From Candidatus Kerfeldbacteria bacterium (GTDB lineage Bacteria > Patescibacteriota > Patescibacteriia > SBBC01): a stretch of 64,000 nt of DNA. Positions 1-64,000 of this stretch are shown one piece after another. Each line of letters opens with the position of its first letter. The stretch's first letter is position 1. The position numbers and the translations under genes were made by a program. The notes under the pieces are model-generated. The model saw only the letters and a list, made by a program, of their open reading frames with translations, was not told the DNA's origin and ran no database searches. The stretch spans positions 107,320 to 171,319 of the forward strand of contig JAZDNT010000002.1 of NCBI GenBank assembly GCA_043799405.1. The letters are read 5' to 3'.

Positions 1-41
1 GCCTAGTCGTCGTGCGTCGGGCCATGACCATTCCTCGTCGC

Positions 42-767
42 CTAGAGGAGTTTCGAGAACACGGGTCTCTGTTCGTTCGCCGTCAGCGCCCGGAGCCCTT
101 TGGCCGTCAAGAGCGCGTCGGCTGCTTCCCGCACCGCTGCGTCCGCCGTGCTCCTGAACATCATGGCCGTGTCGAGCTTCCAGTAGGTCTCAGGGGCGAA
201 GAATCGCTCGTAGACCCAGCCGAGGATCGGCACTGCAAGGATCGCTTCTTCGGGATCGTCCCACCCTCCGCGGGACAGCACGGTCAGGAGCCAACTTGCC
301 AGGATGAAAGCCAGGAGAACCTCGATGACCAAGGACACGATCGGGAAATAGCTACTGTTCGTGATGCTCCATAGGAGGGACATCTGCCGCTGATGACCGA
401 GCAGCGCCCACACCATCCTCTCAAGGACCAACTCCAGCGCGTACCACAGCGCGAGGAATCCAACGAGGAACAGCGGCACCCAGCGCGCCGGCCGCTTGAC
501 GAGCCACCACGAGAAGAAGAAGCCGGTGCCGAAGGGCGCGGCGCACACGTCGAACGTGAACCGTCCGCGGGAGATGCGGAGGTATTCCCGCTTCGCGGAG
601 GCGACGCCGCCCTCACTCCAGTCGATGCGTGATGTCGCGTAGCCGGGGATCTTGCGGCGTTTGAGGCCGGCTTCCACCGAGTCGTAGAAGTCCCTTGTCG
701 AGGTCTGGAAGTCCTCGACCAGATTCTGCCAGCTGTCCAGGACGTCCTTCAGAGCGAGTCGCGGCAT
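42..767 (-). CDS. hypothetical multi-pass membrane protein
   Basis: ORF 42..827. The ATG at 767 is preceded by a GAGGGA Shine-Dalgarno (SD) sequence. Several hydrophobic helices (FFFSWWLV, VPLFLVGFLALWYALELV, IVSLVIEVLLAFILASWLL). No family recognised. Confidence 0.5.
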   Translation of the reverse strand: MPRLALKDVLDSWQNLVEDFQTSTRDFYDSVEAGLKRRKIPGYATSRIDWSEGGVASAKREYLRISRGRFTFDVCAAPFGTGFFFSWWLVKRPARWVPLFLVGFLALWYALELVLERMVWALLGHQRQMSLLWSITNSSYFPIVSLVIEVLLAFILASWLLTVLSRGGWDDPEEAILAVPILGWVYERFFAPETYWKLDTAMMFRSTADAAVREAADALLTAKGLRALTANEQRPVFSKLL

Positions 768-980
768 GATTCCCTCGTGCTGGCGGCCCCCTGCCCGAGC
801 AGCCACCGCCAAAGAGCAGCTCCCCATTGAAGCCGAGCCATTCCTTCCCTCCCTATCGCATCGTTGTCGATTAGAGGTCGTCAGCGAACGCTCAATGCAG
901 CATCGACTGGAAGGGCCCCAATCGTTCTCTTCTTACCCAGCGTCTTAAGCAATGTGCCGCCGCTTACGAGCGCCTCTGGG

Positions 981-3080
981 TTAGGAGAAACGGGCGACCC
1001 TCGCGGCAAGTAAGGCTGCCGTTGCCCGTTCTGCTTCTCGGATATCCGTCAGCGCCAGTTCGATCAACTCACAGTCACGAACAAAGGACATCTGTTCGTC
1101 CACCGTCATCTCCGGAATCTCGATACCGAGAAAATCCTCGATTGACAAACGATTTCGGCTCGTACTGGTAGTGCCCGTCGATAACCGCTCGGCCGTCGCC
1201 CAAGTGGCCGGTGATTTCAGAAAGTACTTAATGTACGGCCCATATGCGGGCGCTCCATCCTTCAGACGAAACAGAGGAAACTCATTGCTCACGTAACAAC
1301 CGTCTAGTTCCGCAGGTACCACGCCAAACGACCCCTTCCAAGCGAAAAGGCGATTATAGATTATGTCCTCGGGCTGCACCTTGAAGACGTACTTCGCCTT
1401 AATCTCAGCGCCCAGAAGCTCCTCACGCAGGAACGGCCCCTCCCCGTACCACTTCACACCCAGAAGCCGGTAGCGCTCTTTCCGTTGAACGGCGAAGCGT
1501 CGTTCCTCTCGGGCAATCCAGTCACCCAAAGGCACTGCCCTCTTGAATGTCTTTTGGCTGCCAAACGCCACGGCGCTGAGGTGCGATGACGCTGTCGTGA
1601 GCCTCCCCACGGCAGTGTTGAGCATCTCGTGGGTCTTGTCGGCAGTCTTCGATGTCACCGCCGGCGCGCGGCTAGCAAGATACTTCCCTATCCGCAAGTC
1701 GACTTTGCCCTCTTCAGCGTCGTCGACTTCGACCACAACCGATTGCGCCGACTTCCCGCGTCCGCCAAACGTTGAAAGGACAGCGGGGATGTCGTTTGCC
1801 TCAATCGGGACGCGTCGGTCGTCTAAGCTGTACCCATCCGCCTGCAGATCAAAGAACCACACCTTCCGCGTCGGCGCACCCTTCTGGAACACGAGAATGC
1901 TCGTCTTCGCACGGGCATACGGGAGAAACACACCGGCGGGGAGCGAGATCACCGCCTCAAGCGCGCACTCGCTCAACAGGGATGCTCTTAGCCGTTGGTT
2001 CGCGCGCTGATTTCCGGTAATTACACCATCAGGAACTATGATGCCGGCTCTTCCCTCATCGCTGAGATGGTCGACGATCCACTTGACGAACAAGAGTTCC
2101 GTGTCTCGGGTCGGGAGGTCGATGTCGGCTAGGACGCTCTCCTTCTGGAGACTGCCTGCGAAGGGTGGATTAGCCAGGATGACGTCGTAGAGTTGTCCCG
2201 GGTACTGCCCCCCGTGGGTGGTGGTCAGTGGGTTGTGGTGCTCGATCCGGGCCCGCTCGAGCTGGTGGAGGTAGAGGTTGAGGACGGCAATCTTCACCAT
2301 GTTGGCGTCGTTGTCGAAGCCGGTGAAAGCGTGCTGCTCGAGGAACTCCCACTGCTTCGGCTTAAGCAGGCTCCCATCAACGGTGCCGCGCTTGAGGTCG
2401 GCCGGCTTCGTGTGCTTACGCAAGATGTGGGTGTAGGCCGCGATCAGGAAGCCAGCCGTGCCACAGGCCGGGTCACAGATCCGCTGACCTGGCTGCGGGT
2501 CAACGAGAGTGACGATCAGGTTGATGATGTGCCGCGGGGTTCGGAACTGGCCATTCGTGCCGGACTGAGAGAGCTTGCTGAGCAGGTACTCGTACATGTC
2601 CCCCTTGAGATCGTGGCCTTCGTGGGGGGCAAGGTCCATCTCCGCGATCCCCTGGACGACGGCCCGAAGCGTGGGGCGGTCGTAGATCTTGAGCGTGGCG
2701 TTGCGGAACAGTTCCTGACCGGTCCGCGTCAGGCTTGGCAGCTCGTGGAGTCTTTCGATCGCTCCCCGGAGTGCATCAAAGAGCTCGTTGCCGGTGAGGG
2801 GAACGAAGCTGCCCCAGGCGTACTGCGCCCACGCACCCGAGAAAACACGCTTGTAGCCTTTCTCGATGACGGCCAACTGCTCATCTCGCTCTGAAAGGAG
2901 TCGCAGGAAGACGAGATACGACAGCTGCTCGATGGCGTCCATCGGGTTGTTGACGCCACCGGCGTAGAGGACGTCCATCAACTGGTCGACACTCTGCCGC
3001 AGCCCGGACGAGAAGAAGTTTGAGCCGTTGCTCTGGCTCAGCTTCGTCACGGAATCGCTCTGGGTCTTGGGGGCGCGCAT
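981..3080 (-). CDS. hsdM: Type I restriction-modification N6-adenine DNA methyltransferase fused to a single target-recognition (HsdS-like) domain
   Basis: 699 aa. HsdM-like N-terminus, SAM-binding DPACGTAGFL and catalytic NPPF (ILANPPFAGS). The C-terminal ~200 aa resemble one HsdS target-recognition domain (VSNEFPLFRL). AAGGA SD; start lies 7 nt after the hsdR stop. Confidence 0.85.
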   Translation of the reverse strand: MRAPKTQSDSVTKLSQSNGSNFFSSGLRQSVDQLMDVLYAGGVNNPMDAIEQLSYLVFLRLLSERDEQLAVIEKGYKRVFSGAWAQYAWGSFVPLTGNELFDALRGAIERLHELPSLTRTGQELFRNATLKIYDRPTLRAVVQGIAEMDLAPHEGHDLKGDMYEYLLSKLSQSGTNGQFRTPRHIINLIVTLVDPQPGQRICDPACGTAGFLIAAYTHILRKHTKPADLKRGTVDGSLLKPKQWEFLEQHAFTGFDNDANMVKIAVLNLYLHQLERARIEHHNPLTTTHGGQYPGQLYDVILANPPFAGSLQKESVLADIDLPTRDTELLFVKWIVDHLSDEGRAGIIVPDGVITGNQRANQRLRASLLSECALEAVISLPAGVFLPYARAKTSILVFQKGAPTRKVWFFDLQADGYSLDDRRVPIEANDIPAVLSTFGGRGKSAQSVVVEVDDAEEGKVDLRIGKYLASRAPAVTSKTADKTHEMLNTAVGRLTTASSHLSAVAFGSQKTFKRAVPLGDWIAREERRFAVQRKERYRLLGVKWYGEGPFLREELLGAEIKAKYVFKVQPEDIIYNRLFAWKGSFGVVPAELDGCYVSNEFPLFRLKDGAPAYGPYIKYFLKSPATWATAERLSTGTTSTSRNRLSIEDFLGIEIPEMTVDEQMSFVRDCELIELALTDIREAERATAALLAARVARFS

Positions 3081-3087
3081 GATGTCC

Positions 3088-5499
3088 TTAGGATGCTGCC
3101 TTTAGGGCTTCGCGTGATCGTTGCACGAGGGCAGACTGCCGCAGGGCTTCGAAGACCAACTCGCGGTCCTGGAGGGCCGCCAGCGCGGCTATTCCGCCAA
3201 GCGTGCGGAACTGGCTCCGCGCGAACAGACGACTGTACTGCCCACCAAGAAAGTCTTCCATCGCCTCTTGATCTTCGCTCACAAGCTCCGCCACGGCGTT
3301 GAGCCACTTCTGATCGCCATAGCGAAGGTTGAATCGCGCGGCGATCGAGTCCACAGTATCCGCGACGATTGCGTCCTTCGTCGGAAGCGGGCGTTTACCT
3401 AGAGCGCTGTAGACGAAGGCGGGCGTTGAGGCCGGCACGCCGTAGGACACCACCAGCTTGCCCGCGGCATAGAACATCTCCGGGTGGTGGAAGAAGCGCT
3501 CCTGGAGAATCGTCTCGATGGCATCATCGTCTTCGGCATCGACAGCATCCTTCAAGTCGGTGTTCGCTGCGGTGAACGCCTTGACGTCCCGTTCGAACGA
3601 GCCCCGGAAGGTCATCACGTCCACCTTCTCGCCATTCGGCCCGACGATACGGACTTCTTGGCTCACGATGCGGTCGGTGCCTTCCCACACCGGGATCTCG
3701 CGCTGTCGAGTGTCGTCGGGCCCGGGAGGCGTAATCCCTGCCTCGGCGCCCCCAGGAGCGCCTCGTGTACCTCCCTTGTCGTCCGCCTCCTCGGGTTGCC
3801 GCTTCGGTTGGGGAAGGGCGAGGGCCGCCGTGTAGTCGTACTTCTCCTCGAAGTACTCGGCGACTGCGCAGAAATCAAGGAGGAAGAACGTCTTCTTCTC
3901 GTACTCCGTGTTCTTGACGACGAACGTGAACCGGCGCGTTCCGCGTCCTTTGATCTGGATGTATTCCGTCGGGGAGAACACGGGGCGCATGAGGACAACG
4001 TTGAGCAGGTCGCGGCAGTTATAACCCGTCGAGAGCATGTCCACGGAGACTGCCACCCGCTCCTTGCGCTTACCGTCACGGAACTCCTTGGCCAGCGACG
4101 ACGCCTCAGGGATCCTCGAGGTGATCGTCAGCGCGATGCCTGGTTGGATCTCGTTCAGCAACTTCGTCAGAGTCGTGGCGTGTGTCTGGTTGACCGCGAA
4201 GACGAGGGACTTGCCGATCGCGCCCGTCGGGTCGCGCTGCGCCTCCTGGAGAAACGCCTCGCACATGATCCGGTTCCGCTGCGGCGTGAAGATCTTGCGC
4301 TCGAGGTCCTGGATCTTGAAGTTCTCTTCCTGCTCGTTCACGACCACGCTCCAGCCGGCATCTTGGAGAGCCTGGGTCGTGATGTCCGAGCGGCAGTCGA
4401 TGATCTTCGGCAAGCAAAGGAAGGGTCCCTCTGGGTCCTTCACGGCGTCGATTATGTCGTAGCGGAACGTAGGCTCGCCGGGCTCGCACCCGAAGTAGTG
4501 GTAGGTGTCCCGGAGCTCACGAGCTTCGAGCACTTTCGGCTCTTCCGCGGCGAGCTGTTCGAGGTTGACGTTCTTCAGGTACGCCTTGGGCGTGGCGGTC
4601 AGGCCGATACGAGTGGCTTGGAAGAACTGCACCGCTTCCCGGGCGTCGCCGTAGATCGACCGATGTGCTTCGTCGTTGATCACGAGGTCGAAGTAGAAGG
4701 GCGTGAACTCCTCGCGGTATCGCCTGTCGGTCATGAGCGACTGGATCGTCGCCACCACTACCGAGGACCCGAGCAGCTCACCCGTCCGCCGGGCCGTCTT
4801 GTAGATGACCGGCTTGTACTCGCCAAGGACGATGTTGAAGTCCTCCATGGTCTGCTTTGCAAGCTCGATACGGTCCACGATGAACAAGACCCGTTCGGCG
4901 TTGCGGGTCTTGAGAAAGCGCCGAATGAGTGCAGCGCACAGAAGGGTCTTGCCGGTCCCGGTCGCCATCTCCAACAGGAACTTTCGCCGACCCGTGTCGT
5001 CAAAGCCTTTGGCGATCGCGTCCATTGCACGGATCTGGTAGCCGCGGAGGGTCAGATCGTGGCGGAGGCTCCGGAGGTAGTCCGGGTGCACGATCTCGGT
5101 CTGAAGCGGTCGCGGAGGCCGGAGATTCTTCAGACGCACCCGCTCGAGGTCGTCGCGGCTCGGCAGCCGTTCGATGCGATAGGCGTCGCGCTGGTCAGCC
5201 CGCTCGTAGTTCCAGAACCAGTGCTGGCGGCCATTGGAGAGAATGACGAAGGGCGCCTTCAAGTTCTCCGCGTAGCCGCGGGCTTGTTCCTTCGCGTCGT
5301 AGGGGTCGAGGTCTTCGCGCTTCGCCTCAAGGACGCAAAGCACGCGTCCAAGGGTATCCTTGAGCAGGTAATCCGCCCGACCGTTCGCTGTGTGATGCTC
5401 AAAGTGGACCTGCTGCGGGTCCAGCAAATCCCAGCCACCCGCCTCGAGCGCTTTGTCGATCAGAATCCGAGAGAATGCTTCAGGTTGGTGCATCGGCAT
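3088..5499 (-). CDS. hsdR: Type I restriction enzyme R subunit-like helicase-nuclease
   Basis: N-terminal PD-(D/E)xK-like motif (ADYLLKD...VLEAKRED). SF2 helicase motifs MATGTGKT, DEAH (VINDEAHRS), GLTATP, QIKGRGTR. Start at MPMHQPEAF chosen by typical HsdR N-terminus plus GAGG SD; the ORF extends to 5568. Confidence 0.8.
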   Translation of the reverse strand: MPMHQPEAFSRILIDKALEAGGWDLLDPQQVHFEHHTANGRADYLLKDTLGRVLCVLEAKREDLDPYDAKEQARGYAENLKAPFVILSNGRQHWFWNYERADQRDAYRIERLPSRDDLERVRLKNLRPPRPLQTEIVHPDYLRSLRHDLTLRGYQIRAMDAIAKGFDDTGRRKFLLEMATGTGKTLLCAALIRRFLKTRNAERVLFIVDRIELAKQTMEDFNIVLGEYKPVIYKTARRTGELLGSSVVVATIQSLMTDRRYREEFTPFYFDLVINDEAHRSIYGDAREAVQFFQATRIGLTATPKAYLKNVNLEQLAAEEPKVLEARELRDTYHYFGCEPGEPTFRYDIIDAVKDPEGPFLCLPKIIDCRSDITTQALQDAGWSVVVNEQEENFKIQDLERKIFTPQRNRIMCEAFLQEAQRDPTGAIGKSLVFAVNQTHATTLTKLLNEIQPGIALTITSRIPEASSLAKEFRDGKRKERVAVSVDMLSTGYNCRDLLNVVLMRPVFSPTEYIQIKGRGTRRFTFVVKNTEYEKKTFFLLDFCAVAEYFEEKYDYTAALALPQPKRQPEEADDKGGTRGAPGGAEAGITPPGPDDTRQREIPVWEGTDRIVSQEVRIVGPNGEKVDVMTFRGSFERDVKAFTAANTDLKDAVDAEDDDAIETILQERFFHHPEMFYAAGKLVVSYGVPASTPAFVYSALGKRPLPTKDAIVADTVDSIAARFNLRYGDQKWLNAVAELVSEDQEAMEDFLGGQYSRLFARSQFRTLGGIAALAALQDRELVFEALRQSALVQRSREALKAAS

Positions 5500-5673
5500 T
5501 GAGTAAGCCTCATGGTCCCGCAGGCTGCGACACAGGGGTGAGAACGGCACTAGTCGCTTGATAGCCAATGCGTTACGGCGTAGTGAGCATACTGAGACTG
5601 AATCTGTTCGTCAATCTCTTCGGCGTACAAGAAAGGACGGGGCCGTCGAAACGCCAACAGCCCCGTAACTACG

Positions 5674-6135
5674 TCAGTTGAGGGACAACTCCCTCCGAAA
5701 GAGCGATGCGAGTCTGAGACTCCCTTCCATCTGCAACCGCGGGCAGGCGTCCTTCTCCACCTCGGTGAAGGCGTTGAAGAGCGACCAGGCCGTGCGCGCC
5801 GCGAACTCCTCGTGCCGTGGCTCCTCCCACGCCTCGATCACCTTGGGAAGTCGCGACGCTGGGAGGACGTTCGCTTTGACCGCCTCAATCATCAGGTGGT
5901 GGGCCTGTGCTGACGGCAGCTCGCGCACCTTCATGGCCGCGATCTCTCCGTCGATCCGCGAGCGCATGGACGAGACCTGGGAGAGCATCCGGAAGATCAG
6001 GTCCGGCAGATCACGGAACACATGGACGGTGTGCTTGCGGTGCATGGTCACCTCACCCGAGAAGGCGAGGTTGTCGCACACGAAGGTTCTTGAGCCCGAG
6101 CACATCGAGACGGACAGGGAGCGATCGTAGGAGGA
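5674..6135 (-). pseudogene. DUF932-family protein, C-terminal fragment, severed from its N-terminus by the RIT insertion
   Basis: The frame reads ...SSYDRSLSVSMCSGSRTFVCDNLAFSGE..., the conserved DUF932 core, with no native start. The matching N-terminal half is at 12617..12889 on the same strand. Confidence 0.75.
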
Positions 6136-6315
6136 GCGCTTATGCCGTGCACGGCATAAGTCGTCCTATGCCGAGTCGATCCTTATGCAGAGTTGACGGG
6201 CTTCTGCCGTGGGAGCCGTGCACCCGCTGACGCCGTTGCTCCGCATAACCGTACCCTCCTCTCCCGCGCCCGCCGTCATACCGACGACAGGCAGCCCGGG
6301 GGAGGAGGTTTCTTC

Positions 6316-7563
6316 ATGCGACTGCAGGACGGTGACCGTCTCGTGCTCGAGTACGGCGGTCGAGCAGGGTGCGCCCAAGCGCATCTCGACGACTTCGCAA
6401 GCGAGCTCTGGGTGTCGGGCTTCACACCGCTCACCATCATTCAGCACACCGTGTCGGTCTGTCACTTCGGACGTTGGCTGCTCAGCCGTGGGCTCGAACT
6501 CGGCGGCGTCACTCAGGACGTATTGGACCAGTTCGCGGCCCACTTCCATCGCTGCCGATGCTCAGTCCACCATCGGCGTTCCTTCCCGCGCACTGTGGGG
6601 CATGTCAGACGGTTCGTGACCTACTTGCGCGGGAAAGGCATCGTGCCCCACCCACTCGTCGCGCCACCGCCTGCGCCACCCGAGGCGCTTCGAGGCTTTC
6701 GGGAGTGGATGCAGCAGCATCGTGGCGCGACCGCCGGCACGACGGTGCGGTTCGAGAAGCTGCTGCTGGGGATCCTGCCCCAGCTCGGCCCCGATCCCAG
6801 GATGTACGAGCCCGCTCGCCTGCGCAGCGTGATCCTGGACGAGGGTCGTCGTCGTGGCCGGCACCATGCCCGCTTCCTCGTGACCGCGTTGCGCGCCTGG
6901 CTGCGCTTCCTCACCACTGAAGGACGATGCCCAGTGCACCTCGACCAGGCGTTGCCAACGATCGTGAAGTGGCATCTGGCGAACGTGCCCCAGCATCTCG
7001 AACTCGACGAGATCGAGCGGGTGATTGCCTCTTGCGACGCGAAGACGCCCGTGGGCGTGCGCGATCGGGCGATCCTGCTGCTGCTCGCCCGCCTCGGCCT
7101 GCGTGCTTCCGACATCACCGGGATGCGACCGGGTGACATCGACTGGCAGCAGGGTTCCTTGCGCGTCCGCGGCAAAGGCCGTCGCGAGGTCTGCCTGCCG
7201 CTGCCACAGGACGCGGGCGAGGCGCTGCTCGAGTACCTGCGCCACGCGCGACCGCTGGCCGATATCGACCGGGTGTTTCTGTGCGTGCAGGCACCCTATC
7301 GGCCCTTCGCGACGTCGATGGTCGTTGCGGACGTCGTCCGCTTCGCGCTTCGCCGGGCGGGCATCACGCGTGTGCGCTCGCAAGGTGCGCACCTCCTTCG
7401 ACACTCCGCGGCCACCTCGATGCTCAGGGCAGGGGCGTCGCTCGAAGCGATCGCGGCGGTCCTGAGGCACCGTTCACCCGAGACCACCGTCCAGTACGCC
7501 AAGGTGGACCAGGCACTCCTGCTCGCGATTGCCCAGCCCTGGCCGGAGGGAGCACCATGCTGA
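6316..7563 (+). CDS. tyrosine recombinase, RIT gene 1
   Basis: GGAGGAGG SD upstream of ATG 6316. Catalytic-type motifs GLRASD, HLLRHSAAT, ...TTVQYA. N-terminal SAM-like domain. Confidence 0.85.
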   Translation: MRLQDGDRLVLEYGGRAGCAQAHLDDFASELWVSGFTPLTIIQHTVSVCHFGRWLLSRGLELGGVTQDVLDQFAAHFHRCRCSVHHRRSFPRTVGHVRRFVTYLRGKGIVPHPLVAPPPAPPEALRGFREWMQQHRGATAGTTVRFEKLLLGILPQLGPDPRMYEPARLRSVILDEGRRRGRHHARFLVTALRAWLRFLTTEGRCPVHLDQALPTIVKWHLANVPQHLELDEIERVIASCDAKTPVGVRDRAILLLLARLGLRASDITGMRPGDIDWQQGSLRVRGKGRREVCLPLPQDAGEALLEYLRHARPLADIDRVFLCVQAPYRPFATSMVVADVVRFALRRAGITRVRSQGAHLLRHSAATSMLRAGASLEAIAAVLRHRSPETTVQYAKVDQALLLAIAQPWPEGAPC

Positions 7564-8471
7564 GAGACGACATCGAACGCTACGTCGCGCTCTATCGTGC
7601 GACCGGTCTCAAGTTCAACAAGCAGGCCAACGACCTCCGCCGGTTCGCCGCGTTCGCTGCCACGCGCGACGAAGAGGTCGTCCGGATAGGCACCGCCCTC
7701 GACTGGGCCGCGCAGGCCCCGTCGCGGGCTCAGCGGGTGTGGCTGCTCGGCGTCCTCCGGCGCTTCGCGTCGACCATGAAGGCCGAAGAGCCCCAGCATG
7801 AGATCCCACCCGCGGCAGCCTTTGGGCGAGCGCGTCCACCACGGCGCAAGCCACACATCTTCACTAGCGAGGAGCTCCGCCAGTTGCTCACGGCTGCGGC
7901 CGCACTGCGCCCGGCCGGTTCGCTGCGGCCGTTGACGTACGCCACCCTGTTTGCCCTCCTGGCAGCCACGGGCTTGCGGATCGGCGAGGCCCTCGCCCTC
8001 AAGCTCGGCGATCTCACCCCGTCGGGGTTGCTGATCCGCGACGGCAAGTTCGGCAAGAGCCGCCTGGTTCCGCTCCATGAGAGCGTTCGCGACGGCCTGC
8101 GGCGCTACGTGGCCCAGCGCACGCGCCGGGAGTGCGGCCACGAGTCCTTCTTCGCGTCCTACTTCGGTACGCCGCTGAGCTATCCGACGGTCGTCTGGGT
8201 GTTCCTCCACCTCGTGCGGTCCCTCGGTCTACACCCCGGACCCGGATGTCCCGGTCCGCGGATTCACGACCTTCGCCACACCTTCGTGGTCCGCTCCCTT
8301 GAGCAGTGCGCGGCGGGACGGGCTGCGGTCGAGCGGCACATGCTGGCCCTGAGCACCTACATCGGCCACGCCCACGTCGAGGACACGTACTGGTATCTCG
8401 AGGCGACGCCGGTGCTGCTCGCCGACATCGCGACCGCGGGCGAGGCCCTGCACGTCGGAGGTACACCATGA
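7557..8471 (+). CDS. tyrosine recombinase, RIT gene 2
   Basis: ATG 7557 overlaps the upstream stop (ATGCTGA). GGAGGGAG SD. Motifs GLRIGEAL, HDLRHTF, GHAHVEDTYWYL. Confidence 0.85.
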   Translation: MLRDDIERYVALYRATGLKFNKQANDLRRFAAFAATRDEEVVRIGTALDWAAQAPSRAQRVWLLGVLRRFASTMKAEEPQHEIPPAAAFGRARPPRRKPHIFTSEELRQLLTAAAALRPAGSLRPLTYATLFALLAATGLRIGEALALKLGDLTPSGLLIRDGKFGKSRLVPLHESVRDGLRRYVAQRTRRECGHESFFASYFGTPLSYPTVVWVFLHLVRSLGLHPGPGCPGPRIHDLRHTFVVRSLEQCAAGRAAVERHMLALSTYIGHAHVEDTYWYLEATPVLLADIATAGEALHVGGTP

Positions 8472-9475
8472 CCGATCTGGCTCCGCACCTGAGCGCCTAC
8501 CTGCGCGAGCGTCTGCCGCTTGAACGCCAAGCGAGTCCGCACACCTGCGACACGTACGCCTACGCATTCCGACTGCTCGTCACCTTCGCTGCCCAGCGAC
8601 TTCACACTACGCCATCGGCCCTGGCGATCGAGCAACTCGACGCGCCGCTGATCCTCGCGTTCCTCGAACACCTAGAGACGGTGCGGCACAACCGCCCAAA
8701 GAGCCGCAACGCGCGGCTTGCGGCGATCAAGGCCTTCGCTCATTTCGTCGAGTACCGCGTGCCGTCCAGCCTCGAACAGGTCCGGCGGATCCTGGCCATC
8801 CCGTTCAAGAAGACCGACGAGCCGCTGGTGTGCTGTCTGGATCGCGCCGAAGTCCAGGCCCTGCTCGATGCGCCCGATCCGCGCACCCGCTGCGGCCTCC
8901 GCGATCGGGCCATGCTGCACCTTGCATTCGCCGCCGGACTGCGTGTCTCGGAGTTGGTCGGTTTGTCCGTGGACGATCTGGGCCTGCGGGCCGAGCCGTC
9001 GGTCCACGTCCTGGGCAAGGGTCGTCGGGAGCGCGTCCTGCCGCTGTGGAAGGAGACCGCACACGCGCTTCGTGCCTGGTATGCGGTGCGCGGCGCGGCC
9101 CTCTGCCCGGCGTTCTTCCTCAGCATGCGCAGCGTGCCGCTGACGCGCGCGGGATTCGAGTACATCCTCAAGCGTCACGTCACGGCCGCTGGCGCCAAGC
9201 AGCCGTCGTTGGCCGCTAAGCGGGTCTCCCCGCATGTGCTGCGCCACACCTGCGCCATGCACACGTTGCAAGCCACACACGACATCCGTAAGGTCGCGCT
9301 TTGGCTCGGCCATGCCAGCGTCCAGACGACTGAGATCTACCTGCGCGCAGACCCACATGAGAAGCTGGAGGCCATCGAGGCGATCGTTCCGCCTTCGTTG
9401 CGGCGCGGTCGTTTCAAGGCACCAGATCACCTCTTCGCGATGTTGCACACAAAGGCTTCTGTCCGTTCGCAGTAG
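8468..9475 (+). CDS. tyrosine recombinase, RIT gene 3 (XerC/D-like)
   Basis: ATGA overlap with gene 2. GGAGG SD. Motifs GLRVSELV, HVLRHTCA, LGHASVQTTEIYL. Confidence 0.85.
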   Translation: MTDLAPHLSAYLRERLPLERQASPHTCDTYAYAFRLLVTFAAQRLHTTPSALAIEQLDAPLILAFLEHLETVRHNRPKSRNARLAAIKAFAHFVEYRVPSSLEQVRRILAIPFKKTDEPLVCCLDRAEVQALLDAPDPRTRCGLRDRAMLHLAFAAGLRVSELVGLSVDDLGLRAEPSVHVLGKGRRERVLPLWKETAHALRAWYAVRGAALCPAFFLSMRSVPLTRAGFEYILKRHVTAAGAKQPSLAAKRVSPHVLRHTCAMHTLQATHDIRKVALWLGHASVQTTEIYLRADPHEKLEAIEAIVPPSLRRGRFKAPDHLFAMLHTKASVRSQ

Positions 9476-9492
9476 CAGAAGGGGCGCTTCAC

Positions 9493-9921
9493 ATGCTCAA
9501 GCGCCGCACTTCCGTCGCCGATCACGCTGGCATGTTCGTGCGATTCGTTTCGAGTGTTCCGGACCCAGAGAACTCGAACGAGCCGGCCGGCCTGTTGTTG
9601 GTGGCCTCCTGGATTCGTGACCGACAACAGGCGTCGGCCTCGGAGCTGGCCCAGCTTCAAGCGCTTCGCCAATGGTTCAACGACAACCTGGCCCGGCCAC
9701 GCAAGTTCAATCGATCTCGTCGGCCGCATCGTCGAGAGAAAGCAATCTCCTAGTTCAAGGATTCCGCGGTGGAACACCTTCGCCGGGCTCGAGTGATCGC
9801 TGCCATTGTGGGTGCGTGCGGGTACGTGATCCGCGAGGTGCGGACTCGAAGGCCCGGCTACGTGGTCTATGAGGACGAGTGGCAGGTGGTCGCAGAGCCG
9901 TTCGCGGAGACGGTGAGATAG
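9493..9921 (+). pseudogene. small conserved-looking ORF interrupted by an in-frame TAG
   Basis: The 86-codon ORF ends at TAG 9751-9753. The same frame continues for 55 more protein-like codons (FKDSAVEHLRRARVIAAIVGACGYVIREVRTRRPGYVVYEDEWQVVAEPFAETVR) to TAG 9919-9921. A Trp codon (TGG) is plausible at the interrupted position (AIS*FK). Confidence 0.5.
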
Positions 9922-9937
9922 GTCCAGCCTCTGAGTT

Positions 9938-10000
9938 CGCGACGTAGCGAAAGACGCACGCATCGTTATGGAAAGCGATGCGTGCGTTTGGTTCTAATGA
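9938..10000. repeat. about 60 bp repeat, copy 1, with a 12 bp perfect stem-loop
   Basis: cgaaagACGCACGCATCGttatggaaagCGATGCGTGCGTttggttcta. The second copy is at 12508-12568. Confidence 0.8.
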
Positions 10001-10122
10001 GCGGCGCCAACCCACGACCCGGTCAGCGTAACGAACGTCTGGGTGCTTTCTCCTTCCGCTGAACACGGTCGCGGCCCTCCGTCGAGCGGCGCGCAGCATG
10101 CGCGCGCGACGCCCGGCGCGAG

Positions 10123-11871
10123 TCACCGCTGGCCCCATCGGGCGCGAATCCCACCCCCGTAGATGGTTGTGACGTGCAGGCCCCGCAGGGCTCCCCATAC
10201 CCGGGCCGCATTCTCGAGGTCGGGTTGGCCCGAGTTGAGGTAGTCATACGCGAGGTCCCTGTCACCGTACCGGTCCAGCAGGTCGATCATGTCCGGGATC
10301 CACGACTCGTCACCCGCCCGGATCAGGTCGAGGCTCGCGCTCCTCGCCGCCGCGCGAGCCTCGTCCGGGACGGACGGGAACAGGGTCACGGCGGCCATCG
10401 CCTCGCCGATCCGATGCAGGTCCGCGGTGGGGTCGGCCCCTCGGCTGAAGACCTGCGCCCAGGTCAGCTCGCCGCACTTGAGTCGAGCCACCATCTTCGT
10501 GGCGGGGTCATGCGCCGCCGCAGCGACCCGCCGCAGCGAGGCGCCGTCCAGGAGTTTGCCGAGAGCAATCTTCGACACGTCTCGGTCGGTCGAGGCCGCC
10601 GCCACGCTCTCGAGGTCCGCCGGTGCACGCAGACGCCCAACCGCTGCGACGCGGACGACGTCAAACGGACCTTCCAGCGCCTGCTTGACCAGTTCCGTCG
10701 CCACCGCGTGCTGTTCGACATCCGCCGCCCGAAGTCGGATCCGCGCCTGCTCGGCCCGCGCCCGAGCAGCGGCGGCCGGTTCGCGAATCCGGGCGACCGC
10801 CGCGTCCCGCGTGGACTGGTAGAAGTCGGTCGCGGCGACCTCCTGCAGCGAGGACGGCTGGCGAAGCGCGCGCACGATCGCCAGCCTGACCTTTGCCGAG
10901 GATTCACCTCGGAGGAGCTTCAGCAGACAGCCGTCGTCTCCTATGCCTGACACGGCCGCTGCACGAACGGCCGCCCGCGGAGACGTCGCCAGACGCTTCG
11001 ACCCGCCCGGGTCCTCCAGCAGGAGCGTCGCCAGCACCCGCACCTCCGGATTCCTGTCTCCCCAGGCGAGCGCAGCCAGAAACGAGGGGTCGCCCAGCTT
11101 GAGCAGCGCGCATTCGCGAACGAACGGATCGGCCGCCTCGAGTGCGATATGGCCAAGGAGCTTCCGGTCGGTCATGCGGTGGACGGCGGACCTGCTCCAC
11201 ACTTCGCCGGGCCTACGCAGGACCTTATCGGCGAGGCTTCGTTCACGATCGAGCGCCTTCCGGGAGATCCTTCCGCCGGGCATCGCCCGGTGTTTGCCCA
11301 ACCCGAGAGCCACTGCCGAGATGTCGTCGTCGAAGGGAAGTCCTATCGGGTTTCCCTGGCGAAGACCCCATAATCGGAAGCTTGCCTCGGAAGCCACGGA
11401 CCGAGGGCTGCCTGTCCGGGCGAGCTCTTCCAGCAGGCGCTCGTCGGTGATTCCGTGGATGGCGATGTTGGCCACCTGCTCGAGAAGATCCTCGTCCAAC
11501 GTCCCCGCGCGAATGACATAGGGAATGCGATCGTCCTCGTCGTCGCACTCCACGGCGACCCTCGCCAAGAGCGGCTGGTCGACCAGTGTTCTCAGCGCCC
11601 ACCCGCGGATCCTCGGGTCATCGAATTCGATCACGACTCGCGCCAGGGACGACTGGGCGGGCGGGCTTCGGAGATCCAGTCTGTCCACTGCGGCCCGCCG
11701 CACCTCGGCGTCGGAGTCCCGCACGGCGACGCTGGCCAGAATGGCCTCGTCTCTCACCGCGCGGAGGGCCGCCTTGCGCTCCTGCGGGTCTGCGCTCTCG
11801 AGCCTGGGACTGCAACCGGCCATCACCGCGGCTAGGAGGATCCCAGCGACGAGGCTGCGGCCATGTCGCAT
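10123..11871 (-). CDS. HEAT-repeat lipoprotein (cargo of the RIT element)
   Basis: Start MRHGRSLVAGILLAAVMAGC (signal peptide plus lipobox-like MAGC) with GGGAGGGAG SD. Repeated HEAT-like units (DAEVRRAAVDRL, NPEVRVLATLLL, SAKVRLAIVRAL, FDVVRVAAVGRL). Confidence 0.7.
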   Translation of the reverse strand: MRHGRSLVAGILLAAVMAGCSPRLESADPQERKAALRAVRDEAILASVAVRDSDAEVRRAAVDRLDLRSPPAQSSLARVVIEFDDPRIRGWALRTLVDQPLLARVAVECDDEDDRIPYVIRAGTLDEDLLEQVANIAIHGITDERLLEELARTGSPRSVASEASFRLWGLRQGNPIGLPFDDDISAVALGLGKHRAMPGGRISRKALDRERSLADKVLRRPGEVWSRSAVHRMTDRKLLGHIALEAADPFVRECALLKLGDPSFLAALAWGDRNPEVRVLATLLLEDPGGSKRLATSPRAAVRAAAVSGIGDDGCLLKLLRGESSAKVRLAIVRALRQPSSLQEVAATDFYQSTRDAAVARIREPAAAARARAEQARIRLRAADVEQHAVATELVKQALEGPFDVVRVAAVGRLRAPADLESVAAASTDRDVSKIALGKLLDGASLRRVAAAAHDPATKMVARLKCGELTWAQVFSRGADPTADLHRIGEAMAAVTLFPSVPDEARAAARSASLDLIRAGDESWIPDMIDLLDRYGDRDLAYDYLNSGQPDLENAARVWGALRGLHVTTIYGGGIRARWGQR

Positions 11872-12507
11872 GTTCACTGCTCCCTCCCTTGCGAGGCCAC
11901 CCATCGCGCGATCGGACTCCTGGCTTGGCCAGACGTGTCCCCTCGAGCCCCCGTGGCCATGCATCACCTCCGACGCAAGGACCGAGAACGGCGCTTTCTC
12001 CGCATGGACTTGCTCTCGGGCTCAGGTGATTGGGCTGGCGGCAAGTGGCACTGAAGGAGCGACCCCATCCTGAGCAGGCCCCGTGCTGAGGTCAAGCGGT
12101 CAGCTAAGGCGCAAGACTGGTGGGCCGGAGGTGGCGGCCAGGCCGCCAAGTGGGGCTGCCAAGCTATGTGCCGGTGCGATGCGGGTGGGGCGGGTGCACG
12201 CGCCGCGCCAGCAACCCGACCTCCCCCGTCAGAAGAGCACGCAGCTCGGGCCCCCGCCACGAGGCCGCCCGGACATGCAACGGTGGCCCAATGTCCTACT
12301 TCTGGAAAAGTGGGACATTCCCGATTCGGCTGGGCAGGCGGGGGCCGGCCGGCGGCCGATCGGGTACCCGTCGCGCAAGAAAGACGCGGACCTGCACGGC
12401 CGCCCACAATGGAGTTGAAGTAGGTGACCGACCGGAGGTACATCTCTGCGGTCACCCCAGTCGCCTCGGGCCGGGGTCTCTGAGCGCAGCGTCCCACCTC
12501 TCCGTGC

Positions 12508-12568
12508 GCGTCGACACGAAAGACGCACGCACTGTTATGCGAAGCAGTGCGTGCGTTTCGTTCTAGAG
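12508..12568. repeat. about 60 bp repeat, copy 2, with a 12 bp perfect stem-loop
   Basis: cgaaagACGCACGCACTGttatgcgaagCAGTGCGTGCGTttcgttcta. The stem differs from copy 1 by paired compensatory changes (CATCG/CGATG versus CACTG/CAGTG). Confidence 0.8.
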
Positions 12569-12616
12569 AGCAAAGCGCGGTGGCCACTGACCGCGCATAA
12601 CCCATAGCCCAGCATA

Positions 12617-12889
12617 AGACCTCAGCCCGATGGCGAGGGCATAATCGGCGGCCGGCTTGCCGTTAACGCAGGTGAGGACCCCGAACATCTGGGCTCCATC
12701 TCGCGCGAGCGCGAAGGCCTCGGACTGGATCGTGAGGCCGAATCTCGGCACGTGGAGCTCTACCTCCTCGACGAAGCGGCCATACGGCACCGGGTGGTAG
12801 CTCTCCGTGGGTTCGGGCACGGGGATGGCGGCGAGATCGGCCTTGGTGGCCTCCCAGCCGCCGCGATGGACAACGAGCGTTCCGGACAT
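12617..12889 (-). pseudogene. DUF932-family protein, N-terminal fragment
   Basis: MSGTLVVHRGGWEATKADL...ADYALAIGLRS, then element-derived codons run on to a stop at 12563. The sequence continues logically into the fragment at 5674..6135 (GLRS | SYDRSLS...GSRTFVCDNL). Confidence 0.75.
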
Positions 12890-12919
12890 CGGTGGACTTC
12901 CTTCTTCGGGGGCGAGAAC

Positions 12920-13387
12920 TCAGAGCTGTTGCCGAGCGCGCAAGGACACGACCCCACGGCCGGCGACGATGACGTGGTCGAGGACGGAGATGCCGAGAAG
13001 CTCCCCGGCTCCGACCAAGCGTTTGGTGATCGAGAGGTCCTCATCGGAGGGCTCGGGGTCGCCCGACGGATGGTTGTGGACCAAGACCAGGGCCGCCGCA
13101 GCTTGCGTCACGGCCGGACGGAACACTTCGCGCGGATGAACGATCGAGGCGTTCAAGGACCCGATCGAGACCGTCTCCTGGCCCATGACCTCGTGCCGGG
13201 CATTGAGGAGCAGGACGAGGAAATGCTCCCGGCTCTCCTTCCGGAGCTTCGGCCCAACGAGCCGCACGACATCGTCGGGTCCGCGGATCTCGGGGAGCCT
13301 CCGGCCTCGGTAGCGGCGCCGTGTGAGTTCGCAGACGTACACGGGGAACTCCTGCAGGGGCGGGAATGAAGAGGGGCTCCGGATCAC
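12920..13387 (-). CDS. radC: RadC-like JAB/MPN domain protein
   Basis: Motif LVHNHPSGDPEPSDEDLSITKRL...LDHVIV is typical of the RadC/DUF2466 family. Confidence 0.85.
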   Translation of the reverse strand: MIRSPSSFPPLQEFPVYVCELTRRRYRGRRLPEIRGPDDVVRLVGPKLRKESREHFLVLLLNARHEVMGQETVSIGSLNASIVHPREVFRPAVTQAAAALVLVHNHPSGDPEPSDEDLSITKRLVGAGELLGISVLDHVIVAGRGVVSLRARQQL

Positions 13388-13589
13388 GTCGATCAGGAGC
13401 CCCGCGGGATGGAAGGAGCGAAGGAGCAGGAACAGGTAGGGGCGGCGGCCGTCAGGGGTGCGACTTCAGCGGGCCGCCTGCGTGGCCCCCGATAGCACGT
13501 CAGGCGTCCACGCTTGGGCGCCCTCCGTCGGGCCGCCGACACCCTCCCTGTCTACTCTGTTGGCATGTCTCCGGGAGGAGACGGGCTGC

Positions 13590-14360
13590 TTACTCCCCGC
13601 GCCAACGCTGGCAGTGGGCGAAGTACTCGCACTCGCTGCAACGCCACGATGGGTTGGGGTAGAAGTGCTCGGTCTGAATGGCCAGGGCGACTTGCTGGAT
13701 GAGCCGGGCGGTCCAGCCGAGGTCCTCGACCGTGCGGGTGGTCTCGTGCCGCTCCAGTCGAGGCTTGGTCGTCTTGAGCAGCATGTCGAGCCGGAGCTTC
13801 GGGATCGTCCCGTGGAGAAGGAAGAAGGCGAGGGCGTACGTGGACAGCTGCAGGTGCCGCTCGAGGCCCCCTTGCTCAAGGGTCCTTGCCGCCGTCTTCA
13901 GATCGACCAACGTCTCCCCCTCCTCCACGAGATCGACGACACCGCGGAGCCGCACGTCGAGCAGTTCGCCGGTCTCAGGATCGGCGAGGTCCAGCTCGAA
14001 GGGCTGCTCGACGGCGACGGGCTTCACTCCGTTCACGGACTCCATGTAGAGCTGGAGCATGGCGCGGCCCTTCTCGGCGAGAGAGTCCTTCGACTCGGCG
14101 CCAGTGAAGACCAACGGCTCCAGGTTCTGCGCGTACCAGTCCGCGTCGAAGATCTTGAGGACCTCGGTCAGGTCCGTCGTCCTGCCGGCGAGCCGTTCCT
14201 TGTGGAACCACTCGACTGCTGCATGGACAGACGAGCCGAAGGCGAGCGCGGAGGCCCGCCACGGCCGTGGAATCTGGTCCACGTACTGGAAGCGGTACTT
14301 GAGGGGGCAGCCGAGGTAAGCGTTGACCTGGCTGAGGCTAGAAGTCCGGGGTTGCTCCAC
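13590..14360 (-). CDS. PD-(D/E)XK nuclease, Cas4/RecB-like, with Cys cluster
   Basis: VVDLVEEGETLVDLKT (D...DxK), QLSTYALA (QxxxY). An N-terminal Cys (GCPLKY) plus C-terminal CSECEYFAHC fit a 4-Cys Fe-S site of Cas4/AddB-type nucleases. Confidence 0.75.
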   Translation of the reverse strand: MEQPRTSSLSQVNAYLGCPLKYRFQYVDQIPRPWRASALAFGSSVHAAVEWFHKERLAGRTTDLTEVLKIFDADWYAQNLEPLVFTGAESKDSLAEKGRAMLQLYMESVNGVKPVAVEQPFELDLADPETGELLDVRLRGVVDLVEEGETLVDLKTAARTLEQGGLERHLQLSTYALAFFLLHGTIPKLRLDMLLKTTKPRLERHETTRTVEDLGWTARLIQQVALAIQTEHFYPNPSWRCSECEYFAHCQRWRGE

Positions 14361-15030
14361 GGCCCGCTCCCTGGGGGGCAGGGTTCAGAAGCCGGTCAAT
14401 CATCGCCGTGGCCGCGGGCTTGGTGACCTCGGACAGCGAGCCCACTTGGAACAGGTCCTTGAGCCTCTCCTCGGCCGCTTCGCGCTGGTAGCCCTGGCCC
14501 GCCATGAGGCGGAAGAGGTACCGGCGCTGGGCCTCGGACATTGGCTCTGACCCGTTGCCGGATCGAGGCGCTGACTTCGGGGCTCCGTTCCCGTTCCCAC
14601 GCGGGCGCGCGGGAGTCGGGGTCTTGACGTGGCGTGGGGAGCGCGACGCAGGGGGTGCACCCGACCCGGGGCTTGAGTCCCGGTCCAGGCTGACGCCGTC
14701 CAACTCCTCGAAGGAGACGACGCCGACGTTGACGGCGTCACGGAGGGCGCGGGCCTTGGCCCGGGTCTCGGCCACGCGGATCAGGTGCGGGGCGAGGAAG
14801 TCCTCGACGCTGCCGGGATCGGCATCGCCGAGGCCCTCGAAATGGCCCCGCTCGACCTCGACGACCGCCTTGACGATCGCGAGGTGGCCGTTCTGATCGC
14901 TCGGGGTAGTGAGCAGCTCGGTCTGGATGGACTTAAGGCCCTCCTCGTGGGCCTTGGAGAGGAGTTCGGCATAGACGACGGCTTCCCGGGGCTCGGCAGG
15001 CGAGCCGGGGGCGATATTCTGGGCCTTCAT
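14338..15030 (-). CDS. hypothetical protein, possible DNA-binding/annealing partner of the adjacent nuclease
   Basis: 230 aa. Its stop overlaps the nuclease start by 23 nt. Conserved-looking core (RVAETRAKARALRDA), Pro/Ser/Gly-rich linker, helical C-terminus. Function not recognised. Confidence 0.45.
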   Translation of the reverse strand: MKAQNIAPGSPAEPREAVVYAELLSKAHEEGLKSIQTELLTTPSDQNGHLAIVKAVVEVERGHFEGLGDADPGSVEDFLAPHLIRVAETRAKARALRDAVNVGVVSFEELDGVSLDRDSSPGSGAPPASRSPRHVKTPTPARPRGNGNGAPKSAPRSGNGSEPMSEAQRRYLFRLMAGQGYQREAAEERLKDLFQVGSLSEVTKPAATAMIDRLLNPAPQGAGRGATPDF

Positions 15031-15182
15031 GGGAAGGCTCCTTGTCAGGGGGCGAGTGGGTCTGCCGAATCACGTGCAGCAGCGCTTTCTATAGGGTACG
15101 TTCGGAGCACTTACAGTCGTAGGAGGGCTAACGCGCTGGACGCGGCGCTCACTGTGGACGACTGCGCAAGGGACTAGGCTCC

Positions 15183-16583
15183 ATGAGAGACATGCTCTTT
15201 GTCAGCCATGCGAATCCTGAAGACAACGAGGCCGCGCGCTGGTTGGCCCTCCAACTCGCTCGCGAAGGCTATCCGGTCTGGTGCGACCTGACCAAACTTC
15301 TCGGGGGTGAAGACTTCTGGCGCGACGCTGAACAAGCTATCAGGGAGAGGACAGCTAAGTTCCTCTACGTTCTGACTCGCGTGTCGAACGACAAGCAGGG
15401 CGCGCTCGACGAGTTGCAGGTTGCCAAGAACGTCGCCCGCGAACACAAGTTCCACGACTTCATCATCCCGCTGCGGTACGACGATCTTCCGCCGCGTCAG
15501 GCCAACATTCGCTTGGCAAACCTCAATTCCGTCCCGTTTCACGGTGGCTGGGCTGCCGGTCTTGCTCAGCTCCTCCAGAAGCTCGCGGAAGAGGGCGTAG
15601 CGAAGGATCCCCGTTTCTCACCGACGTCAGTCGCGAAGTGGTGGCGTAGGTTCTATCGTAGGGAGCAACTACTTCGGCGGGAGCCCGAGAGACTCGTCTC
15701 GAACTGGTTTCCGGTTCTCGACCCACCGCCGTTGCAACTCCACGAGCTCCGCTCGCGCGATGCTGTCTCGGAACTGGAGCTTTCCAGAACGCTGCCATAC
15801 CCAGCCATCCAGCATGAGGAGTGCCTCGTCTCATTTGCCGACGCGCATGACTTCGCCGAGGCACTCCCAGCTGGCCTTTCGGTGGTGCGCTCGCGGCGCC
15901 TCATGCTAACCCGTGATGCTGAAGACGAGCGGCGCGAGTGGTGGACCTTCGACCAGGAGCACAACGCCCTGATCGCGCTCCTTCGCCAAGCCTGGGTGAA
16001 GCACCTGCGGGATCGGGCCATGCCGACCTACGTCTTTGCGAGCGGTGGCGAGTCGATGTACTTCACCTCGGGCCTAGCCTCGGAGGACCGGGTGTACCTT
16101 CCGTCGAAGAACGGCGGCCGTCAGCCCTACCGGCAGGTGCTCGGCTTTGCCACAACGCGAAAGGCCACGGCCGAGGCGCCAGCGAGGCTGCGGTACTGGC
16201 ACTTTGGCGTGGAAGCGCGGCCGACGCTTGATCCGCAGCTTGCCTACGCGATGCGGCCGCATGTCCTCTTCTCTGACGACGGGCAGACGATCTGGGACAA
16301 CAAAGACCTCCTGCACCGAGCGCGCCGCAACCAGTGTAAGCAGTGGTGGAACGACGTCTGGCGAGACCGCCTTCTCGGAACGGTCCTTTGGCTCGCGGAT
16401 GGCAAGGAGCATCTCGCCCTGTCTGCGGGGTCCAGTCAGACCTTGCTTCTTGCCACGCGGCCGCTCGAGTACACCTCGCCGCTGACCTACGACGATTCGG
16501 GCTTCGAGGGCCCACCGCTTGATGAGGGAGACGATGAGGACATCGAAGAAGAAGCCTCCGCGCCGGCGAGCGGGTCAGTCTAA
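15183..16583 (+). CDS. TIR-APAZ protein (SPARTA effector subunit)
   Basis: N-terminal TIR-like domain (LFVSHANPEDNEAARWLALQLAREGYPVWCD, ...GALDELQVA...). Long APAZ-type region (SNWFPV, YWHFGVEA, KQWWNDVWRDRLL). Acidic C-terminal tail (DEGDDEDIEEE). Sits directly upstream of a short pAgo. Confidence 0.85.
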   Translation: MRDMLFVSHANPEDNEAARWLALQLAREGYPVWCDLTKLLGGEDFWRDAEQAIRERTAKFLYVLTRVSNDKQGALDELQVAKNVAREHKFHDFIIPLRYDDLPPRQANIRLANLNSVPFHGGWAAGLAQLLQKLAEEGVAKDPRFSPTSVAKWWRRFYRREQLLRREPERLVSNWFPVLDPPPLQLHELRSRDAVSELELSRTLPYPAIQHEECLVSFADAHDFAEALPAGLSVVRSRRLMLTRDAEDERREWWTFDQEHNALIALLRQAWVKHLRDRAMPTYVFASGGESMYFTSGLASEDRVYLPSKNGGRQPYRQVLGFATTRKATAEAPARLRYWHFGVEARPTLDPQLAYAMRPHVLFSDDGQTIWDNKDLLHRARRNQCKQWWNDVWRDRLLGTVLWLADGKEHLALSAGSSQTLLLATRPLEYTSPLTYDDSGFEGPPLDEGDDEDIEEEASAPASGSV

Positions 16584-16638
16584 GCCAACGCTCAGGCCTC
16601 CTCACCGCCGGAGTCGACTCCAACGCGGATCGATCCTC

Positions 16639-18138
16639 GTGCTGCGGGAGCCAAGGGTCCTCTTTCACCACAGCCAAGCACTTGAGGACCCACGTGATGG
16701 CCTGACGCTCTTTGGCCCGCTCGAAGGCCCGTTCGGGCTCCGGATTGGGGTCATCGGCACGCTGTACGGCATTCGCCTATACCGCGCGTGGGCCGAGCGC
16801 ATCCGCGGGCCGCTCGCGAACGAGGTGGGGTCGTACCTCTCTGATCCACACTTTCCCGGGTTCGAGTCGGCGTTCCGCATCCCGTGGCAGCTTGAGCCTG
16901 CGCTCACGATCGAGGTTGACCCCGAAGAGCTCGATCGAGTTGTACACCACGGCGACCCTCACCAGCGCGTCTTTGCTACGGTCGCCCTATTTGCCGAGCC
17001 GATCGTCGCGGCGCTGCGGAATGAAGAGGTCAAGGTCGACGTCTGGTTCGTGGTCATCCCGGATGTCGTGCACGAGAACTGCCGCCCGCGGTCTCGCTTG
17101 CCGCTCGATGAACGCACCGAAGATGATGCACCGGCGCACATCCGCGCCAAGGAGGCGCGGGAGCTTTTCGATCAGCCCTCGCTTTTCGCGGAAGATCACG
17201 AGGCGGCCACTCCGTACTACTTCGAGGTTGACTTCCACAACCAGCTCAAGGCCCGGCTCCTCGGGAATCTGGCGCCCACCCAGATTGTTCGCGAAAGTAC
17301 GCTCGCCTTCCCACCGAAGGAGGTGCGCCTACCGCCGGGTCGCGACAAACGCAAGCTCCAAGCAGCGGTGGCCTGGAGTCTTTCAACCGCCGCCTTCTAC
17401 AAGGCCGGCGGGAAGCCCTGGAAGATCGCCGAGATCCGCAAGGGCGTGTGCTACGTCGGGCTCGTCTTCAAGCAGGACGTAACGCAGCGCGATCCTCGCA
17501 TGGCATGCTGTGCCGCGCAGATGTTTCTGGACTCCGGAGATGGGACGGTCTTCCGCGGAGCGGTTGGGCCATGGCATTCATCTGAGCGCCACGAGTTTCA
17601 CCTTAGCCACGCAGCGGCTCGCGAGCTCATCGCCGTGGCGGTGGCCTCGTACGTAGACAAGGCCGGGCATCCACCACGGGAGCTCTTCATCCACGGCAAA
17701 GCGTATTTCGAAGATGAAGAATGGGCAGGTTTCCAGGCAGGCGTCGACGCGCGAATGACCACGCTCGTCGGCGTGCGTATCCGAGACACAGCAGATCTGC
17801 GGTTGTACCGGCCTGGCACTCACCCGGTCTTGCGCGGCACAGCTCTCGTGCGTGGCCGCAACTCTGCGTACCTGTGGACTCGCGGATTCGCCCCGCTCCT
17901 GCGTACGTACGTCGGACGCGAGGTCCCGAAGCCGCTCCGGATCGATGTGCTCCGTGGCACGGCCGAACTGCGCAAGGTCCTTGCCGACATCTTGGCTCTG
18001 ACCAAGCTCAACTTCAACACCTGCATCTTTGCCGATGGCCTGCCAGTTACTTTGCGATTTGCGGATGCTGTCGGCGAGATCCTGACAGCTGGTCCCGTCG
18101 GGCAGAGCAACCCACTCGCGTTCAAGTACTACATCTGA
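16639..18138 (+). CDS. short prokaryotic Argonaute (MID-PIWI only; SPARTA sensor subunit)
   Basis: PIWI hallmarks AAFYKAGGKPWKI, CCAAQMFLDSGDGTVFRG, LTKLNFNTCIFADGLPVTLRFAD, C-terminal ...LAFKYYI. About 500 aa, so it lacks N/PAZ domains. Start is uncertain: GTG 16639 (chosen by expected length), or ATG 16522/16534, which overlap the upstream gene. Confidence 0.85.
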   Translation: MLREPRVLFHHSQALEDPRDGLTLFGPLEGPFGLRIGVIGTLYGIRLYRAWAERIRGPLANEVGSYLSDPHFPGFESAFRIPWQLEPALTIEVDPEELDRVVHHGDPHQRVFATVALFAEPIVAALRNEEVKVDVWFVVIPDVVHENCRPRSRLPLDERTEDDAPAHIRAKEARELFDQPSLFAEDHEAATPYYFEVDFHNQLKARLLGNLAPTQIVRESTLAFPPKEVRLPPGRDKRKLQAAVAWSLSTAAFYKAGGKPWKIAEIRKGVCYVGLVFKQDVTQRDPRMACCAAQMFLDSGDGTVFRGAVGPWHSSERHEFHLSHAAARELIAVAVASYVDKAGHPPRELFIHGKAYFEDEEWAGFQAGVDARMTTLVGVRIRDTADLRLYRPGTHPVLRGTALVRGRNSAYLWTRGFAPLLRTYVGREVPKPLRIDVLRGTAELRKVLADILALTKLNFNTCIFADGLPVTLRFADAVGEILTAGPVGQSNPLAFKYYI

Positions 18139-18218
18139 TGTTAGGCGCAGATTGGTAAACGCACGCAGCCTGCTGCATCGCTGTGGGACACGTACTCACG
18201 CACGAACGGGGCAGGGCC

Positions 18219-18974
18219 ATGCTTCCAAAGAGACCCACTGACATTCGCTCGGCAGTCGACCAGCTCTTCGACAAGGAACCACTCCCCCCTGACCTTGCCC
18301 GGCATCTTCTGAGTGCGTGGAGCTCCAATCTCAACGCCACGGAGCGCAGCGTGAGTCGTGGATTTCTTGCGATCGTCGCTACCTTTGCGGGGTTCATAAC
18401 CCTCGACACGAAGATCCTGACAAAGATCGCGTTTCAAGGTGCCGAAATTGGACGCACTGGAATCATCCTATGCTTTGCCACTGGCGCAATGTCCTATTTT
18501 TATTACAGATGCATTACACAGCTAGGATTTGCCCATGACCTGCGCACGGCGATTGCAGTGCTCTATCGGAGGCTCCATGAGCCTGTTTATATCGGCGGCC
18601 TTGATCTCCTGACCCACGTACCGAGCATAAGGAATCTAGAGGCATACGATTCATTCTATGCGCCCAAAAGCCTCCGCGTCTTTCACGAGCGAACAACGGA
18701 TGTGGTCACACTTGCCCTACTGCTTGGCCCTCTGGTCGTGGTCGTATACTGCACGATTCGGCTGTGGAGTTATCCCGATGTTAGACCTGTCCTCTGGACT
18801 GTCACTGTCTTGGCGGCGCTCGTGTTTGTCTTGCGCGCGTGGCTCTATGGTCTCAGGCAGAAGGGTGATGATGTCTTCGCCGATCGCCGCTTGGAGTCGC
18901 TGTCCGACTCCCCCAAGGGAGCGGGCGCCAACGCTGCGGAACACGATGACGAGGCAGTCGCGCCAAAGTCCTGA
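18219..18974 (+). CDS. hypothetical 4-TM membrane protein downstream of the SPARTA pair
   Basis: Same strand, about 80 nt after the pAgo stop. Hydrophobic helices (FLAIVATFAGFITL, GIILCFATGAMSYFYY, VVTLALLLGPLVVVVYCTI, VLWTVTVLAALVFVL). Locally more AT-rich than its neighbours. No family recognised. Confidence 0.55.
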   Translation: MLPKRPTDIRSAVDQLFDKEPLPPDLARHLLSAWSSNLNATERSVSRGFLAIVATFAGFITLDTKILTKIAFQGAEIGRTGIILCFATGAMSYFYYRCITQLGFAHDLRTAIAVLYRRLHEPVYIGGLDLLTHVPSIRNLEAYDSFYAPKSLRVFHERTTDVVTLALLLGPLVVVVYCTIRLWSYPDVRPVLWTVTVLAALVFVLRAWLYGLRQKGDDVFADRRLESLSDSPKGAGANAAEHDDEAVAPKS

Positions 18975-18994
18975 TGCACACGCAAGCCCTCGGG

Positions 18995-19230
18995 CCAGCT
19001 GCGATAGCTAGTGCGAGAGCATCAAACATGTGCAGCCAGTACTTGTCCCGCGGTCGCAGCCCCAGCGCCGCCCGTTTCGGGATCAACTCCTTCAGCTCAT
19101 CGAGACGCCTGCCTGACCAATGCCTCCGCGACATGGATCTTCGTCGCCTTCGGGTTCCCGACCACGGGGGGATCGCACTCTCCGGAGCGCGTCAAGGGGT
19201 TCTTTGCTTTGGTCTTGTCCGACGTCAGCT
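18995..19230 (-). pseudogene. 5'-truncated, frameshifted remnant of a RuvC-like gene
   Basis: Two minus-strand frames give ...GNPKATKIHVAEALVRQ... and ...IPKRAALGLRPRDKYWLHMFDALALAIAA, matching the C-terminal ~80 aa of CDS 20548..21066. A 26 nt core is identical (19025-19050 = 20594-20619). Confidence 0.7.
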
Positions 19231-19979
19231 TATACCGGCCATAGCCGATCAGCTCGTGCGCCGGGTTGCCACGGGTTGACGGCCCAGACTTCTCTGAAGT
19301 GCACCGTCTCGCGACGCAGCGCCGCGCGCATTTCTCCCAGCTCGGTGTCTCCGTACGGAGTAAGGTCGAAGAAGATCGCCAGGACGACCTCTGACGGCAC
19401 TGGTCCGAGGTGCAACTGCTTCTTGCGGAGAGCCTCGAGTCCGCGCGCGGCCACGACGTCGTGGTCGAAGTGAAATGGTGGTCCCTGAATCGAGATGTTT
19501 GACCGATCAGCGTCGATGCCTTCGAGTTCCATCTCGGCGATGCCCATGTCGTCCGCATGCGGCGCGAGAATCCTCTTCTCGCCGGGGGAGAGCGGCGAAA
19601 CCACACTCCTCAAGATCGTCTCGCGGAGTACCGCGCCCATTGCCTTGCGATCACGTCGGCTATCTGGGAGCCGGTGAACCCAGATCGTCAACTTGAAGCC
19701 CTTCAGAGCCCCGGACATGAGCGGTTCCTGAATTTCCGCGTAAGCCCACTGCCCCGCTATCGCCCGCTTCGCCCGCTCCTCCTTCTCATTGCTCGCAGCG
19801 CAGGTGTGCTGCACGAGGAGCGGCGGGGCGCCTCGGGCGGAGCTGGGCCAACGGTAGTCCCAGTCGGTGTGCGGAGCCTCGATGGGCTGGCCGGCGAACG
19901 CGGTGTGGTGAATGCGGTTGTACGCCGAGAGAAAGAGATCAAGGAATTTCTGTCGTGCCAAACCTTTCAGTTCAGCCAT
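19230..19979 (-). CDS. hypothetical protein (249 aa)
   Basis: Start MAELKG with GGAGGGAGAGG SD. Balanced, globular-looking composition. No family recognised. Confidence 0.55.
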   Translation of the reverse strand: MAELKGLARQKFLDLFLSAYNRIHHTAFAGQPIEAPHTDWDYRWPSSARGAPPLLVQHTCAASNEKEERAKRAIAGQWAYAEIQEPLMSGALKGFKLTIWVHRLPDSRRDRKAMGAVLRETILRSVVSPLSPGEKRILAPHADDMGIAEMELEGIDADRSNISIQGPPFHFDHDVVAARGLEALRKKQLHLGPVPSEVVLAIFFDLTPYGDTELGEMRAALRRETVHFREVWAVNPWQPGARADRLWPV

Positions 19980-20202
19980 TCGCCTCTCCCTCCATCCGCT
20001 ACAGACTAACAAGTCTCTAGCGCCACGGCCATCCCCAAGGCTCATGCCTGCGTCGCCATTTATCGCATTCGTCGTCCTAATCCTTTTGATTGTGGTCGGC
20101 TTGTGTTTGGACCGCTGGAAGCGCCTAGGCTCACGGCGCCCCATTGCCCTTCACTCAGGACCGTGCTTGAATAGAATGGTCCTATTACTAACGCATCACC
20201 TT

Positions 20203-20526
20203 ATGACTGAACGTAATCTAGGGATGGAGCACGGGGACAATGATCCCGAGAGAATCAAGGCGGCACTTACTGCAGAGCTTGCCGATCTCGCATCACGCAT
20301 GGCATCGGTCGACAGAAACGGCGTGACGTCGTTTCGTTTTGGCGACAAGCCACGCACAATGGATGAGGTCTATATTGAACTGGAAGTTGACGACGCCACA
20401 GGTGAAATCGAACTGATCGAGCCTGGGACCATCAAGGTGCACTCAAAAACGCATGATCCCGTCGAAGCCGCCCAGTGGGTTCGCGAACAGATTGCCCAAG
20501 AGGACGAGAAGCGGCGTGAGGCCTGA
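20203..20526 (+). CDS. hypothetical small acidic protein (107 aa)
   Basis: Divergent from 19230..19979 across an AT-richer spacer. MTERNLGMEHGDNDPERIKAAL... Start uncertain (ATG 20203 or 20224). Confidence 0.4.
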   Translation: MTERNLGMEHGDNDPERIKAALTAELADLASRMASVDRNGVTSFRFGDKPRTMDEVYIELEVDDATGEIELIEPGTIKVHSKTHDPVEAAQWVREQIAQEDEKRREA

Positions 20527-20547
20527 TCCACAAGCACCCGCTCCGGA

Positions 20548-21066
20548 TCAAGTCGCATTGACGCTTGCGGCGACCGCGATCGCCAGAGCGTCGAACATGT
20601 GCAGCCAGTACTTGTCCCGTGGTCGTAGCCCGAGCGCCGCACGCTTCGGTCGATTCGGGATGAGTGGCGTGAGTTGGTCAAACCCCTGCGCTACGAGCAC
20701 CTCGGCCACCTCGATCTTCGTCGTCCTTGGGTTCCCCGTGACGCGCTCGCGAATCGTCGCCGGCGACAGCTCGACGACCACAACCCCCAACTCTTCTGTC
20801 CTGCTCCGCAGTTCCTGCTCGATCACCGACATGAGCGCGGCCCGTTTGGTCGGGAGCATGAGGGGTTCCTCGATCGCCACGATGTCGGGCCCGTGCTTCT
20901 CGATTTCCGCGAGGACGATTCGCTTCGCCTGCCCGATCACGTCGTAGGGTCGGGTACCATTCCGAAGCGTCCGCACGCCGTAGGCGAGCAGCTCACGTCC
21001 GCGGAGGACAGCGAGACCCATCTCCTTCGTTCCGGGATCGATGCCGAGGATGGTCTTGTGTTGCAT
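20548..21066 (-). CDS. RuvC-like Holliday-junction resolvase fold nuclease, copy A
   Basis: ILGIDPGTKEMGLAVL (Asp 1), IVAIEEP (Glu), HMFDALAIAVAA (Asp), in the order expected for RuvC-family catalytic acidic residues. 172 aa. Confidence 0.7.
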   Translation of the reverse strand: MQHKTILGIDPGTKEMGLAVLRGRELLAYGVRTLRNGTRPYDVIGQAKRIVLAEIEKHGPDIVAIEEPLMLPTKRAALMSVIEQELRSRTEELGVVVVELSPATIRERVTGNPRTTKIEVAEVLVAQGFDQLTPLIPNRPKRAALGLRPRDKYWLHMFDALAIAVAASVNAT

Positions 21067-21186
21067 GGGTTGAGTCGTGAGTTGGTTTCAAATGCCCTCC
21101 CGAAGGTCTGCTCGTCGGAGGTCCCTTGCGGACCACCTCCGAGGCAGCGGCGCTCGACAAGGCGGAGGCGCCGAGAGACGGCCGGA

Positions 21187-21702
21187 TCACCGGCCGCGGG
21201 AGGGCGGTTGCGTCGCTGTCTGGTGGTGCATGGCGAGCGCGACGGCGTCGAACATGTTCTGCCAGAAGCGCTCCTTCCACTTCCGGTCCTGCGTGAGGTA
21301 GACGCGGAGCTGCGGGAAACGCACTGCGACAGCCACGGCTGCTTCAGCCTTCGTGGCTCGTCCGTTGCCGAGCACGCCCTGGCGGACCTGCTGCGGCGAG
21401 TAGGTCGCAAACGGGATGCCCTGCAACCGGGCGAGTCGACGCACCGTGAGGGTCAGGCGGTGGACATCGTCGAGCCAGGGCAGGGGGTGGTGGTACGTCT
21501 TCTCCATCACGATCGCGTGCGGGTGGTGCAGACGGAGCCAGCCCTTCACGTGCCGGCGGACTTCTTTGAGGCGCGCGCTGCGAGGCAAACGTCGAAGCGT
21601 CAGGGCTCCGGCGGCAGCGAGCCGGCGGCCGGAGAGCACGGCCATGCCGAGGTCGCGGAGACCGGGATCGATGGCGAGGATGGGTTCAGTTCGATGGTTC
21701 AT
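21187..21702 (-). CDS. RuvC-like nuclease, copy B (paralog of copy A)
   Basis: ILAIDPGLRDLGMAVL, AIVMEKT, NMFDAVALAMHH. 171 aa. Its start overlaps the upstream wHTH gene by 17 nt. Confidence 0.7.
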   Translation of the reverse strand: MNHRTEPILAIDPGLRDLGMAVLSGRRLAAAGALTLRRLPRSARLKEVRRHVKGWLRLHHPHAIVMEKTYHHPLPWLDDVHRLTLTVRRLARLQGIPFATYSPQQVRQGVLGNGRATKAEAAVAVAVRFPQLRVYLTQDRKWKERFWQNMFDAVALAMHHQTATQPPSRGR

Positions 21703-22222
21703 GGGCGTGTTGCTTTAGGAGATAAAGGAAGAGCGCGGTTCGGGACCGTCGGATTCGTGTCTCGGGCACGGCCAGCGTGCCGGCAAGGGCGCGTTTCACG
21801 ACCGAGTCAGGGTAGAGGCTGAGCGCCGCCTGGAATGCTTCCTCGTTCCCGGGCTCGCCGAGTGCCCGCTGGAGCTTCGCGACCGTGAAGAACCGCGTGG
21901 GCACTGGCGGTGGTTCGGCCTGCGCCTTCGGGGAATCAACGCGCTTCATCGTTACCCGGACCTTGCCGTTGAGCCGCACGGCGTCGAGGTAGCCAGCCTT
22001 CCGCAGGTGTCCGAGCCAAGAGCGGATCGTCCCTTCAGGCAGCCCCATGTCCCGCCCGATCGCCGCGGGCTCCGCCTCGAATGTCTCAGCGCCGGCCGGC
22101 AGCCGGGCCAGGAGGTCGAGGTAGAGCCAGAGTCCCGCGCGCATGCGTCGCAGGTGGTAGGCCCGCGGATGCTCGAGGATGCGGCGATCGAGGGCGAGCG
22201 TGATGGGTCGAGGGAAAGACAT
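21686..22222 (-). CDS. winged-helix DNA-binding protein, copy 1
   Basis: N-terminal LWLYLDLLARL...IGRDMGLPEGTIRSWLGHLRKAGYL (wHTH-like). The C-terminal ...RRSRTALFLYLLKQ motif is shared with the neighbouring gene. Confidence 0.55.
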   Translation of the reverse strand: MSFPRPITLALDRRILEHPRAYHLRRMRAGLWLYLDLLARLPAGAETFEAEPAAIGRDMGLPEGTIRSWLGHLRKAGYLDAVRLNGKVRVTMKRVDSPKAQAEPPPVPTRFFTVAKLQRALGEPGNEEAFQAALSLYPDSVVKRALAGTLAVPETRIRRSRTALFLYLLKQHAHEPSN

Positions 22223-22238
22223 GGAGTCTGGAGGATTA

Positions 22239-22838
22239 CTAGCTGAGCTTTCGAAGCAGGGAGCGGAAGAGCGCGGCGCGTGAGACGCGGATCGAGGTCG
22301 TCGCCTGGACGCGCTTCAAGGCGCGATGGACGAGCGAGGGATTGCGTCCGGAGAGGAGCGTTCGGAACTCGTCGCGGTCGGCGTCAGGCCCGAGGACTGC
22401 AAGCACTTCGTCGAGCAGCGCCTCTCCTTCCCCCTGCCCCCCATCCTCTTGCTGCTTAGCTGCTGCAGCAGCGCTGCTGACGGGTACTTCTCTATGCACC
22501 TCGCTGCTGGAGGCCGCGGAATCAGGGGAGGAAGGGTGCTCGACATGGTTGCTGTCAGACCATGCTTTGAGCTTGATGACAAGGTACGGCGTCGGCGTGT
22601 GGACCTCGATGAGGTCTGCGTTGCTCAGCCGCTCCAGCCACCCCGCGAGCTGTTCTTCTTCGAGGCCAAGATCCAGCGCGAGCCGATCCGCTGGCCGGCA
22701 GACGACACCGCGGTAGTTCGCACGTGCGGCGAGCATGACGTAAAGCCAGAGCGCATCGCCGACCAGAGCACGACCACCGGGGAGCTGGAGCGGCGCCTCG
22801 ATGATCCGCCGTGCGTGTTGTGGCAGGCATCCGCTCAT
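22239..22838 (-). CDS. winged-helix DNA-binding protein, copy 2 (paralog)
   Basis: LWLYVMLAARANY...LALDLGLEEEQLAGWLERLSNADLI and C-terminal ...RVSRAALFRSLLRKL. Same architecture as 21686..22222, with a low-complexity linker. Confidence 0.55.
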   Translation of the reverse strand: MSGCLPQHARRIIEAPLQLPGGRALVGDALWLYVMLAARANYRGVVCRPADRLALDLGLEEEQLAGWLERLSNADLIEVHTPTPYLVIKLKAWSDSNHVEHPSSPDSAASSSEVHREVPVSSAAAAAKQQEDGGQGEGEALLDEVLAVLGPDADRDEFRTLLSGRNPSLVHRALKRVQATTSIRVSRAALFRSLLRKLS

Positions 22839-23119
22839 GCGCTTGCGGCGTTGGCGGAGCCTCCGTCCTTCGGAAAGGTGGAGTAGAAGTCCATGTACAG
22901 CGACTCCGCGAGCGTGCCGAGGATCTTGGCCATCTTGAGCAGCCGGGGGACGCTGGGCAGCGTAAGTCCTCGTTCCCAGGAGGAGATCGCGTTGCGCTTG
23001 CGGCCGAGCATCTCGGCCAGCCTCCGCTGGGAAAGGCCAGCTTTGATCCGGTACTCCCGGATCTTGTTCGGGAATCTGGGCGCGTGGCGGGACGCGCGCG
23101 GGGTGTGCTGGACAGGCAT
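22835..23119 (-). CDS. XRE-family HTH transcriptional regulator (cI/Cro-like)
   Basis: IREYRIKAGLSQRRLAEMLGRKRNAISSWERGLTLPS. Its stop overlaps the next start (ATGA). Start uncertain (ATG 23119; the ORF extends to 23194). Confidence 0.75.
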   Translation of the reverse strand: MPVQHTPRASRHAPRFPNKIREYRIKAGLSQRRLAEMLGRKRNAISSWERGLTLPSVPRLLKMAKILGTLAESLYMDFYSTFPKDGGSANAASA

Positions 23120-23191
23120 GCCGTCAGGATAGCGACCCGAAGGAAAACCGAACAGGGGGGTAAAAGCGTGGAAATGCGGACATCCTGTGGA

Positions 23192-23219
23192 CAACCCGAT
23201 ATTGACAACTTACCCATAG
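23192..23219 (+). promoter_or_regulatory. near-consensus sigma70-type promoter in the divergent regulator region
   Basis: TTGACA (23192-23197), 16 nt spacer, TATACT (23214-23219), about 40 nt upstream of ATG 23259. The segment is AT-rich within the GC-rich island. Confidence 0.5.
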
Positions 23220-23258
23220 GTAATATACTGAAAGCAGAGATCACTAATCACTACACCT

Positions 23259-23477
23259 ATGGCAACACCACTCCCCATCGTCACCTACGAAGGCAAGCGC
23301 TGGTTCTTCGACGCCCGGCTGCAACAACTCCGCACCGTAGACCGCGACCGCCCACTCGAGTTCCGCGACCTCAACGATTTCGAGATGGAATACTTCAAGG
23401 GCCTCGTCGAAAAGGGCGAGGTTGACTACCTGGCCGTTGACACCCGGCGGCCCGTGAATACAGCGACTAAGTCTTGA
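23259..23477 (+). CDS. hypothetical small protein (72 aa)
   Basis: First gene transcribed divergently from the XRE regulator. No family recognised. Confidence 0.45.
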   Translation: MATPLPIVTYEGKRWFFDARLQQLRTVDRDRPLEFRDLNDFEMEYFKGLVEKGEVDYLAVDTRRPVNTATKS

Positions 23478-23734
23478 GCATTAGCAACACTTCCATGGCA
23501 CTTCCAACACACATCACCCACGAGCCCGCCGACCCCGACGCTTGGGTCTGTCTCTGCGGGAACACCCCGACCTTAGAGGGCTTCCTCCCCTGCGACGTAC
23601 AGGGACGCCCCGTCTCCCCAACCCCCCAGGACTGGACGACGAACGCCTACGTTTGCAATCGGTGCGGACGCATTATCGAGGATGGCAGCCTTGAGATCGT
23701 CGGGCAGGCCGAGAAGGACGCTGCAGCGCCATGA
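23474..23734 (+). CDS. hypothetical Cys-pair (zinc-ribbon-like) protein
   Basis: CLCG...CNRCG spacing. Start uncertain (TTG 23474 or ATG 23495). Confidence 0.4.
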   Translation: MSISNTSMALPTHITHEPADPDAWVCLCGNTPTLEGFLPCDVQGRPVSPTPQDWTTNAYVCNRCGRIIEDGSLEIVGQAEKDAAAP

Positions 23735-23877
23735 AGCACCTCAACGTTCCGGCGCTCGTCTGCCTCCGGTGCGGCCACGCGTGGATCGCTCGCGGCCCGA
23801 TCGTGAAGATCTGCCCGCGCTGCAAGTCCAAGCTGTGGGACGTGCCGAAGAAGAAGTCCCCGAGTTCTGACCGTTAG
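23731..23877 (+). CDS. small zinc-ribbon protein (48 aa, below the ORF-track cutoff)
   Basis: My own translation: MKHLNVPALVCLRCGHAWIARGPIVKICPRCKSKLWDVPKKKSPSSDR. Contains CxxC...CxxC. ATGA overlap with the upstream stop. Confidence 0.5.
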   Translation: MKHLNVPALVCLRCGHAWIARGPIVKICPRCKSKLWDVPKKKSPSSDR

Positions 23878-23926
23878 CGCCTCCGCCCCCCTACGCTCCC
23901 TTGACTTGGTCGGGCATGATGAAGAC

Positions 23927-24148
23927 ATGCTCGGACCAGGTGCGGCCAACGACAGGAGCTTCGCCTTCGGCCTCACGCCCGACGAGGTCGATCGCTTCCG
24001 CGACATCATGCGCCGGGAGTGCGGCGTCGAACTCACCCCCGAACAGGCGTGGGCCCGCGCTATTGAGTTGCTCTCGCTTTTCCGGATGCTACTCGGTCCG
24101 CTGCCGGAGGATCGACCTGCGCCCCAGTTCGAACATCGTCGCTCTTGA
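23927..24148 (+). CDS. hypothetical small helical protein upstream of the serine recombinase
   Basis: ORF 23906..24148, first ATG at 23927. No family recognised. Its position would suit an accessory or directionality factor, but this is speculative. Confidence 0.35.
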   Translation: MLGPGAANDRSFAFGLTPDEVDRFRDIMRRECGVELTPEQAWARAIELLSLFRMLLGPLPEDRPAPQFEHRRS

Positions 24149-24193
24149 CGGTTTCGGTGATTTCGGGAATTCCTATCAAGACAGCCTCGACCT

Positions 24194-25798
24194 ATGCCCT
24201 CCCACGTCATCTACGCTCGCAAATCCACCGAGTCCGACGACCGCCAGGTCCTCTCGATAGACTCCCAAATCCAAGAGCTGAAGACGCTCGCGCTGCGTCG
24301 TGGCATCACGGTCGCGGATGTGCTGACCGAGGCGCGTTCAGCCAAGGCACCAGGGCGCCCGGTCTTCGGCGAACTCATGCGGCGCGTACGTCGCGGCCAA
24401 ATCGGCGGCATCCTCTGCTGGAAGATGGACCGGCTTGCACGAAACCACCTCGATCATGGCGTAGTCCTTCAGGCACTCGCCGATCGGCAGCTGCGGGAGG
24501 TCATCACCTCGGACCGAACCTACACGGGCGACGGCAACGACCGCTTCCTCGGCAACTTCGAGCTCGGCATGGCCACGAAGTTCATTGATGACCTTCGCGC
24601 GAACGTGAAGCGCGGGAACCGCGCACGCTTCCAGCGCGGCTGGCCGAACTACCGTCCGCCCGCCGGCTACCTCGAGGACCACGCGACCAAGACGATCGTG
24701 AAGGACTCCGTGCGCTTCGACCTCATCCGCCGGGCATGGGACCTGCTGCTTACCGGCACGGTACGCCCGAGCCGGATCTTGGTCGCCCTAAACGACGAGT
24801 GGGGCTACCGCTCCCGGCAGACCAAACAGCGGGGTGGCAGCCCGATGTCGCTGTCCGGCCTTTACGGGATCTTCGAGAACCCGTTCTACGAGGGCCTGAT
24901 CCGTCTCTCCAGCGGCGAGACCTACAAGGGCGCGCACGAGCCGATGGTCGCGCCCGAGGAGTTCGAACGGGCCCAGGAGTTGCTCGGTCGTCCAAGTCGA
25001 GCCCGGCCGGTGCACCACGACTTCACTTTCTCGGGGCTTCTTCACTGCGCCTCGTGCGGCCGGGCGTTAGTCGCCGAGGCGCACATCAAGCCGAGCGGCA
25101 AGCGCTACGTCTACTACCGCTGCCACCGCAGGCGTATCGGCGAGACCTGCTCCGAGCCGGCGCTGCCTGAGGAGATCCTCCGCGAGCAGCTGGTCCAGGA
25201 CCTCAAGCGGATGCGCCTGACACCCGAAGCGGCCGGCTGGATCCGCGACAACCTCAAACACTCGCTCGAGGGCGAGGTCGGCCAACTTCGCACCGTCCGG
25301 GCATCACTGGAGAACGCCGTCCGGCAGGCAGGTGCCGAAGAAGAGACGCTCCTCACCCTGCGGCTCCGAGGCTCGATCGACGACGGGATCTACGAGCGTC
25401 GCAAAACGGCGCTTCAAGACCGCAGGGCGCAACTGCAGCTACGACTCGACCGGCCCGATCAATCGCCGGAGGAGCTGCTAGAGCGCGTGGAACAGGCTCT
25501 CGCCTTCTCGCTGCACGCCCCGCAAGTCTTCCGTGATGGCACGCGGGTTCAACAACGGCAGATCGTGGAGGTGGTCGGGTCGAACTATCGGGTCACCCGG
25601 AGAAAAGCGCTCTACACAGCGAACAAGCCGTTCTCCCTGTTCACGGAAGCAACGGCTTCTTCGCTCTGGTGGACCGTGGCGGATTCGAACCGCCGACCTC
25701 TGCAATGCGAATGCAGCGCTCTACCAGCTGAGCTAACGGCCCTTATTCTGGTTCCCCCACCAGGAATCCCCGCCTGCCTTAAGCTCTGCCCCCACTAG
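24194..25798 (+). CDS. large serine recombinase (integrase)
   Basis: N-terminal resolvase domain (VIYARKSTESDDRQVLSIDSQ, catalytic Ser context). Recombinase domain. Zinc ribbon (CASCGRALV...YYRCHRRRIGETC). Coiled-coil region. The ORF has no stop until 25798, so its last ~45 codons are tRNA-Ala, the spacer and part of tRNA-Arg. Confidence 0.9.
   Translation: MPSHVIYARKSTESDDRQVLSIDSQIQELKTLALRRGITVADVLTEARSAKAPGRPVFGELMRRVRRGQIGGILCWKMDRLARNHLDHGVVLQALADRQLREVITSDRTYTGDGNDRFLGNFELGMATKFIDDLRANVKRGNRARFQRGWPNYRPPAGYLEDHATKTIVKDSVRFDLIRRAWDLLLTGTVRPSRILVALNDEWGYRSRQTKQRGGSPMSLSGLYGIFENPFYEGLIRLSSGETYKGAHEPMVAPEEFERAQELLGRPSRARPVHHDFTFSGLLHCASCGRALVAEAHIKPSGKRYVYYRCHRRRIGETCSEPALPEEILREQLVQDLKRMRLTPEAAGWIRDNLKHSLEGEVGQLRTVRASLENAVRQAGAEEETLLTLRLRGSIDDGIYERRKTALQDRRAQLQLRLDRPDQSPEELLERVEQALAFSLHAPQVFRDGTRVQQRQIVEVVGSNYRVTRRKALYTANKPFSLFTEATASSLWWTVADSNRRPLQCECSALPAELTALILVPPPGIPACLKLCPH
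25667..25742 (-). tRNA. tRNA-Ala (anticodon CGC), CCA encoded
   Basis: Manual cloverleaf: GGGCCGT/ACGGTCC acceptor stem with G3:U70, D-stem GCTC/GAGC, anticodon stem CTGCA/TGCAG, loop TTCGCAT, T-stem GGCGG/CCGCC. 76 nt. Confidence 0.9.
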
Positions 25799-25858
25799 GA
25801 ATCGAACCTAGATCTATCCCTTAGGACGGGATTGTTCTATCCCTTGAACTATGGGGGC
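25787..25858 (-). tRNA. tRNA-Arg (anticodon CCU), no encoded CCA
   Basis: Manual cloverleaf: GCCCCCA/TGGGGGC acceptor stem, D-stem GTTC/GAAC, anticodon stem ATCCC/GGGAT, loop GTCCTAA, T-stem CTAGG/CCTAG. 72 nt. G at position 32 is unusual. Confidence 0.8.
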
Positions 25859-25982
25859 TCAGGCCGAGGCGGGCGGGTCTATCCATTGTCCCGCCATTCA
25901 GCGGGATCCCGCCGATATCTGAATACATCAATTATGGTGGCGGAAAACTACGGGGGTAAATGGCTAATTGTTAACGTTCTTA

Positions 25983-26004
25983 AAATGTTCCACGTGGAAC
26001 ATTT
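25983..26004. repeat. 22 bp perfect palindrome
   Basis: AAATGTTCCACGTGGAACATTT lies in the AT-rich spacer between the tRNAs and the first low-GC genes. Confidence 0.9.
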
Positions 26005-26071
26005 ATTTCGCAATAATGTGTTTTTAGTAGTAATTTTTGCTTAGTTTAAGCGATTTTATTGCGTCGTAAAA

Positions 26072-26353
26072 TCAATAGTTTCTTACAATTCTTGATAAAA
26101 TCGAATTTGATAGCGAGCTTATCCAGTTATTTCGTTTATTTGTTATTTCAAGAGTAACAAATAGGGCTCCAATAATTACGATTATGAAAAGAACGGAGAA
26201 TAATTCTTTTTTTACAATTTTTTGATACTGATCTGAATAAATATCCTCATTTTGAATTTCCTTATCAGGAATAAAATCATTACTTTGTGATTTATCCGCT
26301 GATATTTGCGGCTTTTCCAGTGCAAATAGCCGCTTTTTCTTGTTCTTGCTCAT
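26072..26353 (-). CDS. hypothetical small membrane protein (AT-rich gene)
   Basis: 93 aa. Lys/Asn-rich N-terminus and one TM helix (LFSVLFIIVIIGALFVTL). Confidence 0.45.
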   Translation of the reverse strand: MSKNKKKRLFALEKPQISADKSQSNDFIPDKEIQNEDIYSDQYQKIVKKELFSVLFIIVIIGALFVTLEITNKRNNWISSLSNSILSRIVRNY

Positions 26354-26425
26354 TGGTTGATATTAATTACTACGCATGAGTTTAGCATTATATATAAAAA
26401 AGATAAACGGAAATAATATCTGGTA

Positions 26426-26454
26426 TTGACAAAAATTGCTAATTATAATATAAT
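26426..26454 (+). promoter_or_regulatory. consensus sigma70-type promoter
   Basis: TTGACA (26426-26431), 17 nt spacer, TATAAT (26449-26454), about 60 nt upstream of ATG 26513. Confidence 0.55.
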
Positions 26455-26512
26455 GAATATAGACAAAATATTATAAAAGGAATATAAAATAACATTCAAA
26501 TACGATCTGGGT

Positions 26513-29500
26513 ATGGTTAAAACTTTGATCCATATCCGTAATTCATTAGGAAATCGACTGGTTGAGCTCGAAGAAGTCGAAAATTTTGTTATTGATCAAA
26601 TCTTTATTGTCCAACTGTTTGTCTTTATAATAACACTTTTCGCACGCGTTGGTCTTGAATTTCTATCATTCATCATTTCGATCCCGCTAAACCTTAAATG
26701 GACTCCACAGCAGGGGTTTCAGCAACTCGCACGAAGAAAAGATAATGGCGAATACATTGATTCGTATACCTCATTTATCCGTCGGCAACGGATGTCAGTT
26801 GCGACCTCGATTGTTACTTTGCTATTGCTCGCAAGCCAATTTTACGTCATTGGGTTAGGAATCGTTGGTATTGGAAAGCCATCTAAAACAGAGGCGTATA
26901 CAACGAGCGTTGAAATTAACCCGAGCTGGGATATAACCTCGCAGGATATAGTAACTTATGACCTTAGCTGCGAGCCGGCCGGCGATGCGTATTCCTGCCT
27001 TCTTGCTAGTCAAACAACTTTACGAAGTGGGAATAACGGTTTGCTTGATTGCGACTCGTCAGACACTTATTACATTGCTTTCATGAAATTTCCATTGACT
27101 GATTTATACGTACCGAGCGGCGCAACAATTACAAAAGTTGAATTAAAAGTCAATGTCACTACAAATTTTGCTGGTGATAGTATATCGATCTATACAACCA
27201 GTGACAATATTCAAACCGAGTCATGCAACACCGGTGCACTGTTTAATGATCTCGATCAAGGCGTGGGTAGCCCTTCCGATTGGAATACTACCGGTTTAAA
27301 AACCGTCGTACTTGACTCTAACGCCATCAATGCGGTGCAGGCAAAAATCACTACCAGTGAGGTTATTGGTTTGGCCGTCTCGGCTTCGGGGGGGGAGGTC
27401 GGTTATTTCACTTCGACTGACAGCAGTTCGAACAAACCGATCCTTAAAGTGACTTATACGATGCTACCGCAAGCGCCAACAGCGGCCACGCCTAACCACA
27501 GCGCCAATTCAACCAGCACGATCACCTGGAACTGGGTCGATCATGCAACCGAAGATAGCGCCGGGAGCAACAGCCAGCGGATCATGGATGGGACTAACGT
27601 TAAATGTTCAACCACCGGCGACATGGCGACAACCGGGGCGACCATGTCCTGCCAGGAAACAAGTCTTTCAGCTAACACTGCTTACACCCGAAAATCGAAC
27701 ACTGTTGATCCGCAAGGCAATACCGACGGTCCGAACATGACCGCTTACACCTCGATCGAGACGCCGTCTGGTATTTCCTTCAGTAACGTTACTACCACAG
27801 GTATTACGACTACCGCCACTGGCACAATTTCCAACCTTACCAGTGATTCCTCTGGTTTGTACTTTCAAGAGTCGGTGACGAGCACGAACTCCGATTGGAC
27901 ACAGACGAACTCCTGGGCAAAGTCAGGTCTCACCGCGAATACCCAGTACAGCTTCCAGGTCAAGGCACGGAACGGGAACTCTGACGAAACCTCGCTTACG
28001 GCCGCCACGACAAAATACACGCTTTCGGTTACGCCGAGTGCGGCCAGCACGCGGGTAACTTCCGCCTGGTACACGAGCGGTACCTTTCCCTTCACCAACC
28101 CGGTTGGGTGGGGGGCCGGCGGCATCCAATATTATCGTTACGCCTGGGATACAAGCCCAATCTATGCCTTTGCTGGTACGGAAAGTACTTGGAGCAGTCT
28201 TGACGCTAATTGCCCGGGCGGGACATGTACGGATGCGGGTACGACCCTGTCTAAGACTGCGACCACTAAAAGTGATTTATGGTATCTCCACCTCCAATCT
28301 TTCAATGCAGAAGGTATCGCTAATGGAAGCGGTAGTAGTTTCGGACCTTATTACTATGATGGCTCGGCACCGGTGTTTTCTAGTTTTTCCGCAACCCCAA
28401 CTACTAATGGCGCCACCCTGAGCTGGACAACTGACGAACCAACCACGACCCAACTTGAATATGGAACGACCATATCATACGGCACGAACACCGCGCTCGA
28501 TGCCACCTTGGCGACCTCTCACACCGTGACATTGTCAGGCCTGGCGGCGGGTACGGCTTTCCATGCCCGTGTTCTCGGCACTGATGAGGCTGGCAATACT
28601 GGTCAGTCCAGTGATTTGTCTTTTACCACCACGAGCGCGGCGCAAACTCTGATCACCAATGTTCAGGTGTCATCTATCAGCCCGACTTCCGTAGTTATCA
28701 CCTGGACCACTAACGAACCAGCGACCTCGAAGGTGCGTTATGGCACCAGTACCGATTACGGATTAGAGGTCAGCGATAACGCCTTGGTGACTAGCCATAG
28801 TCTGACCATAACTGGTTTAACTCCTGGTACGACCTACCACTACGAGGTCATTTCTGTCGGTAGCACGACCGACCACGACGCCGACGCGACGTTCACCACT
28901 TCCGCATCAGCCCCGATAACCACCCTGTCCGCGGTCCGCGCCGTTGTAGGAGAGACCATCGCCACGGTCTACTGGACAACGAACGAAGCAGCGACCTCGA
29001 TGGTCCACTACGGCACGACGACTGACTACACAGGAGCGAAGTCGAGCACGGAAAAGACCGCATCCCACAGGATCCAGCTCACTGGCCTCACCCCGGGAAC
29101 CCTCTACCACTACATGGTCGTGAGCGTTGGAAGTACGGCGGACTCATCGAGGGACTTCACCTTTACGACTGGTACTCCAGAATCTACTACGAACCGAGCG
29201 ATCGGGCCGACGATCTTCGGGACCGTACTGCATGACGGCGAATCGCCAACCATCGACCTCAATGGCATTGCCAAGGGAGACCAGACGCTCACGGTCTACG
29301 TTGACGGAAAGAAGGTCAAGACAATAAAAACAGCCGGTTCCTCCTCGAAGACTCAATCGTTCTCGGTCGCCGTTCCTCTCGGGAAGCTCTCGAAGGGCAA
29401 GCACACGCTCTATGTCCAGTCGACCGATGCAGAGGGCAGGACGAGCAGGGTCGTGCAGCGTATCACCTTTACGATCGGCGTATCCGAACACGGAGTGCTG

Positions 29501-29698
29501 CCGGTCAGGGTCAAGGGCGCCCCGACGAGTTACATCGTCGTGAAGGGGGACTCTCTCTGGAAGATCGCAGAGCGGTACCTCGGTAACGGCGCGCTGTACA
29601 CGACGCTCATCGAGGCGAACAAGAAGGCATACCCCAGCATCGTAACGAACCCCTCGGTCATCCAGCCGGGGTGGAAACTAATGATTCCATCAAAGTAA
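26513..29698 (+). CDS. giant secreted/surface protein with FN3-like repeats and a C-terminal LysM domain
   Basis: 1061 aa. TM/signal-anchor helices. Four ~90 aa repeats of the type xxWTTDEPATSxxxYGTTxxYG...HxxxLTGLxPGTxYHY. C-terminal LysM-like YIVVKGDSLWKIAERYLGNGALYTTLIEANK. An alternative start is ATG 26792. Confidence 0.75.
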   Translation: MVKTLIHIRNSLGNRLVELEEVENFVIDQIFIVQLFVFIITLFARVGLEFLSFIISIPLNLKWTPQQGFQQLARRKDNGEYIDSYTSFIRRQRMSVATSIVTLLLLASQFYVIGLGIVGIGKPSKTEAYTTSVEINPSWDITSQDIVTYDLSCEPAGDAYSCLLASQTTLRSGNNGLLDCDSSDTYYIAFMKFPLTDLYVPSGATITKVELKVNVTTNFAGDSISIYTTSDNIQTESCNTGALFNDLDQGVGSPSDWNTTGLKTVVLDSNAINAVQAKITTSEVIGLAVSASGGEVGYFTSTDSSSNKPILKVTYTMLPQAPTAATPNHSANSTSTITWNWVDHATEDSAGSNSQRIMDGTNVKCSTTGDMATTGATMSCQETSLSANTAYTRKSNTVDPQGNTDGPNMTAYTSIETPSGISFSNVTTTGITTTATGTISNLTSDSSGLYFQESVTSTNSDWTQTNSWAKSGLTANTQYSFQVKARNGNSDETSLTAATTKYTLSVTPSAASTRVTSAWYTSGTFPFTNPVGWGAGGIQYYRYAWDTSPIYAFAGTESTWSSLDANCPGGTCTDAGTTLSKTATTKSDLWYLHLQSFNAEGIANGSGSSFGPYYYDGSAPVFSSFSATPTTNGATLSWTTDEPTTTQLEYGTTISYGTNTALDATLATSHTVTLSGLAAGTAFHARVLGTDEAGNTGQSSDLSFTTTSAAQTLITNVQVSSISPTSVVITWTTNEPATSKVRYGTSTDYGLEVSDNALVTSHSLTITGLTPGTTYHYEVISVGSTTDHDADATFTTSASAPITTLSAVRAVVGETIATVYWTTNEAATSMVHYGTTTDYTGAKSSTEKTASHRIQLTGLTPGTLYHYMVVSVGSTADSSRDFTFTTGTPESTTNRAIGPTIFGTVLHDGESPTIDLNGIAKGDQTLTVYVDGKKVKTIKTAGSSSKTQSFSVAVPLGKLSKGKHTLYVQSTDAEGRTSRVVQRITFTIGVSEHGVLPVRVKGAPTSYIVVKGDSLWKIAERYLGNGALYTTLIEANKKAYPSIVTNPSVIQPGWKLMIPSK

Positions 29699-29705
29699 AA
29701 ACACC

Positions 29706-32700
29706 ATGAGACTTATTCAACGCGCCATCGCTCTCATGACGTCCGTTGCCCTGCTTGTGGGTTACGCAGCGCCTCTTGTGGTGCAGACAATAAAACCTGT
29801 TCAGGCGGTTGAGTACTTTCCTCTCAACGAAAACCGAGCGAAGGATTTCGCCATCGTCAAAAAGGACGGCGTTTGGCACGTCTTTGCGATTTACTGCAAA
29901 ATATATGAACCCTGCGCCAATTACCAGCGGGGATTGATGCACCTGACCTCAACCGATCTTACCAACTGGACCGAGGTGGGATACATTCTGACGCCGGACG
30001 GTGGCAGCGACTTCGACGACTTCGATATCTGGGCGCCGTCGATCGTGGAGAAGGACGGGACGTACTATATGTTTTACACCGGGGTATCCGTGAACGGCTA
30101 CAGTAAATGGGTCCAGATGATCGGGCTGGCCACCTCGACCGATCTCACTACCTGGACCAAGTACAGCACCAGCCCGGTATTTGACTGCTCTACCATCACC
30201 GGCGTTTACTCCGACCCCACCGATGACGTTGCCTGTCGCGATCCGTACGTATTCTGGGATGAAACAGAACACCAGTGGGTCATGAGCGTCAGTTCCCGCC
30301 GGACCGGCTCGACGCCGGCCAACCTGATGTCGATTGCCCTGGCCACCTCGGATGACCTGACCACCTGGAGCGGGTACGGTTTCATCACCGCCTCCGATGA
30401 CTATGCGGCCGAGTCGTCCCACGTTTTCCAGCATAACAACACGTATTACATGTTCTACACTAACGGTGGCGAACCGGCAGAAGCGTCGCTCGAATACCTC
30501 ACTTCTTCGGATCTGTATTCCGGTTGGACGCGGATCGGCGATCCGCCGTCCGTCGGCGTGTACGAATACGCCTCCGAATATTACAAAGACGGCGACCGCG
30601 AGTACTTCATGCGGGCCAGCAACAATAACGTCTCACTTGATTTCGATCAAATCACCTGGCCCTCGGACGTATTTACCGTGTCCGAGATCCCGTATGCCAC
30701 GATCGGCGATTATGTGTGGAATGATGTTGACGGCGACGGCGTGCCGGATGCCGGTGAAGCGGGAATCGATAGCGTCATCATGCGGCTGTACCTCGACAAC
30801 GGCGACGGCGTTTTCAATGTGAGTTCGGACGACGTGTATTCCACGGCAACCACCGGCGACGACCCGAATACAGTGGGCACGCAGCACGGCTACTATGCGT
30901 TCACGACCGCGCTACCGGGCAGTACGTACTGGCTGACCGTCGATCCAAGCAACTACAACAGCGGCGGTGCCTTAGCGAGCATGGCGAATACGACGGATAA
31001 TACCGTGGTTTCGCTCGCGCCAACGGACAGTCAGTCGCTTCTCACGCACGACATGGGGTTCCAGGCCAAGTCAGCGACATGGTCATTGTCGACAGCTGCG
31101 AATTTTACCGTCGGGAGTAACCTGACGCTCACCGGCGGTCGCGTAGCGCCGACGCCGCTTTCTGCCAGCGCCAGTCCGGCCTGGTGGAATACGGACTATC
31201 GATATCGTAAACAGGTCACTGTCAGTGCGGTCACCCAGAATCTCGATAACACTAAGACCGTTGTGTTGAATGAGAACTTAACCACGCTCATTTCGGCCGG
31301 TAAGCTCCAATCCGACTATGATGATTTGCGGCTGGTGTACTGGAATGGCGCCGCTAATACGGAAGTGGACCTCGATGTCATTGACGCGACCACCCAGCGT
31401 TTTAAAGTGCAGGCCAGCGTGACCGCCGGCAACAGCGACGGCGGATACTACCTCTACTATGGCGATCCGAAAGCCACATATAAACCAGCGCGGTTGGCGT
31501 CGGTTTACGACTATTACAGTTCGTTCAACGCTCCAAATGGAACGACGTATGGCTCGTGGCAGGAAGGCGGCGGTAACTGGCAAATTGTCGGCAACGCTTG
31601 GGAGCAACTCACCACATCAACAGGTGGTTTTATCAGTCGCGACACGTCGAAAGTGGTGAACCTCAGTCAGAACTGGGCGTCCGAGGTATCGCTAAAAATA
31701 AAAAGCACCGGCAATACGCGAATCGGCGGAATCGTTTTTCATTCATCACAGCAGGCCTTAGGCGGCGATTCGTACTTCGTAAATCTGCAAGCCACATCGC
31801 CGCAACGAATACGGTTTTTTCGCACGGTATCAGATCAGAATTTCTTCGATGCCACTAACCGGAACAAAGACACGACCATCAATCAGGATGTCGACTTCGT
31901 GACGCGGCTGGAATACGACTACAATTCCAGCAGTTTAATCCACTATCTTACGTCGTACATCAACAACACACTGATCGCCACCACAACGGAAACGATTGAA
32001 GACGGGCTCATTGGCTGCGATATCTGGTATGACGGCGGCTGTCCGACTACCGACAAGCAAGCGAACTTTGCATTGAGTACTTTTGAGGGTGACGTCGTGT
32101 TTAACGACCTCAAGGGCTGGCAGCTACACGACGGCACCTTTACTATCGGCAGCGAGACCGACCTCTACCCGGTCGTGACCAGCACCATTCAACCAAAAGC
32201 AACACAAGCAACCACCTTTTTCAAGCTCAATTCATTCTCCGCGTCATCATACGCCCAAGGCGGGTCAGTGCAATACGTTCTGTCGAATGACGGGGGGACG
32301 GCATGGCTGTACTGGAACGGAACGTCGTGGACAGCGTCGGACAGCAGTCTGACCCAGTCGAACACCGTCAGTCAGCTCAATACCAACGCCGCCAGCTTTC
32401 CGACCGGCAGCGGACTGTTGCTTTGGAAAGCGGTCATGGTTTCCAGCAGTAATTCCTACCCGGTGCTGCTCCATGCCGGGGTAACGGTCAATACCGTACC
32501 AGCAACGCCAACGCTCATCAGCCCGGCCGGCGGCGCTTCGGTGACAACCTTCACGCCAGCCTTCACGTTTTCCGCAACGGACGCGCAAGCCGACGCACTC
32601 CAGTACCAACTCCAGATTGATACCGTTAGTACATTCGACTCCGCCAGCCTCGTGACGTACCTACAAGCAAGTTCCCAGACCGGATGGAGCGGCCAGGATC

Positions 32701-33896
32701 AAGGAAGCGGCACTTCCTACAGCTCAGGCACCGCCGCTTCATTCACGCCGACGACAGCGCTTGGCAACGGCACGTACTACTGGCGAGCTCGGGCTTTCGA
32801 TCCGAACGGATCGAGCCAGTACGGCAGCTACTCCGTTTCTCGCTCGTTCACCACTCCCGCGGCTCTGACACTGACGACGCCGGTCGCTGCGGTTCACGGT
32901 TTGTATTCAATGCTCATCACCTGGACGTCGTCGAATGCTGGCAGTTCGACTGTGGAGTACGGTATCACGGCGAGCTATGGATCGACGGTGAATCAGGCCG
33001 ACAGCGCCACAAACCACGAGGTCGCGGTGACTGATGTGGTACCGGGGATAACCTACCACTATCGCGTAAAGACGACTGACGGTTACGGACAGACGGCTAC
33101 GTCAACTGATCAGGCATTCACCCTTTCTCCGACGATAATCCGCAATGTCTCTGTTACGAAGAATACGCCGAATTCTGTCACGATTACGTGGACGACGAAC
33201 GAATCCGCAACATCACGCATTCGATACGGAACGACCAGCGCGTACGGCACGGAGGCGTCTAACAGTGTCCCAGATGTGAACCACAGCTTCACACTGAATA
33301 ACCTCACTCCGAAGACGACGTACCACTACCAGCTCGTCTCTACCGGTTCAACAGTAACCACCGGGGAAGACTTAACGTTCACGTCGTTTCCAGAGTGGGT
33401 TGGTCGAGCAATCGGACCAACGCTTTTCACACCAATCCTTCGAAACGACGAAGAACAAAAGCTCATCATTCTCGGAATAGCCAAGGGAAAGCAAACGATC
33501 AGGATCTACGTTGACGGGAAGGTCGTGTCCTCGCTGCGAACACCCGGCCCGTCATCTGCGACCAAGCCCTTCTCAACGGAGCTATCGGTGAGACGGTTTG
33601 CGCCGGGGAAGCACACGCTCTATGCGCAATCGACCGATCATGTCGGGAGAACAAGCATTGTCCGTCAACGCTTCACCTTCACCGTTCGTTCTCGTGGTGG
33701 CAGCAAGACCGTTCTATTCCATGGAGCCGTACGGTATATGGTAAACGACGGCGACACGCTCTGGGCGATCGCCGAGCGGTACCTCGGTAACGGCGCGTTG
33801 TATACGAAGCTCATCGAGGCGAACAAGAAGGTATATTCCGGCATCATTGCAAATCCCTCGGTCATACAGCCGGGGTGGATCCTGATGATCCTATAG
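29706..33896 (+). CDS. giant secreted multi-domain protein (beta-propeller glycosidase-like, SdrD-B-like, DUF2341-like, FN3-like repeats, LysM)
   Basis: 1396 aa. Signal peptide. N-terminal WAPSIVEKDGTYYMFYTG-type propeller blades. GDYVWNDVDGDGVPDAGE (SD-repeat B-like). WWNTDYRYRKQVTV (DUF2341-like). Two FN3-like repeats. Its C-terminal module is paralogous to that of the upstream gene. Confidence 0.75.
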   Translation: MRLIQRAIALMTSVALLVGYAAPLVVQTIKPVQAVEYFPLNENRAKDFAIVKKDGVWHVFAIYCKIYEPCANYQRGLMHLTSTDLTNWTEVGYILTPDGGSDFDDFDIWAPSIVEKDGTYYMFYTGVSVNGYSKWVQMIGLATSTDLTTWTKYSTSPVFDCSTITGVYSDPTDDVACRDPYVFWDETEHQWVMSVSSRRTGSTPANLMSIALATSDDLTTWSGYGFITASDDYAAESSHVFQHNNTYYMFYTNGGEPAEASLEYLTSSDLYSGWTRIGDPPSVGVYEYASEYYKDGDREYFMRASNNNVSLDFDQITWPSDVFTVSEIPYATIGDYVWNDVDGDGVPDAGEAGIDSVIMRLYLDNGDGVFNVSSDDVYSTATTGDDPNTVGTQHGYYAFTTALPGSTYWLTVDPSNYNSGGALASMANTTDNTVVSLAPTDSQSLLTHDMGFQAKSATWSLSTAANFTVGSNLTLTGGRVAPTPLSASASPAWWNTDYRYRKQVTVSAVTQNLDNTKTVVLNENLTTLISAGKLQSDYDDLRLVYWNGAANTEVDLDVIDATTQRFKVQASVTAGNSDGGYYLYYGDPKATYKPARLASVYDYYSSFNAPNGTTYGSWQEGGGNWQIVGNAWEQLTTSTGGFISRDTSKVVNLSQNWASEVSLKIKSTGNTRIGGIVFHSSQQALGGDSYFVNLQATSPQRIRFFRTVSDQNFFDATNRNKDTTINQDVDFVTRLEYDYNSSSLIHYLTSYINNTLIATTTETIEDGLIGCDIWYDGGCPTTDKQANFALSTFEGDVVFNDLKGWQLHDGTFTIGSETDLYPVVTSTIQPKATQATTFFKLNSFSASSYAQGGSVQYVLSNDGGTAWLYWNGTSWTASDSSLTQSNTVSQLNTNAASFPTGSGLLLWKAVMVSSSNSYPVLLHAGVTVNTVPATPTLISPAGGASVTTFTPAFTFSATDAQADALQYQLQIDTVSTFDSASLVTYLQASSQTGWSGQDQGSGTSYSSGTAASFTPTTALGNGTYYWRARAFDPNGSSQYGSYSVSRSFTTPAALTLTTPVAAVHGLYSMLITWTSSNAGSSTVEYGITASYGSTVNQADSATNHEVAVTDVVPGITYHYRVKTTDGYGQTATSTDQAFTLSPTIIRNVSVTKNTPNSVTITWTTNESATSRIRYGTTSAYGTEASNSVPDVNHSFTLNNLTPKTTYHYQLVSTGSTVTTGEDLTFTSFPEWVGRAIGPTLFTPILRNDEEQKLIILGIAKGKQTIRIYVDGKVVSSLRTPGPSSATKPFSTELSVRRFAPGKHTLYAQSTDHVGRTSIVRQRFTFTVRSRGGSKTVLFHGAVRYMVNDGDTLWAIAERYLGNGALYTKLIEANKKVYSGIIANPSVIQPGWILMIL

Positions 33897-33963
33897 AATT
33901 GCTCCGCTCGAGTAATGAACACTAAAGGTGTTCATAGTGCTGTCGTAGTCGTTTTGGTATCAT

Positions 33964-33992
33964 TTGACACTAAGTGAAGCCAATCGTACAAT
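33964..33992 (+). promoter_or_regulatory. sigma70-type promoter for the bactofilin gene
   Basis: TTGACA (33964-33969), 17 nt spacer, TACAAT (33987-33992). Confidence 0.5.
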
Positions 33993-34032
33993 ACTGGCGC
34001 ACGTTTTTATTTATAGTAAGGAGGCCCATTGT

Positions 34033-34452
34033 ATGGCAATGTTCAATAGAGACGAGGGTGACGCGCACAGCGTTGAGACAATCATCGGCCCCTCGGTTAA
34101 GGTCGAGGGAAACTTCGTCGGATCAGGAAATGTCGCTGTCGAAGGCGTCGTTAACGGCTCGATCAAAACATCGAAGGACCTCCGTATCGGTGATCGGGCA
34201 AAGGTGAAGGCGGATATCGACGCTGCTAACGTCGTCATCGCGGGTGAGGTGCACGGTAACATTAAAGCCGGCGGGAGGCTTGAGCTCATGCCCTCAGCAA
34301 AGGTGTTCGGAAACGTGGAAACGGCGACACTGTCCGTTGCTCAGGGCGCGATCCTGAACGGGAAGTGTCTCATGGTAAAGAACGACATCGGATCGGTCGC
34401 ACCGCTTGTATCGGAAAAGAATGAAAAGATTGATAAGAAGCGCACAGCCTGA
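34033..34452 (+). CDS. bactofilin (polymer-forming cytoskeletal protein)
   Basis: AAGGAGG SD. Repetitive beta-helix signature (IGPSVKVEGNFVGSGNVAVEGVVNGSI...VIAGEVHGNIKAGGRLEL...KVFGNVE). Confidence 0.8.
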   Translation: MAMFNRDEGDAHSVETIIGPSVKVEGNFVGSGNVAVEGVVNGSIKTSKDLRIGDRAKVKADIDAANVVIAGEVHGNIKAGGRLELMPSAKVFGNVETATLSVAQGAILNGKCLMVKNDIGSVAPLVSEKNEKIDKKRTA

Positions 34453-34458
34453 CGGTAC

Positions 34459-35211
34459 ATGTACTACTACCTCTTCGACAGCCCGCTTTCCGATAAGAAG
34501 TACAATACAGTCGTGAACCGGATCGAGTTCCGGATCATTGAGTTAGGCATCAACGGGAGGATGGACAGGCTGTCGATACTGAAAAATATGCGGGAGCTCA
34601 TCGATACGGCGATCAAACGGGGGGCGGAAACGGTCGTTGTCGTTGGAGGCGACGATTTTATCGTAAAAGCCGTGTCAATTATCGCTTCGTACAACGTGAC
34701 GCTCGGTATCATCCCCGTCGGCGATCACACCAGTATTGCGCGAGTTCTCGGCATCCCAGAGGGCGAGGCCGCATGCGACGTGCTCTCACGGAGGATCGTT
34801 CGTACCATTGACCTTGGGAAGGTGAACGACCAATTCTTCCTCTTCTCGCTTGTCGTTCCGGCAAACGATGTAACCGTCGAGTGCGACGGTCACTACAGCG
34901 TGTCGTTACTCGGTGCGCCGAGGCCGTTTTCCATCTGCAATTTCAACCCGGAGCACAGAGCTAACCAGTGTTCAAACCCGGAGGACGGCGTTCTTGAAGC
35001 GATCATTCAGGAGGAACCAACAGGATGGATACCGTTTCGAAGGCAGCGAGCAGCGGAGAGCGTATTCCCGATCAGGAAAGCGCGTATCATGAGTCCGGCC
35101 GCGAGCGTTCCGCTCACGCTCGACGGGTCGACGATCGTAAAGACGCCTGCGGTCGTTGAGGTGGCGCCACACCGATTACGCGTCATTGTTGGAAAAGACC
35201 GCCTCTTTTAA
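34459..35211 (+). CDS. diacylglycerol-kinase-catalytic-domain family lipid kinase (YegS-like)
   Basis: VVVVGGDDFIVKAV...LGIIPVGDHTSIARVLG matches the DAGK_cat GGDG-type motif region. Confidence 0.6.
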   Translation: MYYYLFDSPLSDKKYNTVVNRIEFRIIELGINGRMDRLSILKNMRELIDTAIKRGAETVVVVGGDDFIVKAVSIIASYNVTLGIIPVGDHTSIARVLGIPEGEAACDVLSRRIVRTIDLGKVNDQFFLFSLVVPANDVTVECDGHYSVSLLGAPRPFSICNFNPEHRANQCSNPEDGVLEAIIQEEPTGWIPFRRQRAAESVFPIRKARIMSPAASVPLTLDGSTIVKTPAVVEVAPHRLRVIVGKDRLF

Positions 35212-35227
35212 ACGTACGGTATAGGCT

Positions 35228-35869
35228 ATGGCAGATACGACCCTTCGTGTTCCAGAATACCTGACGTGGTTCGGTCACGACAGCGTTAAGATCGTCGGCG
35301 GCGGTAAGGTAATTTTTATCGATCCCTTCCAGCTGAAACCGCCGCAGGAACCAGCAGATCTTGTACTGATAACCCACGAACACTTCGACCACTACTCAGA
35401 GAAAGACCTTGCGATGATCGTTAATCAAAAAACTACGATCGTTGCAGCATCGTCATGCAACGGGAAGCTTCCCATTGCGAAGATCATCAGCGTGCAGCCA
35501 GGTGAGCGCCACGAACTCGATGGCATCACGATCGAAACCGTGCCAGCCTATAACCTTGAAAAACCGTTCCACCCGAACGATGGACGGCGCGTCGGATTCA
35601 TCATTACCATTGAAGGGCAGCGCATTTACCACGCCGGAGATACCGACTTCATCCCTGAGATGAGGTTGTTAAGCGATATAGACGTTGCACTGGTGCCGGT
35701 TTCAGGTACCTACGTCATGGATGCCGAAGAAGCCGCGGAAGCAGTGAATTCGTTCATGCCGCGGCTTGCTATACCAATGCACTACGGAGCGATCGTCGGA
35801 AGCAGCGAAGACGCCGAGCGGTTCAAGCAGCTCGCTCGAGTTCCCGTTGTCATTCCCAAGCAGTCATAA
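35228..35869 (+). CDS. MBL-fold metallo-hydrolase
   Basis: LITHEHFDHY (HxHxDH), later HAGDT and a distal His. Confidence 0.8.
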   Translation: MADTTLRVPEYLTWFGHDSVKIVGGGKVIFIDPFQLKPPQEPADLVLITHEHFDHYSEKDLAMIVNQKTTIVAASSCNGKLPIAKIISVQPGERHELDGITIETVPAYNLEKPFHPNDGRRVGFIITIEGQRIYHAGDTDFIPEMRLLSDIDVALVPVSGTYVMDAEEAAEAVNSFMPRLAIPMHYGAIVGSSEDAERFKQLARVPVVIPKQS

Positions 35870-35908
35870 ATTCGCTCGTCGCATAAAACAAACGAACGTC
35901 GTATCCTT

Positions 35909-35926
35909 GACGCGAAGCGTCTTTTT
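35909..35926 (+). terminator. intrinsic terminator after the MBL-fold gene
   Basis: GACGC-GAA-GCGTC followed by TTTTT. Confidence 0.6.
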
Positions 35927-35937
35927 CGGTAACGTTC

Positions 35938-36014
35938 ACCCCGTTAGAAGGACGAAGGTTGTCAGTTTTTAGATTGAGTTTTTAGATCGACTGTTGACGA
36001 CCTTCTAACGGGGT
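35938..36014 (+). promoter_or_regulatory. long-range 14 bp stem in the infB leader
   Basis: ACCCCGTTAGAAGG (35938-35951) is perfectly complementary to CCTTCTAACGGGGT (36001-36014). The loop holds two copies of AGTTTTTAGAT. The 3' arm ends 11 nt before the infB ATG. Confidence 0.5.
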
Positions 36015-36025
36015 TCACACGTTCT

Positions 36026-37816
36026 ATGGCATTAGCAACCGCAATAAAGAAACCGGTTCAGCTGCCGCAGCGCATTTCAGTCAAGGCGCTTGCGGAACGG
36101 TTGTCGTTGCCGCTGACGCAAGTGATGACAGAGCTCGTAAAGAACGGCGTCATGGCAGCGATGAACGAAGAGATCGATTTCGATACAGCCGCGATCGTTG
36201 CAGACGACCTCGGGTTCACCGCTGAACTTGAAAAACAGACCGTCGTTGAAAGCGCTAGCAGGCAGAGCTTAAGCGAACTCATAAAAGAAACCGATGAATC
36301 AAAGCTCGTCGAGCGTTCCCCGGTCGTCGTCGTCATGGGACACGTAGATCACGGCAAGACGAAGCTCCTCGACGCGATCCGAAAAACGAACGTCACCGCT
36401 TCCGAGGCAGGCGGGATCACGCAGCACATCGGAGCGTACCAGGTCGTAGAGAAGGGGCAAACGGTCACGTTCATTGATACCCCGGGACACGAGGCGTTCA
36501 CGGCCATGCGATCGAGGGGAGCCAGGGTCGCGGATGTTGCGATCCTCGTTGTCGCGGCAGATGACGGCGTAAAGCCGCAGACCGAAGAAGCGATCCGCAT
36601 CATCAATGAGGCAAGGCTTCCGTTCGTCGTCGCGATTAATAAGGTGGATAAGCCAGAATCAAACCCTGCTCGCGTGAAACAGGAACTCGCTGCAAAGAAT
36701 GTCCTCGTAGAGGAATTTGGCGGGAAAACAGTGTGCGTTGAGGTGTCCGCAAAACAGGTACAGGGGATTAAGGACCTTCTCGATTCGGTACTCCTCGTCA
36801 CTCAAGTCGAAAAAGAGAACCTCAAGGCGAATCCTGACCGTCCAGCCATAGGAACCATCATCGAATCCCACGTCGATTCCGGGGAAGGTCCCGTTGCGAC
36901 AGTCCTCGTTCATACCGGTACGCTCAAGGTCGGAGATTTTGTAAGTACGGAGGATGCATGGGGACGTATCAAGGCGCTTCGCAACTACCGTGGCGACCTG
37001 ATCGACGAAGCAGGACCTTCCGTTCCAGCGAGAATTCTCGGCCTGAAGGGCGCTCCGAGCGTTGGAGATACCCTTAGGACACAGACAGATCCAAAAGTTA
37101 TTCGTGAACTGAAGTCAAAGAAGGTCGTAACGCGCCGAAGTCAATCTACCGAATCGGCGACCGTTGCGAAAAAGGAGGACGACGCAACGAAAGGGGTCCA
37201 AACCCTACCTCTCGTTATCAGGGCAGACACCCTCGGATCGCTCGAGGCAATCAAGGAGTCGCTCGCGAAACTCAGCCATCCAGAGGTGCGTGCAGAAATC
37301 GTTCAGGGCGGCCTCGGCAACATCACCGAAGCTGACGTTCTCCGAGCGGAAACGGCGCAGGCGAAACTCGTCGGTTTCAACGTTGTGTCGACGCCTGCCG
37401 CGGAATCTGTCGCGCGAGGGAAGAACATGACCATGACAACGTACGATGTGATCTACGATCTCGTTGATGCTGTTCGCGCTGCACTTGAAAAAATGCTTAA
37501 GCCAGAGATCATCGAGACCGAGCTCGGGAAGGTGAAGATCCTTGCAGTGTTCCGGACCGAATCGAAGAGTCAGATCATCGGCGGGAAAGTTATCTCAGGG
37601 AAGATCATCGCACGTTCGTTGCTCCGCGTGACGAGGGGAGAGCAGGCCGTTGCAGAAGGGAAGCTTACGCAGCTCCAGAGCCAGAAGAGCAACGTCGCTG
37701 AGGTGATAACGGGCCACGAGTGCGGGATGAAGTTCGAGGGCCCCCCGGTTGTTCAGATTGATGACGTGGTAACCGCATTTTCCCGCGAGATTAAGGCGCG
37801 GCATATCGGGGGCTAG
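36026..37816 (+). CDS. infB: translation initiation factor IF-2
   Basis: GTPase motifs GHVDHGKT, DTPGH, NKVD. 596 aa with the conserved C-terminal domains. Confidence 0.95.
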   Translation: MALATAIKKPVQLPQRISVKALAERLSLPLTQVMTELVKNGVMAAMNEEIDFDTAAIVADDLGFTAELEKQTVVESASRQSLSELIKETDESKLVERSPVVVVMGHVDHGKTKLLDAIRKTNVTASEAGGITQHIGAYQVVEKGQTVTFIDTPGHEAFTAMRSRGARVADVAILVVAADDGVKPQTEEAIRIINEARLPFVVAINKVDKPESNPARVKQELAAKNVLVEEFGGKTVCVEVSAKQVQGIKDLLDSVLLVTQVEKENLKANPDRPAIGTIIESHVDSGEGPVATVLVHTGTLKVGDFVSTEDAWGRIKALRNYRGDLIDEAGPSVPARILGLKGAPSVGDTLRTQTDPKVIRELKSKKVVTRRSQSTESATVAKKEDDATKGVQTLPLVIRADTLGSLEAIKESLAKLSHPEVRAEIVQGGLGNITEADVLRAETAQAKLVGFNVVSTPAAESVARGKNMTMTTYDVIYDLVDAVRAALEKMLKPEIIETELGKVKILAVFRTESKSQIIGGKVISGKIIARSLLRVTRGEQAVAEGKLTQLQSQKSNVAEVITGHECGMKFEGPPVVQIDDVVTAFSREIKARHIGG

Positions 37817-38164
37817 GTGCTCGGCGGCGATCGCATCGTACGGGTGAACGAACTCATCCAGCAAGAGCTGAGCGAGCTTATCCGTCGTGAGGTTGAGTTC
37901 GCTCCCGGCGTGCTCGTGACCATAACCTCGGTCCGGTCATCGCCCGATCACGAACATGCCAAGGTGTGGGTATCGGTACACCCTTCGTCATGTGCTGACG
38001 ACGTTTTTGCAATACTGTTGAAAGAGATAGGAAGGCTGCAGTATCTATTGAATAAACGATTAGTGATGAGCCCCCTGCCGAAAATCGCGTTTTTCCGCGA
38101 TACAAGCAGTGACCGCGCCCAACACCTCGAGCATCTCCTTGACACAATCAACGACAGGGGATAG
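37817..38164 (+). CDS. rbfA: ribosome-binding factor A
   Basis: Immediately follows infB (classical synteny). RVNELIQQELSELIRREV... GTG start. Confidence 0.85.
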   Translation: MLGGDRIVRVNELIQQELSELIRREVEFAPGVLVTITSVRSSPDHEHAKVWVSVHPSSCADDVFAILLKEIGRLQYLLNKRLVMSPLPKIAFFRDTSSDRAQHLEHLLDTINDRG

Positions 38165-38178
38165 GGTGGTTGGTTGCT

Positions 38179-39201
38179 ATGGGAAAGGCTCTACCGCAGC
38201 GCTATGCGCAGCTGCATGATACAATCCGAAAATCGAACGCTGTCCTGATCGCAACGCACGAGCAAGCGGATGGCGACGCAATGGGTTCTCTCATCGCTTT
38301 GGCAGAGAGCATACCGAAGAAGCCAGACGTGCGCGTTGTCATGCTCGCGCCGAAATCTTCCGTTGCCCAGTACTCATTTCTTGATCGCTCGGAAAAAGTG
38401 CTGACTGATGCGGGTCCGATCAGGGCTGATGAATTCGATTGCATCGTACTGCTTGACTGCGGGAATGTTCACCGGACGCACGTAGCTCAGAAATTGTACT
38501 TTCTAGAAGCGCATCGTCCCACCGTAGCTCTCATCGATCACCATCCTGTAGAGATATATGCTGACGGACGGACCATCGTCGACATTGAGATGGTAAGAAC
38601 GGGCGCGTCGTCGACCTGTGAGCTCGTGTATGAATACCTGATGCACAACGGTATACCGATCACGCCGCTGATCGCTAACGCGCTCCTTACAGGAATCGTA
38701 ACGGATACGGGAGGATTTCAGAATCACGGGACGACGTATGAATCAATGGAGATCGCAGGCGAGCTCTTAAAGCGAGGAGCAAATCTGCGCAGGATAGTAC
38801 GGGGTACGATGCGCAACAAGTCCGTTAGCGTCCTGCGTCTCTGGGGTAGGGCGTTGTCGCGCCTCGAGTACGATCCAACGACGCGGATCGTCAGCACCGC
38901 GTTGCGGACCGCTGATTTTGAAGAGTGCGGAGTCGCAAAGGACGGCGTAGAAGGAATTGCGAACTTTTTAAACGGCCTCGCAGACAGCGATGTTGTATTG
39001 GTGCTCCGTGAGGAAGCAGGGGGTTTCGTAAAAGGCAGCTATCGGACGAAAAAATCCGATGTCGATGTCGCTGTCCTTGCCAGGCGTTTCGGCGGAGGCG
39101 GACACGTGAAAGCGGCCGGGTTCACGGTCAGGGGTTCGATCGAACGGCATGAAAATGGCTGGGTAGTGCAGCCATTGGGTAGTGAAGAAAAACGGAAATA
39201 G
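38179..39201 (+). CDS. DHH-family phosphoesterase (NrnA-like)
   Basis: HEQADGDAMGS, DCG, DHHP and GGGGH motifs of DHH/DHHA1 proteins. Confidence 0.8.
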   Translation: MGKALPQRYAQLHDTIRKSNAVLIATHEQADGDAMGSLIALAESIPKKPDVRVVMLAPKSSVAQYSFLDRSEKVLTDAGPIRADEFDCIVLLDCGNVHRTHVAQKLYFLEAHRPTVALIDHHPVEIYADGRTIVDIEMVRTGASSTCELVYEYLMHNGIPITPLIANALLTGIVTDTGGFQNHGTTYESMEIAGELLKRGANLRRIVRGTMRNKSVSVLRLWGRALSRLEYDPTTRIVSTALRTADFEECGVAKDGVEGIANFLNGLADSDVVLVLREEAGGFVKGSYRTKKSDVDVAVLARRFGGGGHVKAAGFTVRGSIERHENGWVVQPLGSEEKRK

Positions 39202-39206
39202 AGCGC

Positions 39207-39821
39207 TTAGAACGTAAAGGAGAGCGCCAGTGCCGTGACGAGCGGGATCATGAAGTTATCGTTTACGGTAAAACTGAACGAAAACATTTCTGCAATAGTT
39301 GTTGCTGCTGCGCCGATGAATGCCGCAGCGAGAATGTCCCCGCCAGTGCCCATGAGACGGAAAAAGATCACGTACGCAATGAAGCTTACAATGAGACATC
39401 CGAACGTCCCTGCGAGCGATTTTTCATCATCGAAGAACTTCTTTGATGGGATGAGGCGCCCACATACCTCTGCAGCGGGGTCACCGAATGTCCAGCCCAC
39501 AAGAGAAGCGGAGAGCAGAAGTGGATCTTTGAACAGGAGGCCGAGGATCGACGCACTGAACGCGAACCACGTATTCCCGACGTACGTCCGGCGCTCATGG
39601 TGCCGGATGAACGGCGCGGAGAGCGTGAAGAACAGCTTGCCGAACCATGGCTCGCGGCGGCGAGCTGCTTCTATTGATGTCCATAAGAGCAGCGTTGCGA
39701 ACGCGACGTAGAACGGGTACGGCCACGGTAGGTACACGGCAACGCTGATCGCGAAGCAGCCACCGACGATGTGCCAGAGTTTCCGTGTCCAGTTGATCCG
39801 TGCTAACGCATGCATACTCAT
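39207..39821 (-). CDS. polyprenol/diacylglycerol kinase family membrane protein (CTP-dependent, SEC59/VTE5-like)
   Basis: Multi-TM protein with GDPAAEVCGRLIPSKKFFDDEKSLAGTFGC motif. Start uncertain (the ORF extends to 39926). Confidence 0.5.
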   Translation of the reverse strand: MSMHALARINWTRKLWHIVGGCFAISVAVYLPWPYPFYVAFATLLLWTSIEAARRREPWFGKLFFTLSAPFIRHHERRTYVGNTWFAFSASILGLLFKDPLLLSASLVGWTFGDPAAEVCGRLIPSKKFFDDEKSLAGTFGCLIVSFIAYVIFFRLMGTGGDILAAAFIGAAATTIAEMFSFSFTVNDNFMIPLVTALALSFTF

Positions 39822-39899
39822 AACCACAGTGTACCTGATTTCTTCTAATAGTACACGGAACTTGATAGAATTGTGGCTGTGGCTTATACTGTTGCTGCT

Positions 39900-40505
39900 A
39901 TGGTACATAAACCCACCACCGACCAAACCCTCATCCCGATGGTCGTCGAGAAGACGAGCTACGGCGAACGCGCGTACGATATCTACTCGCGCCTGCTAAA
40001 GGACCGCGTCGTATTCCTCGGGGACGTCATTCACGACCATCTCGCGAATATCGTCATTGCGCAGCTTCTCTTCCTTGAGAGCGAGGACAAGGAGAAAGAC
40101 ATCAAGCTGTATATCAATACGCCCGGCGGTTCCGTTACGGCTGGACTTGCGATCTACGATACTATGCAGTACGTAAAGCCGGACATTCAGACGATCTGTA
40201 TCGGGACAGCGGCATCGATGGGCGCGGTTCTGCTTGCCGCCGGTACGAAGGGTAAGCGGTTCACGCTTCCGAACAGCGATATCCTGCTCCACCAGGTCAT
40301 GGGCGGGGCGGAAGGGCAGGCGGCCGACATCAAGATCCGGGCTGAACACATTCTCAAGATCCGTGACCGGTTGAACGGTATCCTTGCGAAGCACACCGGG
40401 CAGACGCTGAAGACCATCGAGCACGATACTGACCGCGATAACTTCATGTCAGCCGAGGAAGCGCGGAAGTACGGAATTGTCGATAAGATAATCGTAAAAG
40501 GATAG
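39900..40505 (+). CDS. clpP: ATP-dependent Clp protease proteolytic subunit
   Basis: [41 protein letters not shown] (catalytic Ser), LLHQVMGG (catalytic His). Confidence 0.95.
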
Positions 40506-40634
40506 CACGCGTAATACGTTAGCGGGCTACTGAACAGCCCCTCGCTTGCGCAGTCGTCCGCTTTGTGTTATCGTGAAATCCTGCATTTTGCAGATCTCTT
40601 ATGCAACTAGCGCACACAGTGCACGTGAACTACT

Positions 40635-42161
40635 ATGGCAACATCAATTTGGATTATCCTTGCCGCAGTCGGCATACCCGGCGCGGCAATTGCGGGCTAC
40701 TTTCTTCGGAGGTCGTGGGCGACACACGAAGCGCAGTCCGTTGAAGCAAAAGCGCAAGCCCTCATAGCCGAGGCGCGCGCAAAACAGAAGAGCATACTCC
40801 TTGAAGCCCAGGAAAAGGCGCTCAAGGTTCTTGAGGATGCGAAACGCGACGACGAACAGCGCCGCCGCGAGATCCGGCAGGAACGCCAGCGACTCGAACA
40901 GCGCGAGTCGAAGTTCGACGAGAAGCTCCTCGAGCTCGAACGGCGCCAGGACGAACTCACAAAAAAGACCCAGCGGAACGATGAGATAAAAAAAGAGCTC
41001 GAGCGCATCCGTGAGGATCAGTTCCAGAAGCTCGAGAGGATCGGGGAGCTTACGCGGGATCAGGCTAAGCGTGTGCTTCTTGACAATACCGAGCACTCGA
41101 TGAAAGAGGAGCTCGTCTCGCGGATAAAGAAACTGCAGCAGACGAGCCAGGAGGAGCTCGAAAAGGAAGCGCGCGATCTCCTCTCCGTCGTACTGCAGCG
41201 CGTCGCGGCAAGCCATGCCGCAGAAACGACGACGACCGTGGTGCCGTTGCCTTCTGATGACCTGAAGGGGAGGATAATCGGCAAGGAAGGCCGTAACATC
41301 AAGACCATTGAACAGCTGACCGGCGTAGAGATCATCGTCGATGATACGCCGGAATCGATCGTCATATCAGGTTTTAATCCTATACGCCGGCACATCGCGA
41401 AACGCGCGCTCGAGAAGCTCATCGCAGACGGCCGCATTCATCCAGGCAGGATCGAAGAGGCGGTCGAAGCGGCGAAGAAGGATATGGCCGTCGACATTAA
41501 GAAAGCCGGTGAAGAGGCGGTCCATGAGGTCGGCGTCGCCGGCATTGATCCGAGGCTCGTGCAGATCCTCGGTCGGCTCAAGTACCGAACGAGCTACGGA
41601 CAGAACGTGCTACGGCACTCGATCGAGGTCGGCATACTATCCGGCATACTCGCGGCAGAGCTCGGAGCTAACGTTGCGGTCGCAAAGAAGGGCGGCTTAC
41701 TGCACGACATCGGAAAAGCCATCGATCATGAAGTTCAGGGAACGCATACCCAGCTCGGGTACGACATCATGAAGAAGTTCAACCTCCCGGAAGAGGTCGC
41801 CTACATCTCGATCGCGCACCACGAGGACACGCCGCGTACGCTCGAGGGGGTCATCGTGAAGGTCGCTGACGCGATGAGCGGCTCTCGGCCGGGCGCACGA
41901 AAAGACACGTACGAGCAGTACGTACAGCGCCTGGAAGAGCTCGAAGGCATTGCAAAGAACTTCGAGGGTGTCGAGAAATGTTACGCGATCCAGGCCGGTC
42001 GCGAGGTACGCGTCTTCGTGTTCCCCGAAAAGATCGATGACCTTGCCGCAGTGAAGCTCGCCCGGGACATCGCGAACCAGATCGAATCGCAACTGCAGTA
42101 CCCCGGTGAGATCAAGGTGACGCTCATCAGGGAAAAGCGGGTCATCGAGTACGCCAGGTAG
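40635..42161 (+). CDS. rny: ribonuclease Y
   Basis: N-terminal TM helix, long Glu/Lys/Arg coiled coil, KH domain (GRIIGKEGRNIK), HD domain (LLHDIGK...HH). Confidence 0.95.
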   Translation: MATSIWIILAAVGIPGAAIAGYFLRRSWATHEAQSVEAKAQALIAEARAKQKSILLEAQEKALKVLEDAKRDDEQRRREIRQERQRLEQRESKFDEKLLELERRQDELTKKTQRNDEIKKELERIREDQFQKLERIGELTRDQAKRVLLDNTEHSMKEELVSRIKKLQQTSQEELEKEARDLLSVVLQRVAASHAAETTTTVVPLPSDDLKGRIIGKEGRNIKTIEQLTGVEIIVDDTPESIVISGFNPIRRHIAKRALEKLIADGRIHPGRIEEAVEAAKKDMAVDIKKAGEEAVHEVGVAGIDPRLVQILGRLKYRTSYGQNVLRHSIEVGILSGILAAELGANVAVAKKGGLLHDIGKAIDHEVQGTHTQLGYDIMKKFNLPEEVAYISIAHHEDTPRTLEGVIVKVADAMSGSRPGARKDTYEQYVQRLEELEGIAKNFEGVEKCYAIQAGREVRVFVFPEKIDDLAAVKLARDIANQIESQLQYPGEIKVTLIREKRVIEYAR

Positions 42162-42307
42162 CGCCCGCGGGCAGTTCATACGCACCGTCGCCTCGAGCGA
42201 AGCGAGAGGTCCCGATGTCGCGGGACTCCTCGTTGCACTCGGAGTGACGGTATACATACGAAGCGCGGGCGCTTTTCCAGACGGCGTGATTGCCGTATAC
42301 TGAATCT

Positions 42308-43138
42308 ATGGTACGGAAACCGAATAACGCGAACAGGGCGCTGATCGTGCTGTACATCGGCGACGTCGTTGGAAGGATCGGTCGTCGCTGTGTTGCAAAG
42401 GTGCTTCCGGAGCTCATTGAAGAGTACCGTCCCGATCTTGTCGTTGCGAACGCCGAGAATCTCGCGCACGGTAAGGGAGTGACGAAAGACACGTTTAAGG
42501 AACTCCTTGATGCCGGGGTCACCTTCTGTACGAGCGGCAACCACATTTTCTCGAAGGAAGAAGCTCTCGGTATGCTCGATGAGAAGAAAACACCCCTCAT
42601 TCGTCCGGCCAACTATCCTCCAGGAACTCCCGGCAAGGGGAGCGTCATCATTGAAGTCGGGACTCGGAAGGTGCTTCTTGTGAACCTGCAGGGACGCGTA
42701 TTCATGAAAGAAGGCGCTGACGATCCGTTCAGGGCGTTCGATAGCATATACTCCTCGTATGAGGACAAAAAACTATCCGCCATCATTGTCGATTTCCACG
42801 CAGAGGCGACCAGCGAGAAAGTCGCGTTCGGATGGTACGTTGAGGGACGGGCGAGCGCGGTTGTCGGAACCCATACGCACGTCGCAACAGCAGACGAGTG
42901 GATCCTTCCCGGCGGTACGGCGTACGTCACTGATCTTGGTATGTGCGGCGGCCGCGATACGGTCATCGGTCGCTCAAAAGAAGAGGTTCTCCATAAGTTC
43001 CAGTCCCTCGTCGGTACGAAGTTCGAACTTCCGGAAGAAGGGCATTGCCGTTTCAACAGTGTGCTGATTGAGATCGATCCCGCGACCGGTAAGGCAACCG
43101 ATATCGAACGGATCGACCGGGAGGTTGAAATTCTTTAG
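42308..43138 (+). CDS. ymdB: YmdB-like metallophosphoesterase (2',3'-cyclic-nucleotide phosphodiesterase family)
   Basis: LYIGDVVGRIGRR...VVANAENLAHGKG, GNH, conserved His residues. rny-ymdB synteny. Confidence 0.85.
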   Translation: MVRKPNNANRALIVLYIGDVVGRIGRRCVAKVLPELIEEYRPDLVVANAENLAHGKGVTKDTFKELLDAGVTFCTSGNHIFSKEEALGMLDEKKTPLIRPANYPPGTPGKGSVIIEVGTRKVLLVNLQGRVFMKEGADDPFRAFDSIYSSYEDKKLSAIIVDFHAEATSEKVAFGWYVEGRASAVVGTHTHVATADEWILPGGTAYVTDLGMCGGRDTVIGRSKEEVLHKFQSLVGTKFELPEEGHCRFNSVLIEIDPATGKATDIERIDREVEIL

Positions 43139-43182
43139 CCCCTGGCGTACACTGGGGGCGCAGACGAAAGGAGGTGAGCACG

Positions 43183-43464
43183 ATGAACAAAGCAGAACTC
43201 ATCGATACCCTATCCGCGAAGGTGGGCCTCGCTAAGAAGCAGGTCGAAGATCTTCTCGATGCTTTTGAGAACACGGTCATAACGACCCTAAAAACCGGCG
43301 GTGAGGTTACGCTCACCGGATTCGGTACGTTCATGTCGAAGCGGCGCGAAGCCCGCATGGGCGTCAATCCGCAGAACCCGACGGAGAAGATTCAGGTACC
43401 GGCGGTCACTGTTCCGAAGTTCAAGGCAGGAAAGACCCTGAAGGATTCGTTGAAGAATCCTTAA
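43183..43464 (+). CDS. hup: DNA-binding protein HU
   Basis: MNKAELIDTLSAK...GFGTF...RMGVNPQNPTEKIQVPA. AAAGGAGGTG SD. Confidence 0.95.
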   Translation: MNKAELIDTLSAKVGLAKKQVEDLLDAFENTVITTLKTGGEVTLTGFGTFMSKRREARMGVNPQNPTEKIQVPAVTVPKFKAGKTLKDSLKNP

Positions 43465-43676
43465 GCTTGGATCGGGTATAATAATTCATTAGGGCTTGAC
43501 AAAGGTGGGCATCAATGATACCATTCTTTGTTTGTCGTTCGTTCAATGGTGAACGGTTTCGAGAGGTGGATCGTGTCGATATTTAATTTACTGTCGGCAG
43601 CATTCACCTCTCGAGGCGCGGGGTGGAAAGTTACGTCGGCGCCTAGGTCGCAACGGAATTCCGAAGGAGGGACCCC

Positions 43677-44114
43677 ATGTTCCGGAACAAGAGCGGTTTC
43701 ACCGTAGTCGAGACGCTGATCGTGATCGTCATCATCGGCATCCTCGCGGCAATCGCGATCCCCAACTTCATCGCGATGGACATTCGTTCCAAGGAAGGCC
43801 GCACCAAGGCCACGATGCACGACGTACAGCTCGTGTGCGAGGACTACGGCGTGCAGCACGACGGGGTCTACTCCACAAACCCCGACATCATCCTGCGGCA
43901 GATGATGAGCTGGAATCGCATCCCGACGAACGCCTTCACCGGCAAGCCGCTGGAGATCCTGGAGTTCAAGAGCAAGCCCACCGCCACGAACCTGCCGCCG
44001 GGCGATATCGTGCTCTACACGCCTGATGGCTGCGTGAAGGGGGAGTCGTATTGCGTCCAGGGGGTCATGCATGACGGCAGCCTGTCGTCGCTGATCCTGA
44101 CCGCCGGCCAGTAG
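43677..44114 (+). CDS. type IV pilin-like protein (prepilin with class III signal peptide)
   Basis: MFRNKSG|FTVVETLIVIVIIGILAAIAIPNF has a canonical G/F cleavage site and Glu5. GAAGGAGGGA SD. Locally GC-richer than flanking genes. Confidence 0.85.
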   Translation: MFRNKSGFTVVETLIVIVIIGILAAIAIPNFIAMDIRSKEGRTKATMHDVQLVCEDYGVQHDGVYSTNPDIILRQMMSWNRIPTNAFTGKPLEILEFKSKPTATNLPPGDIVLYTPDGCVKGESYCVQGVMHDGSLSSLILTAGQ

Positions 44115-44248
44115 CCAGCGCAGACCCGCTCTGTTCACTGTCGCGCTCAGCGCGACCGCCCAGAAACCGGCGTCCGGTTTCAAGGGGATCCCATTCTCGT
44201 CACGCGAGAACAGTCGGGATCCTTATTGTTTTATGCTAGAGTACCTGT

Positions 44249-45406
44249 ATGCAGAAGATCATCAACATCTCTTCGTTTTCACGGTCGCGGCTGAACCAGG
44301 ATCCGGTCAAGGGTAGTTTCTACGGCTGGCATAGCCAGTTCGCGCGCCACATTTCCGGGCACTGTAAAGCCGTAGTAGAGTCGTGGTCTATCGACGCTGC
44401 TTTGTCAAAACAGCAGGCGTATGAACGTGAGGGTGTAACGTATCGATTGTTCCCGTCCGGTTTTTTCCTATCGCCCGGGCGTGAAATTTCGACAGCGCTT
44501 CTGAAAGCTTTAAGGCAGGAAGCGCGCGACCACGAGATCATTGTCCATCTGCACGACTACCACAACTGGCAGTCGTATGCGATCGCGCTGACTATAAAAG
44601 CACCTGTTGTTGCGCACTACCACGGCGCAACGCGAAGACCAATTGAAAACCTTCGGTTCCCGAGGCGATGGCTATTCGCTCCGCTGTTCCTTATAGAGCA
44701 GCTGTTTGAGAACAGGGCTGTACGGCGCATCCGCCACTTCTTCCTTGCAAACACAAGGAGCAAAGACTACTTCGAGCGGCGGTCGCTTCCATATTCGTTC
44801 TGCCCGATGGCTCCGGAGCTTGACGTCTTTTCAGTGATGGATAAGGGTGAGGCGCGGCAGGTGGTCGGTGAACGTGAAAACAAAAAGATTGTGTTGCACG
44901 TTGGAGGATTTGCGCCGGTGAAGAATCTCGAGCTACTGATCACCGCGTTCGATCAAGTGAAGAAATTTGTCCCGTCGGTTCTGTACATCGTTGGACCAAC
45001 GTACCAGCCGATGTACAAGAGCGCGATCAAGCGCCAGATCGCTACGTTGGGACTGAACGAGAGTGTGAAAATTGTCGGTATGGTACCGAGGAAACAGATG
45101 AATGCTTACTACAACGCAGCAGACGTTCTCGCTGTAACGTCAAAGGCAGAAGAAGGGGGTCCGACAGCGACGCTCGAAGCGCTCGCAGTCGGATTGCCGG
45201 TCGTCTCGGTGCCTGCCGGATTCGCTCGGGATATTCAGCCGAGATCAGGCGGACTCCTGTCGATCGTTGAGGACGCTTCTCAATACGCGCTCTCGCTCCA
45301 AAAGGAACTATCATTAGTTAAGGACGAACGAAAGCCAATACAGGCGTGGACGTGGGATGATGTTTTGAAAATTGTCGGACCGGCGTACAGTCACCTGTTC
45401 GAGTAA
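44249..45406 (+). CDS. glycosyltransferase family 4
   Basis: C-terminal GT-B motif ...SKAEEGGPTATLEALAVGLPVVS. Confidence 0.8.
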   Translation: MQKIINISSFSRSRLNQDPVKGSFYGWHSQFARHISGHCKAVVESWSIDAALSKQQAYEREGVTYRLFPSGFFLSPGREISTALLKALRQEARDHEIIVHLHDYHNWQSYAIALTIKAPVVAHYHGATRRPIENLRFPRRWLFAPLFLIEQLFENRAVRRIRHFFLANTRSKDYFERRSLPYSFCPMAPELDVFSVMDKGEARQVVGERENKKIVLHVGGFAPVKNLELLITAFDQVKKFVPSVLYIVGPTYQPMYKSAIKRQIATLGLNESVKIVGMVPRKQMNAYYNAADVLAVTSKAEEGGPTATLEALAVGLPVVSVPAGFARDIQPRSGGLLSIVEDASQYALSLQKELSLVKDERKPIQAWTWDDVLKIVGPAYSHLFE

Positions 45407-45605
45407 TAGCTCGCTGTTGCTTGACGGTTAACGCGATAGGTGGTTAAAGTACCACGTTGCTTGTCTCGAGTTTTCCGCTGTTAAGGCAAGCAAACAGGGC
45501 TGTTTGTCCCTGATCGTTCATCGACAACTCGAGTACGTGAAATGCGTCTCGGATTGTCTTTATGCAGTGGACCCATCCAACCCGCACAAAGGGTGGAGGT
45601 ACGTC

Positions 45606-46094
45606 ATGCAGGCCATTACCAAACGGATCGTTTCCGGATCAAGCATGACGCTGGGCTACCAGCTCTGCTTGGCGCTGCTGGTCGTTCTGGTCGTCATCGC
45701 CTCCGCAGAGGTCGCGGCCTTCGTCTCGATCCAAAAGGAGCTCAAGATCCATCGCGCCAATGAACCCACGCTTCGGATCGCGATGACGATTCACCGCTGG
45801 GCTGGGGAGTATCGGGAGGACGAAGGCGTCTACCCGACGCTCCAGCGGCTCCTTGCCTGTCCGGCATTGCAGGGGGGATCGGTCGAACGAATCGCTCTGA
45901 TGAAGGGCGAAGGGTGTATCCCCGCGTCGAACTCCGTCGTCTACCAGAAGCTCGACTGTGGTAAGCGCTTCGTCATCTATCCGATCGGCGTAATGGGGGA
46001 CACTTTGGCAACGTTGACGCGCGAGAGCAGCGTGAATAACATTGTCGGTTGCAACGCCTACTGCCACGCCGAGTTCCTGCCGAAGCGCGAGTAG
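45606..46094 (+). CDS. N-terminally anchored pseudopilin-like protein lacking a prepilin cleavage motif
   Basis: GGTGGAGG SD. TM helix LCLALLVVLVVIASAEV, then ...WAGEYREDEGVYPTLQRLL (GspG-like GxYP motif). Four Cys in the distal domain. Confidence 0.5.
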   Translation: MQAITKRIVSGSSMTLGYQLCLALLVVLVVIASAEVAAFVSIQKELKIHRANEPTLRIAMTIHRWAGEYREDEGVYPTLQRLLACPALQGGSVERIALMKGEGCIPASNSVVYQKLDCGKRFVIYPIGVMGDTLATLTRESSVNNIVGCNAYCHAEFLPKRE

Positions 46095-46186
46095 CCGCGT
46101 GAGAAGCAATGCGGTAATCGCGGGAAGAAGTGATCGTCGTACGAGACGAACCCACAATCCAGCCCCAACGGGCACGGAGGTGAATC

Positions 46187-46558
46187 GTGAGCGGTTCTGC
46201 ACATCCACAGGCCTGGCGTTTCCTGAAAGGCAAGTTGGGAGAAACCGTGGTCGACCAAATTCGGATTTGCGTGGTCGACATCTCGACTCTCGTCGGCAAG
46301 CTTGGTACCAACCGCGAAGGAGAAGTTCGCGCGGTGTTTTTGGTGAAGATCATGATCACCACAGGCCGGGAGACGGCGTTCAACCTGATCGAGGAGTACG
46401 CGTCGGCCCATGGCGGAAGCGTCCTCCGCTTCGGAGAGCCGGAAACGCACAGCATGAAGATCCGGTTCCCGATCGGAAGCGGAGACCCCGACGCAGCGCA
46501 GTTGATGTTCAAGGAACACGGTAGTGCGATCATCCACATTGTCCCTATGGAACGGTGA
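46187..46558 (+). CDS. hypothetical soluble protein (123 aa)
   Basis: GTG start with GGAGGTG SD. Balanced composition. No family recognised. Confidence 0.45.
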   Translation: MSGSAHPQAWRFLKGKLGETVVDQIRICVVDISTLVGKLGTNREGEVRAVFLVKIMITTGRETAFNLIEEYASAHGGSVLRFGEPETHSMKIRFPIGSGDPDAAQLMFKEHGSAIIHIVPMER

Positions 46559-46622
46559 TCCTGTCAGATAATGGCAAGGGATCAATCACAACGACCTACC
46601 CATGACAGGAGGTGCACACTAC

Positions 46623-47114
46623 ATGAAAAACATGCAGCGTACAATCGGGCTGCCGACTGTGTTGTCCGCGTTGATTCTCGTGGTGGGCATCATCGGTTGC
46701 GCAGCAGCCGTGATCCATACGGTACGCGGCCGTACTTGGGAGATGCGGTCGGTCGGCTACAGCGCGACCCTGCAGGAGCGTTTGGATACGCATGCTCAAC
46801 GAAATGGCGGGCAGTATCCCTCGCACGAAGCACTGTTCGATTTTCTCGTGAAGGAAACGGGATTCTCGAACGGCATCTACAACCCGTTCATCGATGAGCA
46901 AAGCGAGCCCAGGGCGGGCACGCTTCCCGAGCCAGGCGCGATCTTCTACAGCGTCTCGATTGGCTACACCTCTGACACGCTGACCGTGATCGGCGCGCAG
47001 TGCGATACCGTTGCCCGGTTCATCGGCACGCGCGGCAAGTCTATGGAGCGCGTCTTCAAGAGGCGCACGCAGACGGTCGCTGGCGCGCACTACCGGACGT
47101 TTCCTCACGGATAG
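46623..47114 (+). CDS. N-terminally anchored pseudopilin-like protein
   Basis: AGGAGGTG SD. TM helix LPTVLSALILVVGIIGCAAAV, then ...HAQRNGGQYPSHEALFDFL. Confidence 0.5.
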   Translation: MKNMQRTIGLPTVLSALILVVGIIGCAAAVIHTVRGRTWEMRSVGYSATLQERLDTHAQRNGGQYPSHEALFDFLVKETGFSNGIYNPFIDEQSEPRAGTLPEPGAIFYSVSIGYTSDTLTVIGAQCDTVARFIGTRGKSMERVFKRRTQTVAGAHYRTFPHG

Positions 47115-47126
47115 GAGGGCGTTGTC

Positions 47127-47588
47127 ATGAGCAAGATAGCGTTGTGGGCTGTCGCATTGGTTGCGTTGGTTCTGGCACTCATCACTCTGCGCACGGCGAA
47201 CATTGCGAAGCAGCAGTCCGAGGTACTCCTGCGCGAACGGCAGATGGAACTCGCGATTGTCGCGAACTGCGACACGCTGGAGAAGGATCTCAAGGCCTAC
47301 GCGGACAAGCACGGCAAGTATCCGGAGCACTTGCTGGTTGAAATGGGTACATCCATCAGTTTCGGCGAACCGGTCTACGAATACGTGTTTCCGAGTTTGG
47401 TCAAGATTCCCGTGACTGAAGGGCTCACATCCGCGCTAACGCCGCACGAGATCAACTACTTGTGGAACGGCGACGGCAGCTGCGAAGTCATTGGGCACGG
47501 TTCGATAGGGCAGGAGCTCGTTCACGACCGCTTGCCGCCGCTGGAGGGTACGACGACCGGACCGAGTCCGCCCCAGGTACTCCAGTAG
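47127..47588 (+). CDS. N-terminally anchored pseudopilin-like protein
   Basis: AGGAGGG SD. TM helix IALWAVALVALVLALITL, then ...LEKDLKAYADKHGKYPEHLLVEM. Confidence 0.5.
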   Translation: MSKIALWAVALVALVLALITLRTANIAKQQSEVLLRERQMELAIVANCDTLEKDLKAYADKHGKYPEHLLVEMGTSISFGEPVYEYVFPSLVKIPVTEGLTSALTPHEINYLWNGDGSCEVIGHGSIGQELVHDRLPPLEGTTTGPSPPQVLQ

Positions 47589-47648
47589 GAATTCTGCACC
47601 TTTAACGCCGGAAACGGCCGCAGGAGACCGAGCGTATCGGTCCCAAAG

Positions 47649-47683
47649 AACCCCCACACCAGGTACAGAACGGTGTGGGGGTT
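47649..47683. terminator. bidirectional stem-loop between convergent genes
   Basis: AACCCCCACAC, 13 nt loop, GTGTGGGGGTT (11 bp perfect stem). Confidence 0.55.
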
Positions 47684-47705
47684 CAGGCTATATATCGATC
47701 GTATT

Positions 47706-48323
47706 CTACAGCACGAGCATTGCGCAGGCGACGATGCACGTCCACTGCCCGCTCTTATCGCCGAGCGCGGACTGGGTAATGTTGGTCGTCTGGACGATCT
47801 TACCGGACATCTTGTAGATCTTCTCGCGCTCATCCCAGTCAGTATCGACGTTGAACGAAATGCCGAGCGTTGATGCGAGCATCGATGCCGCAAGGTCCTC
47901 GGCGTATTCGCCTGCCTTATCTTCCGTCTGACCGTAGATATGGTGTTCTGAAAGGTAGCCGTACATGTTTTCCTTGTCCGTCGGTCGTGCGAGACCGATA
48001 GAAGCGGCCATGAGCCTGTTCGGTTCGTTCGTCTCGTTGCGCGCCATGACGCAGAAGACGACCTGTCCCGGCGACAGGTTTTTCAAGCCCTCTTCGCGGC
48101 TGATGCGCTTGCACTGCGGCGGAAAGATGCTCGAGACGTGCACAAGGTTGAACCGCTCTATGCCGGCGTCTCGAAGCGCAGCCTCGAATGCTGCGAGTTT
48201 CTCGCGATGCCGCCCGACGCCTTTCGTAAAGAACATCTTGCGCGGAACGAAAAAGCCGGGCTGCACATCGACCTGCTCGGCGGGAACGATGGGCTGAGGC
48301 ACAGAGTTGTTGTTTTGTGACAT
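47706..48323 (-). CDS. pdaD: pyruvoyl-dependent arginine decarboxylase
   Basis: [39 protein letters not shown] contains the self-cleavage VSS|I context typical of PvlArgDC. Confidence 0.85.
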
Positions 48324-48407
48324 GAGCGTGTGGATAATATATAGAACAGGAGTAGTATAGCAAACTGAGCGACAGCTACAATACTTTTTATTTAGGTACT
48401 TCGGTCT

Positions 48408-49004
48408 TCATGCCGCGAGGAGCTGTTCCTCGAGACGATGGTAGAGCCCGCGGTATTCCCATTTTCGTGCGATAGCCTGTAAAACCTGCCGGATTACATC
48501 CTGTATGATCATCTGGAGGTCACGCTTGTTATTGCGTTCGTACGCATCGAGAATGCGTTCAGCGGGCGGCAGAAGTACAAGAATCGTTTCTTGTGACAGC
48601 TGAGCAATTTTTCCACGTAAATGTTTCGGATCCGCGTCAGTCGTCACTTGGAGCGGCACCCGCTCATTCCCGCCTGAGAACTGTAGTACAAGGTCAATTT
48701 TATCCCTCTGGTCCTCTTCCGGAGTTCCATGGCGGGCAGTGATAAGGGGGTGATCCCTGAGCAGATCAACAATAATATCCTCGGCAATGTTGCCCGGCTG
48801 CTTTTCGTGTATGGTCTGCGGATGGAACCAGTCTTGAACGTGGCCAGGGTCAAAGAGTTTTTCAGCCATTCGGTCGAGTACCTCGGGATCAGCGGCTGCC
48901 GCCTGTTCCGGCGCTACCTTCTTTTCAGTAACGAGCGTATTGATCTTGTGCGCGAGACGAAGATCGTCATCGGACGCTTGCACTGGTTCTCCGCGTTCAT
49001 GCAT
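48408..49004 (-). CDS. hypothetical protein
   Basis: The ORF extends to 49109, but that part is tRNA-fragment/hairpin sequence. The first plausible start is MHERGEP at 49004. No family recognised. Confidence 0.45.
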   Translation of the reverse strand: MHERGEPVQASDDDLRLAHKINTLVTEKKVAPEQAAAADPEVLDRMAEKLFDPGHVQDWFHPQTIHEKQPGNIAEDIIVDLLRDHPLITARHGTPEEDQRDKIDLVLQFSGGNERVPLQVTTDADPKHLRGKIAQLSQETILVLLPPAERILDAYERNNKRDLQMIIQDVIRQVLQAIARKWEYRGLYHRLEEQLLAA

Positions 49005-49258
49005 ATATAAAATGATACCCGTTCTATTGCGGTACGACAAGATGTTAGGTAACGCATTGGTGGTGACCCGTGAAGCCTGCCTTCGCGCAGGCAGGGACTC
49101 GTCCCGCACCTTGTCATTTATTATTTATAGGAATGCGGGATCCCGCTTTGCGGGAAACCTCCAACCCACTGCTTAACCCCGCACCACTCGCGGAGTTTAT
49201 CCCGCCGAATGGCGGGGCTCGGGTACGGGGCGGAGGAGGCAGCTGTTCGTGATTCGCT

Positions 49259-49334
49259 TGGTGACCCGCGGAGGACTCGAACCTCCAACCCATTGCTTAA
49301 GAGGCAATTGCTCTACCAATTGAGCTAGCGGGCC
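49259..49334 (-). tRNA. tRNA-Lys (anticodon CUU), CCA encoded
   Basis: Manual cloverleaf: GGCCCGC/GCGGGTC acceptor stem, D-stem GCTC/GAGC, anticodon stem ATTGC/GCAAT, loop CTCTTAA, T-stem GGAGG/CCTCC. 76 nt. Confidence 0.9.
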
Positions 49335-49474
49335 AAGCGAATCACGAACTGGTGATGTAAAATTGCTCTACCGATTGCCTGCCCCGCCGAACCCCGGATC
49401 TAGCCCGGGGGAAGGCGGGGAGCTATCGGGCCACGATATGACGAATGCCAGTGTAGTCGATTCTTCCGAATTTA

Positions 49475-50113
49475 TCAAGCACGGGGCGTCCGACGTACGA
49501 TTCCAACGATGGATTGCCAAACGCCGTGCCTCCGTTCCGGCGTCTTGAGCATGTGCAATATTCCGGGGAGGATCGAGAGCAGGATAATGAGCGCAATGAT
49601 CGGTAGGAGGTAGCGGTCGACGTTCGTGACCTTTGTCCCGAGCCAGTACCCCGCAAGCGTCAACCCGGCAGCCCAGATAGCTCCGCCGATCACGTTAAAG
49701 GTAAGGAATTTTTTCCAGTCCATTTTCGCGATACCGGCAACGATGGGAGCGAACGTCCTGACGACCGGAACGAAACGCGCGAGTACGATGGTTTTCGTAC
49801 CGTGTTTTTCGTAGAATGCCTGTGCCTTATCCGCATTCTCTTTCTTGAAGAAGCGGGAGTTCGGTCTGTTGAACACGCGCGGGCCATAGAGGAATCCGAA
49901 GAAGTACCCGACCTGCGTGCCGACGACCGATGCGAGGAACAGGAGGATCGTCAGCGGAACGATGCTGAAGAAATGCTGTGATGCGAGGAAACCGGCGGTG
50001 AAGAGTAGCGAGTCCCCGGGGAGGAAGAAACCGATGAGCAGGCCGTTCTCAGCGAAGATAATTGCTATGACACCTGCGTACCCGATCGCACGGATGAGTG
50101 ATTCGAGGTTCAT
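49475..50113 (-). CDS. DedA-family (VTT domain) membrane protein
   Basis: FAENGLLIGFFLPGDSLLFTAG...GTKTIVLARFVPVVRTFAPIVAG are DedA signatures. Confidence 0.85.
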   Translation of the reverse strand: MNLESLIRAIGYAGVIAIIFAENGLLIGFFLPGDSLLFTAGFLASQHFFSIVPLTILLFLASVVGTQVGYFFGFLYGPRVFNRPNSRFFKKENADKAQAFYEKHGTKTIVLARFVPVVRTFAPIVAGIAKMDWKKFLTFNVIGGAIWAAGLTLAGYWLGTKVTNVDRYLLPIIALIILLSILPGILHMLKTPERRHGVWQSIVGIVRRTPRA

Positions 50114-50327
50114 AAAGTGCAGCCGGAAGGCTGTACAGCGGATTGTACCGTACTTTCGCTGGTTGGGCAATGATCCAGAACGAAGAACGGTCCTTTTGTG
50201 TAGACCGTTCCCCGTATTTTTGGTTTTTCACCCGTTACCGGATTCCAAAAAGAATGTATACCCAGTGTAGCACAGTATTCGAAGCACTTCCACACGTCGT
50301 TACCATCGTGGTACTATCAAACCGTAT

Positions 50328-51209
50328 ATGATAACTCGTAATTTTCTACCGACACGATATGCCGTAACGCTATTTACCCGCTGTGCCGGTGCTGCCGTCA
50401 TCTTTGCCGTCTTATTCGTTGCGTTTCCCTCGGAAGCAGCCGTACGCATTACGAAAAAGTACGATTCGTACGTAAAACGGACGATCACCGTAATGGGCAC
50501 AAAGTACGAGATCAACGTCGTCACGATCGATCTCGCGAACCCGAAGCTGAAAATACTGACGTACACCGGCACGAACAAGAATAGCTGCTATAACGTCTCA
50601 TGTAAGGTCAAGGAATTGAAGAGTTACCTCGATGAAGGTCAGGGATTCGCCGCGATCAACGGCGCCTACTTCTGCCCGAAGGACTATGCGTCGTGCAGAG
50701 GCATGGAAGGCGGGTACTACTGGATGATATACAACGCAAAGAACAAAACGCTCGTGAACGAGTACCAGAACCGGTTCAACACGGGGCCCCTCATTACGTT
50801 TAATGCAGCGAAGCAGTGGCACTTCTTCCGGATCGCGAAGACGTTCCCCGGTTTGGATGCACTGAAGCTCGTCGACGGTTCAGAGCTGACCGCCGCGATA
50901 TCAAACGGGCCGGCATTCATCGAAGGCGGAACGTATGTGTTAAATGATGAGCGGATCAATGCGCTTGACAACAAGTCGCGGTACACGAAAACCAACCGCG
51001 GCGGGTTCGGTATCAAGGATTCGAAAGTATACCTTATCATCGCGCGTAAGGCGACCGTTCCGGATCTTGGGTTGATCATGAAGGCGCTCGGCATGCAGTA
51101 TGCGATAAACCTTGACGGCGGCGGGTCATCCGCGCTCTGGTACCGCGGAAGCTACAAGGTCGGACCGGGACGGCAACTACCGAACGCGATCGTGTTCAGT
51201 GAAAGGTAA
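50328..51209 (+). CDS. phosphodiester glycosidase family protein (NAGPA-like)
   Basis: AINGAYF..., ...AINLDGGGSSALWY motifs. N-terminal signal anchor. Confidence 0.7.
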   Translation: MITRNFLPTRYAVTLFTRCAGAAVIFAVLFVAFPSEAAVRITKKYDSYVKRTITVMGTKYEINVVTIDLANPKLKILTYTGTNKNSCYNVSCKVKELKSYLDEGQGFAAINGAYFCPKDYASCRGMEGGYYWMIYNAKNKTLVNEYQNRFNTGPLITFNAAKQWHFFRIAKTFPGLDALKLVDGSELTAAISNGPAFIEGGTYVLNDERINALDNKSRYTKTNRGGFGIKDSKVYLIIARKATVPDLGLIMKALGMQYAINLDGGGSSALWYRGSYKVGPGRQLPNAIVFSER

Positions 51210-51211
51210 CT

Positions 51212-51550
51212 ATGGCGTTCCGTGAACAGCATCGTGAAAGTGAATTGGACCTGCAGCCGTGTCTCCTCGACCTCGTAAAGATCGACGGGCGTTGGGCGCA
51301 GGTGATTTCGGGACCCGAGACAAGTCAGGTGCTTTTCTTAGATAATGGTTCTGGCGATACTATCCGGTGGAGCGATTATACGCTTGCGCGACCGCTCCAT
51401 ACGCACGTACGGCTTATTCAGGAGCGCGGACGTGTGTTTACCGATGAGGAACTTTCGCGGATTCGCTGGGGTTCGGAACAAAAAGAGAAACCAGACCTCG
51501 TACAAGAGATCAGCGTGTTCGGGGAATTCACTCGTCGAGAAACGGAATAA
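51212..51550 (+). CDS. hypothetical protein whose 3' end lies in a 35 bp direct repeat
   Basis: 112 aa. The last 18 codons (KPDLVQEISVFGEFTRRETE) start inside repeat copy 1. Confidence 0.45.
   Translation: MAFREQHRESELDLQPCLLDLVKIDGRWAQVISGPETSQVLFLDNGSGDTIRWSDYTLARPLHTHVRLIQERGRVFTDEELSRIRWGSEQKEKPDLVQEISVFGEFTRRETE
51491..51525. repeat. 35 bp perfect direct repeat, copy 1
   Basis: CCAGACCTCGTACAAGAGATCAGCGTGTTCGGGGA is identical at 52357-52391. Confidence 0.9.
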
Positions 51551-51743
51551 AAAAAGTCTTTACCGGCGTTGCTGAGCGGAAAATCCACAAATCCAATTTC
51601 TCGAAGAGTGTGAATTTTACTTTCCAGATTTCGACCACCCACAAAACGATGATGCTGCACCAGAGATTCCAAACACCACCTAGCAGGGCGAATGTGCAGT
51701 ATCACGGCAGTTGCTATGTTATAGTATATGTATAACTATTACA

Positions 51744-52277
51744 ATGCACTTCTTACAGCAGCATCGGACGACGATCATTGTCTTCTCACTCGGCATACTT
51801 ATTGCTGTTGCGTTTATTGTCTTTCCCTTTCTGAAGACCGCTATTGGGGGGATTGGTGGGCTCGGTTATTTCGGCAGTTTCATTCTCGGGATTCTCTACT
51901 CAGGGACGCTGACGTCGGCAACTGCTACGGTAATACTGCTTGAGAAAGCGCCCTCCCTGCATCCATTTCTAATCGGCATCGTTGGTGGAATCGGCGCAAT
52001 GCTGTTTGATGCGATATTCTTCGTAATAGGGCGGAAGGAGTCAGAGCATGGGTGGCTTGCTCGTACTCTTGTTAAACTGCGTGAGCGTCGCCATGTTCCA
52101 AATTGGTTTTCGATGGTCGTTGGTGGCATTATACTAGCATCACCGTTACCAGATGAACTGGCAGCCGGATTGCTCGGGGTTACGCATACTAAGGTATTGC
52201 CGTTCTTAGCATTGTCGTTCTTCTGTAATGCTATTGGCATCTTCTTGGTTTCCTCCGTTGCAATAACGAGCGGGTAG
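51744..52277 (+). CDS. hypothetical multi-pass membrane protein (bracketed by the 35 bp repeats)
   Basis: Start MHFLQQHR. 5-6 hydrophobic helices. No family recognised. Confidence 0.5.
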   Translation: MHFLQQHRTTIIVFSLGILIAVAFIVFPFLKTAIGGIGGLGYFGSFILGILYSGTLTSATATVILLEKAPSLHPFLIGIVGGIGAMLFDAIFFVIGRKESEHGWLARTLVKLRERRHVPNWFSMVVGGIILASPLPDELAAGLLGVTHTKVLPFLALSFFCNAIGIFLVSSVAITSG

Positions 52278-52356
52278 TATACACGCCTCCTCCCAAACAT
52301 TACGTGTATATAGAGCACAGCGAGTTGCTAAAAATGGTGCACACACGCGGAATAGC

Positions 52357-52391
52357 CCAGACCTCGTACAAGAGATCAGCGTGTTCGGGGA
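52357..52391. repeat. 35 bp perfect direct repeat, copy 2
   Basis: Identical to 51491-51525. In the same frame it would continue ...SVFGEYKKRDNAGVSPE*. Confidence 0.9.
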
Positions 52392-52437
52392 GTATAAAAA
52401 ACGCGACAACGCGGGAGTATCGCCAGAATAGATTGCT

Positions 52438-53466
52438 TTATCGTACGATTAGTGCGAGTTTTCCGACGGTTTTCCCTGATTCGATGTCACGAAGTGCTTT
52501 CGCAACATCGGTGAAAGCGTATTCCGTAACCGGAAGCGGTTTGATGCTTCCATGGTGCAGCAATTCCATCAATGTTGCCATGCCTTCTGCGAGGAGGTCT
52601 TGGCGGTCGAACAGGAAGCTCAGATTGAATGCCATGACGCTCTTGTTTTCTTCTGCCATGCGGATCGGGTTGAAGCGGGGCGAGCGGAGATAATCGATCG
52701 CGAGCATAAACCAGTTTAATCTGCCGCTCTTTGGTAACATGGAGGCAAAACCATACGTGATCAGCTTCCCTGTTGGTGCGAGATGGCGGTAGCCTTCCTT
52801 CATGGTTTCCACTCCGGTGGAATCGAACACAAGGTCGTATCCCTTGGGCGCGTATTTTTTTGCCGTTTGCCAGAGCGGTTCTGTGCTCTTGTCGATGACC
52901 TCGCGGCAGCCCATGTTCTTTGCTGACGTAACTTTCTTCGAGGAGCCGACCACGCCGATGACCGTGCAGCCGTATGTGTTGAGAATCTGGGCAAGGGCGC
53001 TGCCGACGCCGCCTGCTGCGGAATGGACGAGCGCGGTCATGCCGGCTGTTGCCTGACCGAGCTTCATTGCTCCGTACCACGCTGTTAAGAACGCGGCTGG
53101 GAACGTTGCCGCCTGAACTGTCGAGAGCTCTTTTGGAATAGCAAAGAGCTGATGCGCAGGAACGCAGACCTGCGTTGCGTAGGCACCGAACCATGAAACA
53201 CCGAACACGTGCTGTCCTACAGTGAATCCTGATACTTCGCTGCCGATCTCGGATACGGTTCCGGCAAATTCAAATCCGGGCGTAATCGGATAGCCGTGTA
53301 GTTTCGCCGATTTATAGAGACCCATGCGGACGATGCATTCTCCATAGCTCATGCCCGCATATTCGACGTTCACGACGACCTGCCTTTTTGCTGGGTGAAG
53401 ATCCGGCGATTCCTGGATCGTGAGCCGGTCATACCCGCCGGGACGTGAGATGACGACGTGTTTCAT
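52438..53466 (-). CDS. zinc-type alcohol dehydrogenase / quinone oxidoreductase (MDR family)
   Basis: Start MKHVVISRPGG. GxGxxG-like HSAAGGVGSALAQI. MDR fold signatures. Confidence 0.8.
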   Translation of the reverse strand: MKHVVISRPGGYDRLTIQESPDLHPAKRQVVVNVEYAGMSYGECIVRMGLYKSAKLHGYPITPGFEFAGTVSEIGSEVSGFTVGQHVFGVSWFGAYATQVCVPAHQLFAIPKELSTVQAATFPAAFLTAWYGAMKLGQATAGMTALVHSAAGGVGSALAQILNTYGCTVIGVVGSSKKVTSAKNMGCREVIDKSTEPLWQTAKKYAPKGYDLVFDSTGVETMKEGYRHLAPTGKLITYGFASMLPKSGRLNWFMLAIDYLRSPRFNPIRMAEENKSVMAFNLSFLFDRQDLLAEGMATLMELLHHGSIKPLPVTEYAFTDVAKALRDIESGKTVGKLALIVR

Positions 53467-53574
53467 GTGTGATAGTGGCGCGCCCGGAGGCCGCAGCACT
53501 GCTCTCGGCCTTCTCGTAAGGTTTCGGCGGATTCGGGTGCAGGGCTCCGCCATTCAGGACGAAGTAACGAGTCG

Positions 53575-54225
53575 CTATTTCTTCAACTTGAAACTTCTGG
53601 CTACTTCGTAGAACTTGTCTTTATACCCGATCCACTTCTCGGTGGTGGTATTGAACGACACGACGTAGTATTTACCGTCACCGAAGTAGACAGCCGCTAA
53701 GACGGTATACGCAACGTCTTGCTGATTTAACTCCATAACCACGAACTTGGCCTGCAGCCCGTTGACGATTTCATTGCTGGCGGCAATGGTTTTAACCGAG
53801 GGAATCGACGAGGTGATGCCGTCGACCGTCGTCTGGTAGACCTGATCGAGCGTCTTGCCGTTTGTATTGTCGAACGATACCGCGATATAGGATTTGAAAT
53901 TTATTTTTGCGGCAGCGCTGTCGGTAGCGTGCGATTCTTTAATATTTTGGAATGAGGCCAACGTGCCGGGTATCTGACCCTGGACCCATCCCGCTGGCTG
54001 GATAATGGTAAAATCATCGCCGACGTACAAACCGTCAGCAGTAACGGTATTTGTGTTGACGTTCGCGTTCGTTGTTGCATTTGTCGTGTTAGTGGCATCA
54101 ACCGTTTTTGTGTCTATTGAATTTCGGGTGAACCAATAGATGCCGAACCCGATGATCATTACACTTATGGTAATAATGACTATCAGTATGACGGTGTTAG
54201 ATTTATTTCCTGCTGATTGGTTCAT
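53575..54225 (-). CDS. hypothetical N-terminally anchored secreted protein
   Basis: TM helix VILIVIITISVMIIGFGIYWF, an Asn/Thr-rich linker, and a ~150 aa beta-rich domain. Confidence 0.5.
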   Translation of the reverse strand: MNQSAGNKSNTVILIVIITISVMIIGFGIYWFTRNSIDTKTVDATNTTNATTNANVNTNTVTADGLYVGDDFTIIQPAGWVQGQIPGTLASFQNIKESHATDSAAAKINFKSYIAVSFDNTNGKTLDQVYQTTVDGITSSIPSVKTIAASNEIVNGLQAKFVVMELNQQDVAYTVLAAVYFGDGKYYVVSFNTTTEKWIGYKDKFYEVARSFKLKK

Positions 54226-54583
54226 ATATTTTTTCTTAATGATGTTGCGTGCCCGGATTCGTCTGCCCCAGGACTACGGCTCGGAGTTCGGTTGATAGGG
54301 TTGGGATATCAGATATTTCTGTGAAAATGCCCGATCGGAGCCTGATTTCAGGCACTATTCAAACTCTGCTGCGAGCGATCTATTAGTAAAGACATAGTAC
54401 CACAGGCACAAGCGGGCGATTTTCGCCCATTTACTGACTGGTGCACCGTGGTTGAGCGTCTGCGAACTTGGATCCTCAAACGGAAGTTGCAGATTCCCAC
54501 GTATTCGTTCGATGCGCTAGATACTGTGCCACGGAAGCGGCGGGCTGGCTAGAGGGGCGGACGCGACAGGTGCGTGGCAGGGT

Positions 54584-55618
54584 GTGGATATTGACACCAC
54601 CCGCCGGCTTGCTAGGGTGCTTCTGCCGCTCATTACAACCCATAAGCCACATCTTGAGACGAGCGCCTTGCCTGCTAGCATTCTGGCAACCAGGGCGCTC
54701 GTCTCACTTCACCCGGGAAGAGCCCGCGGAACCGACGGCTTCGGTCTGCTTTGGCCATCGGAGGTCGATCATGGTGCAGAACCCAGGTTTCAAGATCTTC
54801 ACGGTCACGGCGCCTTCATCGGCTCGCTCGTCGGCCTGCAGCTCGCCCCCATGTTCTGGTGGGTTGGGATGCTGGTCGGCGGAGTCGTGGGTTACTTCGC
54901 CTACAACGCTGGCGAGGTCCTGCGCGCTGTGCCGCGCGCGTGGCAGATGGCTCGCGCCGTCTGGTGGCAGATCCTGGGCGTGGATTACGCCGAAGCGTTC
55001 CGCCAGTTCGGCAGGACGTGTGTTCACGTCCTGCTCGCGCTAGGTTTGGGGGCGCTGATCATTCCGGCTGTCGTGCTGTGCGCCACCGCGGTCGGGATAG
55101 TGTGGGTGATGGAGGTCGTGGTGGCACTCACGCGCTTCCTGCCCGCCTCCCCATGGGTCTACGCTTTCGGGACCCCGCAGGATTTGATGGCGACGTTGTT
55201 CATTTCACTGATTGTCGGTGGCTTCATTGCCGCAGTCGCCTTGGTAGTGTGGTCGGACAGTCGAGACTGGGACGAGCTCAAGATCTTCCTGCGGCAGCGC
55301 AAGGGGTGGGTCGCGCTCCTGCTGCTGTACAAAGCCTCGCCTCTGGGGTGGCTCACCTGGTACCTGCCCAAACTCTTGTGGTTGGTACTGCCACTCCTCC
55401 CCGCCGCCGCTCAGGCCATCGTCGCGTTCTGGTGGACCCTGTTCAAGCTCATCCACTCGAATCAGCGCCTGCTGTGCGGCGTGGACGCAGCCATCGGGGC
55501 GGCTGTGGGCATCTTCGCCCACAACCCGCTCGTCGGGGCGCTGGTCGGTGGAGTGGTGGGAGTGCTGAACTTCGAGCTCATCTCGAAGCGCTGGCTGAAA
55601 CTCGTGCCCACCACCTGA
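54584..55618 (+). CDS. hypothetical multi-pass membrane protein (GC-rich patch)
   Basis: Many Gly/Ala/Val-rich TM helices (MFWWVGMLVGGVVGYFAY, VLLALGLGALIIPAVVLCATAV, GAAVGIFAHNPLVGALVGGVVGVL). The 5' end is unresolved (see findings). Confidence 0.5.
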   Translation: MDIDTTRRLARVLLPLITTHKPHLETSALPASILATRALVSLHPGRARGTDGFGLLWPSEVDHGAEPRFQDLHGHGAFIGSLVGLQLAPMFWWVGMLVGGVVGYFAYNAGEVLRAVPRAWQMARAVWWQILGVDYAEAFRQFGRTCVHVLLALGLGALIIPAVVLCATAVGIVWVMEVVVALTRFLPASPWVYAFGTPQDLMATLFISLIVGGFIAAVALVVWSDSRDWDELKIFLRQRKGWVALLLLYKASPLGWLTWYLPKLLWLVLPLLPAAAQAIVAFWWTLFKLIHSNQRLLCGVDAAIGAAVGIFAHNPLVGALVGGVVGVLNFELISKRWLKLVPTT

Positions 55619-55677
55619 TCGTCGCACTCCCTGTTCTTCTCGGTTACGCGTGCAGGTTTCCCCGAGGAGGAAGCACT

Positions 55678-55872
55678 ATGAAGCAAAGGCGGGCTCGTAG
55701 ACCGAAGCGCCCGGCCGAGGATCTGGCTAGCGTGCCGGTGCCGAAAGATCTCCAGCCACTCCCGAAGCTGTCCAAGAAAGACATCGAGAGGGCTCGCGCC
55801 TCCGATCCTAGCCGCCCGCTGTACGACGCGGTACGCAGAGGATTCAGGATCGCGCGACGCCGCCCCGACTGA
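55678..55872 (+). CDS. hypothetical small basic protein (64 aa)
   Basis: GAGGAGGAAG SD. MKQRRARRPKRPAEDL... Confidence 0.4.
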   Translation: MKQRRARRPKRPAEDLASVPVPKDLQPLPKLSKKDIERARASDPSRPLYDAVRRGFRIARRRPD

Positions 55873-56108
55873 GGCTTATCCCACGGCCTCATCGGCCCTG
55901 CTCTCTCTCAGGTAGATGCGCCCCCTGGGCGCCGTACGAACCCCCGTTCCTCTCCGGAGCGCGATAAGGGGTTCTTTGTTTTGACCAGTCGCACTCCACC
56001 CATCAGCGATTCGAACTCGCAGCTGTTTCGCGCTTCCTCCCTCCTGCTCAATTTACCCACTTCGAAGCACTGCGGTGCGTGCCTCCACCTCTCTATAGAG
56101 CACGACAA

Positions 56109-56135
56109 AGCCGCTTGTTCAGCGGCTCTTTCGTT
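56109..56135 (-). terminator. stem-loop about 50 nt downstream of tRNA-Arg(UCG)
   Basis: AGCCGCT-TGTTC-AGCGGCT with short T-runs on both strands. Confidence 0.45.
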
Positions 56136-56177
56136 GCTGTCCACAGCGTGTCTCGTGGCACCGTACTTAAACCCTCT

Positions 56178-56253
56178 TGGTGCGCCCGGAGGGAGTCGAA
56201 CCCCCGACCCTCTGGTCCGAAGCCAGATGCTCTATCCACTGAGCTACGGGCGC
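56178..56253 (-). tRNA. tRNA-Arg (anticodon UCG), CCA encoded
   Basis: Manual cloverleaf: GCGCCCG/CGGGCGC acceptor stem, D-stem GCTC/GAGC, anticodon stem TCTGG/CCAGA, loop CTTCGGA, T-stem GGGGG/CCCTC. 76 nt. Confidence 0.9.
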
Positions 56254-56489
56254 ATGATATAATGTTGGATTGAAATGCGACTTTTCTTCATTTTGATCGT
56301 TCGTTCTAGTCGCTTTGCCTCGCTGAGTGTAGCACAACGTTTTTCAAAAACAAGTTTCCAAGGAACATACGGTTTCGTATAACGGCTATAACCCGAATTG
56401 TGTTCATGGATTCGGCGATGTACGTCATTGGTACAACCGATGTAGAATCGACCGTCAACCGTACTTTGAATTATGTACGCGGAATACAT
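56244..56489 (-). CDS. GIY-YIG nuclease family protein (UPF0213-like)
   Basis: MYSAYIIQSTVDGRFYIGCTNDVHRRIHEHNSG. The stop overlaps the tRNA-Arg 5' end by 10 nt. Confidence 0.8.
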   Translation of the reverse strand: MYSAYIIQSTVDGRFYIGCTNDVHRRIHEHNSGYSRYTKPYVPWKLVFEKRCATLSEAKRLERTIKMKKSRISIQHYIMRP

Positions 56490-56787
56490 TGTTGTTCCAC
56501 TGAGTCCCGACATCCCGATGCACAATGCGGTCGGGAGTCGGGATCCCGATTCCGCCTACGGCGGACATCGGGGCTACGGGCGCACGGGGTTGCGTTGCGT
56601 GATATCCATTTCACTACGAGGGCACGTGCGAAAGGGTATCACTTTTTCTAATTAAAAACAATCTGTCATGTCTGCCAGAGCGCCGACCCCGACCACCCCT
56701 CCGCTTCGCGGTTTCCCCTCCTCAATTGAGGAGAGGAAAATGTCCCGAGCACTGTCGAGGGACATTGGGGAGGTCTTTCCACCCGAG

Positions 56788-57834
56788 CTATCGCAGCAGC
56801 GACTTCGGGTCGAGCATGTGCGTCTGCGCGACCTCTTTCGTGATCTGTTTCTCCTCGTAGAGGCGCCGGATGTCCTGGTCCATCGTGACCATGCCTATCT
56901 CTGCGCTCGTCTGCATCACCGTTTTGATCTGCGGTATCTTGTTCTCGCGGATGAGGTTCGAGATCGCGGGCGTGTTGATGAGCACCTCGCGCGAAGCGAG
57001 CCGGCCGCCGCCGGATTTCGGAAGGAGCTGCTGCGAGATGATCGCGCGGAGGAAGAGCGACACCTGGAGCCGGACCTGCGACTGCTGATACGGCGGGAAT
57101 ACGTCGATGATACGGTCGATCGACTGCGCTGCGTTCAATGTGTGCAGGGTCGCGAGGACAAGGTGACCGGTTTCTGCGAGCGTGATCGTTGACGAGATCG
57201 TCTCGAGGTCGCGCATCTCACCGACGAGGATGACGTTCGGGTCCTGCCTAAGGACGTGCTTTAGGGCTGCGGCGAACGAGAGCATGTCCGATCCCAGCTG
57301 CCGCTGACGGATGATCGACTTCTTCGGCGTATAGAGGAATTCGATCGGATCCTCAAGCGTGACGATGTGTTCTGTCCGTTCTTTATTGATGACCTCGATC
57401 ATCGCGGCGAGCGTCGTTGACTTTCCCATTCCAGTCGGGCCGGTTACGAGGATGAGCCCCTGGTGTTCCTGGATGAGGTCATAGGCGACCTTAGGTAGCC
57501 CTAAGCTTTCCATTGTCGGGATGTCGTTCGCGACGACGCGGGCGACGAGGCTCACGGAATCGAGCTCATACATGATGTTCACGCGGAACCTCGAAAGCCC
57601 CTTGATCTCGTAGGAGAGGTCAAGTTCCTTGTCGCGCTCGAACGCCTGCTGCTGCCGTTCGCTCAGGATCAAAAAGACAAGTTCATTGAGCTCCTCTGAC
57701 GCAAGCGCTTTTTTACCCGGGATCGGTTTTAGCACGCCATCGATGCGGACGATGGGAGGCTGGTCCTTCAGGAGGTGAAGGTCCGATGCCCGATGCTGAA
57801 CTGCGTATTGGAAAAACTCGTCTATTTTTTTCAT
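56788..57834 (-). CDS. pilT: type IV pilus retraction ATPase PilT
   Basis: ASDLHL, Walker A GPTGMGKST, Asp box, Walker B ILVGEMRD, His box TGHLVLATLHT. Confidence 0.9.
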   Translation of the reverse strand: MKKIDEFFQYAVQHRASDLHLLKDQPPIVRIDGVLKPIPGKKALASEELNELVFLILSERQQQAFERDKELDLSYEIKGLSRFRVNIMYELDSVSLVARVVANDIPTMESLGLPKVAYDLIQEHQGLILVTGPTGMGKSTTLAAMIEVINKERTEHIVTLEDPIEFLYTPKKSIIRQRQLGSDMLSFAAALKHVLRQDPNVILVGEMRDLETISSTITLAETGHLVLATLHTLNAAQSIDRIIDVFPPYQQSQVRLQVSLFLRAIISQQLLPKSGGGRLASREVLINTPAISNLIRENKIPQIKTVMQTSAEIGMVTMDQDIRRLYEEKQITKEVAQTHMLDPKSLLR

Positions 57835-57932
57835 ACGTTCATAGTGTTGCAGAGCTTTCGTGAATAGTCAACAGCGCATGGTGCATACTTGGGGATTCCT
57901 TTGAACGCGGCAGTATCGTATACTGGTAGAAC

Positions 57933-59300
57933 ATGGAAAAGAACAAGGTCCATATCGTCGGTATTGGCGGGTGCGGAGCATCAGGGGTCGCCCGCTACCT
58001 CAAAGCGCTCGGGATGGAGGTTACCGGTTCGGACTCTGACCGAGCTAGGACCGTCGGGTTGAAAACTGCGGGAATACCGGTAGAAGACGCCCATAGCGCG
58101 GGGAACATCGGAAATCCCGATGTTGTGCTGTTTAGCCCCGGTGTTTTTGCTGCTGCACGAGAGCTTTCTACAGCGCGGAGGAAGAAGATCCCTGTACTGA
58201 CGTGGCAGGAGTTCCTCGGAAAGTTCCTAAGCCGCAGAACCGGGGACAGCTTCATGGTGGCTGGCACGTTCGGAAAGGGCTCGACAGCTGCGATACTGGG
58301 GCACATCCTTGCCGCCGCATACCTCGATCCACTTGCGATACTCGGCGTCGATGATTTGTCCTGGGATTCGAATATTAGGATCGGCAGCGGACCGTGGCTC
58401 CTCGAGGCGGACGAGTACGACCGTCACTTCCACTTCTTCCATCCCTCGTACACGGTGCTCACGAGCCTCGAGCATGAGCACGTGTCGACGTACAAGACGT
58501 TCGAATCGTACGTCGATGCGTTCGCACGGTTCTTCCGGTCGATGAAGCAGCCCCATGCAGTCGTAGCAAAAAGGACGCCGTCGATCGATGCAAACACGAA
58601 GCGGCTGTTCCCGAATGGGGCGATTACGTACAGCATAAGCGATGATGCTGATGTTCGCGGAACGATATCGAGCGAGAGTGCGGAGGGCTCTCGGTTCATG
58701 CTCCATTCCCCGAAGTTCTCCGTAGAGCACCGGGAGTTCGAGATACGGGTACCGGGGAGGATTCACGTTGAGAACGCTGTCGGCGCGATCGCGCTCGCGC
58801 TCGCCGCGGGCATTGACATCAATGCAGCGAACGCAGGACTTGCGACGTTCAGGGGACTCAAGAGCCGGTACGAGGTGGTTCGGCACGGAGCGTTCACGAC
58901 GATCTTTGACTACGCGCACACTCCCGACCGTATTCGTCCTGTGATCGAGCACACAAAGAAGCTCTTTCCGGGAAAGAGGATCATCGTGCTGTTCGAGCCG
59001 CACCTCTACAGCAGAACAAAACAGTACCTTGGCGAGTTCACGGCGGTGCTGCGCGAGGCTAACCGTTCGTACGTAACCGATATTTTCCCGTCACGAGAAG
59101 CGAAGTCGCCGCTTCGAAAGAAGGTCCATGCGAAGGATCTTACGAAGGATGGTGGAGACAGGGTGCTCTACGTTGGTTCGCTCGAAAACGGCATTTCGAC
59201 CATCGAGCGGAACCGCACTGAACGGGACGTAGTTCTTGTGCTCGGGGCTGGCCCTGTGCAGTTCGCTTCTCGGAAACTTACTGATACGATCGCGCGTTGA
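57933..59300 (+). CDS. Mur ligase family protein (MurC/Mpl-like)
   Basis: VHIVGIGGCGASGVARYLKALGMEVTGSD N-terminal domain, P-loop-like AGTFGKGSTAA, Mur ligase middle and C-terminal domains. Confidence 0.7.
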   Translation: MEKNKVHIVGIGGCGASGVARYLKALGMEVTGSDSDRARTVGLKTAGIPVEDAHSAGNIGNPDVVLFSPGVFAAARELSTARRKKIPVLTWQEFLGKFLSRRTGDSFMVAGTFGKGSTAAILGHILAAAYLDPLAILGVDDLSWDSNIRIGSGPWLLEADEYDRHFHFFHPSYTVLTSLEHEHVSTYKTFESYVDAFARFFRSMKQPHAVVAKRTPSIDANTKRLFPNGAITYSISDDADVRGTISSESAEGSRFMLHSPKFSVEHREFEIRVPGRIHVENAVGAIALALAAGIDINAANAGLATFRGLKSRYEVVRHGAFTTIFDYAHTPDRIRPVIEHTKKLFPGKRIIVLFEPHLYSRTKQYLGEFTAVLREANRSYVTDIFPSREAKSPLRKKVHAKDLTKDGGDRVLYVGSLENGISTIERNRTERDVVLVLGAGPVQFASRKLTDTIAR

Positions 59301-59321
59301 CGGGGGAGAGAGCGGCCGTTG

Positions 59322-60365
59322 CTAACGCTCACGTACAAGGAGGTACCGGGCGAGCTCTTCAAGTTTCCGTTTTGCAGAAGGCGCAATCGGGCACTGGGAT
59401 ATCGCGATAAGACCGGCATCCGTAAGGTTTTTCGAAAGTTCGAGCGTCCGCTTGTACGCGTCGGTCTTTTTCATCAGCGCCCGGACATATGAAATATCGC
59501 GGGATGAGGCGTTCTGGTTTCCGAGGGTGTTCCAAAGCCTCTTTCGCTCCTTCGCAGTAGCCACCTGGTGCGTATAGTATACGAGGAGCGTTCGTTTCCC
59601 TTCTCTGATGTCCGAGTCGTGCGATTTGCCCGTTTCTTTAGGGTTTCCGAAGATCCCGAGGATATCGTCACGAAGCTGGAACGCAAGGCCGAGGGGTATG
59701 CTGAACGTCGAAAATCGCTTGAGCTCGGGGGTTTTCGCTCCGCCGAGTATCGCCCCAATCTTTAGAGGCCATTCGATAGAGTATCGCCCGCTCTTATAGA
59801 TCATCGCACGGACGATGTCGTCGAGCGAGACGCGTTTCTGCCTTGTGAGATCGAACTCAAGCTGCTGGCCGAGGATCGTCTCTTCTATCATCTGTTGGAA
59901 TGCTGTCCGGGCGTCCTCGCGATGCCGTTTCGGAACAGGAATACGGTCGATCCTGTCGGCTGTCGAAAGAAGAAGGTCACCGCTTAAGACCGCCGTGCCC
60001 AATCCGGCGTGAGCATCACCGCTCGATGTGCGTACTGCTTCATGGATCGTCGGCGATCCTCTCCGCGTGATCGCGCGGTCCATGATATCGTCATGGATGA
60101 GCGCGAACGAATGAAAGAGCTCGACCATGAGACCTGCCTGTATGACCACCGTTGGATTTCGTCCGCCGACCGCTTCATAGCCGAGACTCACGAGAAGGGG
60201 CCGTAAGCGTTTGCCGCCCTTGAGCGTTCTGAGCGTCAACGAAACAGGATGGTCAAGGCGCACGTCGAGCGCATGGCTCGATCGTTTCCTTTCCTGCATG
60301 TATGACGAGAGGGTTTTTTCAAACCTTCGTTGGAAAGCGATAATAAATCGCGGAACGGTTGGCAT
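59322..60365 (-). CDS. polyprenyl diphosphate synthase
   Basis: FARM motif LIHDDIMD and SARM motif FQLRDDILG. Start uncertain (the ORF extends to 60440). Confidence 0.85.
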   Translation of the reverse strand: MPTVPRFIIAFQRRFEKTLSSYMQERKRSSHALDVRLDHPVSLTLRTLKGGKRLRPLLVSLGYEAVGGRNPTVVIQAGLMVELFHSFALIHDDIMDRAITRRGSPTIHEAVRTSSGDAHAGLGTAVLSGDLLLSTADRIDRIPVPKRHREDARTAFQQMIEETILGQQLEFDLTRQKRVSLDDIVRAMIYKSGRYSIEWPLKIGAILGGAKTPELKRFSTFSIPLGLAFQLRDDILGIFGNPKETGKSHDSDIREGKRTLLVYYTHQVATAKERKRLWNTLGNQNASSRDISYVRALMKKTDAYKRTLELSKNLTDAGLIAISQCPIAPSAKRKLEELARYLLVRER

Positions 60366-60534
60366 TCTTGTAAACCGGATTAGCTTGTTTCGATGTTCAC
60401 TAGTATCAGTATACGGTTTTCGATTGAGGTGACAAGTCAACCTCGGTGAGCAAAGTGTAGGGATAATTGAAAAAACCCTTAAAGTATGCTACAATACATG
60501 TGGAGTGAAAATCGAAGTGTTAACGAAAGGACAT

Positions 60535-62490
60535 ATGAAAACATTTTTACGTTTAGCTTGCATTATCAGTGCCTGCATCGTTGGCATTGCGTCCTTTTCT
60601 GTTGCGGCAGAGGCGAGGGTCGGCGATGTATCAACGTGGCTCGGCCGCTTGTACGCAGGCGACGGTTCTCCTGCGCTATCCGCGTTCCTCGATAATCCCG
60701 AAGGTTTTACGGCCGATCAGTCCTGCAATCTGTACATCGCCGATACGAAGGATAACGTCGTGCGGAAGATCGACAACTCTTCGAAGATCATATCGACGAT
60801 CGCTGGAACCGGAGACTACGGCAGCACGGGCGGCGCAGCGCTGAAGTCGAAGTTCAGCGCTCCCTCAGATGTTGAGATAGGTCCCTCAGGCGAGCTCTAC
60901 GTTGTCGATACCGAAAGCAATGCAGTAAGGATCATCCGGAACAGGGCAGTAACTACGTGGGTTAAAAACCTGAACCGTCCGACCGGACTGCTCATCGACG
61001 GATCGACGCTGTACGTAAGCGATACCAACAACAACCGCATAATTAAAGCAACGGTCCCGAGCGGGTCCTTGAGTACCGTTGTGAACGTCACAAAACCGGG
61101 CAAACTAGCGATCCTCAACGGTTACCTGTACGTTACAACGCATACGAATTCCGTCATCACGCGGATTAATCTCGCAACCGGTGTCACGTCGATGGTAAAG
61201 GACGGACTTACAGACGTCGATGGGGTTGCTGCGTACAACGGTATGGTGTACTTCCTCGCAAGCGATCGTGGGATGTACAACGAAATATGGCGGTATGATC
61301 CCGGGACCGGAACATCGACCATGCTCGTCCACGTCGTTGAGGACGAGTGGTACAACCACGCATCGGATATCCTCTTCTGCAACAGTACGATGTACCTGCT
61401 GTTCTCGGTCGGTTCGAGCGTCTACACGGCCGCGCTCGACGGAACGAACCCCGTACGGATCGCTGGTGCACACCGCTACGGCGACCAAGATGGAAATAAG
61501 AACGTCCTGATGCTCGGCCGTCCGAAAGCCCTCGTACTGTCGAAGGACCAGAACAAGATATACATCCTCGAGAACCACCGGTTCGTTGTGTACGACCTGC
61601 GGGTCGGGGTACTGAGTTTCATGGCGGGAAGCCCGATGGACAACTGGCGCGACGGCGTCGGGAATAACGCGAGATTGAGCGGCGCGACGCAAATGGTGCT
61701 GTCTCCTGACGGTACGAAGCTCTATTTCGCGGACCGCAACAACAACCGCATCCGCGCGCTCGTCATCGACGAGAACATGCTAGAAACGCTCACTGGTGCG
61801 GGTGCGATCAATCAGTTCAGCAATGACCCCAACGGCTACGCCGAAGGAGCGGCATGTCCATTGACGCAGGAGCGGGGCGTTGCCGGCTGTGCGTACTTCA
61901 ACAAGCCGATGGGCATCGCGATAACGAAGGACGGCAGGACGCTCTATGTCGCCGATACGGATAACAACCGCATCCGGAGCGTCGACGTCGCGACCGGCGC
62001 AACAGCACTCGTTGCAGGCAGTGGCGCCGCTGGATTCAAGAACGCGACCGGCGCAAAAGCAACGTTCAGGACGCCCATAAGCCTGCTTTTGAGCAAGGAC
62101 GGAAAGAAGCTCTATGTCGTTGACCAGAAGAACCACGCGATCCGCGAAATTACGCTCTCGACGAAGAAAGTCATGACGCTCCTCGGAACCGGCAAGGCTG
62201 GATATCAGGACGGACCGTTCAAGTATGCGAGGCTGAGCTACCCTGATACGCTCGCGTACGGCTCGGGGAACACCCTGTACCTCTCTGATTCAGGAAGCCA
62301 GCGCATCCGGAAGATAGATCTAAAAAAGAAGACGATCATACACTTCGCAGGATCTGGCCAGCGCGGAAGCAAGAACGGGATTGCAACGAAAGCGACGTTC
62401 AACACCCCAAAGGGACTACTGATGTGGAGCAAGAGAGTGCTCGTTGCAGACCTCATGAACGACATGATCCGGGCCGTGAGTTTGAAGTAA
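60535..62490 (+). CDS. secreted NHL-repeat beta-propeller protein
   Basis: Signal peptide MKTFLRLACIISACIVGIASFSVAAEA. Repeated LYVxDxxNNRIRxx units (at least 8). Confidence 0.85.
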   Translation: MKTFLRLACIISACIVGIASFSVAAEARVGDVSTWLGRLYAGDGSPALSAFLDNPEGFTADQSCNLYIADTKDNVVRKIDNSSKIISTIAGTGDYGSTGGAALKSKFSAPSDVEIGPSGELYVVDTESNAVRIIRNRAVTTWVKNLNRPTGLLIDGSTLYVSDTNNNRIIKATVPSGSLSTVVNVTKPGKLAILNGYLYVTTHTNSVITRINLATGVTSMVKDGLTDVDGVAAYNGMVYFLASDRGMYNEIWRYDPGTGTSTMLVHVVEDEWYNHASDILFCNSTMYLLFSVGSSVYTAALDGTNPVRIAGAHRYGDQDGNKNVLMLGRPKALVLSKDQNKIYILENHRFVVYDLRVGVLSFMAGSPMDNWRDGVGNNARLSGATQMVLSPDGTKLYFADRNNNRIRALVIDENMLETLTGAGAINQFSNDPNGYAEGAACPLTQERGVAGCAYFNKPMGIAITKDGRTLYVADTDNNRIRSVDVATGATALVAGSGAAGFKNATGAKATFRTPISLLLSKDGKKLYVVDQKNHAIREITLSTKKVMTLLGTGKAGYQDGPFKYARLSYPDTLAYGSGNTLYLSDSGSQRIRKIDLKKKTIIHFAGSGQRGSKNGIATKATFNTPKGLLMWSKRVLVADLMNDMIRAVSLK

Positions 62491-62515
62491 GTACCGCATA
62501 CTGAATAAAGCACTT

Positions 62516-62559
62516 CGCCCCCGCGAGTCATTGACTTACGGGGGCGCTAGGGTTTTTTG
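62516..62559. terminator. stem-loop plus T-run between convergent genes
   Basis: CGCCCCCG, 15 nt loop, CGGGGGCG, then GGTTTTTTG. Confidence 0.6.
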
Positions 62560-62759
62560 TTGGTACGGAACATCATCTGCACGCCTTGCCACATGAGCTC
62601 GCACCACACCAGCACACCGCGGAAGACACACGTAAGGGCAATGGCAAGCGTGAACCATCCCACGCTCGGGAACGGGTACATGCTTCCGAACGAGAGCGTG
62701 ACCGTAATCGCTCCAGCGACTGCCGCGAGAACGAACAGGACAATATTCCACGTATCCAT
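62547..62759 (-). CDS. hypothetical small 2-TM membrane protein
   Basis: GGAGGG SD before ATG 62759. MDTWNIVLFVLAAVAGAITVTL...WFTLAIALTCVFRGVLVW. Confidence 0.5.
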   Translation of the reverse strand: MDTWNIVLFVLAAVAGAITVTLSFGSMYPFPSVGWFTLAIALTCVFRGVLVWCELMWQGVQMMFRTNKKP

Positions 62760-62854
62760 GTGTTCCCTCCATTGGGAAAGGGTGGCACGACAGCGAATGA
62801 CGGCATCCTGTCGCATCGATGCCGTTTCGTCAAGAGTCGTGTCGCTGCGGATTG

Positions 62855-64000
62855 TTACGTCGATTTTTTCAGACGTTTCCGTTCGAGCGCGTCAAGGATG
62901 CGCTTACGGATCCGAACACTTTTTGGCGTCACCTCAACAAGCTCGTCCTGCCCGATGTATTCGAGCGCAAGTTCGAGGATCATATCCCGCGGCGACGCGA
63001 GAATGACCGCGTCGTCCGAGGCCTTCGACCGCATGTTGGAGAGCTTCTTCTCTTTCGCCACGTTAATCTCGATATCCTCATCGCGGCTGCACTGGCCGAC
63101 GACCATACCCGCATAGACGGCGACGCCGGGCCCGATGAACAGTCTCCCGCGCTGCTGCGCGTTATCGAGCGCATAGCCCGTACTTGTCCCGTTCTCGAAC
63201 GCAACGAGCGAACCGTGCGAGTTCGCGTTGATGAGCTCCGGCTGATACGGTTCGTACTTATTAAAGAGGTGGTAGATGATCGCAGTGCCACGGCATTTCG
63301 TCATGAGCGCCGATTTGAGGCCGATGACTCCGCGTGTCGGCATGTCGTACTCGAGGTGCTGCTCACCCGCCACCGCCCCATGAGGAGTCCCGCCTTCGGC
63401 GGTGATCGGGGTTGTGTCCATGGAGAGGAGCGTTCCTTTGCGCTTCCCGCACTCTTCGATGACCGCGCCTTGGTGCTCGGTCGGCACGTCGATCGTGACG
63501 AGCTCATACGGTTCGAACTTCTTCCCGTCCTTCTCGTGAAGGATGACCTGCGGCTGGGAGACTTGCAGCTCGAACCCCTCACGCCGCATCTGCTCGATGA
63601 GAATGGCGAGGTGCAGTTCGCCCCTGCCGGACACGAGGAACGAGTTCTCGTTCTCGGTCGGCTGGACGCGGAGTGCGACGTTGGTCTCAAGTTCGCGGTC
63701 GAGGCGTTGTTTGATCTGCCGCGACGTTACGAACGTTCCTTCTTTGCCCGCGAACGGCGATGCGTTCACACCGAACGTCATCTGCACGGTCGGCTGGTCG
63801 ACCTCGACCGGTGGGAGTGGCACCGGGTGCTCGGGATCGGCGATGGTCTCGCCGATGGCGATGTCCGGCAGGCCTGCGACCGCGACGATCTCACCGGCAT
63901 CCGCGGTCTCGACCGCGACCTGCGAGAGTCCTTGGTACACGAGGATGTCGGTTGCCTTGCTCTTACGGACGGTACCGTCGACCGTGATTTCGGCGATCGG
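62855..64000 (-). CDS. typA: translational GTPase TypA/BipA (5' part runs off the window)
   Basis: The C-terminal two-thirds is visible (domains II-V: ...AGEIVAVAGLPDIAIGETI..., ...SGRGELHLAILIEQMRREGFEL...). The reading frame is still open at position 64000. Confidence 0.9.
   Translation of the reverse strand, partial: PIAEITVDGTVRKSKATDILVYQGLSQVAVETADAGEIVAVAGLPDIAIGETIADPEHPVPLPPVEVDQPTVQMTFGVNASPFAGKEGTFVTSRQIKQRLDRELETNVALRVQPTENENSFLVSGRGELHLAILIEQMRREGFELQVSQPQVILHEKDGKKFEPYELVTIDVPTEHQGAVIEECGKRKGTLLSMDTTPITAEGGTPHGAVAGEQHLEYDMPTRGVIGLKSALMTKCRGTAIIYHLFNKYEPYQPELINANSHGSLVAFENGTSTGYALDNAQQRGRLFIGPGVAVYAGMVVGQCSRDEDIEINVAKEKKLSNMRSKASDDAVILASPRDMILELALEYIGQDELVEVTPKSVRIRKRILDALERKRLKKST

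Follow-up and report, generated by a model that had tools for sequence, protein, structure and literature searches.

A probable serine-integrase element with predicted defence cargo at the 3′ end of tRNA-Ala(CGC) in a Candidatus Kerfeldbacteria chromosome

RESULTS

Conserved backbone of the left-hand region

We analysed a 64,000-nt stretch of DNA (the window), of which positions 1–25,666 appear to be part of an integrated element whose left end lies beyond the window start. Its backbone is common to loci L001-3, L007, L010, L011, L037-43, L054 and L096-99, and consists of a large serine recombinase (LSR), a small ORF, an XRE-type regulator, two ORFs of unknown family, two RuvC-like genes, a 230-aa ORF, a PD-(D/E)XK nuclease, RadC and DUF932. 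The XRE-type HTH regulator (22,835–23,194, minus strand; HTH_3 E = 1e-14) is divergent from the small ORF (23,474–23,734, plus strand) and the integrase, the same layout as in L007, L009, L036-43 and L096-100. The two ORFs of 178 and 199 aa (21,686–22,838, minus strand) had no family match in Pfam or NCBIfam and show 59–82% and 31–49% aa identity in relatives, and the RuvC-like genes (20,548–21,066 and 21,187–21,702, minus strand; RuvC E = 5e-7 and 8e-12) show 49–79%. The 230-aa ORF (14,338–15,030, minus strand; no family match in Pfam, PADLOC or NCBIfam) recurs beside the nuclease gene at 49–75% aa identity in L001, L010, L038, L040, L054 and L096. The PD-(D/E)XK (Cas4/RecB-like) nuclease itself (13,590–14,360, minus strand; PDDEXK_1 E = 2e-33) has 93% aa identity in L001, and its 90%-identity cluster contains 34 members in other metagenomes; RadC (JAB; 12,920–13,387, minus strand; RadC E = 3e-43) has 56–86% aa identity in element relatives. 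The DUF932 gene is split, with an N-terminal part (12,563–12,889, minus strand) whose aa sequence is 62–80% identical to the N-terminal ∼90 residues of the intact DUF932 genes of L001, L010 and L040, and a C-terminal part (5674–6105, minus strand; DUF932 profile positions 85–205 of 227) that aligns to the 3′ portion of the intact L001 gene. All other backbone ORFs are open.

The contigs that carry the closest backbone relatives are high in GC, and two belong to MAGs labelled Gammaproteobacteria; hence, judged from its relatives, a foreign origin of the island DNA can be regarded as certain, and its donor lineage is conjectural.

Variable cargo and a nested insertion

The element has variable cargo slots, which here hold a type I restriction-modification (R-M) module, a SPARTA operon and a nested RIT-bearing insertion. 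In the R-M module, HsdM is fused to a half specificity subunit (981–3080, minus strand; NCBI MFH0828779.1; N6_Mtase E = 4e-53, HsdM_N, PADLOC MTase_I E = 8e-124; Specificity_I of PADLOC at aa 494–682) and is accompanied by HsdR (3088–5568, minus strand; ResIII, HSDR_N, Helicase_C; PADLOC REase_I E = 2e-61). Because no separate HsdS was found alongside HsdM and HsdR, the specificity function rests on the half-domain fused to HsdM, and with it the HsdR, HsdM and HsdS functions occur together. A 261-aa ORF (42–827, minus strand) without a Pfam, PADLOC or NCBIfam match travels with this module; its relatives are at most 46% identical, occur in Gammaproteobacteria and Acidobacteriota MAGs, and in L010 adjoin HsdR/HsdM and the backbone.

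The SPARTA operon consists of a TIR-APAZ subunit (15,183–16,583, plus strand; PADLOC Aga_TIR-PNTD1-PNTD2 E = 4e-122, full length), which has a TIR_2 domain and matches TIR-APAZ chains in the PDB at E = 1e-65, and, directly downstream in the same orientation, a short pAgo of ∼500 aa with MID-PIWI only (16,633–18,138, plus strand; PADLOC pAgo_I E = 3e-189, profile 4–493 of 493). The pAgo aligns end to end with PDB 8qlo_B (E = 5e-151, residues 2–501 against 5–507); its ORF is open from 16,519. The two-gene order and the full-length matches are those of the solved SPARTA complexes (8fex, 8qlo, 8ifk), whereas the copy in the window is predicted from genes and belongs to the cargo that an integrative element has brought into a CPR genome. 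The remaining variable slot (18,183–20,526) contains ORFs of 263, 304 and 204 aa, none with a match in Pfam, PADLOC or NCBIfam, and in relatives holds other genes, such as patatin (L096) or radical-SAM/NACHT-like genes (L001).

DUF932 is split by a nested 6.48-kb insertion (6140–12,622), as L001 is colinear with the window from 14,979 to 12,623 and then, at one L001 coordinate, jumps to 6139–5676. The insertion contains three co-oriented tandem tyrosine-recombinase genes (6193–9475, plus strand; Phage_integrase, PF00589, E = 1e-27, 3e-17 and 6e-32), three further ORFs, an 81-nt direct repeat at 9922–10,002 and 12,491–12,571, a palindrome at one end (6132–6167), and short ends containing TTATGC. 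It resembles RIT elements in that three adjacent tyrosine recombinase genes of one orientation have inserted as one unit, but differs from them in its length with three extra ORFs, and no convincing terminal inverted repeats bounding it were found. The original prediction listed type I R-M, SPARTA, RIT, RadC, DUF932, Cas4-like, XRE and serine integrase genes here, and each was recovered, with DUF932 split; of the three stacked defence or DNA-targeting systems that it counted, R-M and SPARTA are borne out, and the RIT trio is a nested mobile insertion and not a defence system. From their gene content, the R-M and SPARTA modules are predicted to be bona fide defence systems with anti-phage activity.

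The integrase gene runs into tRNA-Ala

The LSR gene (24,194–25,798, plus strand) encodes Resolvase, Recombinase and Zn_ribbon_recom domains, namely a catalytic domain at aa 5–149 (PF00239, E = 1e-18; motif Y7-A-R-K-S11, YARKS), PF07508 at aa 178–264 and PF13408 at aa 279–337. Among 50,697 phage and 72,556 plasmid records, no LSR is more than 31% identical to this protein; in the PDB it matches the C-terminal domain of the A118 integrase, and its matches to solved structures reach only E∼1e-5. Homologues span only ∼93–94% of the ORF. The native part ends at about 25,672, and the codons from 25,673 to 25,798 read through tRNA-Ala in antisense, cross the spacer and enter the beginning of tRNA-Arg, so that the serine integrase predicted to be adjacent to a tRNA in fact runs antisense into the 3′ end of tRNA-Ala(CGC). 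After the residues LWW, the conserved ..DVRTWL..LPDL.. tail of relatives is replaced. The closest element copies, L007 and L008 (integrase 86% aa and 83% nt identity), are colinear with the window up to 25,672–25,683, with 100% identity over the 71 nt before that point. Past TGGTGG, L007 encodes a ∼38-aa tail, AIAEDVRTWLLN..LPDL.., which is kept in 13 of 13 intact relatives; in the window, the reading frame instead passes through the tRNA in antisense.

The putative crossover core is TCTGGTGG (25,665–25,672), in which TGGTGG is the complement of the tRNA 3′ end CCACCA. It is the only stretch common to the attP-like sequence of L007 and the tRNA-Ala fragment of the Kerfeldbacteria contig L005; no significant dyad symmetry was found around it, and no tRNA is present in the relatives in the attP state. 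A tRNA-Ala 3′ direct repeat had been proposed as confirmation at the far end, but such a repeat is not the mark that this integrase would leave: attP and attB share only the core, and the window contains no second tRNA-Ala piece. Neither an orphan integrase tail nor a tRNA fragment was found in 1–25,666, and the window contains the integrase-proximal junction only. By analogy with loci L082 and L011, the marker to be expected at the far end would be an orphan copy of the integrase C-terminal tail.

The right-hand side is a Kerfeldbacteria chromosome with empty sites in relatives

The DNA to the right is chromosome of Candidatus Kerfeldbacteria (Patescibacteria/CPR), so the earlier low-confidence guess of a Patescibacteria/CPR host was correct. 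RNase Y is 100% identical to NCBI MFH0828817.1 ('Candidatus Kerfeldbacteria bacterium', 302,101-bp contig), and all named matches among its best 120 are Kerfeldbacteria, Patescibacteria or other Patescibacteria/CPR (Nomurabacteria, Parcubacteria); IF-2 and the giant surface proteins likewise match Kerfeldbacteria/Patescibacteria. Six window proteins, from both the left and the right side of the junction, carry the NCBI label Candidatus Kerfeldbacteria.

The nearest relatives at hand were two related Kerfeldbacteria contigs, L005 and L006, at only ∼73% DNA identity. The window and both contigs share the gene order tRNA-Ala(CGC)/tRNA-Arg(CCT)/palindrome/small ORF/fn3-LysM/bactofilin/.../RNase Y, and in L005 and L006 the order tRNA-Ala(GGC)/tRNA-Ala(CGC)/tRNA-Arg(CCT)/small ORF/giant fn3-LysM gene is kept. 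At the position of the island, these contigs have tRNA-Ala(GGC) and housekeeping genes (PP2C-like, EamA, TGT, SpoU) and no island; both are thus empty sites. Hence, within the limits of ∼73% DNA identity and right-hand synteny, the island is absent from the same site in its relatives, as for a site-specific insertion. The host tRNA-Ala(CGC) (25,667–25,742, minus strand; ARAGORN, Rfam 69.5 bits), the presumed target gene, is intact and syntenic with the tRNA-Ala(CGC) of L005 and L006. Its 3′ half is identical to L005 9215–9252 at 38 of 38 nt, and its first ∼27 nt are, reading the sequences by eye, those of the L005 tRNA-Ala(GGC). The spacer to tRNA-Arg(CCT) is partly alignable with that of L006, and tRNA-Arg(CCT) itself (25,787–25,858, minus strand; ARAGORN, Rfam) is 94.5% identical to its L005 counterpart. 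Then follows a native AT-rich host spacer (25,859–27,082) that contains the palindrome TTCCACGTGGAA and a small membrane ORF (26,072–26,353, minus strand), both kept in L005 and L006. The NCBI start of the fn3 gene is 190 codons downstream of the start of the long ORF, giving 871 aa.

The composition changes at the same point. GC content is 0.640 in 1–25,666, 0.365 in the spacer and 0.553 in 27,083–64,000, and the step coincides exactly with the 3′ end of tRNA-Ala(CGC). The 25 one-kb windows on the left have a GC of 0.640 ± 0.035, compared with 0.551 ± 0.027 for the 36 windows on the right (Mann-Whitney p = 5e-10). The GC-normalised tetranucleotide correlation of island and host was 0.64, compared with 0.90 between the two host halves, 0.94 between the host and L005, and 0.90 (also given as 0.90–0.94) between the island and its element relatives. 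The windowed-GC and tetranucleotide comparison proposed earlier therefore separates the left part from the right; the left 25.7 kb is indeed GC-rich, but 'far more' GC-rich was an overstatement, as the gap is ∼9 points and the GC of related Kerfeldbacteria is 58–60%.

Integrated copies at other loci

The same join recurs elsewhere. In L100 (integrase 81% aa identity), the junction with the 3′ end of a tRNA likewise falls at TGGTGG. At the right end of L082, an integrase ending in ..SSLWW abuts tRNA-Ile(TAT), and 4.2 kb away, at the left, lie TGGTGG and an orphan tail that has 76% identity with that of L007; the left and right joins of L082 match, both being marked by this hexamer, and in the window the homology break falls within the core. 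In L011, which has the same backbone, two orphan tails lie at its far end, near tRNA-Val. Among distant relatives at tRNA/tmRNA genes (JGI loci), the integrase ORF enters the 3′ end of the RNA gene by 10–135 nt in 20 of 22; translation of the antisense T-arm, in these relatives as in the window, keeps one conserved frame and gives (D/E)SN. In L009, a Kerfeldbacteria relative of the integrase, no tRNA lies beside the integrase. Some relatives with intact tails sit inside long contigs (247 kb, 69 kb), which a simple equation of attP with an episome does not explain.

DISCUSSION

Probable integration at the tRNA 3′ tip

Very probably, as far as comparison of sequences can tell, the DNA of positions 1–25,666 was acquired horizontally and is the integrase-proximal part of an element that its LSR inserted at the 3′ tip of tRNA-Ala(CGC) in the Kerfeldbacteria chromosome. 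An attP inside the 3′ end of the LSR gene would recombine with an attB at the tRNA 3′ end (CCACCA), presumably by LSR catalysis at a 2-bp crossover within the core. The tRNA would stay intact, and the LSR would lose its conserved ∼38-aa tail, leaving an orphan fragment at the left end beyond the window, and would gain a run-on tail translated from antisense tRNA. The exact crossover dinucleotide, the present mobility and a function of the tail are all conjectural. The observations behind this model are the junction anatomy, the empty sites, the tRNA/tmRNA joins throughout the family and the orphan tails at other loci. Hence the empty sites, the break point and the independent copies support the original prediction, namely that a CPR genome carries, beside a tRNA, an integrated element of at least 25.7 kb with defence genes.

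It is possible, though we think it improbable, that the element was integrated by the LSR once and is now a fixed, decaying island. The disruption of DUF932 by the RIT insertion and the missing conserved tail of the integrase would fit such an immobilised remnant; however, the composition is not ameliorated (r = 0.64 to host), the other backbone ORFs are open, and the element is absent from L005 and L006, the two nearest relatives at hand. As these are only ∼73% identical in DNA, the timing of integration is poorly constrained.

The chimeric join at the tRNA raised earlier is very unlikely. In such a chimera, the left 25.7 kb would derive from a high-GC organism with the element at its own tRNA-Ala(CGC), and the assembler would have switched in the tRNA; a candidate source would be, for example, a Gammaproteobacteria-like lineage carrying related elements. 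The left part is compositionally foreign, backbone relatives occur in Gammaproteobacteria-labelled MAGs, tRNAs are conserved repeats, and the left flank of the island is beyond the window, but every part of the window tRNA-Ala matches Kerfeldbacteria versions. A chimera would require that another organism of the sample carry the same element at an identical tRNA-Ala(CGC), and no evidence points to such an organism; the geometry of the junction is exactly that of the independent integrated copies. Moreover, ordinary reads are longer than a 76-nt repeat, as is the k = 141 of comparable assemblies, so that such a repeat would normally be resolved or break the contig. The overlap at the join itself is only 6–8 nt, which makes repeat-driven misassembly unlikely, because a de Bruijn misjoin would require a far longer shared repeat. 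Comparative evidence (synteny with L005/L006, the L007 break, the L082 and L100 joins) makes this explanation unlikely.

It is very improbable that the DNA is contiguous but was placed there without the LSR, whether through homologous recombination or through a tyrosine integrase or transposition acting at the left end, so that the integrase/tRNA adjacency would be secondary: the left end is outside the window, the island has three tyrosine recombinases and some intact-tail relatives lie within long contigs, but these recombinases belong to the insertion nested in DUF932, L007 homology breaks at the terminal CCACCA of the tRNA with the conserved tail removed, and the same geometry is found in L082, L100 and 20 distant relatives.

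Relation to known integrases

The proposed integration by the LSR at the tRNA tip can be compared with known systems. The large serine integrases phiC31, Bxb1, A118, TP901-1 and SPbeta SprA/YokA have the same Resolvase/Recombinase/Zn-ribbon set and YxRxS motif, likewise a very short shared core without long direct repeats, and likewise an int gene at the element edge beside an XRE-type regulator. Their targets, however, are protein-coding or intergenic sites, whereas that of the window LSR would be a tRNA/tmRNA 3′ end, and attP of the window type would lie inside the integrase ORF, so that integration swaps the conserved C-terminal tail. In SSV1-type archaeal integrases, attP is also within int, and integration at a tRNA partitions their own coding sequence, which excision would restore; the window element would share this logic. 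Those enzymes are tyrosine recombinases of archaeal viruses whose gene is split in two large parts, whereas the window LSR is a bacterial serine recombinase and would be shortened only by its final ∼38 residues. Askora et al. are said to have described, in 2011, a phiRSM small serine recombinase that uses the tRNA-Ser 3′ end as attB. It would likewise be a serine-family recombinase with a tRNA 3′ end as attB, but that enzyme is small, resolvase-like and of a filamentous phage, and the window LSR has ∼530 aa with recombinase and zinc-ribbon domains. Islander/TIGER-type islands with tyrosine integrases also insert at tRNA/tmRNA genes (PMC4383910). They resemble the window island in insertion at the tRNA 3′ end, a functional tRNA, an adjoining integrase and accessory or defence cargo, and their tandem stacking at tRNA clusters is likewise seen in L082 and L011. 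They differ in that the recombinase here is a serine and not a tyrosine enzyme, and no tRNA segment is restored by the window island. Only TGGTGG is shared, and the far end would be marked by the orphan tail and not by a displaced piece of tRNA tens of bases long.

We tentatively suggest that the window LSR belongs to a large undescribed clade of serine integrases with attB at tRNA/tmRNA 3′ ends and attP in their own ORF. Equally speculative is the idea that the tail is swapped for the tRNA-encoded (D/E)SN, the two isoforms acting as a switch of recombination direction or activity. The full-length isoform might then, with no better odds, be that of the episome and the tail-swapped isoform that of the chromosome. 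The clade appears common in small low-GC contigs, of which at least one is a Patescibacteria genome. If this is true, the high-GC branch, which is also present in Gammaproteobacteria-labelled MAGs, may serve as a vehicle for defence cargo between CPR cells and other bacteria, which could include the hosts of the CPR cells.

Composition and host of the window

The window falls into three zones of different composition: positions 1-25,666 (the island) have 64.0% GC, positions 25,859-27,082 have 36.5% GC, and positions 27,083-64,000 have 55.3% GC, and the GC step falls on the genes of tRNA-Ala(CGC) (25,667-25,742, minus strand) and tRNA-Arg(CCT) (25,787-25,858, minus strand). In 1-kb windows, GC was 0.640 ± 0.035 on the left and 0.551 ± 0.027 on the right (Mann-Whitney p = 5e-10). 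The original prediction had called the left side far more GC-rich; the step is real, but its size is moderate, and related Kerfeldbacteria contigs reach 58-60% GC. Tetranucleotide profiling, which had been proposed as a check, also separated the two sides. The GC-normalised correlation of the island with the host was 0.64, compared with 0.90 for one half of the host against the other and 0.94 for the host against a contig of related Kerfeldbacteria, and the island correlated at 0.90-0.94 with high-GC relatives of the element. Because its composition matches that of these relatives and not that of the host, the island is, judged on composition, a recent acquisition from outside the host lineage.

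The right side carries housekeeping genes for IF-2, RbfA, an NrnA-like DHH protein, RNase Y, YmdB and a Mur ligase, as well as a PilT-type ATPase, polyprenyl synthetase and BipA. RNase Y is identical to NCBI MFH0828817.1 ('Candidatus Kerfeldbacteria bacterium'), and all named sequences among its best 120 matches were from Kerfeldbacteria, Patescibacteria or other Patescibacteria/CPR (Nomurabacteria, Parcubacteria), so that an earlier low-confidence guess of a Patescibacteria/CPR host proves correct and is now specified as Kerfeldbacteria. HsdM, RadC and the PD-(D/E)XK nuclease of the island are recorded at NCBI on the same contig as this RNase Y. Two more host tRNA genes, tRNA-Lys(CTT) at 49259-49334 and tRNA-Arg(TCG) at 56178-56253, were found, the former also kept in the related contig L004; no island or integrase adjoins either of them in the window.

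Empty sites in related Kerfeldbacteria

Two Kerfeldbacteria contigs from GCA_040960375.1 (L005 and L006), whose DNA is ~73% identical to the window, share the order tRNA-Ala(GGC), tRNA-Ala(CGC), tRNA-Arg(CCT), palindrome TTCCACGTGGAA and small membrane ORF, and continue with the giant fn3/LysM gene, bactofilin, DAGK and IF-2 as far as RNase Y. To the left of the tRNA cluster they carry PP2C-like, HTH, EamA, TGT and SpoU genes and no island. This shared order indicates that both tRNAs, and the AT-rich spacer with them, belong natively to the host, and the synteny without an island places the start of the foreign DNA exactly at the 3' end of tRNA-Ala(CGC). In the relatives, the interval held by the island is a mere 120-225-bp spacer before tRNA-Ala(GGC); the latter gene is missing from the window, so the left end of the island lies beyond position 1. 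Two other assignments were ruled out: tRNA-Ala(CGC) and tRNA-Arg(CCT) are not island genes, since both are syntenic in L005 and L006, and the AT-rich stretch at 25.9-27.1 kb is not a second foreign piece, since its palindrome and small ORF are kept in the relatives.

Three Kerfeldbacteria loci (window 25989-26000, L005 ~9537, L006 ~7458) keep the perfect palindrome a short way downstream of tRNA-Arg(CCT). It lies upstream of both the conserved small membrane ORF (26072-26353, minus strand) and the giant fn3/LysM gene, and probably serves as the binding site of a regulator. In the window, the long fn3/LysM ORF begins in sequence of 29-45% GC (26513-27082), and NCBI places the gene start 190 codons further in (871 aa, P0144). 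A GH43/SdrD/fn3/LysM surface protein of 1396 aa (29706-33896) has no counterpart in L005/L006 between the fn3/LysM gene and bactofilin, and from this comparison was either inserted or lost in one lineage, at a locus whose surface proteins vary. In the empty-site relatives L005 (9039-9400) and L006 (6945-7170), the intact tRNA-Ala(CGC) gene sits between 11-nt inverted repeats, amid what is left of a second tRNA-Ala(CGC), whose type is represented intact in the window, with the 3' half and a D-arm/anticodon piece on either side and further tRNA-Ala fragments nearby. The pieces suggest insertion of one tRNA gene into another's anticodon loop.

The junction and the integrase tail

The large serine recombinase (LSR) at the right end of the island (24194..25798, plus strand) has 534 codons and encodes each of the three diagnostic domains as well as a YARKS motif, and its ORF reads antisense across all of tRNA-Ala and the spacer, ending within tRNA-Arg. 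Its closest relatives, L007 and L008 from ENA metagenomes (86% identity in protein, 83% in DNA), lie on 64%-GC contigs with no tRNA near the integrase. Colinearity of both with the window extends to 25,672-25,683, and the final 71 nt before TGGTGG (the complement of CCACCA, with which the tRNA terminates) are 100% identical. Past this join, L007 reads WW-AIAEDVRTWLLNTRGVFLPDL.., and the window reads WW-TVADSNRRPLQ.. from the antisense tRNA. The tail motif of the L007 type, (E/D)D(V/L)RTW(L/F)..(L/I)P.L, is kept in 13/13 relatives with an intact gene (48-86% identity); therefore the tail belongs to the protein and the window copy lost it, which also explains why database homologues cover just ~93-94% of the window ORF. 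On the host side, the tRNA-Ala fragment of L005 is identical to the window across 38 nt (25,665-25,702), and tRNA-Ala(CGC) remains intact at the junction. L007 (element-type) and L005 (host-type) have only TCTGGTGG in common, and the crossover must, on this alignment, have fallen within TCTGGTGG because they share no other sequence.

In the window, no second 3' piece of tRNA-Ala was found with up to 5 mismatches allowed, a tblastn search for an orphan integrase tail gave chance-level matches only, and dyad symmetry round TGGTGG was at chance level. The single strong dyad (17/24, AAGCCGTT..AACGGCTT) lies ~25 nt upstream of TGGTGG (window ~25625-25660, L007 ~11425-11470), within the 71 nt that are 100% identical between elements otherwise 83% identical, and may act as an accessory site or fold into an RNA hairpin.

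The same anatomy in other loci

Joins of this kind were found independently at other RNA genes. In L100, a locus from a Logan assembly, an integrase 81% identical to that of the window ends 24 nt inside the 3' end of a different tRNA, with the join at TGGTGG. Both ends of a small degenerate copy are visible in the JGI contig L082: the right end reads ..SSLWW followed by tRNA-Ile(TAT), and at the left end, ~4.2 kb away, TGGTGG leads into an orphan tail, TVAEDVRTWLLNTRDVFLPDL.., which matches the L007 tail at 76% identity. L011, a contig of 348 kb from a MAG labelled Gammaproteobacteria, has the same backbone and two orphan tails at the end distal to the expected integrase position, ~0.7 kb from tRNA-Val. 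To the left of the small copy, L082 (1-6000) also contains more divergent homologues of the PD-(D/E)XK gene and the 230-aa ORF as well as fragments of tRNA-Val and tRNA-Ile, an arrangement that suggests accretion of related elements in tandem at a tRNA cluster.

A JGI scan yielded 60 loci with integrase relatives, 42 of which were scanned for tRNAs. A tRNA or tmRNA gene lay on the opposite strand just past the integrase in 22 loci (Asn, Gly, Arg, Lys, Asp, Ser, Trp, Ala, Ile and four tmRNAs), and the integrase ORF entered the 3' end of the RNA gene by 10-135 nt in 20 of the 22. The distant JGI relatives have 28-40% identity and lie on contigs of 27-50% GC; the frame in which the antisense T-arm is read is conserved, giving (D/E)-S-N in distant relatives and likewise ADSN in the window. 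At one locus (L073), the flanking host proteins are named 'Patescibacteria group bacterium' by NCBI. L009, a Kerfeldbacteria integrase with 58% identity, was set aside as a second CPR example, having no tRNA or Rfam RNA beside it. Several integrases with intact tails sit in long contigs (247 kb, 69 kb), and at five loci a second, orphan tail-coding copy lies 0.6-2.4 kb downstream of such an integrase (L040 12241-12348; L041 6831-6944; L043 12215-12283; L054 13931-14002; L061 819-1091), which may be the trace of earlier recombination events.

For a tRNA to mediate a misassembly, both source genomes must contain it or much of its length, whereas the element continues without a tRNA in L007 and L008, and element and host have just 6-8 nt in common at the join, far under any assembly k-mer. 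The one chimera scenario left would require that another organism in the sample had the same element at an identical tRNA-Ala(CGC), that the assembly switched genomes within the 76-nt repeat and, probably, that the other end was misjoined as well. Against this, each part of the tRNA-Ala and spacer of the window resembles Kerfeldbacteria sequence, and the geometry of the join is that of the independent integrated copies. We therefore regard a chimera as very improbable. That the island is an element integrated at tRNA-Ala, as originally predicted, is strongly favoured by the empty sites, the loss of the tail at TGGTGG and the independent integrated copies.

Gene content of the island and its element family

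Every item of the gene list first drawn up for the island (R-M, SPARTA, RIT, RadC, DUF932, nuclease, XRE, integrase) was located. The type I R-M module consists of HsdM with a half specificity domain (981-3080; C-terminal TRD at aa 494-682) and HsdR (3088-5568), without a separate HsdS gene. TIR-APAZ and short pAgo match the PADLOC SPARTA profiles at full length (E=4e-122 and 3e-189) and both subunits of solved SPARTA complexes end to end. RadC, a PD-(D/E)XK nuclease, two RuvC-like genes and an XRE regulator are also encoded. DUF932 is split into an N-terminal part of 89 codons (12,563-12,889) and a C-terminal part (5,674-6,105), as seen by comparison with the intact copy in related contigs, by a 6.48-kb nested insertion (6,140-12,622) holding three consecutive tyrosine recombinases (the RIT trio, 6193-9475) and three further ORFs of 178, 614 and 213 aa. 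Since the trio lies inside this insertion, it is a nested mobile element and no defence system; thus, of the three stacked defence or DNA-targeting systems first proposed, R-M and SPARTA stand and RIT does not. An 81-nt direct repeat with an internal hairpin at 9922-10002 and 12491-12571, inside the insertion, suggests a 2.6-kb cargo module joined to the RIT unit. An ORF of 261 aa (42-827), without a family, adjoins HsdM and travels with the R-M module in the related contig L010. Relatives of the leftmost island ORF in a scan of genome contigs were at most 46% identical and in other phyla, and ten family-less island ORFs had no match in NCBIfam.

Comparison of related loci (L001-3, L007, L010, L011, L036-43, L054 and L096-99) defined a backbone of LSR, small ORF, XRE, two unknown ORFs and two RuvC-like genes and, past a variable slot, a 230-aa ORF, PD-(D/E)XK, RadC and DUF932, to which some copies add the type I R-M module and the 261-aa ORF. 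The slot holds SPARTA and three unknown ORFs in the window; in L096 it contains patatin and a protein of 631 aa, and in L001 radical-SAM, methyltransferase and NACHT-like genes. Where the integrase is intact, more defence-like genes follow downstream of it: in L007 these are a Qat system, and in L096 an SMC-like ATPase, DUF4411 and an HTH-M78 peptidase. By analogy such genes would be expected at the left end of the window island. No conjugation or virion genes were seen in the element, neither the integrase nor the PD-(D/E)XK gene had a relative in scans of IMG/VR, and reference phage and plasmid sets contained no integrase relative above 31% identity; on these searches, the element is not recognisably viral. 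In L010 and L011, from MAGs labelled Gammaproteobacteria, backbone proteins have amino acid identities of 75-84% (DUF932), 60-75% (RadC) and 64-67% (PD-(D/E)XK), which points to spread of the family across phyla.

Discussion

In the model suggested by these comparisons, the LSR would recombine an attP that lies within the 3' end of its gene with the CCACCA end of the tRNA by a 2-bp crossover, and excision would restore the full-length integrase gene. The XRE/small-ORF pair would regulate the integrase, and SPARTA and the R-M module would protect host and element. The far end would be marked by an orphan fragment like TGGTGG-GCCATCGCGGAGGACGTTCGAACTTGG.., encoding ..AEDVRTWL..LPDL...

CPR/Patescibacteria genomes are tiny and are generally considered to hold few defence systems and few well-delimited mobile elements. 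Textbooks give tRNA and tmRNA genes as the usual targets of tyrosine integrases. As far as the account of Islander goes (PMC4383910), integration into these genes is ascribed to tyrosine integrases, and the window element differs from islands of that type in that its integrase is a serine and theirs a tyrosine recombinase. Islands at tRNA genes, LSR-driven integration, SPARTA, type I R-M and RIT units are already known kinds. What looks new, from comparative sequence evidence, is a serine integrase clade that systematically targets tRNA/tmRNA 3' ends, an attP embedded in the integrase ORF with a conserved tail exchanged upon integration, and, in a CPR chromosome, a defence-laden family member that has close relatives among non-CPR MAGs. 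A literature search of incomplete coverage turned up no account of LSRs directed at tRNA 3' ends, nor of such an arrangement in Patescibacteria.

The analysis also offers a practical rule by which true tRNA-adjacent islands can be told from tRNA-mediated chimeras without reads. If confirmed, the orphan integrase tail would be a simple sequence signature for delimiting such islands in MAGs, and the possibility that full-length and tail-swapped integrases may differ in recombination direction would be a testable idea on the control of that direction. The locus itself is a large recent island with SPARTA and type I R-M in a CPR genome, with a precisely definable integration site and an element family that can be traced across metagenomes. 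The more general point is the integrase, a deep LSR clade that appears to use tRNA/tmRNA 3' ends; if confirmed, it would add a class of short-site, tRNA-directed serine integrases, which are potentially useful tools because every genome has tRNA ends.

Follow-up and report, generated by a model that had tools for sequence, protein, structure and literature searches.

A recombinase-in-trio element with cargo in a split DUF932 gene: probable site-specific insertion and a tentative two-core-site model

Introduction

Recombinase-in-trio (RIT) elements are widespread across bacterial phyla (PMC3414803, PMC10214605). Their ends are inverted repeats with an overlapping palindrome (PMC3414803, section 11), and their RitA proteins have two sequential core-binding domains (Smyshlyaev 2021, PMC8138268). 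An additional conserved helix at the C terminus is ascribed to RitC. They have been found inserted in genes of other mobile elements, namely radC of an ICE and an IS66 gene (PMC2864759), and there is no experimental demonstration of their movement (PMC10214605, Table 1). Among other elements, Tn554, the SE elements and the GInts likewise combine several tyrosine recombinases with site-specific insertion, and they need a fourth small protein, TnpC, Srap or GinD. In Tn554 and the SE elements, 6 bp from the donor flank accompany the element to its new site (PMC10214605).

Here we analyze a window of 64,000 nucleotides, the whole stretch considered, from a metagenome-assembled contig labelled Candidatus Kerfeldbacteria (GCA_043799405.1, JAZDNT010000002.1:107320-171319). 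Like the named RITs of Cupriavidus metallidurans CH34, C. necator pHG1 and Bordetella petrii (Van Houdt 2009/2012; Ricker 2013), which show overlaps of 4-8 bp between adjacent genes, it holds ritA-ritB-ritC of the same three subfamilies, with ends of the same kind. However, the named RITs measure ~3.5 kb, a typical size rather than a defining mechanism, and the element in the window is 6.48 kb long, carries unrelated genes and has a duplicated right-end module.

The interrupted DUF932 gene

An earlier note, made from the sequence of the window, had described a minus-strand DUF932 gene split by a recombinase-trio element of about 6.5 kb, and this is borne out at the coordinates it gave. The minus-strand ORF at 12563..12889 reads ...DYALAIGLRS and then unrelated codons, and the minus-strand frame ending at 5674, which has no start codon, reads ...HKRSSYDRSLSVSMCSGSRTFVCDNLAFSGE. 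The parts of the gene and the junctions are as follows:

12624..12889, minus strand: N-terminal part of DUF932, Met1 to Leu89 (translation and alignment)
12618-12623: 6-nt spacer on the N side, GACCTC on the plus strand; on the gene strand GAGGTC, i.e. the last base of Leu, AGG (Arg) and TC of Ser
6134-6139: 6-nt spacer on the C side, GAGCGC on the plus strand; on the gene strand GCGCTC, i.e. the last base of Leu, CGC (Arg) and TC of Ser
5674..6133, minus strand: C-terminal part of DUF932, from the second Ser of GLRSSYDRS to the stop codon at 5674-5676 (translation and gapless alignment of the joined product)
5666-5637: terminator-like hairpin, DUF932's own, 3' of the C part (terminator scan)

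Removal of 6,484 bp (6134-12617 or 6140-12623) rejoins the halves over one 6-nt spacer, restores the frame and yields a 243-aa protein, which scores 30.5 bits against Pfam DUF932 (PF06067; cut-off 23). Over 100 homologues of 78-88% identity, the majority of exactly the same length of 243 aa, can be aligned gaplessly with this in-silico join, which is colinear as well as gapless against those of 86-88% identity. Every column invariant among the homologues is retained in both halves, which therefore show no decay. The uninterrupted alleles for which the note had proposed a search exist: more than 100 close homologues are intact, those of 86-88% identity keep the neighbors PD-(D/E)XK, RadC and DUF932, and two empty sites read CTG AGG TCG TCC TAC (L007) and TTG CGC TCG TCC TAC (L008). 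The insertion thus falls in the Leu-Arg-Ser codons of GLRSSYDRS, the most conserved motif of DUF932, where the Arg codon is AGG in L007 and CGC in L008. The two junction spacers in the window, GAGGTC and GCGCTC, differ at two of six positions and both encode Arg-Ser.

Because both target halves are preserved and uninterrupted alleles are at hand, the crossover can be read to this 6-nt spacer, in keeping with the earlier claim that the site is legible to within a few bp. The inserted DNA is 6140-12617 (6,478 bp) plus one of the two spacers. The note had instead placed its limits at 6139 and 12618, with CTTATGC and GCATAAG at its ends. Both motifs are present (6139-6145 and 12612-12618), but literal excision of 6139..12618 causes a frameshift, and CTTATGC at 6139 belongs to an additional palindrome, whose outer arm it forms, rather than mirroring the right terminal box; the 6-nt spacer reading replaces that cut. 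A 7-bp common core, CTTATGC, was also considered as the crossover and rejected, since DUF932 would then have to be 15 nucleotides longer, a possibility excluded by the gapless alignment.

The split gene lies in a high-GC island, the end of which is marked by a large serine recombinase gene adjoining two tRNA genes. The note's view of a mobile element nested in another is reasonable on this ground. Such nesting is not new, because RIT insertion in genes of integrative elements, such as radC, has already been described.

Three recombinases of the RIT subfamilies

The trio is laid out as follows:

6316..7563, plus strand: ritA, 415 aa, two N-terminal core-binding-like domains and a catalytic domain (Pfam Phage_integrase, 8e-28)
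7557..8471, plus strand: ritB, 304 aa, 7-nt overlap with ritA (ATGCTGA, 7557-7563)
8468..9475, plus strand: ritC, 335 aa, 4-nt overlap with ritB (ATGA, 8468-8471)

The overlapping stop and start codons are those reported earlier, and GGAGG lies 8 nt upstream of the ritA ATG. The three products score 97.7, 64.3 and 111.9 bits against Pfam Phage_integrase (cut-off 27.1). With the pHG1 genes named rit in PMC2864759 as the subfamily reference, they class as RitA, RitB and RitC in that order, through reciprocal blastp matches of 3e-64 (A-A), 4e-53 (B-B) and 2e-81 (C-C), as against a best cross-subfamily match of 3e-17 (none better than 1e-17); protein identity to the pHG1 trio is just 33-44%. The catalytic residues R, K, HxxR, H and Y show no variation among the three proteins, and an alignment of nine Rit proteins has R39, K63, R138, H139, H161 and Y170 as invariant columns (numbering of the trimmed RitA sequence in its first row). 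In a comparison of sequence profiles only (hhalign), RitA residues 1-118 match residues 119-226 with a probability of 87.5% (E 3.6e-6), and each half matches the core-binding region of RitC (E 1e-7 and 8e-6). RitC of the window ends in a tail found only in this subfamily, RRGRFKAPDHLFAMLH, whose consensus at the sequence level, (R/K)(R/P)GR(F/Y)(K/R)xPDxL, is kept in the window, pHG1 and Microvirga.

None of the three is a chromosomal XerC/XerD by the NCBIfam models (best XerC scores 120, 65 and 174 bits; equivalog cut-off 335), nor an integron integrase by its model (46-73 bits; cut-off 265). The recombinase families of Tn554, the SE elements and the GInts also differ: the NCBIfam GmtY model gives ~16 bits on RitA and RitC (cut-off 340), and no TnpC, Srap or GinD homologue was recognized in the element, where the small ORF downstream of ritC is interrupted by a stop codon and matches no family.

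Further copies at the same codon

The note had suggested a search for other copies of the element, and two of the DUF932 lineage were found, L010 and L090, making three DUF932 insertions in all, each with RadC adjoining; the window is the only one that displays both junctions. L010 is 93.0% identical to the window across the element at the nucleotide level, against 78.9% in the DUF932 flank, and has its junction at the same codon with different Ser codons. L090 (84.9% across the element, 75.6% in the flank) lies in the opposite orientation, with the N-terminal part of DUF932 adjoining the ritA end. As L010 and L090 occupy the same codon of diverged DUF932 alleles, this RIT lineage appears to be site-specific. 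A protein, P0124, is a RitC homologue with 84% identity. A RitB scan of the genome collection gave only three distant trios (40-41% identity), uninformative for ends; in IMG/VR a RitA scan found nothing and the hairpin 15-mer had eight chance matches, none with a RIT. DUF932 is unnamed as a RIT target in the RIT papers searched, a set that stops short of the main survey, Ricker et al. 2013.

Compact RITs from metagenomes and from the Microvirga plasmid pMVF16-3 (L002, L012-L089) have a RitC 64-72% identical to that of the window. They share its end architecture: TTATGC recurs as the inner motif, accompanied by a pair of GCATAA boxes and a 6-nt spacer, and the palindrome is one-sided. Unlike the window element they are 3.39-3.51 kb long, without cargo and without a hairpin around the inner motif, and they are inserted in IS66 tnpB or in an integrase gene associated with IS91 rather than in DUF932.

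Taken together, we consider it likely that the window holds an intact 6,478-bp RIT, inserted site-specifically in the Leu-Arg-Ser codons of DUF932 within a tRNA-linked genomic island.

Cargo and the duplicated right end

The note's claim of an element about twice the usual size, with cargo, holds: 6,478 bp compare with 3.39-3.51 kb in 18 more distant relatives, in which ritC and the right end are separated by just 20-130 nt, as opposed to ~3.1 kb of non-recombinase DNA here:

9493..9921, plus strand: cargo 1, a small ORF of ~142 codons with an in-frame TAG at 9751-9753 and coding-like codon-position GC
9922..10050: internal degenerate right-end module, with a hairpin at 9954-9987, the first box decayed and the terminal box absent
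10123..11871, minus strand: cargo 2, a HEAT-repeat lipoprotein gene, 582 aa as annotated, lipobox VMAGC, ORF extendable to 11967
11872..12490: ~620 nt of non-coding appearance, with no coding-like frame and no Rfam match
12491..12617: functional right end, with a hairpin at 12523-12556 around TTATGCGAAG

Cargo 1 matched no Pfam or PHROG family. The HEAT-repeat lipoprotein is a member of an uncharacterized family: a word-indexed search that returned only the protein itself had made it look like an orphan, a view overturned by an exhaustive phmmer search with 1,506 relatives, the best 41% identical over residues 228-581. In Pfam HEAT alone is reported, and PDB gave no match; an Rfam search over 5400-13200 was equally without a match. 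L090 carries a different cargo in the same slot, comprising a DtxR-like repressor, an ABM protein and a 157-aa ORF without a Pfam match, and it also has the right-end module of 12491-12617.

Over 81 nt (9922-10002) the internal module shares 78% identity with 12491-12571. The hairpin modules were also considered as integron-like cassettes, an idea that was dropped, as there are just two copies, one of them decayed. As a conjecture, the cargo could have been captured when a distal right end (12491-12617) replaced the now decayed proximal one (9922-10050). It is also conceivable, if unlikely, that two elements lie side by side: a RIT of ~3.9 kb ending near 10050, and a 2.57-kb HEAT segment (10051-12617) with its own right end, be it the remnant of a second RIT-type insertion or a separately arrived non-autonomous derivative. 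The divergence between two right-end modules in direct orientation suggests different sources, and the window's cargo has no counterpart in 86 related loci. Nonetheless, the internal module has lost its terminal box and its first box is decayed, left-end boxes and a palindrome are absent at 10050-10122, no rit remnants were found in the cargo segment, and L090 displays the lineage with cargo in the same slot and just one right end. Moreover, the N-terminal part of DUF932 directly joins the distal end, so that the present target-bounded unit is the whole 6.48 kb, whatever its history.

Terminal boxes, palindrome and a model for integration

GCATAA boxes form inverted arrays at 6166-6252 and 12535-12617, with the palindrome outside the former:

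6140..6159: 20-nt palindrome TTATGCCGTGCACGGCATAA, 22 nt with 6139 and 6160, its arms resembling the terminal box
6160-6165: spacer of a putative unused core site, GTCGTC
6166-6175: ritA-end terminal box, CTATGCCGAG
6182-6192: left second box, CTTATGCAGAG, in the left subterminal repeats (6182..6252)
6243-6248: left inner motif GCATAA, the inverse of the right-end TTATGCGAAGCA
12595-12601: right-end first box, GCATAAC
12608-12617: right terminal box, CCCAGCATAA

The hexamer TTATGC is not enriched across the window (17 copies, 16.4 expected), but seven of the 17 cluster within two ~110-bp stretches where the element ends (6140-6248 and 12535-12617), a pattern not due to chance. One more is found in the DUF932 flank, 22 nt beyond the element; GCATAA at 12639-12644 in that flank was considered as a target arm and dropped, since neither the L007 nor the L090 allele has it. 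In the target, the arms next to the spacer do not resemble the GCATAA boxes. Neither element end was found a second time elsewhere in the window. The perfect 22-bp palindrome (6139-6160) is ~5.7 SD more stable than shuffled sequence and is retained in L010 through a compensatory C..G to G..C change.

Beside RIT ends we found 45 instances of the layout box, 6-nt spacer, 20-nt palindrome, 6-nt spacer and flank. In 27 of these, one spacer is the exact reverse complement of the other. The palindrome occurs at either element end, yet always on a fixed side of the target (12 of 12 IS66 tnpB and 17 of 17 integrase targets), and imperfect palindromes keep a constant orientation relative to the element strand. 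In L092 the inner spacer equals the target sequence of another allele, that of L094. In the window, four of the six positions of the unused-site spacer GTCGTC agree with the used spacer in reverse complement, and the invariant Arg is not encoded.

From these patterns we interpret the 20-nt palindrome as the shared arms of two putative back-to-back core sites. The element would excise in circular form, its two terminal boxes facing each other with a spacer of 6 nt between them, the predicted junction being CCCAGCATAA, 6 nt and TTATGCCGTG..., with a restored DUF932 site as the second product. It would then integrate when the tyrosine recombinases exchange strands over the 6 nt of the target that match. 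Both core sites would be present on the circle, with the palindrome as their common inner arms and with inverted spacers, so that an asymmetric target could be entered in either orientation; the unused core site would remain intact at one end, here 6140-6175. Spacer mismatches would be tolerated and spacers would travel from site to site as coupling sequences, which would explain why the junction spacers differ while both encode Arg-Ser.

The integrases of Tn916 and CTnDOT tolerate heterology in the crossover region and move flank bases between sites as coupling sequences; each of these elements has a single integrase with an arm-binding domain, along with an excisionase. They offer a mechanistic analogy for the spacers of the window, whose non-identity also resembles the donor-flank transfer of Tn554 and the SE elements. 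In contrast to the RIT model, Tn916 and CTnDOT have neither a trio nor back-to-back core sites.

More generally, we tentatively propose, at a little less than an even chance, that RITs are orientation-independent site-specific integrators with two core sites. Each spacer would be overwritten by the last target with which it recombined, and each sublineage would home in on a single conserved run of codons in some other mobile element, be it IS66 tnpB, an IS91-linked integrase, radC or DUF932. In the lineage specific to DUF932, a slot for cargo would in addition have arisen between ritC and the right end. In L090 the right end adjoins an unrelated gene and lacks the palindrome, which the two-core-site model could accommodate only by later recombination between copies. 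The imperfect match of the unused-site spacer in the window and the dissimilarity of the target arms to the GCATAA boxes also weigh against it.

The same geometry invites another reading, which we regard as improbable: the trio may no longer be a transposon, being instead inert or a resident module for inversion and rearrangement that flips the stretch bounded by the left junction site and the intact core site. Used and unused sites do have the inverted arrangement of an invertible segment, and both orientations occur relative to one target type. Against this, the same element family is found in more than one allele and more than one copy of the target, L047 and L048 have the appearance of recombinants between separate copies, and inversion alone cannot put an element into new DUF932 alleles.

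Age and integrity of the insertion

Site-specific insertion of a mobile RIT also has to be weighed against a single ancient, vertically inherited insertion. In that event the three DUF932 cases would be one event and hence uninformative on site specificity or recent mobility. Just three cases are known, all in the same gene family with RadC alongside. However, in both L010 and L090 the element is more conserved than the flank, L090 is inserted in the opposite orientation, the close homologues are uninterrupted and the window halves are undecayed, which makes this reading more improbable still. Finally, a chimeric assembly join that placed a repeated element between the gene halves is scarcely tenable: the contig is a MAG contig with a doubtful taxonomic label and assemblies often break at RIT ends, but both junctions lie at the same codon, the 243-codon frame is perfectly restored and the same junctions recur in independent contigs from other samples.

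Implications

The window and its two sister copies define a concrete target for a RIT lineage, GLR|SS of DUF932. They also indicate that a RIT can carry unrelated genes, as opposed to the usual picture of a bare 3.5-kb trio, and the comparison of the 45 instances leads to a specific model of two inverted core sites with travelling spacers. For annotation, a split DUF932, IS66 tnpB or integrase gene beside a trio is to be read as a RIT insertion and not as pseudogene decay. If the proposed cargo slot is real, it would make the RIT of the DUF932 lineage a gene shuttle between genomic islands.

A recombinase-in-trio element splits a DUF932 gene

The minus-strand ORF 12563..12889 encodes MSGTLVVHRGGWEATKADL...DYALAIGLRS before running into unrelated codons, and the minus-strand frame with its stop at 5674 (...HKRSSYDRSLSVSMCSGSRTFVCDNLAFSGE...) opens without a start codon. 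Joined as ...AIGLRS+SYDRS..., the two translated parts give a 243-aa product that lies above the Pfam threshold for DUF932 (30.5 bits vs 23) and has 1,380 relatives at E <= 1e-10 in a large protein collection, the best 120 of which show 98-100% coverage, 78-88% identity and lengths of 240-244 aa. An alignment of 12 sequences is gapless at the junction and elsewhere, save for a 2-residue N-terminal difference, and places the junction inside the invariant motif R-x-S-Y-D-R-S. Further, the intact homologues and the window share the neighbor order of a 230-243-aa protein, a PD-(D/E)XK nuclease, RadC and DUF932. The colinear join, the Pfam match and the retained neighbors therefore bear out the claim of the earlier note that an insertion has split this gene; both halves are undecayed. 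Within the insertion are the following genes:

6316-7563, plus strand: ritA, 415 aa
7557-8471, plus strand: ritB, 304 aa, overlapping ritA at ATGCTGA
8468-9475, plus strand: ritC, 335 aa, overlapping ritB at ATGA

A Phage_integrase domain was detected with Pfam in all three products, none of which reaches the XerC/XerD or integron integrase cut-offs. As reference trios we used PHG134/135/136 and PHG129/130 of the megaplasmid pHG1 (locus L003), which were named rit in the CH34 genome paper (PMC2864759). RitA, RitB and RitC match their positional pHG1 counterparts over the full length (E 3e-64, 4e-53 and 2e-81, respectively), with cross-subfamily matches to these trios being restricted to the catalytic domain (best 3e-17). 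No variation occurs at the catalytic R, K, HxxR, H and Y among the 9 aligned Rit proteins. RitA has two N-terminal segments that are alike (hhalign E 3.6e-6) and each resemble the core-binding region of RitC (1e-7 and 8e-6); such paired core-binding-like segments are a hallmark of RitA (PMC8138268). RitC, in turn, displays the subfamily-specific C-terminal tail. Membership of the element in the recombinase-in-trio (RIT) family is thus well supported by its subfamily matches, catalytic residues and RitA/RitC hallmarks, in keeping with the prior reading of the three overlapping tyrosine recombinases as a RIT trio of A, B and C subfamilies. Size is the sole typical RIT feature that it fails.

Exact boundaries and site-specific insertion

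Two intact DUF932 alleles provide empty sites, namely CTG AGG TCG TCC TAC (L007) and TTG CGC TCG TCC TAC (L008). In the window, with carets marking junctions, the N-side reads ...ATC GGG CTG AGG TC^TTATGCTGGG... and the C-side ...GGCATAA^G CGC TC^C TCC TAC GAT. By this comparison, the same 6 target nt, comprising the last Leu base, the Arg codon and two Ser bases, are therefore present at both junctions. This spacer occurs as GAGGTC and as GCGCTC; Arg-Ser is encoded either way, and the two versions match the two kinds of allele at the empty sites. Exact excision of the stretch 6139..12618 given in the earlier note does not restore the frame. The element proper occupies 6140-12617 (6,478 bp), and its excision with either spacer does so, giving in silico ...ATCGGGCTG-(AGGTC/CGCTC)-CTCCTACGAT.

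RitC has roughly 8,000 relatives. A metagenome scan with it recovered 80 comparison loci and a protein search one more (L090), these loci being short metagenome contigs. Many of them (within L012-L089) end 100-250 nt beyond the trio, as is expected where assembly fails at a repeated element; assemblies accordingly under-represent the ends and flanks of RITs. Two loci carry sister elements in DUF932, and both junctions of a DUF932 insertion are visible in the window only. In L010, whose RitA/RitB/RitC are 94/95/93% identical to those of the window, the DUF932 C part from residue 90 directly adjoins the ritA end; the element DNA is 93.0% identical and gapless as opposed to 78.9% identity in the flank, and AGC AGC stands in place of the TCC TCC of the window at the two Ser codons. 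In L090, with a trio 86-90% identical to that of the window, RadC and the DUF932 N part (residues 1-91) directly adjoin the ritA end, opposite to the orientation in the window, and the junction GGC GT^G CGG AA^CTATG falls at the same codon position. The three DUF932 insertions thus occupy one codon of diverged alleles in both orientations, with the element conserved above its flanks, which argues for site-specific insertion in this lineage rather than a single inherited event.

End architecture and a possible mode of movement

Proceeding outward, the ritA end comprises the end-repeat box CTCGGCATAG, GACGAC, a 20-nt palindrome (TTATGCCGTG^CACGGCATAA), GCGCTC and DUF932, and the right (ritC-side) end the box CCCAGCATAA, GACCTC and DUF932. 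The ritA-end layout of box, 6 nt, palindrome and 6 nt recurs in 45 instances across the window and the fetched loci; in 27 of these the two 6-mers flanking the palindrome are exact reverse complements. In L010 the palindrome is kept via a compensatory C..G to G..C change. The side taken by the palindrome is fixed by the target and not by the element end: judged from regular-expression matches and translated flanks, with annotated genes for the Microvirga plasmid pMVF16-3 (L002) only, all 12 IS66 tnpB targets have it on the DGL side (ritA end in 8, ritC end in 4), and all 17 targets in an integrase gene before an IS91-type transposase have it on the GKGRKDR side, at either element end. Imperfect palindromes keep a constant orientation relative to the element strand at either end (15/15 instances, two families). 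Where the inner spacer, between palindrome and box, is not the reverse complement of the outer one, it still resembles the same target codons of another allele: that of L092, once reverse-complemented, gives the ACGGTG of the L094 allele, and the unused spacer CCGGAG of L010 is similar to the used spacer GCGGAA of L090. Palindromes are present at both ends of L047 and at neither end of L048, a pattern expected after recombination between two copies inserted in opposite orientations.

The comparison also brought out recurrent targets. The IS66 tnpB insertions (L002, L012, L015, L017, L021, L030, L035, L036, L041, L069, L070 and L072) lie at one place, between the D-(M/F)-R-K and G-x-D-G-L codons. 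A multicopy soil RIT family (L043-L057 and L081) is found in the integrase gene 5' of the IS91-type transposase at GKG(R/Q)KDR^DVMLSPKLL, and in IMG/VR contigs (L092-L094) a gene for a small membrane protein is split at ...MGA(I/V)FT^ by RIT ends with the same palindrome. On pHG1 (L003, 13345-19608) the PHG134-136 RIT sits within the ritC position of the PHG129/130 RIT, whose third gene is truncated, and an inverted partial copy follows these nested RITs, making this a RIT inside a RIT.

The patterns of ends, orientations and spacers appear to fit one model with two core sites, each step of which we infer from sequence. The circular form would hold a pair of complete core sites, each made up of box, spacer and box and set back to back, with the palindrome shared and the spacers inverted, its junction being CCCAGCATAA-N6-TTATGCCGTGCACGGCATAA-GTCGTC-CTATGCCGAG. 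The target would recombine with the core site whose spacer is oriented to match, and the remaining core site would stay intact beside the palindrome. Spacers would travel as coupling sequences, with mismatches being tolerated. The model covers neither target recognition, nor the unused spacer GTCGTC of the window with its missing Arg codon, nor the right junction of L090.

Size and variable cargo

In 18 relatives with both ends alignable the element spans 3.39-3.51 kb, with 20-130 nt from the ritC end to the right end; the published RIT length is ~3,500 bp (PMC3414803). The window has 3.1 kb in the latter interval, and the contention that the element is about twice the size of its trio and bears cargo holds. 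This interval and the right end consist of:

9493-9921, plus strand: cargo ORF of ~142 codons, interrupted in frame by TAG at 9751-9753, with coding-like codon-position GC
9922 to ~10050: additional right-end module, with 78% identity to 12491-12571 over 81 nt
10123-11871, minus strand: HEAT-repeat lipoprotein
11872-12490: non-coding-like stretch of ~620 nt
12491-12617: functional right end

A family match was sought for the cargo ORF and none was found, and 11872-12490 has neither a coding-like frame nor an Rfam match. The HEAT lipoprotein appeared to be an orphan in a word-indexed search, which returned the self-match alone; an exhaustive search overturned this by finding 1,506 relatives, with the top match showing 41% identity across the C-terminal 350 residues. 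These relatives have no annotation beyond HEAT and no solved structure.

The module at 9922-~10050 shares with the other copy a 13-bp hairpin built on a TTATG motif, the two stems differing by two compensatory changes; its first box is decayed and its terminal box missing. The distal right end (12491-12617) may have taken over once this proximal one had decayed. The second module could instead stem from two elements lying side by side, which we consider unlikely. The slot is filled quite differently in L090, with a DtxR-type repressor, an ABM-domain protein and an ORF of 157 aa that lacks a Pfam match; the hairpin and boxes come next, as in the window, and the element totals ~4.96 kb. The window cargo is present in none of 86 related loci. 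Since window and L090 differ in cargo at one position, we take the DUF932 lineage, on this comparison, to have a variable cargo slot. The GC-rich hairpin of 12-13 bp around the right-end inner TTATG (9954-9987 and 12523-12556; 5369-5400 in L090) was found in this lineage only, where it may serve as a terminator or as a signal for recombination.

Genomic context

The GC content is 60-69% from 1 to ~25,800 and ~55% after 26 kb, with a trough of 41.6% at 26-28 kb. Features of the high-GC region, which also encodes the PD-(D/E)XK, RadC and DUF932 set, include:

981-3080: type I restriction-modification methylase
3088-5568: type I restriction-modification R subunit
15183-16583: TIR-domain protein, 466 aa
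24194-25798: large serine recombinase at the island edge, adjoining two tRNA genes
25667-25742: tRNA-Ala(cgc)
25787-25858: tRNA-Arg(cct)

The restriction-modification pair and the TIR-domain gene are of defense type, and several ORFs nearby (16519-21822) lack a family match. Housekeeping genes, among them those for IF-2, RNase Y and a Mur ligase, lie beyond the island. The GC shift and the recombinase/tRNA edge thus place the DUF932 gene in an integrative island, and the phrase of the earlier note, a mobile element nested in a mobile element, is a fair one. The left boundary of the island is outside the window. The GC trough just beyond the island coincides with the start of a gene for a 1,061-aa secreted protein (26513-29698) with fn3, PhoD-like and LysM domains. 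The source contig (302,101 bp) is labeled a Candidatus Kerfeldbacteria MAG, and an Acidobacteria MAG (RBG_16_64_8) is the source of at least one protein closely related to the island DUF932 protein; this points to an island foreign to its host or, alternatively, to a doubtful bin label.

Relation to known RIT elements

Previously described features of RITs include the A-B-C order, overlapping frames, a size of ~3.5 kb, ends with an inverted repeat and a palindrome overlapping it, a preference for genomic islands, and insertions in the radC of an ICE, an IS66 gene and the Tn6049 transposase (PMC2864759; PMC3414803). Their mobility, target specificity and way of moving have been listed as not tested (PMC10214605). 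Relative to the literature apart from Ricker et al. 2013, four aspects appear to be new: the DUF932-homing lineage, the size-doubling cargo that differs in a sister copy, the duplicated right-end module and, from the comparison, the fixed-side palindrome rule with its traveling spacers. While the element in the window would be unsurprising to a specialist, it is well suited to tests of RIT movement.

Follow-up and report, generated by a model that had tools for sequence, protein, structure and literature searches.

A probable SPARTA operon carried as swappable cargo of a large serine recombinase element on a Kerfeldbacteria-labelled contig

Introduction

A GC-rich island on a contig labelled as Candidatus Kerfeldbacteria (CPR/Patescibacteria) carries two adjacent genes that resemble a TIR-APAZ/short-Argonaute (SPARTA) system. 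The locus raises the question of whether the pair is such a system and, if so, how it came to stand beside the genes of a CPR bacterium. The RefSeq SPARTA systems described in PMC9097488 (legend of Fig. S1) come from Acidobacteria, Bacteroidetes and Proteobacteria, and the literature searched contained no report of an Argonaute from the candidate phyla radiation. The 64-kb stretch of DNA surrounding the pair (the window, to which all coordinates refer) was analysed at the level of genes, residues and gene neighbourhood.

Results

Identity of the gene pair

The two genes are adjacent on the + strand with TIR-APAZ upstream (15183-16583, followed by Ago at 16534/16639-18138), as the original prediction had placed them, and both open reading frames are full length, without frameshifts or stops. 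The first gene (15183..16583) encodes 466 amino acids comprising a TIR NADase domain (aa 1-~140), an APAZ domain and an acidic C-terminal tail, and its ATG corresponds to residue 1 in the solved TIR-APAZ proteins of SPARTA. The motifs that had been quoted from this protein (LFVSHANPED, GALDELQVA, SNWFPV, YWHFG, KQWWNDVWRDRLL and the acidic tail) were all found in its translation, as were those quoted from the Argonaute (AAFYKAGGKPWKI, CCAAQMFLDSGDGTVF and the C-terminal AFKYYI).

The original prediction had proposed profile searches and alignment to characterised pairs, and both agreed with the assignment, at a level of similarity far beyond chance. Pfam TIR_2 spans aa 6-131 of TIR-APAZ (E=2.9e-18), and the PADLOC model Aga_TIR-PNTD1-PNTD2 covers aa 1-457 of its 466 residues (E=4.3e-122); the PDB TIR-APAZ chains aligned over aa 1-436 (8ifk_A, 1e-65; 8fex_A, 4e-59). 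The Argonaute matched PADLOC pAgo_I (E=3.4e-189; model positions 4-493 of 493) and BabAgo (8qlo_B, 3.6e-151, covering residues 4-507 of 507). Pfam Piwi gave no match for Ago at E<=0.1 and NCBIfam no meaningful match for either protein, so it is the PADLOC and PDB matches that settle their identity. Residues 39-539 of the Ago reading frame align to residues 4-507 of the 507-aa BabAgo, MapAgo and CrtAgo; the protein spans the solved short Argonautes end to end and therefore lacks the N and PAZ domains of a long Argonaute. TIR-APAZ precedes Ago in each of the 14 loci that yielded a complete or nearly complete TIR-APAZ homolog.

SPARSA (SIR2-APAZ) and SPARDA (DUF4365/nuclease-APAZ) systems share with this pair a catalytically dead short MID-PIWI Argonaute, an APAZ-effector partner and the logic of abortive infection. 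The effector in the window, however, is the TIR domain detected by TIR_2. The PADLOC model for SIR2-APAZ matched only the Ago-like part, and weakly (8.5e-23), and PDB Argonautes of the SPARSA/SPARDA type matched the window Ago far more weakly (1e-37 to 1e-45) than did BabAgo.

Functional residues

The residues on which SPARTA activity depends were located by alignment. Glu77 sits in GALDELQVA, which aligns with GVLKELAVA of the Map and Crt proteins with no gap before Glu77, and both Phe45 and Glu77 of the TIR domain are identical in the window and in 13/13 relatives compared (14 sequences). The substitution E77A abolishes SPARTA activity (PMC10899771, PMC10355822). In MapAgo, the pocket for the guide 5'-phosphate is formed by H207, K211, Q222 and K263, and R225 and T228 are RNA-guide residues (PMC10355822); all six are identical in the window Ago, where they lie in the segments FHNQLK, PTQIVREST and AAFYKAGG. 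The TIR-APAZ tail extends ~30 aa past the last aligned residue, and 12 of its last 30 residues are D or E (40%); an autoinhibitory role for this tail has been described (PMC10899771).

The PIWI tetrad, which had been expected to be absent, is incomplete. The first and third acidic residues have given way to Val (in VGLVFK) and Gly (in FIHGKA), and at the fourth position Asp is retained (RFAD); the BabAgo equivalents are GLVYK, IHAK and RFAD. Positions 3 and 4 were provisionally placed by MAFFT alignment to Thermus thermophilus Ago (TtAgo), and position 1, which MAFFT mis-aligned, by motif inspection and identity with BabAgo; the glutamate-finger position could not be placed. BLASTP against the TtAgo PIWI domain aligned only the C-terminal segment. 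Every applicable sequence-level test (architecture, gene order, Glu77, MID pocket, tail and tetrad) was passed, and the pair is very probably a canonical SPARTA system, with a short pAgo of clade S2A and a TIR-APAZ partner.

The adenine-stacking Tyr105 of the Maribacter protein (MapTIR-APAZ) is replaced by Pro. This bears on whether the operon might be a recently transferred passenger, silent or non-functional in a CPR host through foreign GC and codon usage, the want of a recognisable promoter and a possible lack of guide biogenesis. The non-aromatic residue would fit such an account, as would an island GC ~10 points above that of the host flank. The upstream region of 15183 yielded no sigma-70-like promoter in a scan that was not designed for CPR or foreign promoters, and scanning the operon's surroundings for promoters and terminators was uninformative overall. 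Against a silent passenger, the reading frames are full length with all tested catalytic and binding residues intact; position 105 varies among natural relatives, and the same Pro is present in the intact relatives L001 and L032. SPARTA also works without dedicated guide-processing genes (PMC9097488). A silent operon is accordingly considered unlikely, and a functional SPARTA system is the preferred reading.

The start of the Argonaute

The Ago frame is open over 16519..18138, with candidate starts at ATG 16522, ATG 16534 and GTG 16639, and the start codon is ambiguous between the latter two. GTG 16639 yields a 499-aa protein and lies 55 nt past the TAA of TIR-APAZ (16581-16583), and the two ATG codons overlap TIR-APAZ by 50-62 nt, in keeping with the earlier remark that Ago is either 55 nt downstream or overlapping. 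ATG 16534, the NCBI call, overlaps by 50 nt, yields 534 aa and adds a basic extension of ~35 aa. Measured to the conserved start of Ago, 55 nt follow the TIR-APAZ stop; the corresponding distance in 11 further loci is -8 to 35 nt.

In this subclade the Argonaute may begin with a basic N-terminal stretch of ~30 aa whose codons overlap those of the acidic TIR-APAZ tail, a feature that the solved SPARTA proteins do not have. A fuller version of this idea holds that Ago is translated from an upstream ATG, that its first 25-35 Arg/Lys/Pro-rich residues are read in the +1 frame over the acidic-tail codons, that the two oppositely charged tails co-evolve, and that the extension is regulatory, clamping the acidic tail or binding nucleic acid, all within a CPR bacterium that a mobile element has entered. 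This combination is put forward tentatively, as a rather doubtful proposal.

A swappable cargo slot

The operon had been described as the cargo of an integrative element, and comparison with related loci both upheld and sharpened this description: the element is of the large-serine-recombinase type, and SPARTA occupies a defined variable slot. The backbone runs in the order large serine recombinase, HTH, two RuvC-like genes, cargo, PD-(D/E)XK, RadC and DUF932, and is common to the window and to L001, L052, L079 and L071-L078. The slot holds SPARTA in the window, L001, L052 and L079, and elsewhere a patatin with a 631-aa gene (L074-76), rSAM/NACHT genes (L071-73) or genes of 401, 249 and 483 aa (L077). 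Nucleotide homology stops at 14,979 and restarts at 20,567.

The left arm of the slot (12563..15030, - strand) comprises a 108-aa gene, RadC (12920-13387), the PD-(D/E)XK nuclease (13590-14360) and a 230-aa protein (14338-15030), and is ~80% identical at the nucleotide level to the ENA loci L071-L076. The right arm (20548..24148, - strand) contains the RuvC-like resolvases (20548-21066 and 21187-21702), 178-aa and 199-aa genes with weak DnaD/replication-initiator matches, and an HTH_31-type regulator (22835-23194), together with an 80-aa gene on the + strand (23906-24148). Beyond it lies the large serine recombinase (24194..25798, + strand), recognised by Pfam PF00239 (Resolvase), PF07508 (Recombinase) and PF13408 (Zn_ribbon_recom).

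Two further genes share the slot. The first (18183..18974, + strand) encodes a predicted membrane protein of 263 aa for which neither a family match nor a homolog in a related locus was found; it is for that reason not a conserved SPARTA partner. The second (19230..20144, - strand) is an orphan of 304 aa, annotated as 249 aa (V1907_01275), with only five homologs in 5.8 billion proteins, one of which lies in the same slot of L077. Between them, a fragment duplicated from the 3' end of the first RuvC-like gene (18998..19159, - strand; 83% and 73% identical to 20567-20736) marks the boundary of two stacked cargo cassettes. An accessory role in SPARTA was considered for the 263-aa and 304-aa genes and rejected: both are absent from all other SPARTA loci, and RuvC directly follows Ago in L052 and L079. 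The earlier statement that the operon is followed by unrecognisable genes is thus correct for the two genes immediately after Ago, but not beyond them, where the resolvases, regulator and recombinase are recognisable.

The rest of the GC-rich element seen in the window (1..12562) contains a 261-aa gene of unknown function, the Type I R-M genes HsdM (981-3080) and HsdR (3088-5568) and a fragment of DUF932. Nested within it is a 6.4-kb insertion, in which three tyrosine recombinases stand in tandem (6193-9475) along with a HEAT-repeat protein (10123-11967). Nothing spoke for a phage origin: no relative of Ago or of the PD-(D/E)XK nuclease was present in IMG/VR viral contigs, and no structural genes occur in the 25 kb of element seen. 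Conjugation genes are also absent from those 25 kb, and PHROG matches were confined to RuvC-like, HTH and weak DnaD/replication-initiator families. In its conserved backbone around a swapped, defence-type slot, the element resembles the defence islands and cargo hotspots of prophages, satellites and ICEs, and LSR integrative elements; it differs in showing neither phage structural nor conjugation genes in the 25 kb seen, which include one end.

The company that SPARTA keeps suggests that it might mainly serve the element, through inter-element competition or stabilisation and the removal of incoming plasmids and elements, with host defence a side effect. The swappable-slot element carries other defence-type cargo (Type I R-M here; patatin, NACHT and SIR2-HerA among relatives); SPARTA has been characterised against highly transcribed multicopy plasmids (PMC9097488, PMC10899771); and the viral contig collection held no relative. 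Such a reading concerns who benefits and leaves the molecular mechanism the same, no sequence feature separates it from host defence, and CPR plasmids and competing elements are essentially uncharacterised. It is a credible possibility, although we judge it somewhat short of an even one.

The junction with the host

The element ends at a tRNA locus (25667..25858, - strand) made up of the host tRNA-Ala(CGC) (25667-25742) and tRNA-Arg(CCT) (25787-25858), with a second copy of the tRNA-Arg 3' end at 25754-25768. Relative to L001 and L074, the recombinase is homologous up to ~aa 490 (nt ~25,664), that is, to the 3' end of tRNA-Ala, and over its last ~44 codons the frame passes through that tRNA on the antisense strand. 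The right element/host junction is accordingly placed there, at about 25,664-25,670; to the left, the element runs on past the edge of the window. As in known LSR and hotspot elements, the recombinase stands at the extreme end. Integration is probably beside a tRNA gene, and relatives appear to preserve an empty site: on the related Kerfeldbacteria contigs L028 and L029, tRNA-Arg(CCT), tRNA-Ala(CGC), tRNA-Ala(GGC) and the host genes follow one another with no island.

The displaced 3' half of tRNA-Ala was sought elsewhere in the 64-kb window and not found. The 3' half of the window's tRNA-Ala recurs in L029 as an exact copy of 34 nt. Interpretation of this orphan half as a simple att scar was rejected, the arrangement being more complex and split tRNA-like. 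Either reading puts the sequence in a Kerfeldbacteria genome.

The GC content is ~58-71% over 1-26 kb and 51-58% over most of 27-64 kb (two 1-kb intervals reach 62-64%), and the intergenic kilobase at 26-27 kb has 34% GC. The GC-rich island is thus real. The flank had been called low-GC and CPR-like; the second term is borne out by IF-2 and by synteny, both of which point to Kerfeldbacteria, but the first is not, since the flank is at 51-58% and the AT-rich part amounts to only ~0.5 kb of intergenic DNA. IF-2 matches MFH0828812.1, from the same contig, at 100% identity, its next named matches being Kerfeldbacteria (~72%) and then Patescibacteria (~52-56%), and the flank gene order is shared with L028, L029 and L030. 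The DNA beyond the element is genuine Kerfeldbacteria (CPR) housekeeping DNA. IF-2, RNase Y, Mur ligase, HsdM, RadC, PD-(D/E)XK and Ago all belong to one 302,101-bp NCBI contig, with accessions in window order.

Whether the two sides belong together had to be considered. Among the classic shared repeats in metagenome assemblies are tRNAs. The SPARTA operon could be real and its CPR placement an artefact, in which the element of a GC-rich bacterium, inserted at its own tRNA-Ala, was joined to the Kerfeldbacteria contig by the assembler through the tRNA sequence common to both, or the contig was mis-binned. The switch in GC coincides exactly with the two tRNA genes, repeats of just this kind. 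There is room for a chimera because only the right junction is seen, the left end being outside the window, and room for it at the tRNA because the remaining members of the family are all found in GC-rich surroundings (61-64% GC), with none adjoining a tRNA. The leftmost island reading frame has its best relatives, at <=46% identity, in Acidobacteriota and Gammaproteobacteria MAGs (GTDB-representative contigs searched).

Several observations nonetheless oppose an artefact. Both halves of tRNA-Ala(CGC) occur at the same locus in the Kerfeldbacteria MAG L029, and the half next to the recombinase is matched there exactly over 34 nt. The C-termini of the family's recombinases diverge at the junction, and the tRNA-encoded tail (WWTVADSNRRPL) resembles native tails (WQxxxxDxRTW), which fits an attP x attB crossover and not a random join. 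Further att-type scars are present at the tRNA locus, and the tRNA, at 76 nt, falls below the final k-mer size of common assemblers. Locus tag 01265 and gene density are consistent with this contig extending a further ~230 kb leftward from the window; if so, a chimera would make a Kerfeldbacteria-labelled MAG mostly foreign. A chimeric assembly is unlikely, and an artefact of either kind is given little credence; integration into a Kerfeldbacteria chromosome is the reading adopted here.

Discussion

As a system the SPARTA pair is ordinary, and its kind is already well characterised structurally and mechanistically. It has the two-gene order and domain architecture of MapSPARTA (Maribacter polysiphoniae), CrtSPARTA (Crenotalea thermophila) and BabSPARTA (Bacillales bacterium), and shares their Phe45, Glu77, MID 5'-phosphate pocket, RNA-guide residues, acidic tail and incomplete PIWI tetrad. 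Only its placement is notable: a swappable cargo slot of an integrative element on a CPR-labelled contig.

The mechanism is inferred by homology to these three systems (identity ~55-57% for Ago and ~40% for TIR-APAZ). TIR-APAZ and Ago would form a 1:1 heterodimer, with the Ago MID pocket holding the 5'-phosphate of small guide RNAs drawn from the transcriptome. Pairing of the guide with complementary ssDNA of a highly transcribed invader, either plasmid or phage, would displace the acidic tail, leading to Ago-Ago dimerisation and then to TIR-mediated tetramerisation. The tetramer would build composite NADase sites around Glu77, and depletion of NAD(P)+ would end in cell death or growth arrest. 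The operon itself would be cargo between the RuvC-like pair and the 230-aa/PD-(D/E)XK/RadC module of the GC-rich element, which the large serine recombinase presumably mobilised and which appears to be located at the 3' end of tRNA-Ala(CGC) in the Candidatus Kerfeldbacteria chromosome.

A well-delimited slot with contents as varied as SPARTA, patatin, NACHT and wholly unknown genes is a practical hunting place for new defence genes, among the candidates for which are the 263-aa and 249-aa orphans. The possible basic extension of Ago could be tested cheaply as a variation on SPARTA autoinhibition and, if true, would be a regulatory variant with no counterpart in the solved complexes. Should the integration be real, an element with relatives in GC-rich bacteria has brought an NAD-depleting abortive-infection system into a CPR bacterium of reduced genome, which would bear on how, and from whom, episymbiotic, defence-poor lineages gain immunity.

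The SPARTA gene pair

The TIR-APAZ open reading frame occupies positions 15183-16583 of the forward strand (466 aa), and that of the short Argonaute (Ago) is open from 16519 to 18138 on the same strand. The positions agree with the original prediction, and the translations contain every motif quoted there. Codon-position GC in both frames follows the pattern of real genes, with GC3 (0.74-0.75) exceeding GC1 and GC1 exceeding GC2. Along its entire length the TIR-APAZ protein matched the PADLOC TIR-APAZ model (E = 4.3e-122); its residues 6-131 matched Pfam TIR_2 (2.9e-18), and residues 1-436 the solved SPARTA chains 8ifk_A (1e-65) and 8fex_A (4e-59). Ago matched PADLOC pAgo_I (3.4e-189). Ago aligned to the 507-aa SPARTA Argonautes of Bacillales bacterium (Bab), Maribacter polysiphoniae (Map) and Crenotalea thermophila (Crt) from their residue 4 to the last (8qlo_B, 3.6e-151). 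This end-to-end alignment leaves no space for N or PAZ domains; the protein is therefore a short Ago, as had been proposed, and not one with intact N/PAZ domains.

The functional residues were examined by alignment. Phe45 and the predicted catalytic glutamate of the TIR domain, Glu77, are kept in the window protein and in 13 of 13 aligned relatives; E77A is routinely used as the inactive mutant (PMC10899771, PMC10355822). In Ago, the residues aligned to the MapAgo MID 5'-phosphate pocket (H207, K211, Q222 and K263) and RNA-guide contacts (R225 and T228), as listed in PMC10355822, are identical. The PIWI DEDX tetrad is incomplete, as anticipated: the strands of its first and third acidic residues read VGLVFK and FIHGKA (GLVYK and IHAK in BabAgo), and the fourth Asp is retained (RFAD), with positions 3 and 4 backed by comparison with T. 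thermophilus Ago and position 1 by motif inspection. The adenine-stacking Tyr105 of MapTIR-APAZ is, in contrast, Pro in the window protein. As natural relatives have P, H, Y, F or S here, the Pro is no sign of decay.

The TIR-APAZ protein ends in a tail of ~30 residues, with Asp or Glu at 12 of the last 30. In apo-SPARTA an autoinhibitory tail occupies the nucleic-acid cleft (PMC10899771), and the acidic tail of the window protein fits that description. Each of the sequence-level features that define SPARTA was found, and the pair is, as judged from sequence, a canonical clade S2A SPARTA system. By homology, TIR-APAZ and Ago would form a heterodimer in which Ago would load a guide RNA with a 5'-phosphate. 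Binding of complementary single-stranded target DNA would displace the acidic tail, the complexes would assemble into tetramers, and the TIR domains would deplete NAD(P)+, so that cell death or growth arrest would abort the infection or plasmid.

The Ago start codon

The Ago gene had been placed either 55 nt downstream of the TIR-APAZ gene or overlapping it, depending on the start chosen, and both descriptions were accurate. The TIR-APAZ gene ends in a TAA (16581-16583). Ago could start 55 nt later, at GTG 16639, or at the in-frame ATGs 16522 and 16534, which give overlaps of 62 and 50 nt, respectively. The NCBI start is ATG 16534, which yields a protein of 534 aa (P0001, MFH0828791.1, locus tag V1907_01265) with 35 extra N-terminal residues, MRTSKKKPPRRRAGQSKPTLRPPHRRSRLQRGSIL, the first part of which is read in the +1 frame across the codons of the acidic tail. 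From GTG 16639, Ago would begin MLREP, as does the homolog P0004. In the window and in L001, the closest long relative, 55-58 nt separate the TIR-APAZ stop from the conserved Ago start, compared with -8 to 35 nt at 11 further SPARTA loci.

The locus L079, whose Ago is 81% identical to that of the window, bears on the choice between these starts. There, the stretch that runs from the TIR-APAZ stop to the conserved ILVLPEP strand contains no ATG, GTG or TTG, and upstream overlapping ATGs are the only starts that retain this strand. The long form of Ago therefore seems to be required in L079. An extension of 20-32 aa with a net charge of +5 to +15 is annotated in ~20 of 112 close Ago homologs, although part of its basic composition arises automatically when codons rich in GAA/GAG are read in the +1 frame, and non-coding DNA of high GC likewise gives Arg-rich translations. 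A long form of Ago with a basic N-terminal extension is plausible in the window. The possible extension (~25-35 aa, net charge up to +15) would lie at 16519-16640 in the window, 9989-10110 in L001 and 1567-1715 in L079.

SPARTA as exchangeable cargo

The GC-rich part of the window (1-25.7 kb) carries Type I R-M genes for HsdM (981-3080) and HsdR (3088-5568), a DUF932 fragment (5674-6105), three tandem tyrosine recombinases (6193-9475), a HEAT-repeat protein (10123-11967), RadC (12920-13387), a PD-(D/E)XK nuclease (13590-14360), a 230-aa protein (14338-15030) and the SPARTA pair (15183-18138). These are followed by an orphan membrane protein of 263 aa (18183-18974), an orphan frame of 304 aa (249 aa in the annotation; 19230-20144), two RuvC-like genes (20548-21066 and 21187-21702), two small genes with weak replication-type matches (21686-22838), an HTH regulator (22835-23194) and a large serine recombinase (LSR; 24194-25798).

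The same backbone genes in the same order were found in L001, whose Ago is 73% identical to that of the window. The PD-(D/E)XK protein belongs to a cluster of 34 proteins at 90% identity, and the backbone recurs, at ~77-80% nucleotide identity, in contigs of two cluster members (L071-L076) and in the L077 contig, which carries a homolog of the 249-aa orphan. Between RuvC-like gene 1 and the 230-aa gene is a slot that contains SPARTA in the window, L001, L052 and L079; patatin and a 631-aa protein in L074-76; radical-SAM, methyltransferase, SDR, NACHT and two unknown genes in L071-73; and unknown genes of 401, 249 and 483 aa in L077. Nucleotide homology between the window and the backbone ends at 14,979 and restarts at 20,567. 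In L052 and L079, RuvC directly follows Ago. These observations indicate that SPARTA is exchangeable cargo of a specific LSR-element family, in agreement with its predicted status as cargo of an integrative element, and that the 263-aa and 249/304-aa genes after Ago are not its partners. Distant SPARTA loci (Ago identity of 56% or less) lack this backbone.

The slot also contains, just past the SPARTA cassette, a duplicate of the 3' end of RuvC-like gene 1 (18,998-19,159 versus 20,567-20,736; 83% and 73% identity), which suggests that two cassettes are stacked: SPARTA with the 263-aa gene, then the 249-aa gene. The arrangement further suggests that cassettes are swapped or stacked through recombination at the RuvC 3' end sequence. 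An equivalent fragment lies at 11619-11861 of L001. The predicted 263-aa membrane protein had no homolog in any related locus compared, and a search of 5.8 billion proteins gave only five homologs of the 249/304-aa orphan; that in L077 occupies the same slot of another element beside the 401-aa unknown gene. Both orphans are candidate novel defence genes.

Positions 1-3316 of L001 carry a SIR2_2 and DUF87/HerA gene pair and an Mrr_cat nuclease where the window has Type I R-M; the second arm is thus also variable and collects defence genes. A 6.4-kb segment of the window (6105-12563) is missing from L001 and L071, where DUF932 directly adjoins a 108-aa gene. It carries the tyrosine recombinase genes (6193-7563, 7281-8471 and 8306-9475), which partly overlap and resemble a 'recombinase in trio', together with a 178-aa gene, the 614-aa HEAT-repeat protein and a 213-aa frame, and looks like a mobile element nested inside the island. 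A direct repeat of 81 nt (78% identity; 9922-10002 and 12491-12571) flanks the part containing the HEAT-repeat gene. It holds a strong hairpin, GACGCACGCA...TGCGTGCGT, and could be a terminator or cassette boundary.

The probable junction with the Kerfeldbacteria chromosome

The housekeeping genes of the right flank encode IF-2, RNase Y, YmdB, an NrnA-like DHH protein and a Mur ligase. The IF-2 sequence matches, without differences, a protein from the 302,101-bp contig that also encodes Ago and is labelled Candidatus Kerfeldbacteria; after it, named matches come from Kerfeldbacteria (~72% identity) and then Patescibacteria. The gene order of the flank is common to the window and three related contigs. 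The predicted CPR-like neighbour was thereby identified as Kerfeldbacteria, but the flank was not low in GC as described: it measured 51-58%, and AT-rich sequence is limited to ~0.5 kb between genes. Further right are genes for two very large proteins, secreted or at the surface (1061 and 1396 aa; 26513-33896), whose position is the same in related Kerfeldbacteria contigs. They contain FN3/purple-acid-phosphatase-N repeats, a GH43/GH32 domain and, at the C-terminus, LysM domains, and may serve the CPR bacterium at its cell surface or in attachment to a host.

The window LSR shows clear homology to its counterparts in L001 and L074 up to ~residue 490 (nt ~25,664). The 3' CCA end of a tRNA-Ala(CGC) (25667-25742, minus strand) starts where this homology stops, and the final ~44 LSR codons are antisense to the tRNA and spacer. 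Native LSR C-termini of the family share the motif W-Q-x4-D-x-R-T-W, to which the tRNA-encoded tail, WWTVADSNRRPL, is similar. Crossover at an attP within the LSR 3' end, resembling the tRNA target, would produce this pattern. The empty site is represented by two related contigs (L028 and L029), in which tRNA-Arg(CCT), tRNA-Ala(CGC), tRNA-Ala(GGC) and host genes follow one another in that order and the island is missing. At this locus L029 has both halves of the window's tRNA-Ala(CGC), the LSR-abutting half as an exact 34-nt match. A second copy of the tRNA-Arg(CCT) 3' end, GATTCCTGGTGGGGG (25754-25768, minus strand), lies 20 nt downstream of the intact tRNA-Arg and looks like an att-type scar of an earlier integration at the tRNA cluster.

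These features were weighed against a chimeric assembly join at the tRNA, instead of real integration. The other element-family members all lie in 61-64% GC DNA, none has a tRNA neighbour, and the single junction observed is the right one, the island's left end being outside the window. A chimera is nevertheless considered unlikely, because the tRNA at the junction is of the Kerfeldbacteria type, the junction bears the crossover signature, further scars occur at the same locus, the 76-nt repeat is short relative to assembler k-mers, and the Ago locus tag (~gene 253 of the assembly), accession order and ~1 gene/kb are consistent with the window being preceded on its contig by ~230 kb. Accessions ascend in window order on one contig (HsdM MFH0828779, Ago …791, Mur ligase …837). 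Real integration is thus the preferred reading.

Other features of the tRNA locus were recorded. L029 (3630-3860, minus strand) contains a tRNA-Ala-like gene in pieces, GGGCCGTTAG / CTCAATTGGTAGAGCGCCGCATTCG / CAGAGGTCGGCGGTTCGAATCCGCCACGGTCCACCA. Two inserts, flanked by the inverted repeats TCCCGA..TCGGGA and TCCCGCACCAAT..ATTGGTGCGGGA, separate the pieces, and an intact tRNA-Ala(CGC) lies within the second. The arrangement may represent a nested or split tRNA, or scars left by mobile elements. Three Kerfeldbacteria contigs share a perfect palindrome, TGTTCCACGTGGAACA (25987-26002 in the window), upstream of their tRNA-Arg/tRNA-Ala cluster. It lies immediately 5' of tRNA-Arg in L028 and L029; the window has an additional GC-rich stretch of ~60 nt between it and the tRNA. 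The palindrome could be an operator or promoter element.

SPARTA systems in RefSeq have been reported from Acidobacteria, Bacteroidetes and Proteobacteria (PMC9097488). Among the papers searched, none mentions Argonaute together with the candidate phyla radiation, which tentatively suggests that a CPR host for Argonaute was previously unreported. The SPARTA system itself is of a known kind; the interest of this locus lies in its vehicle and its host, and perhaps in the Ago extension.
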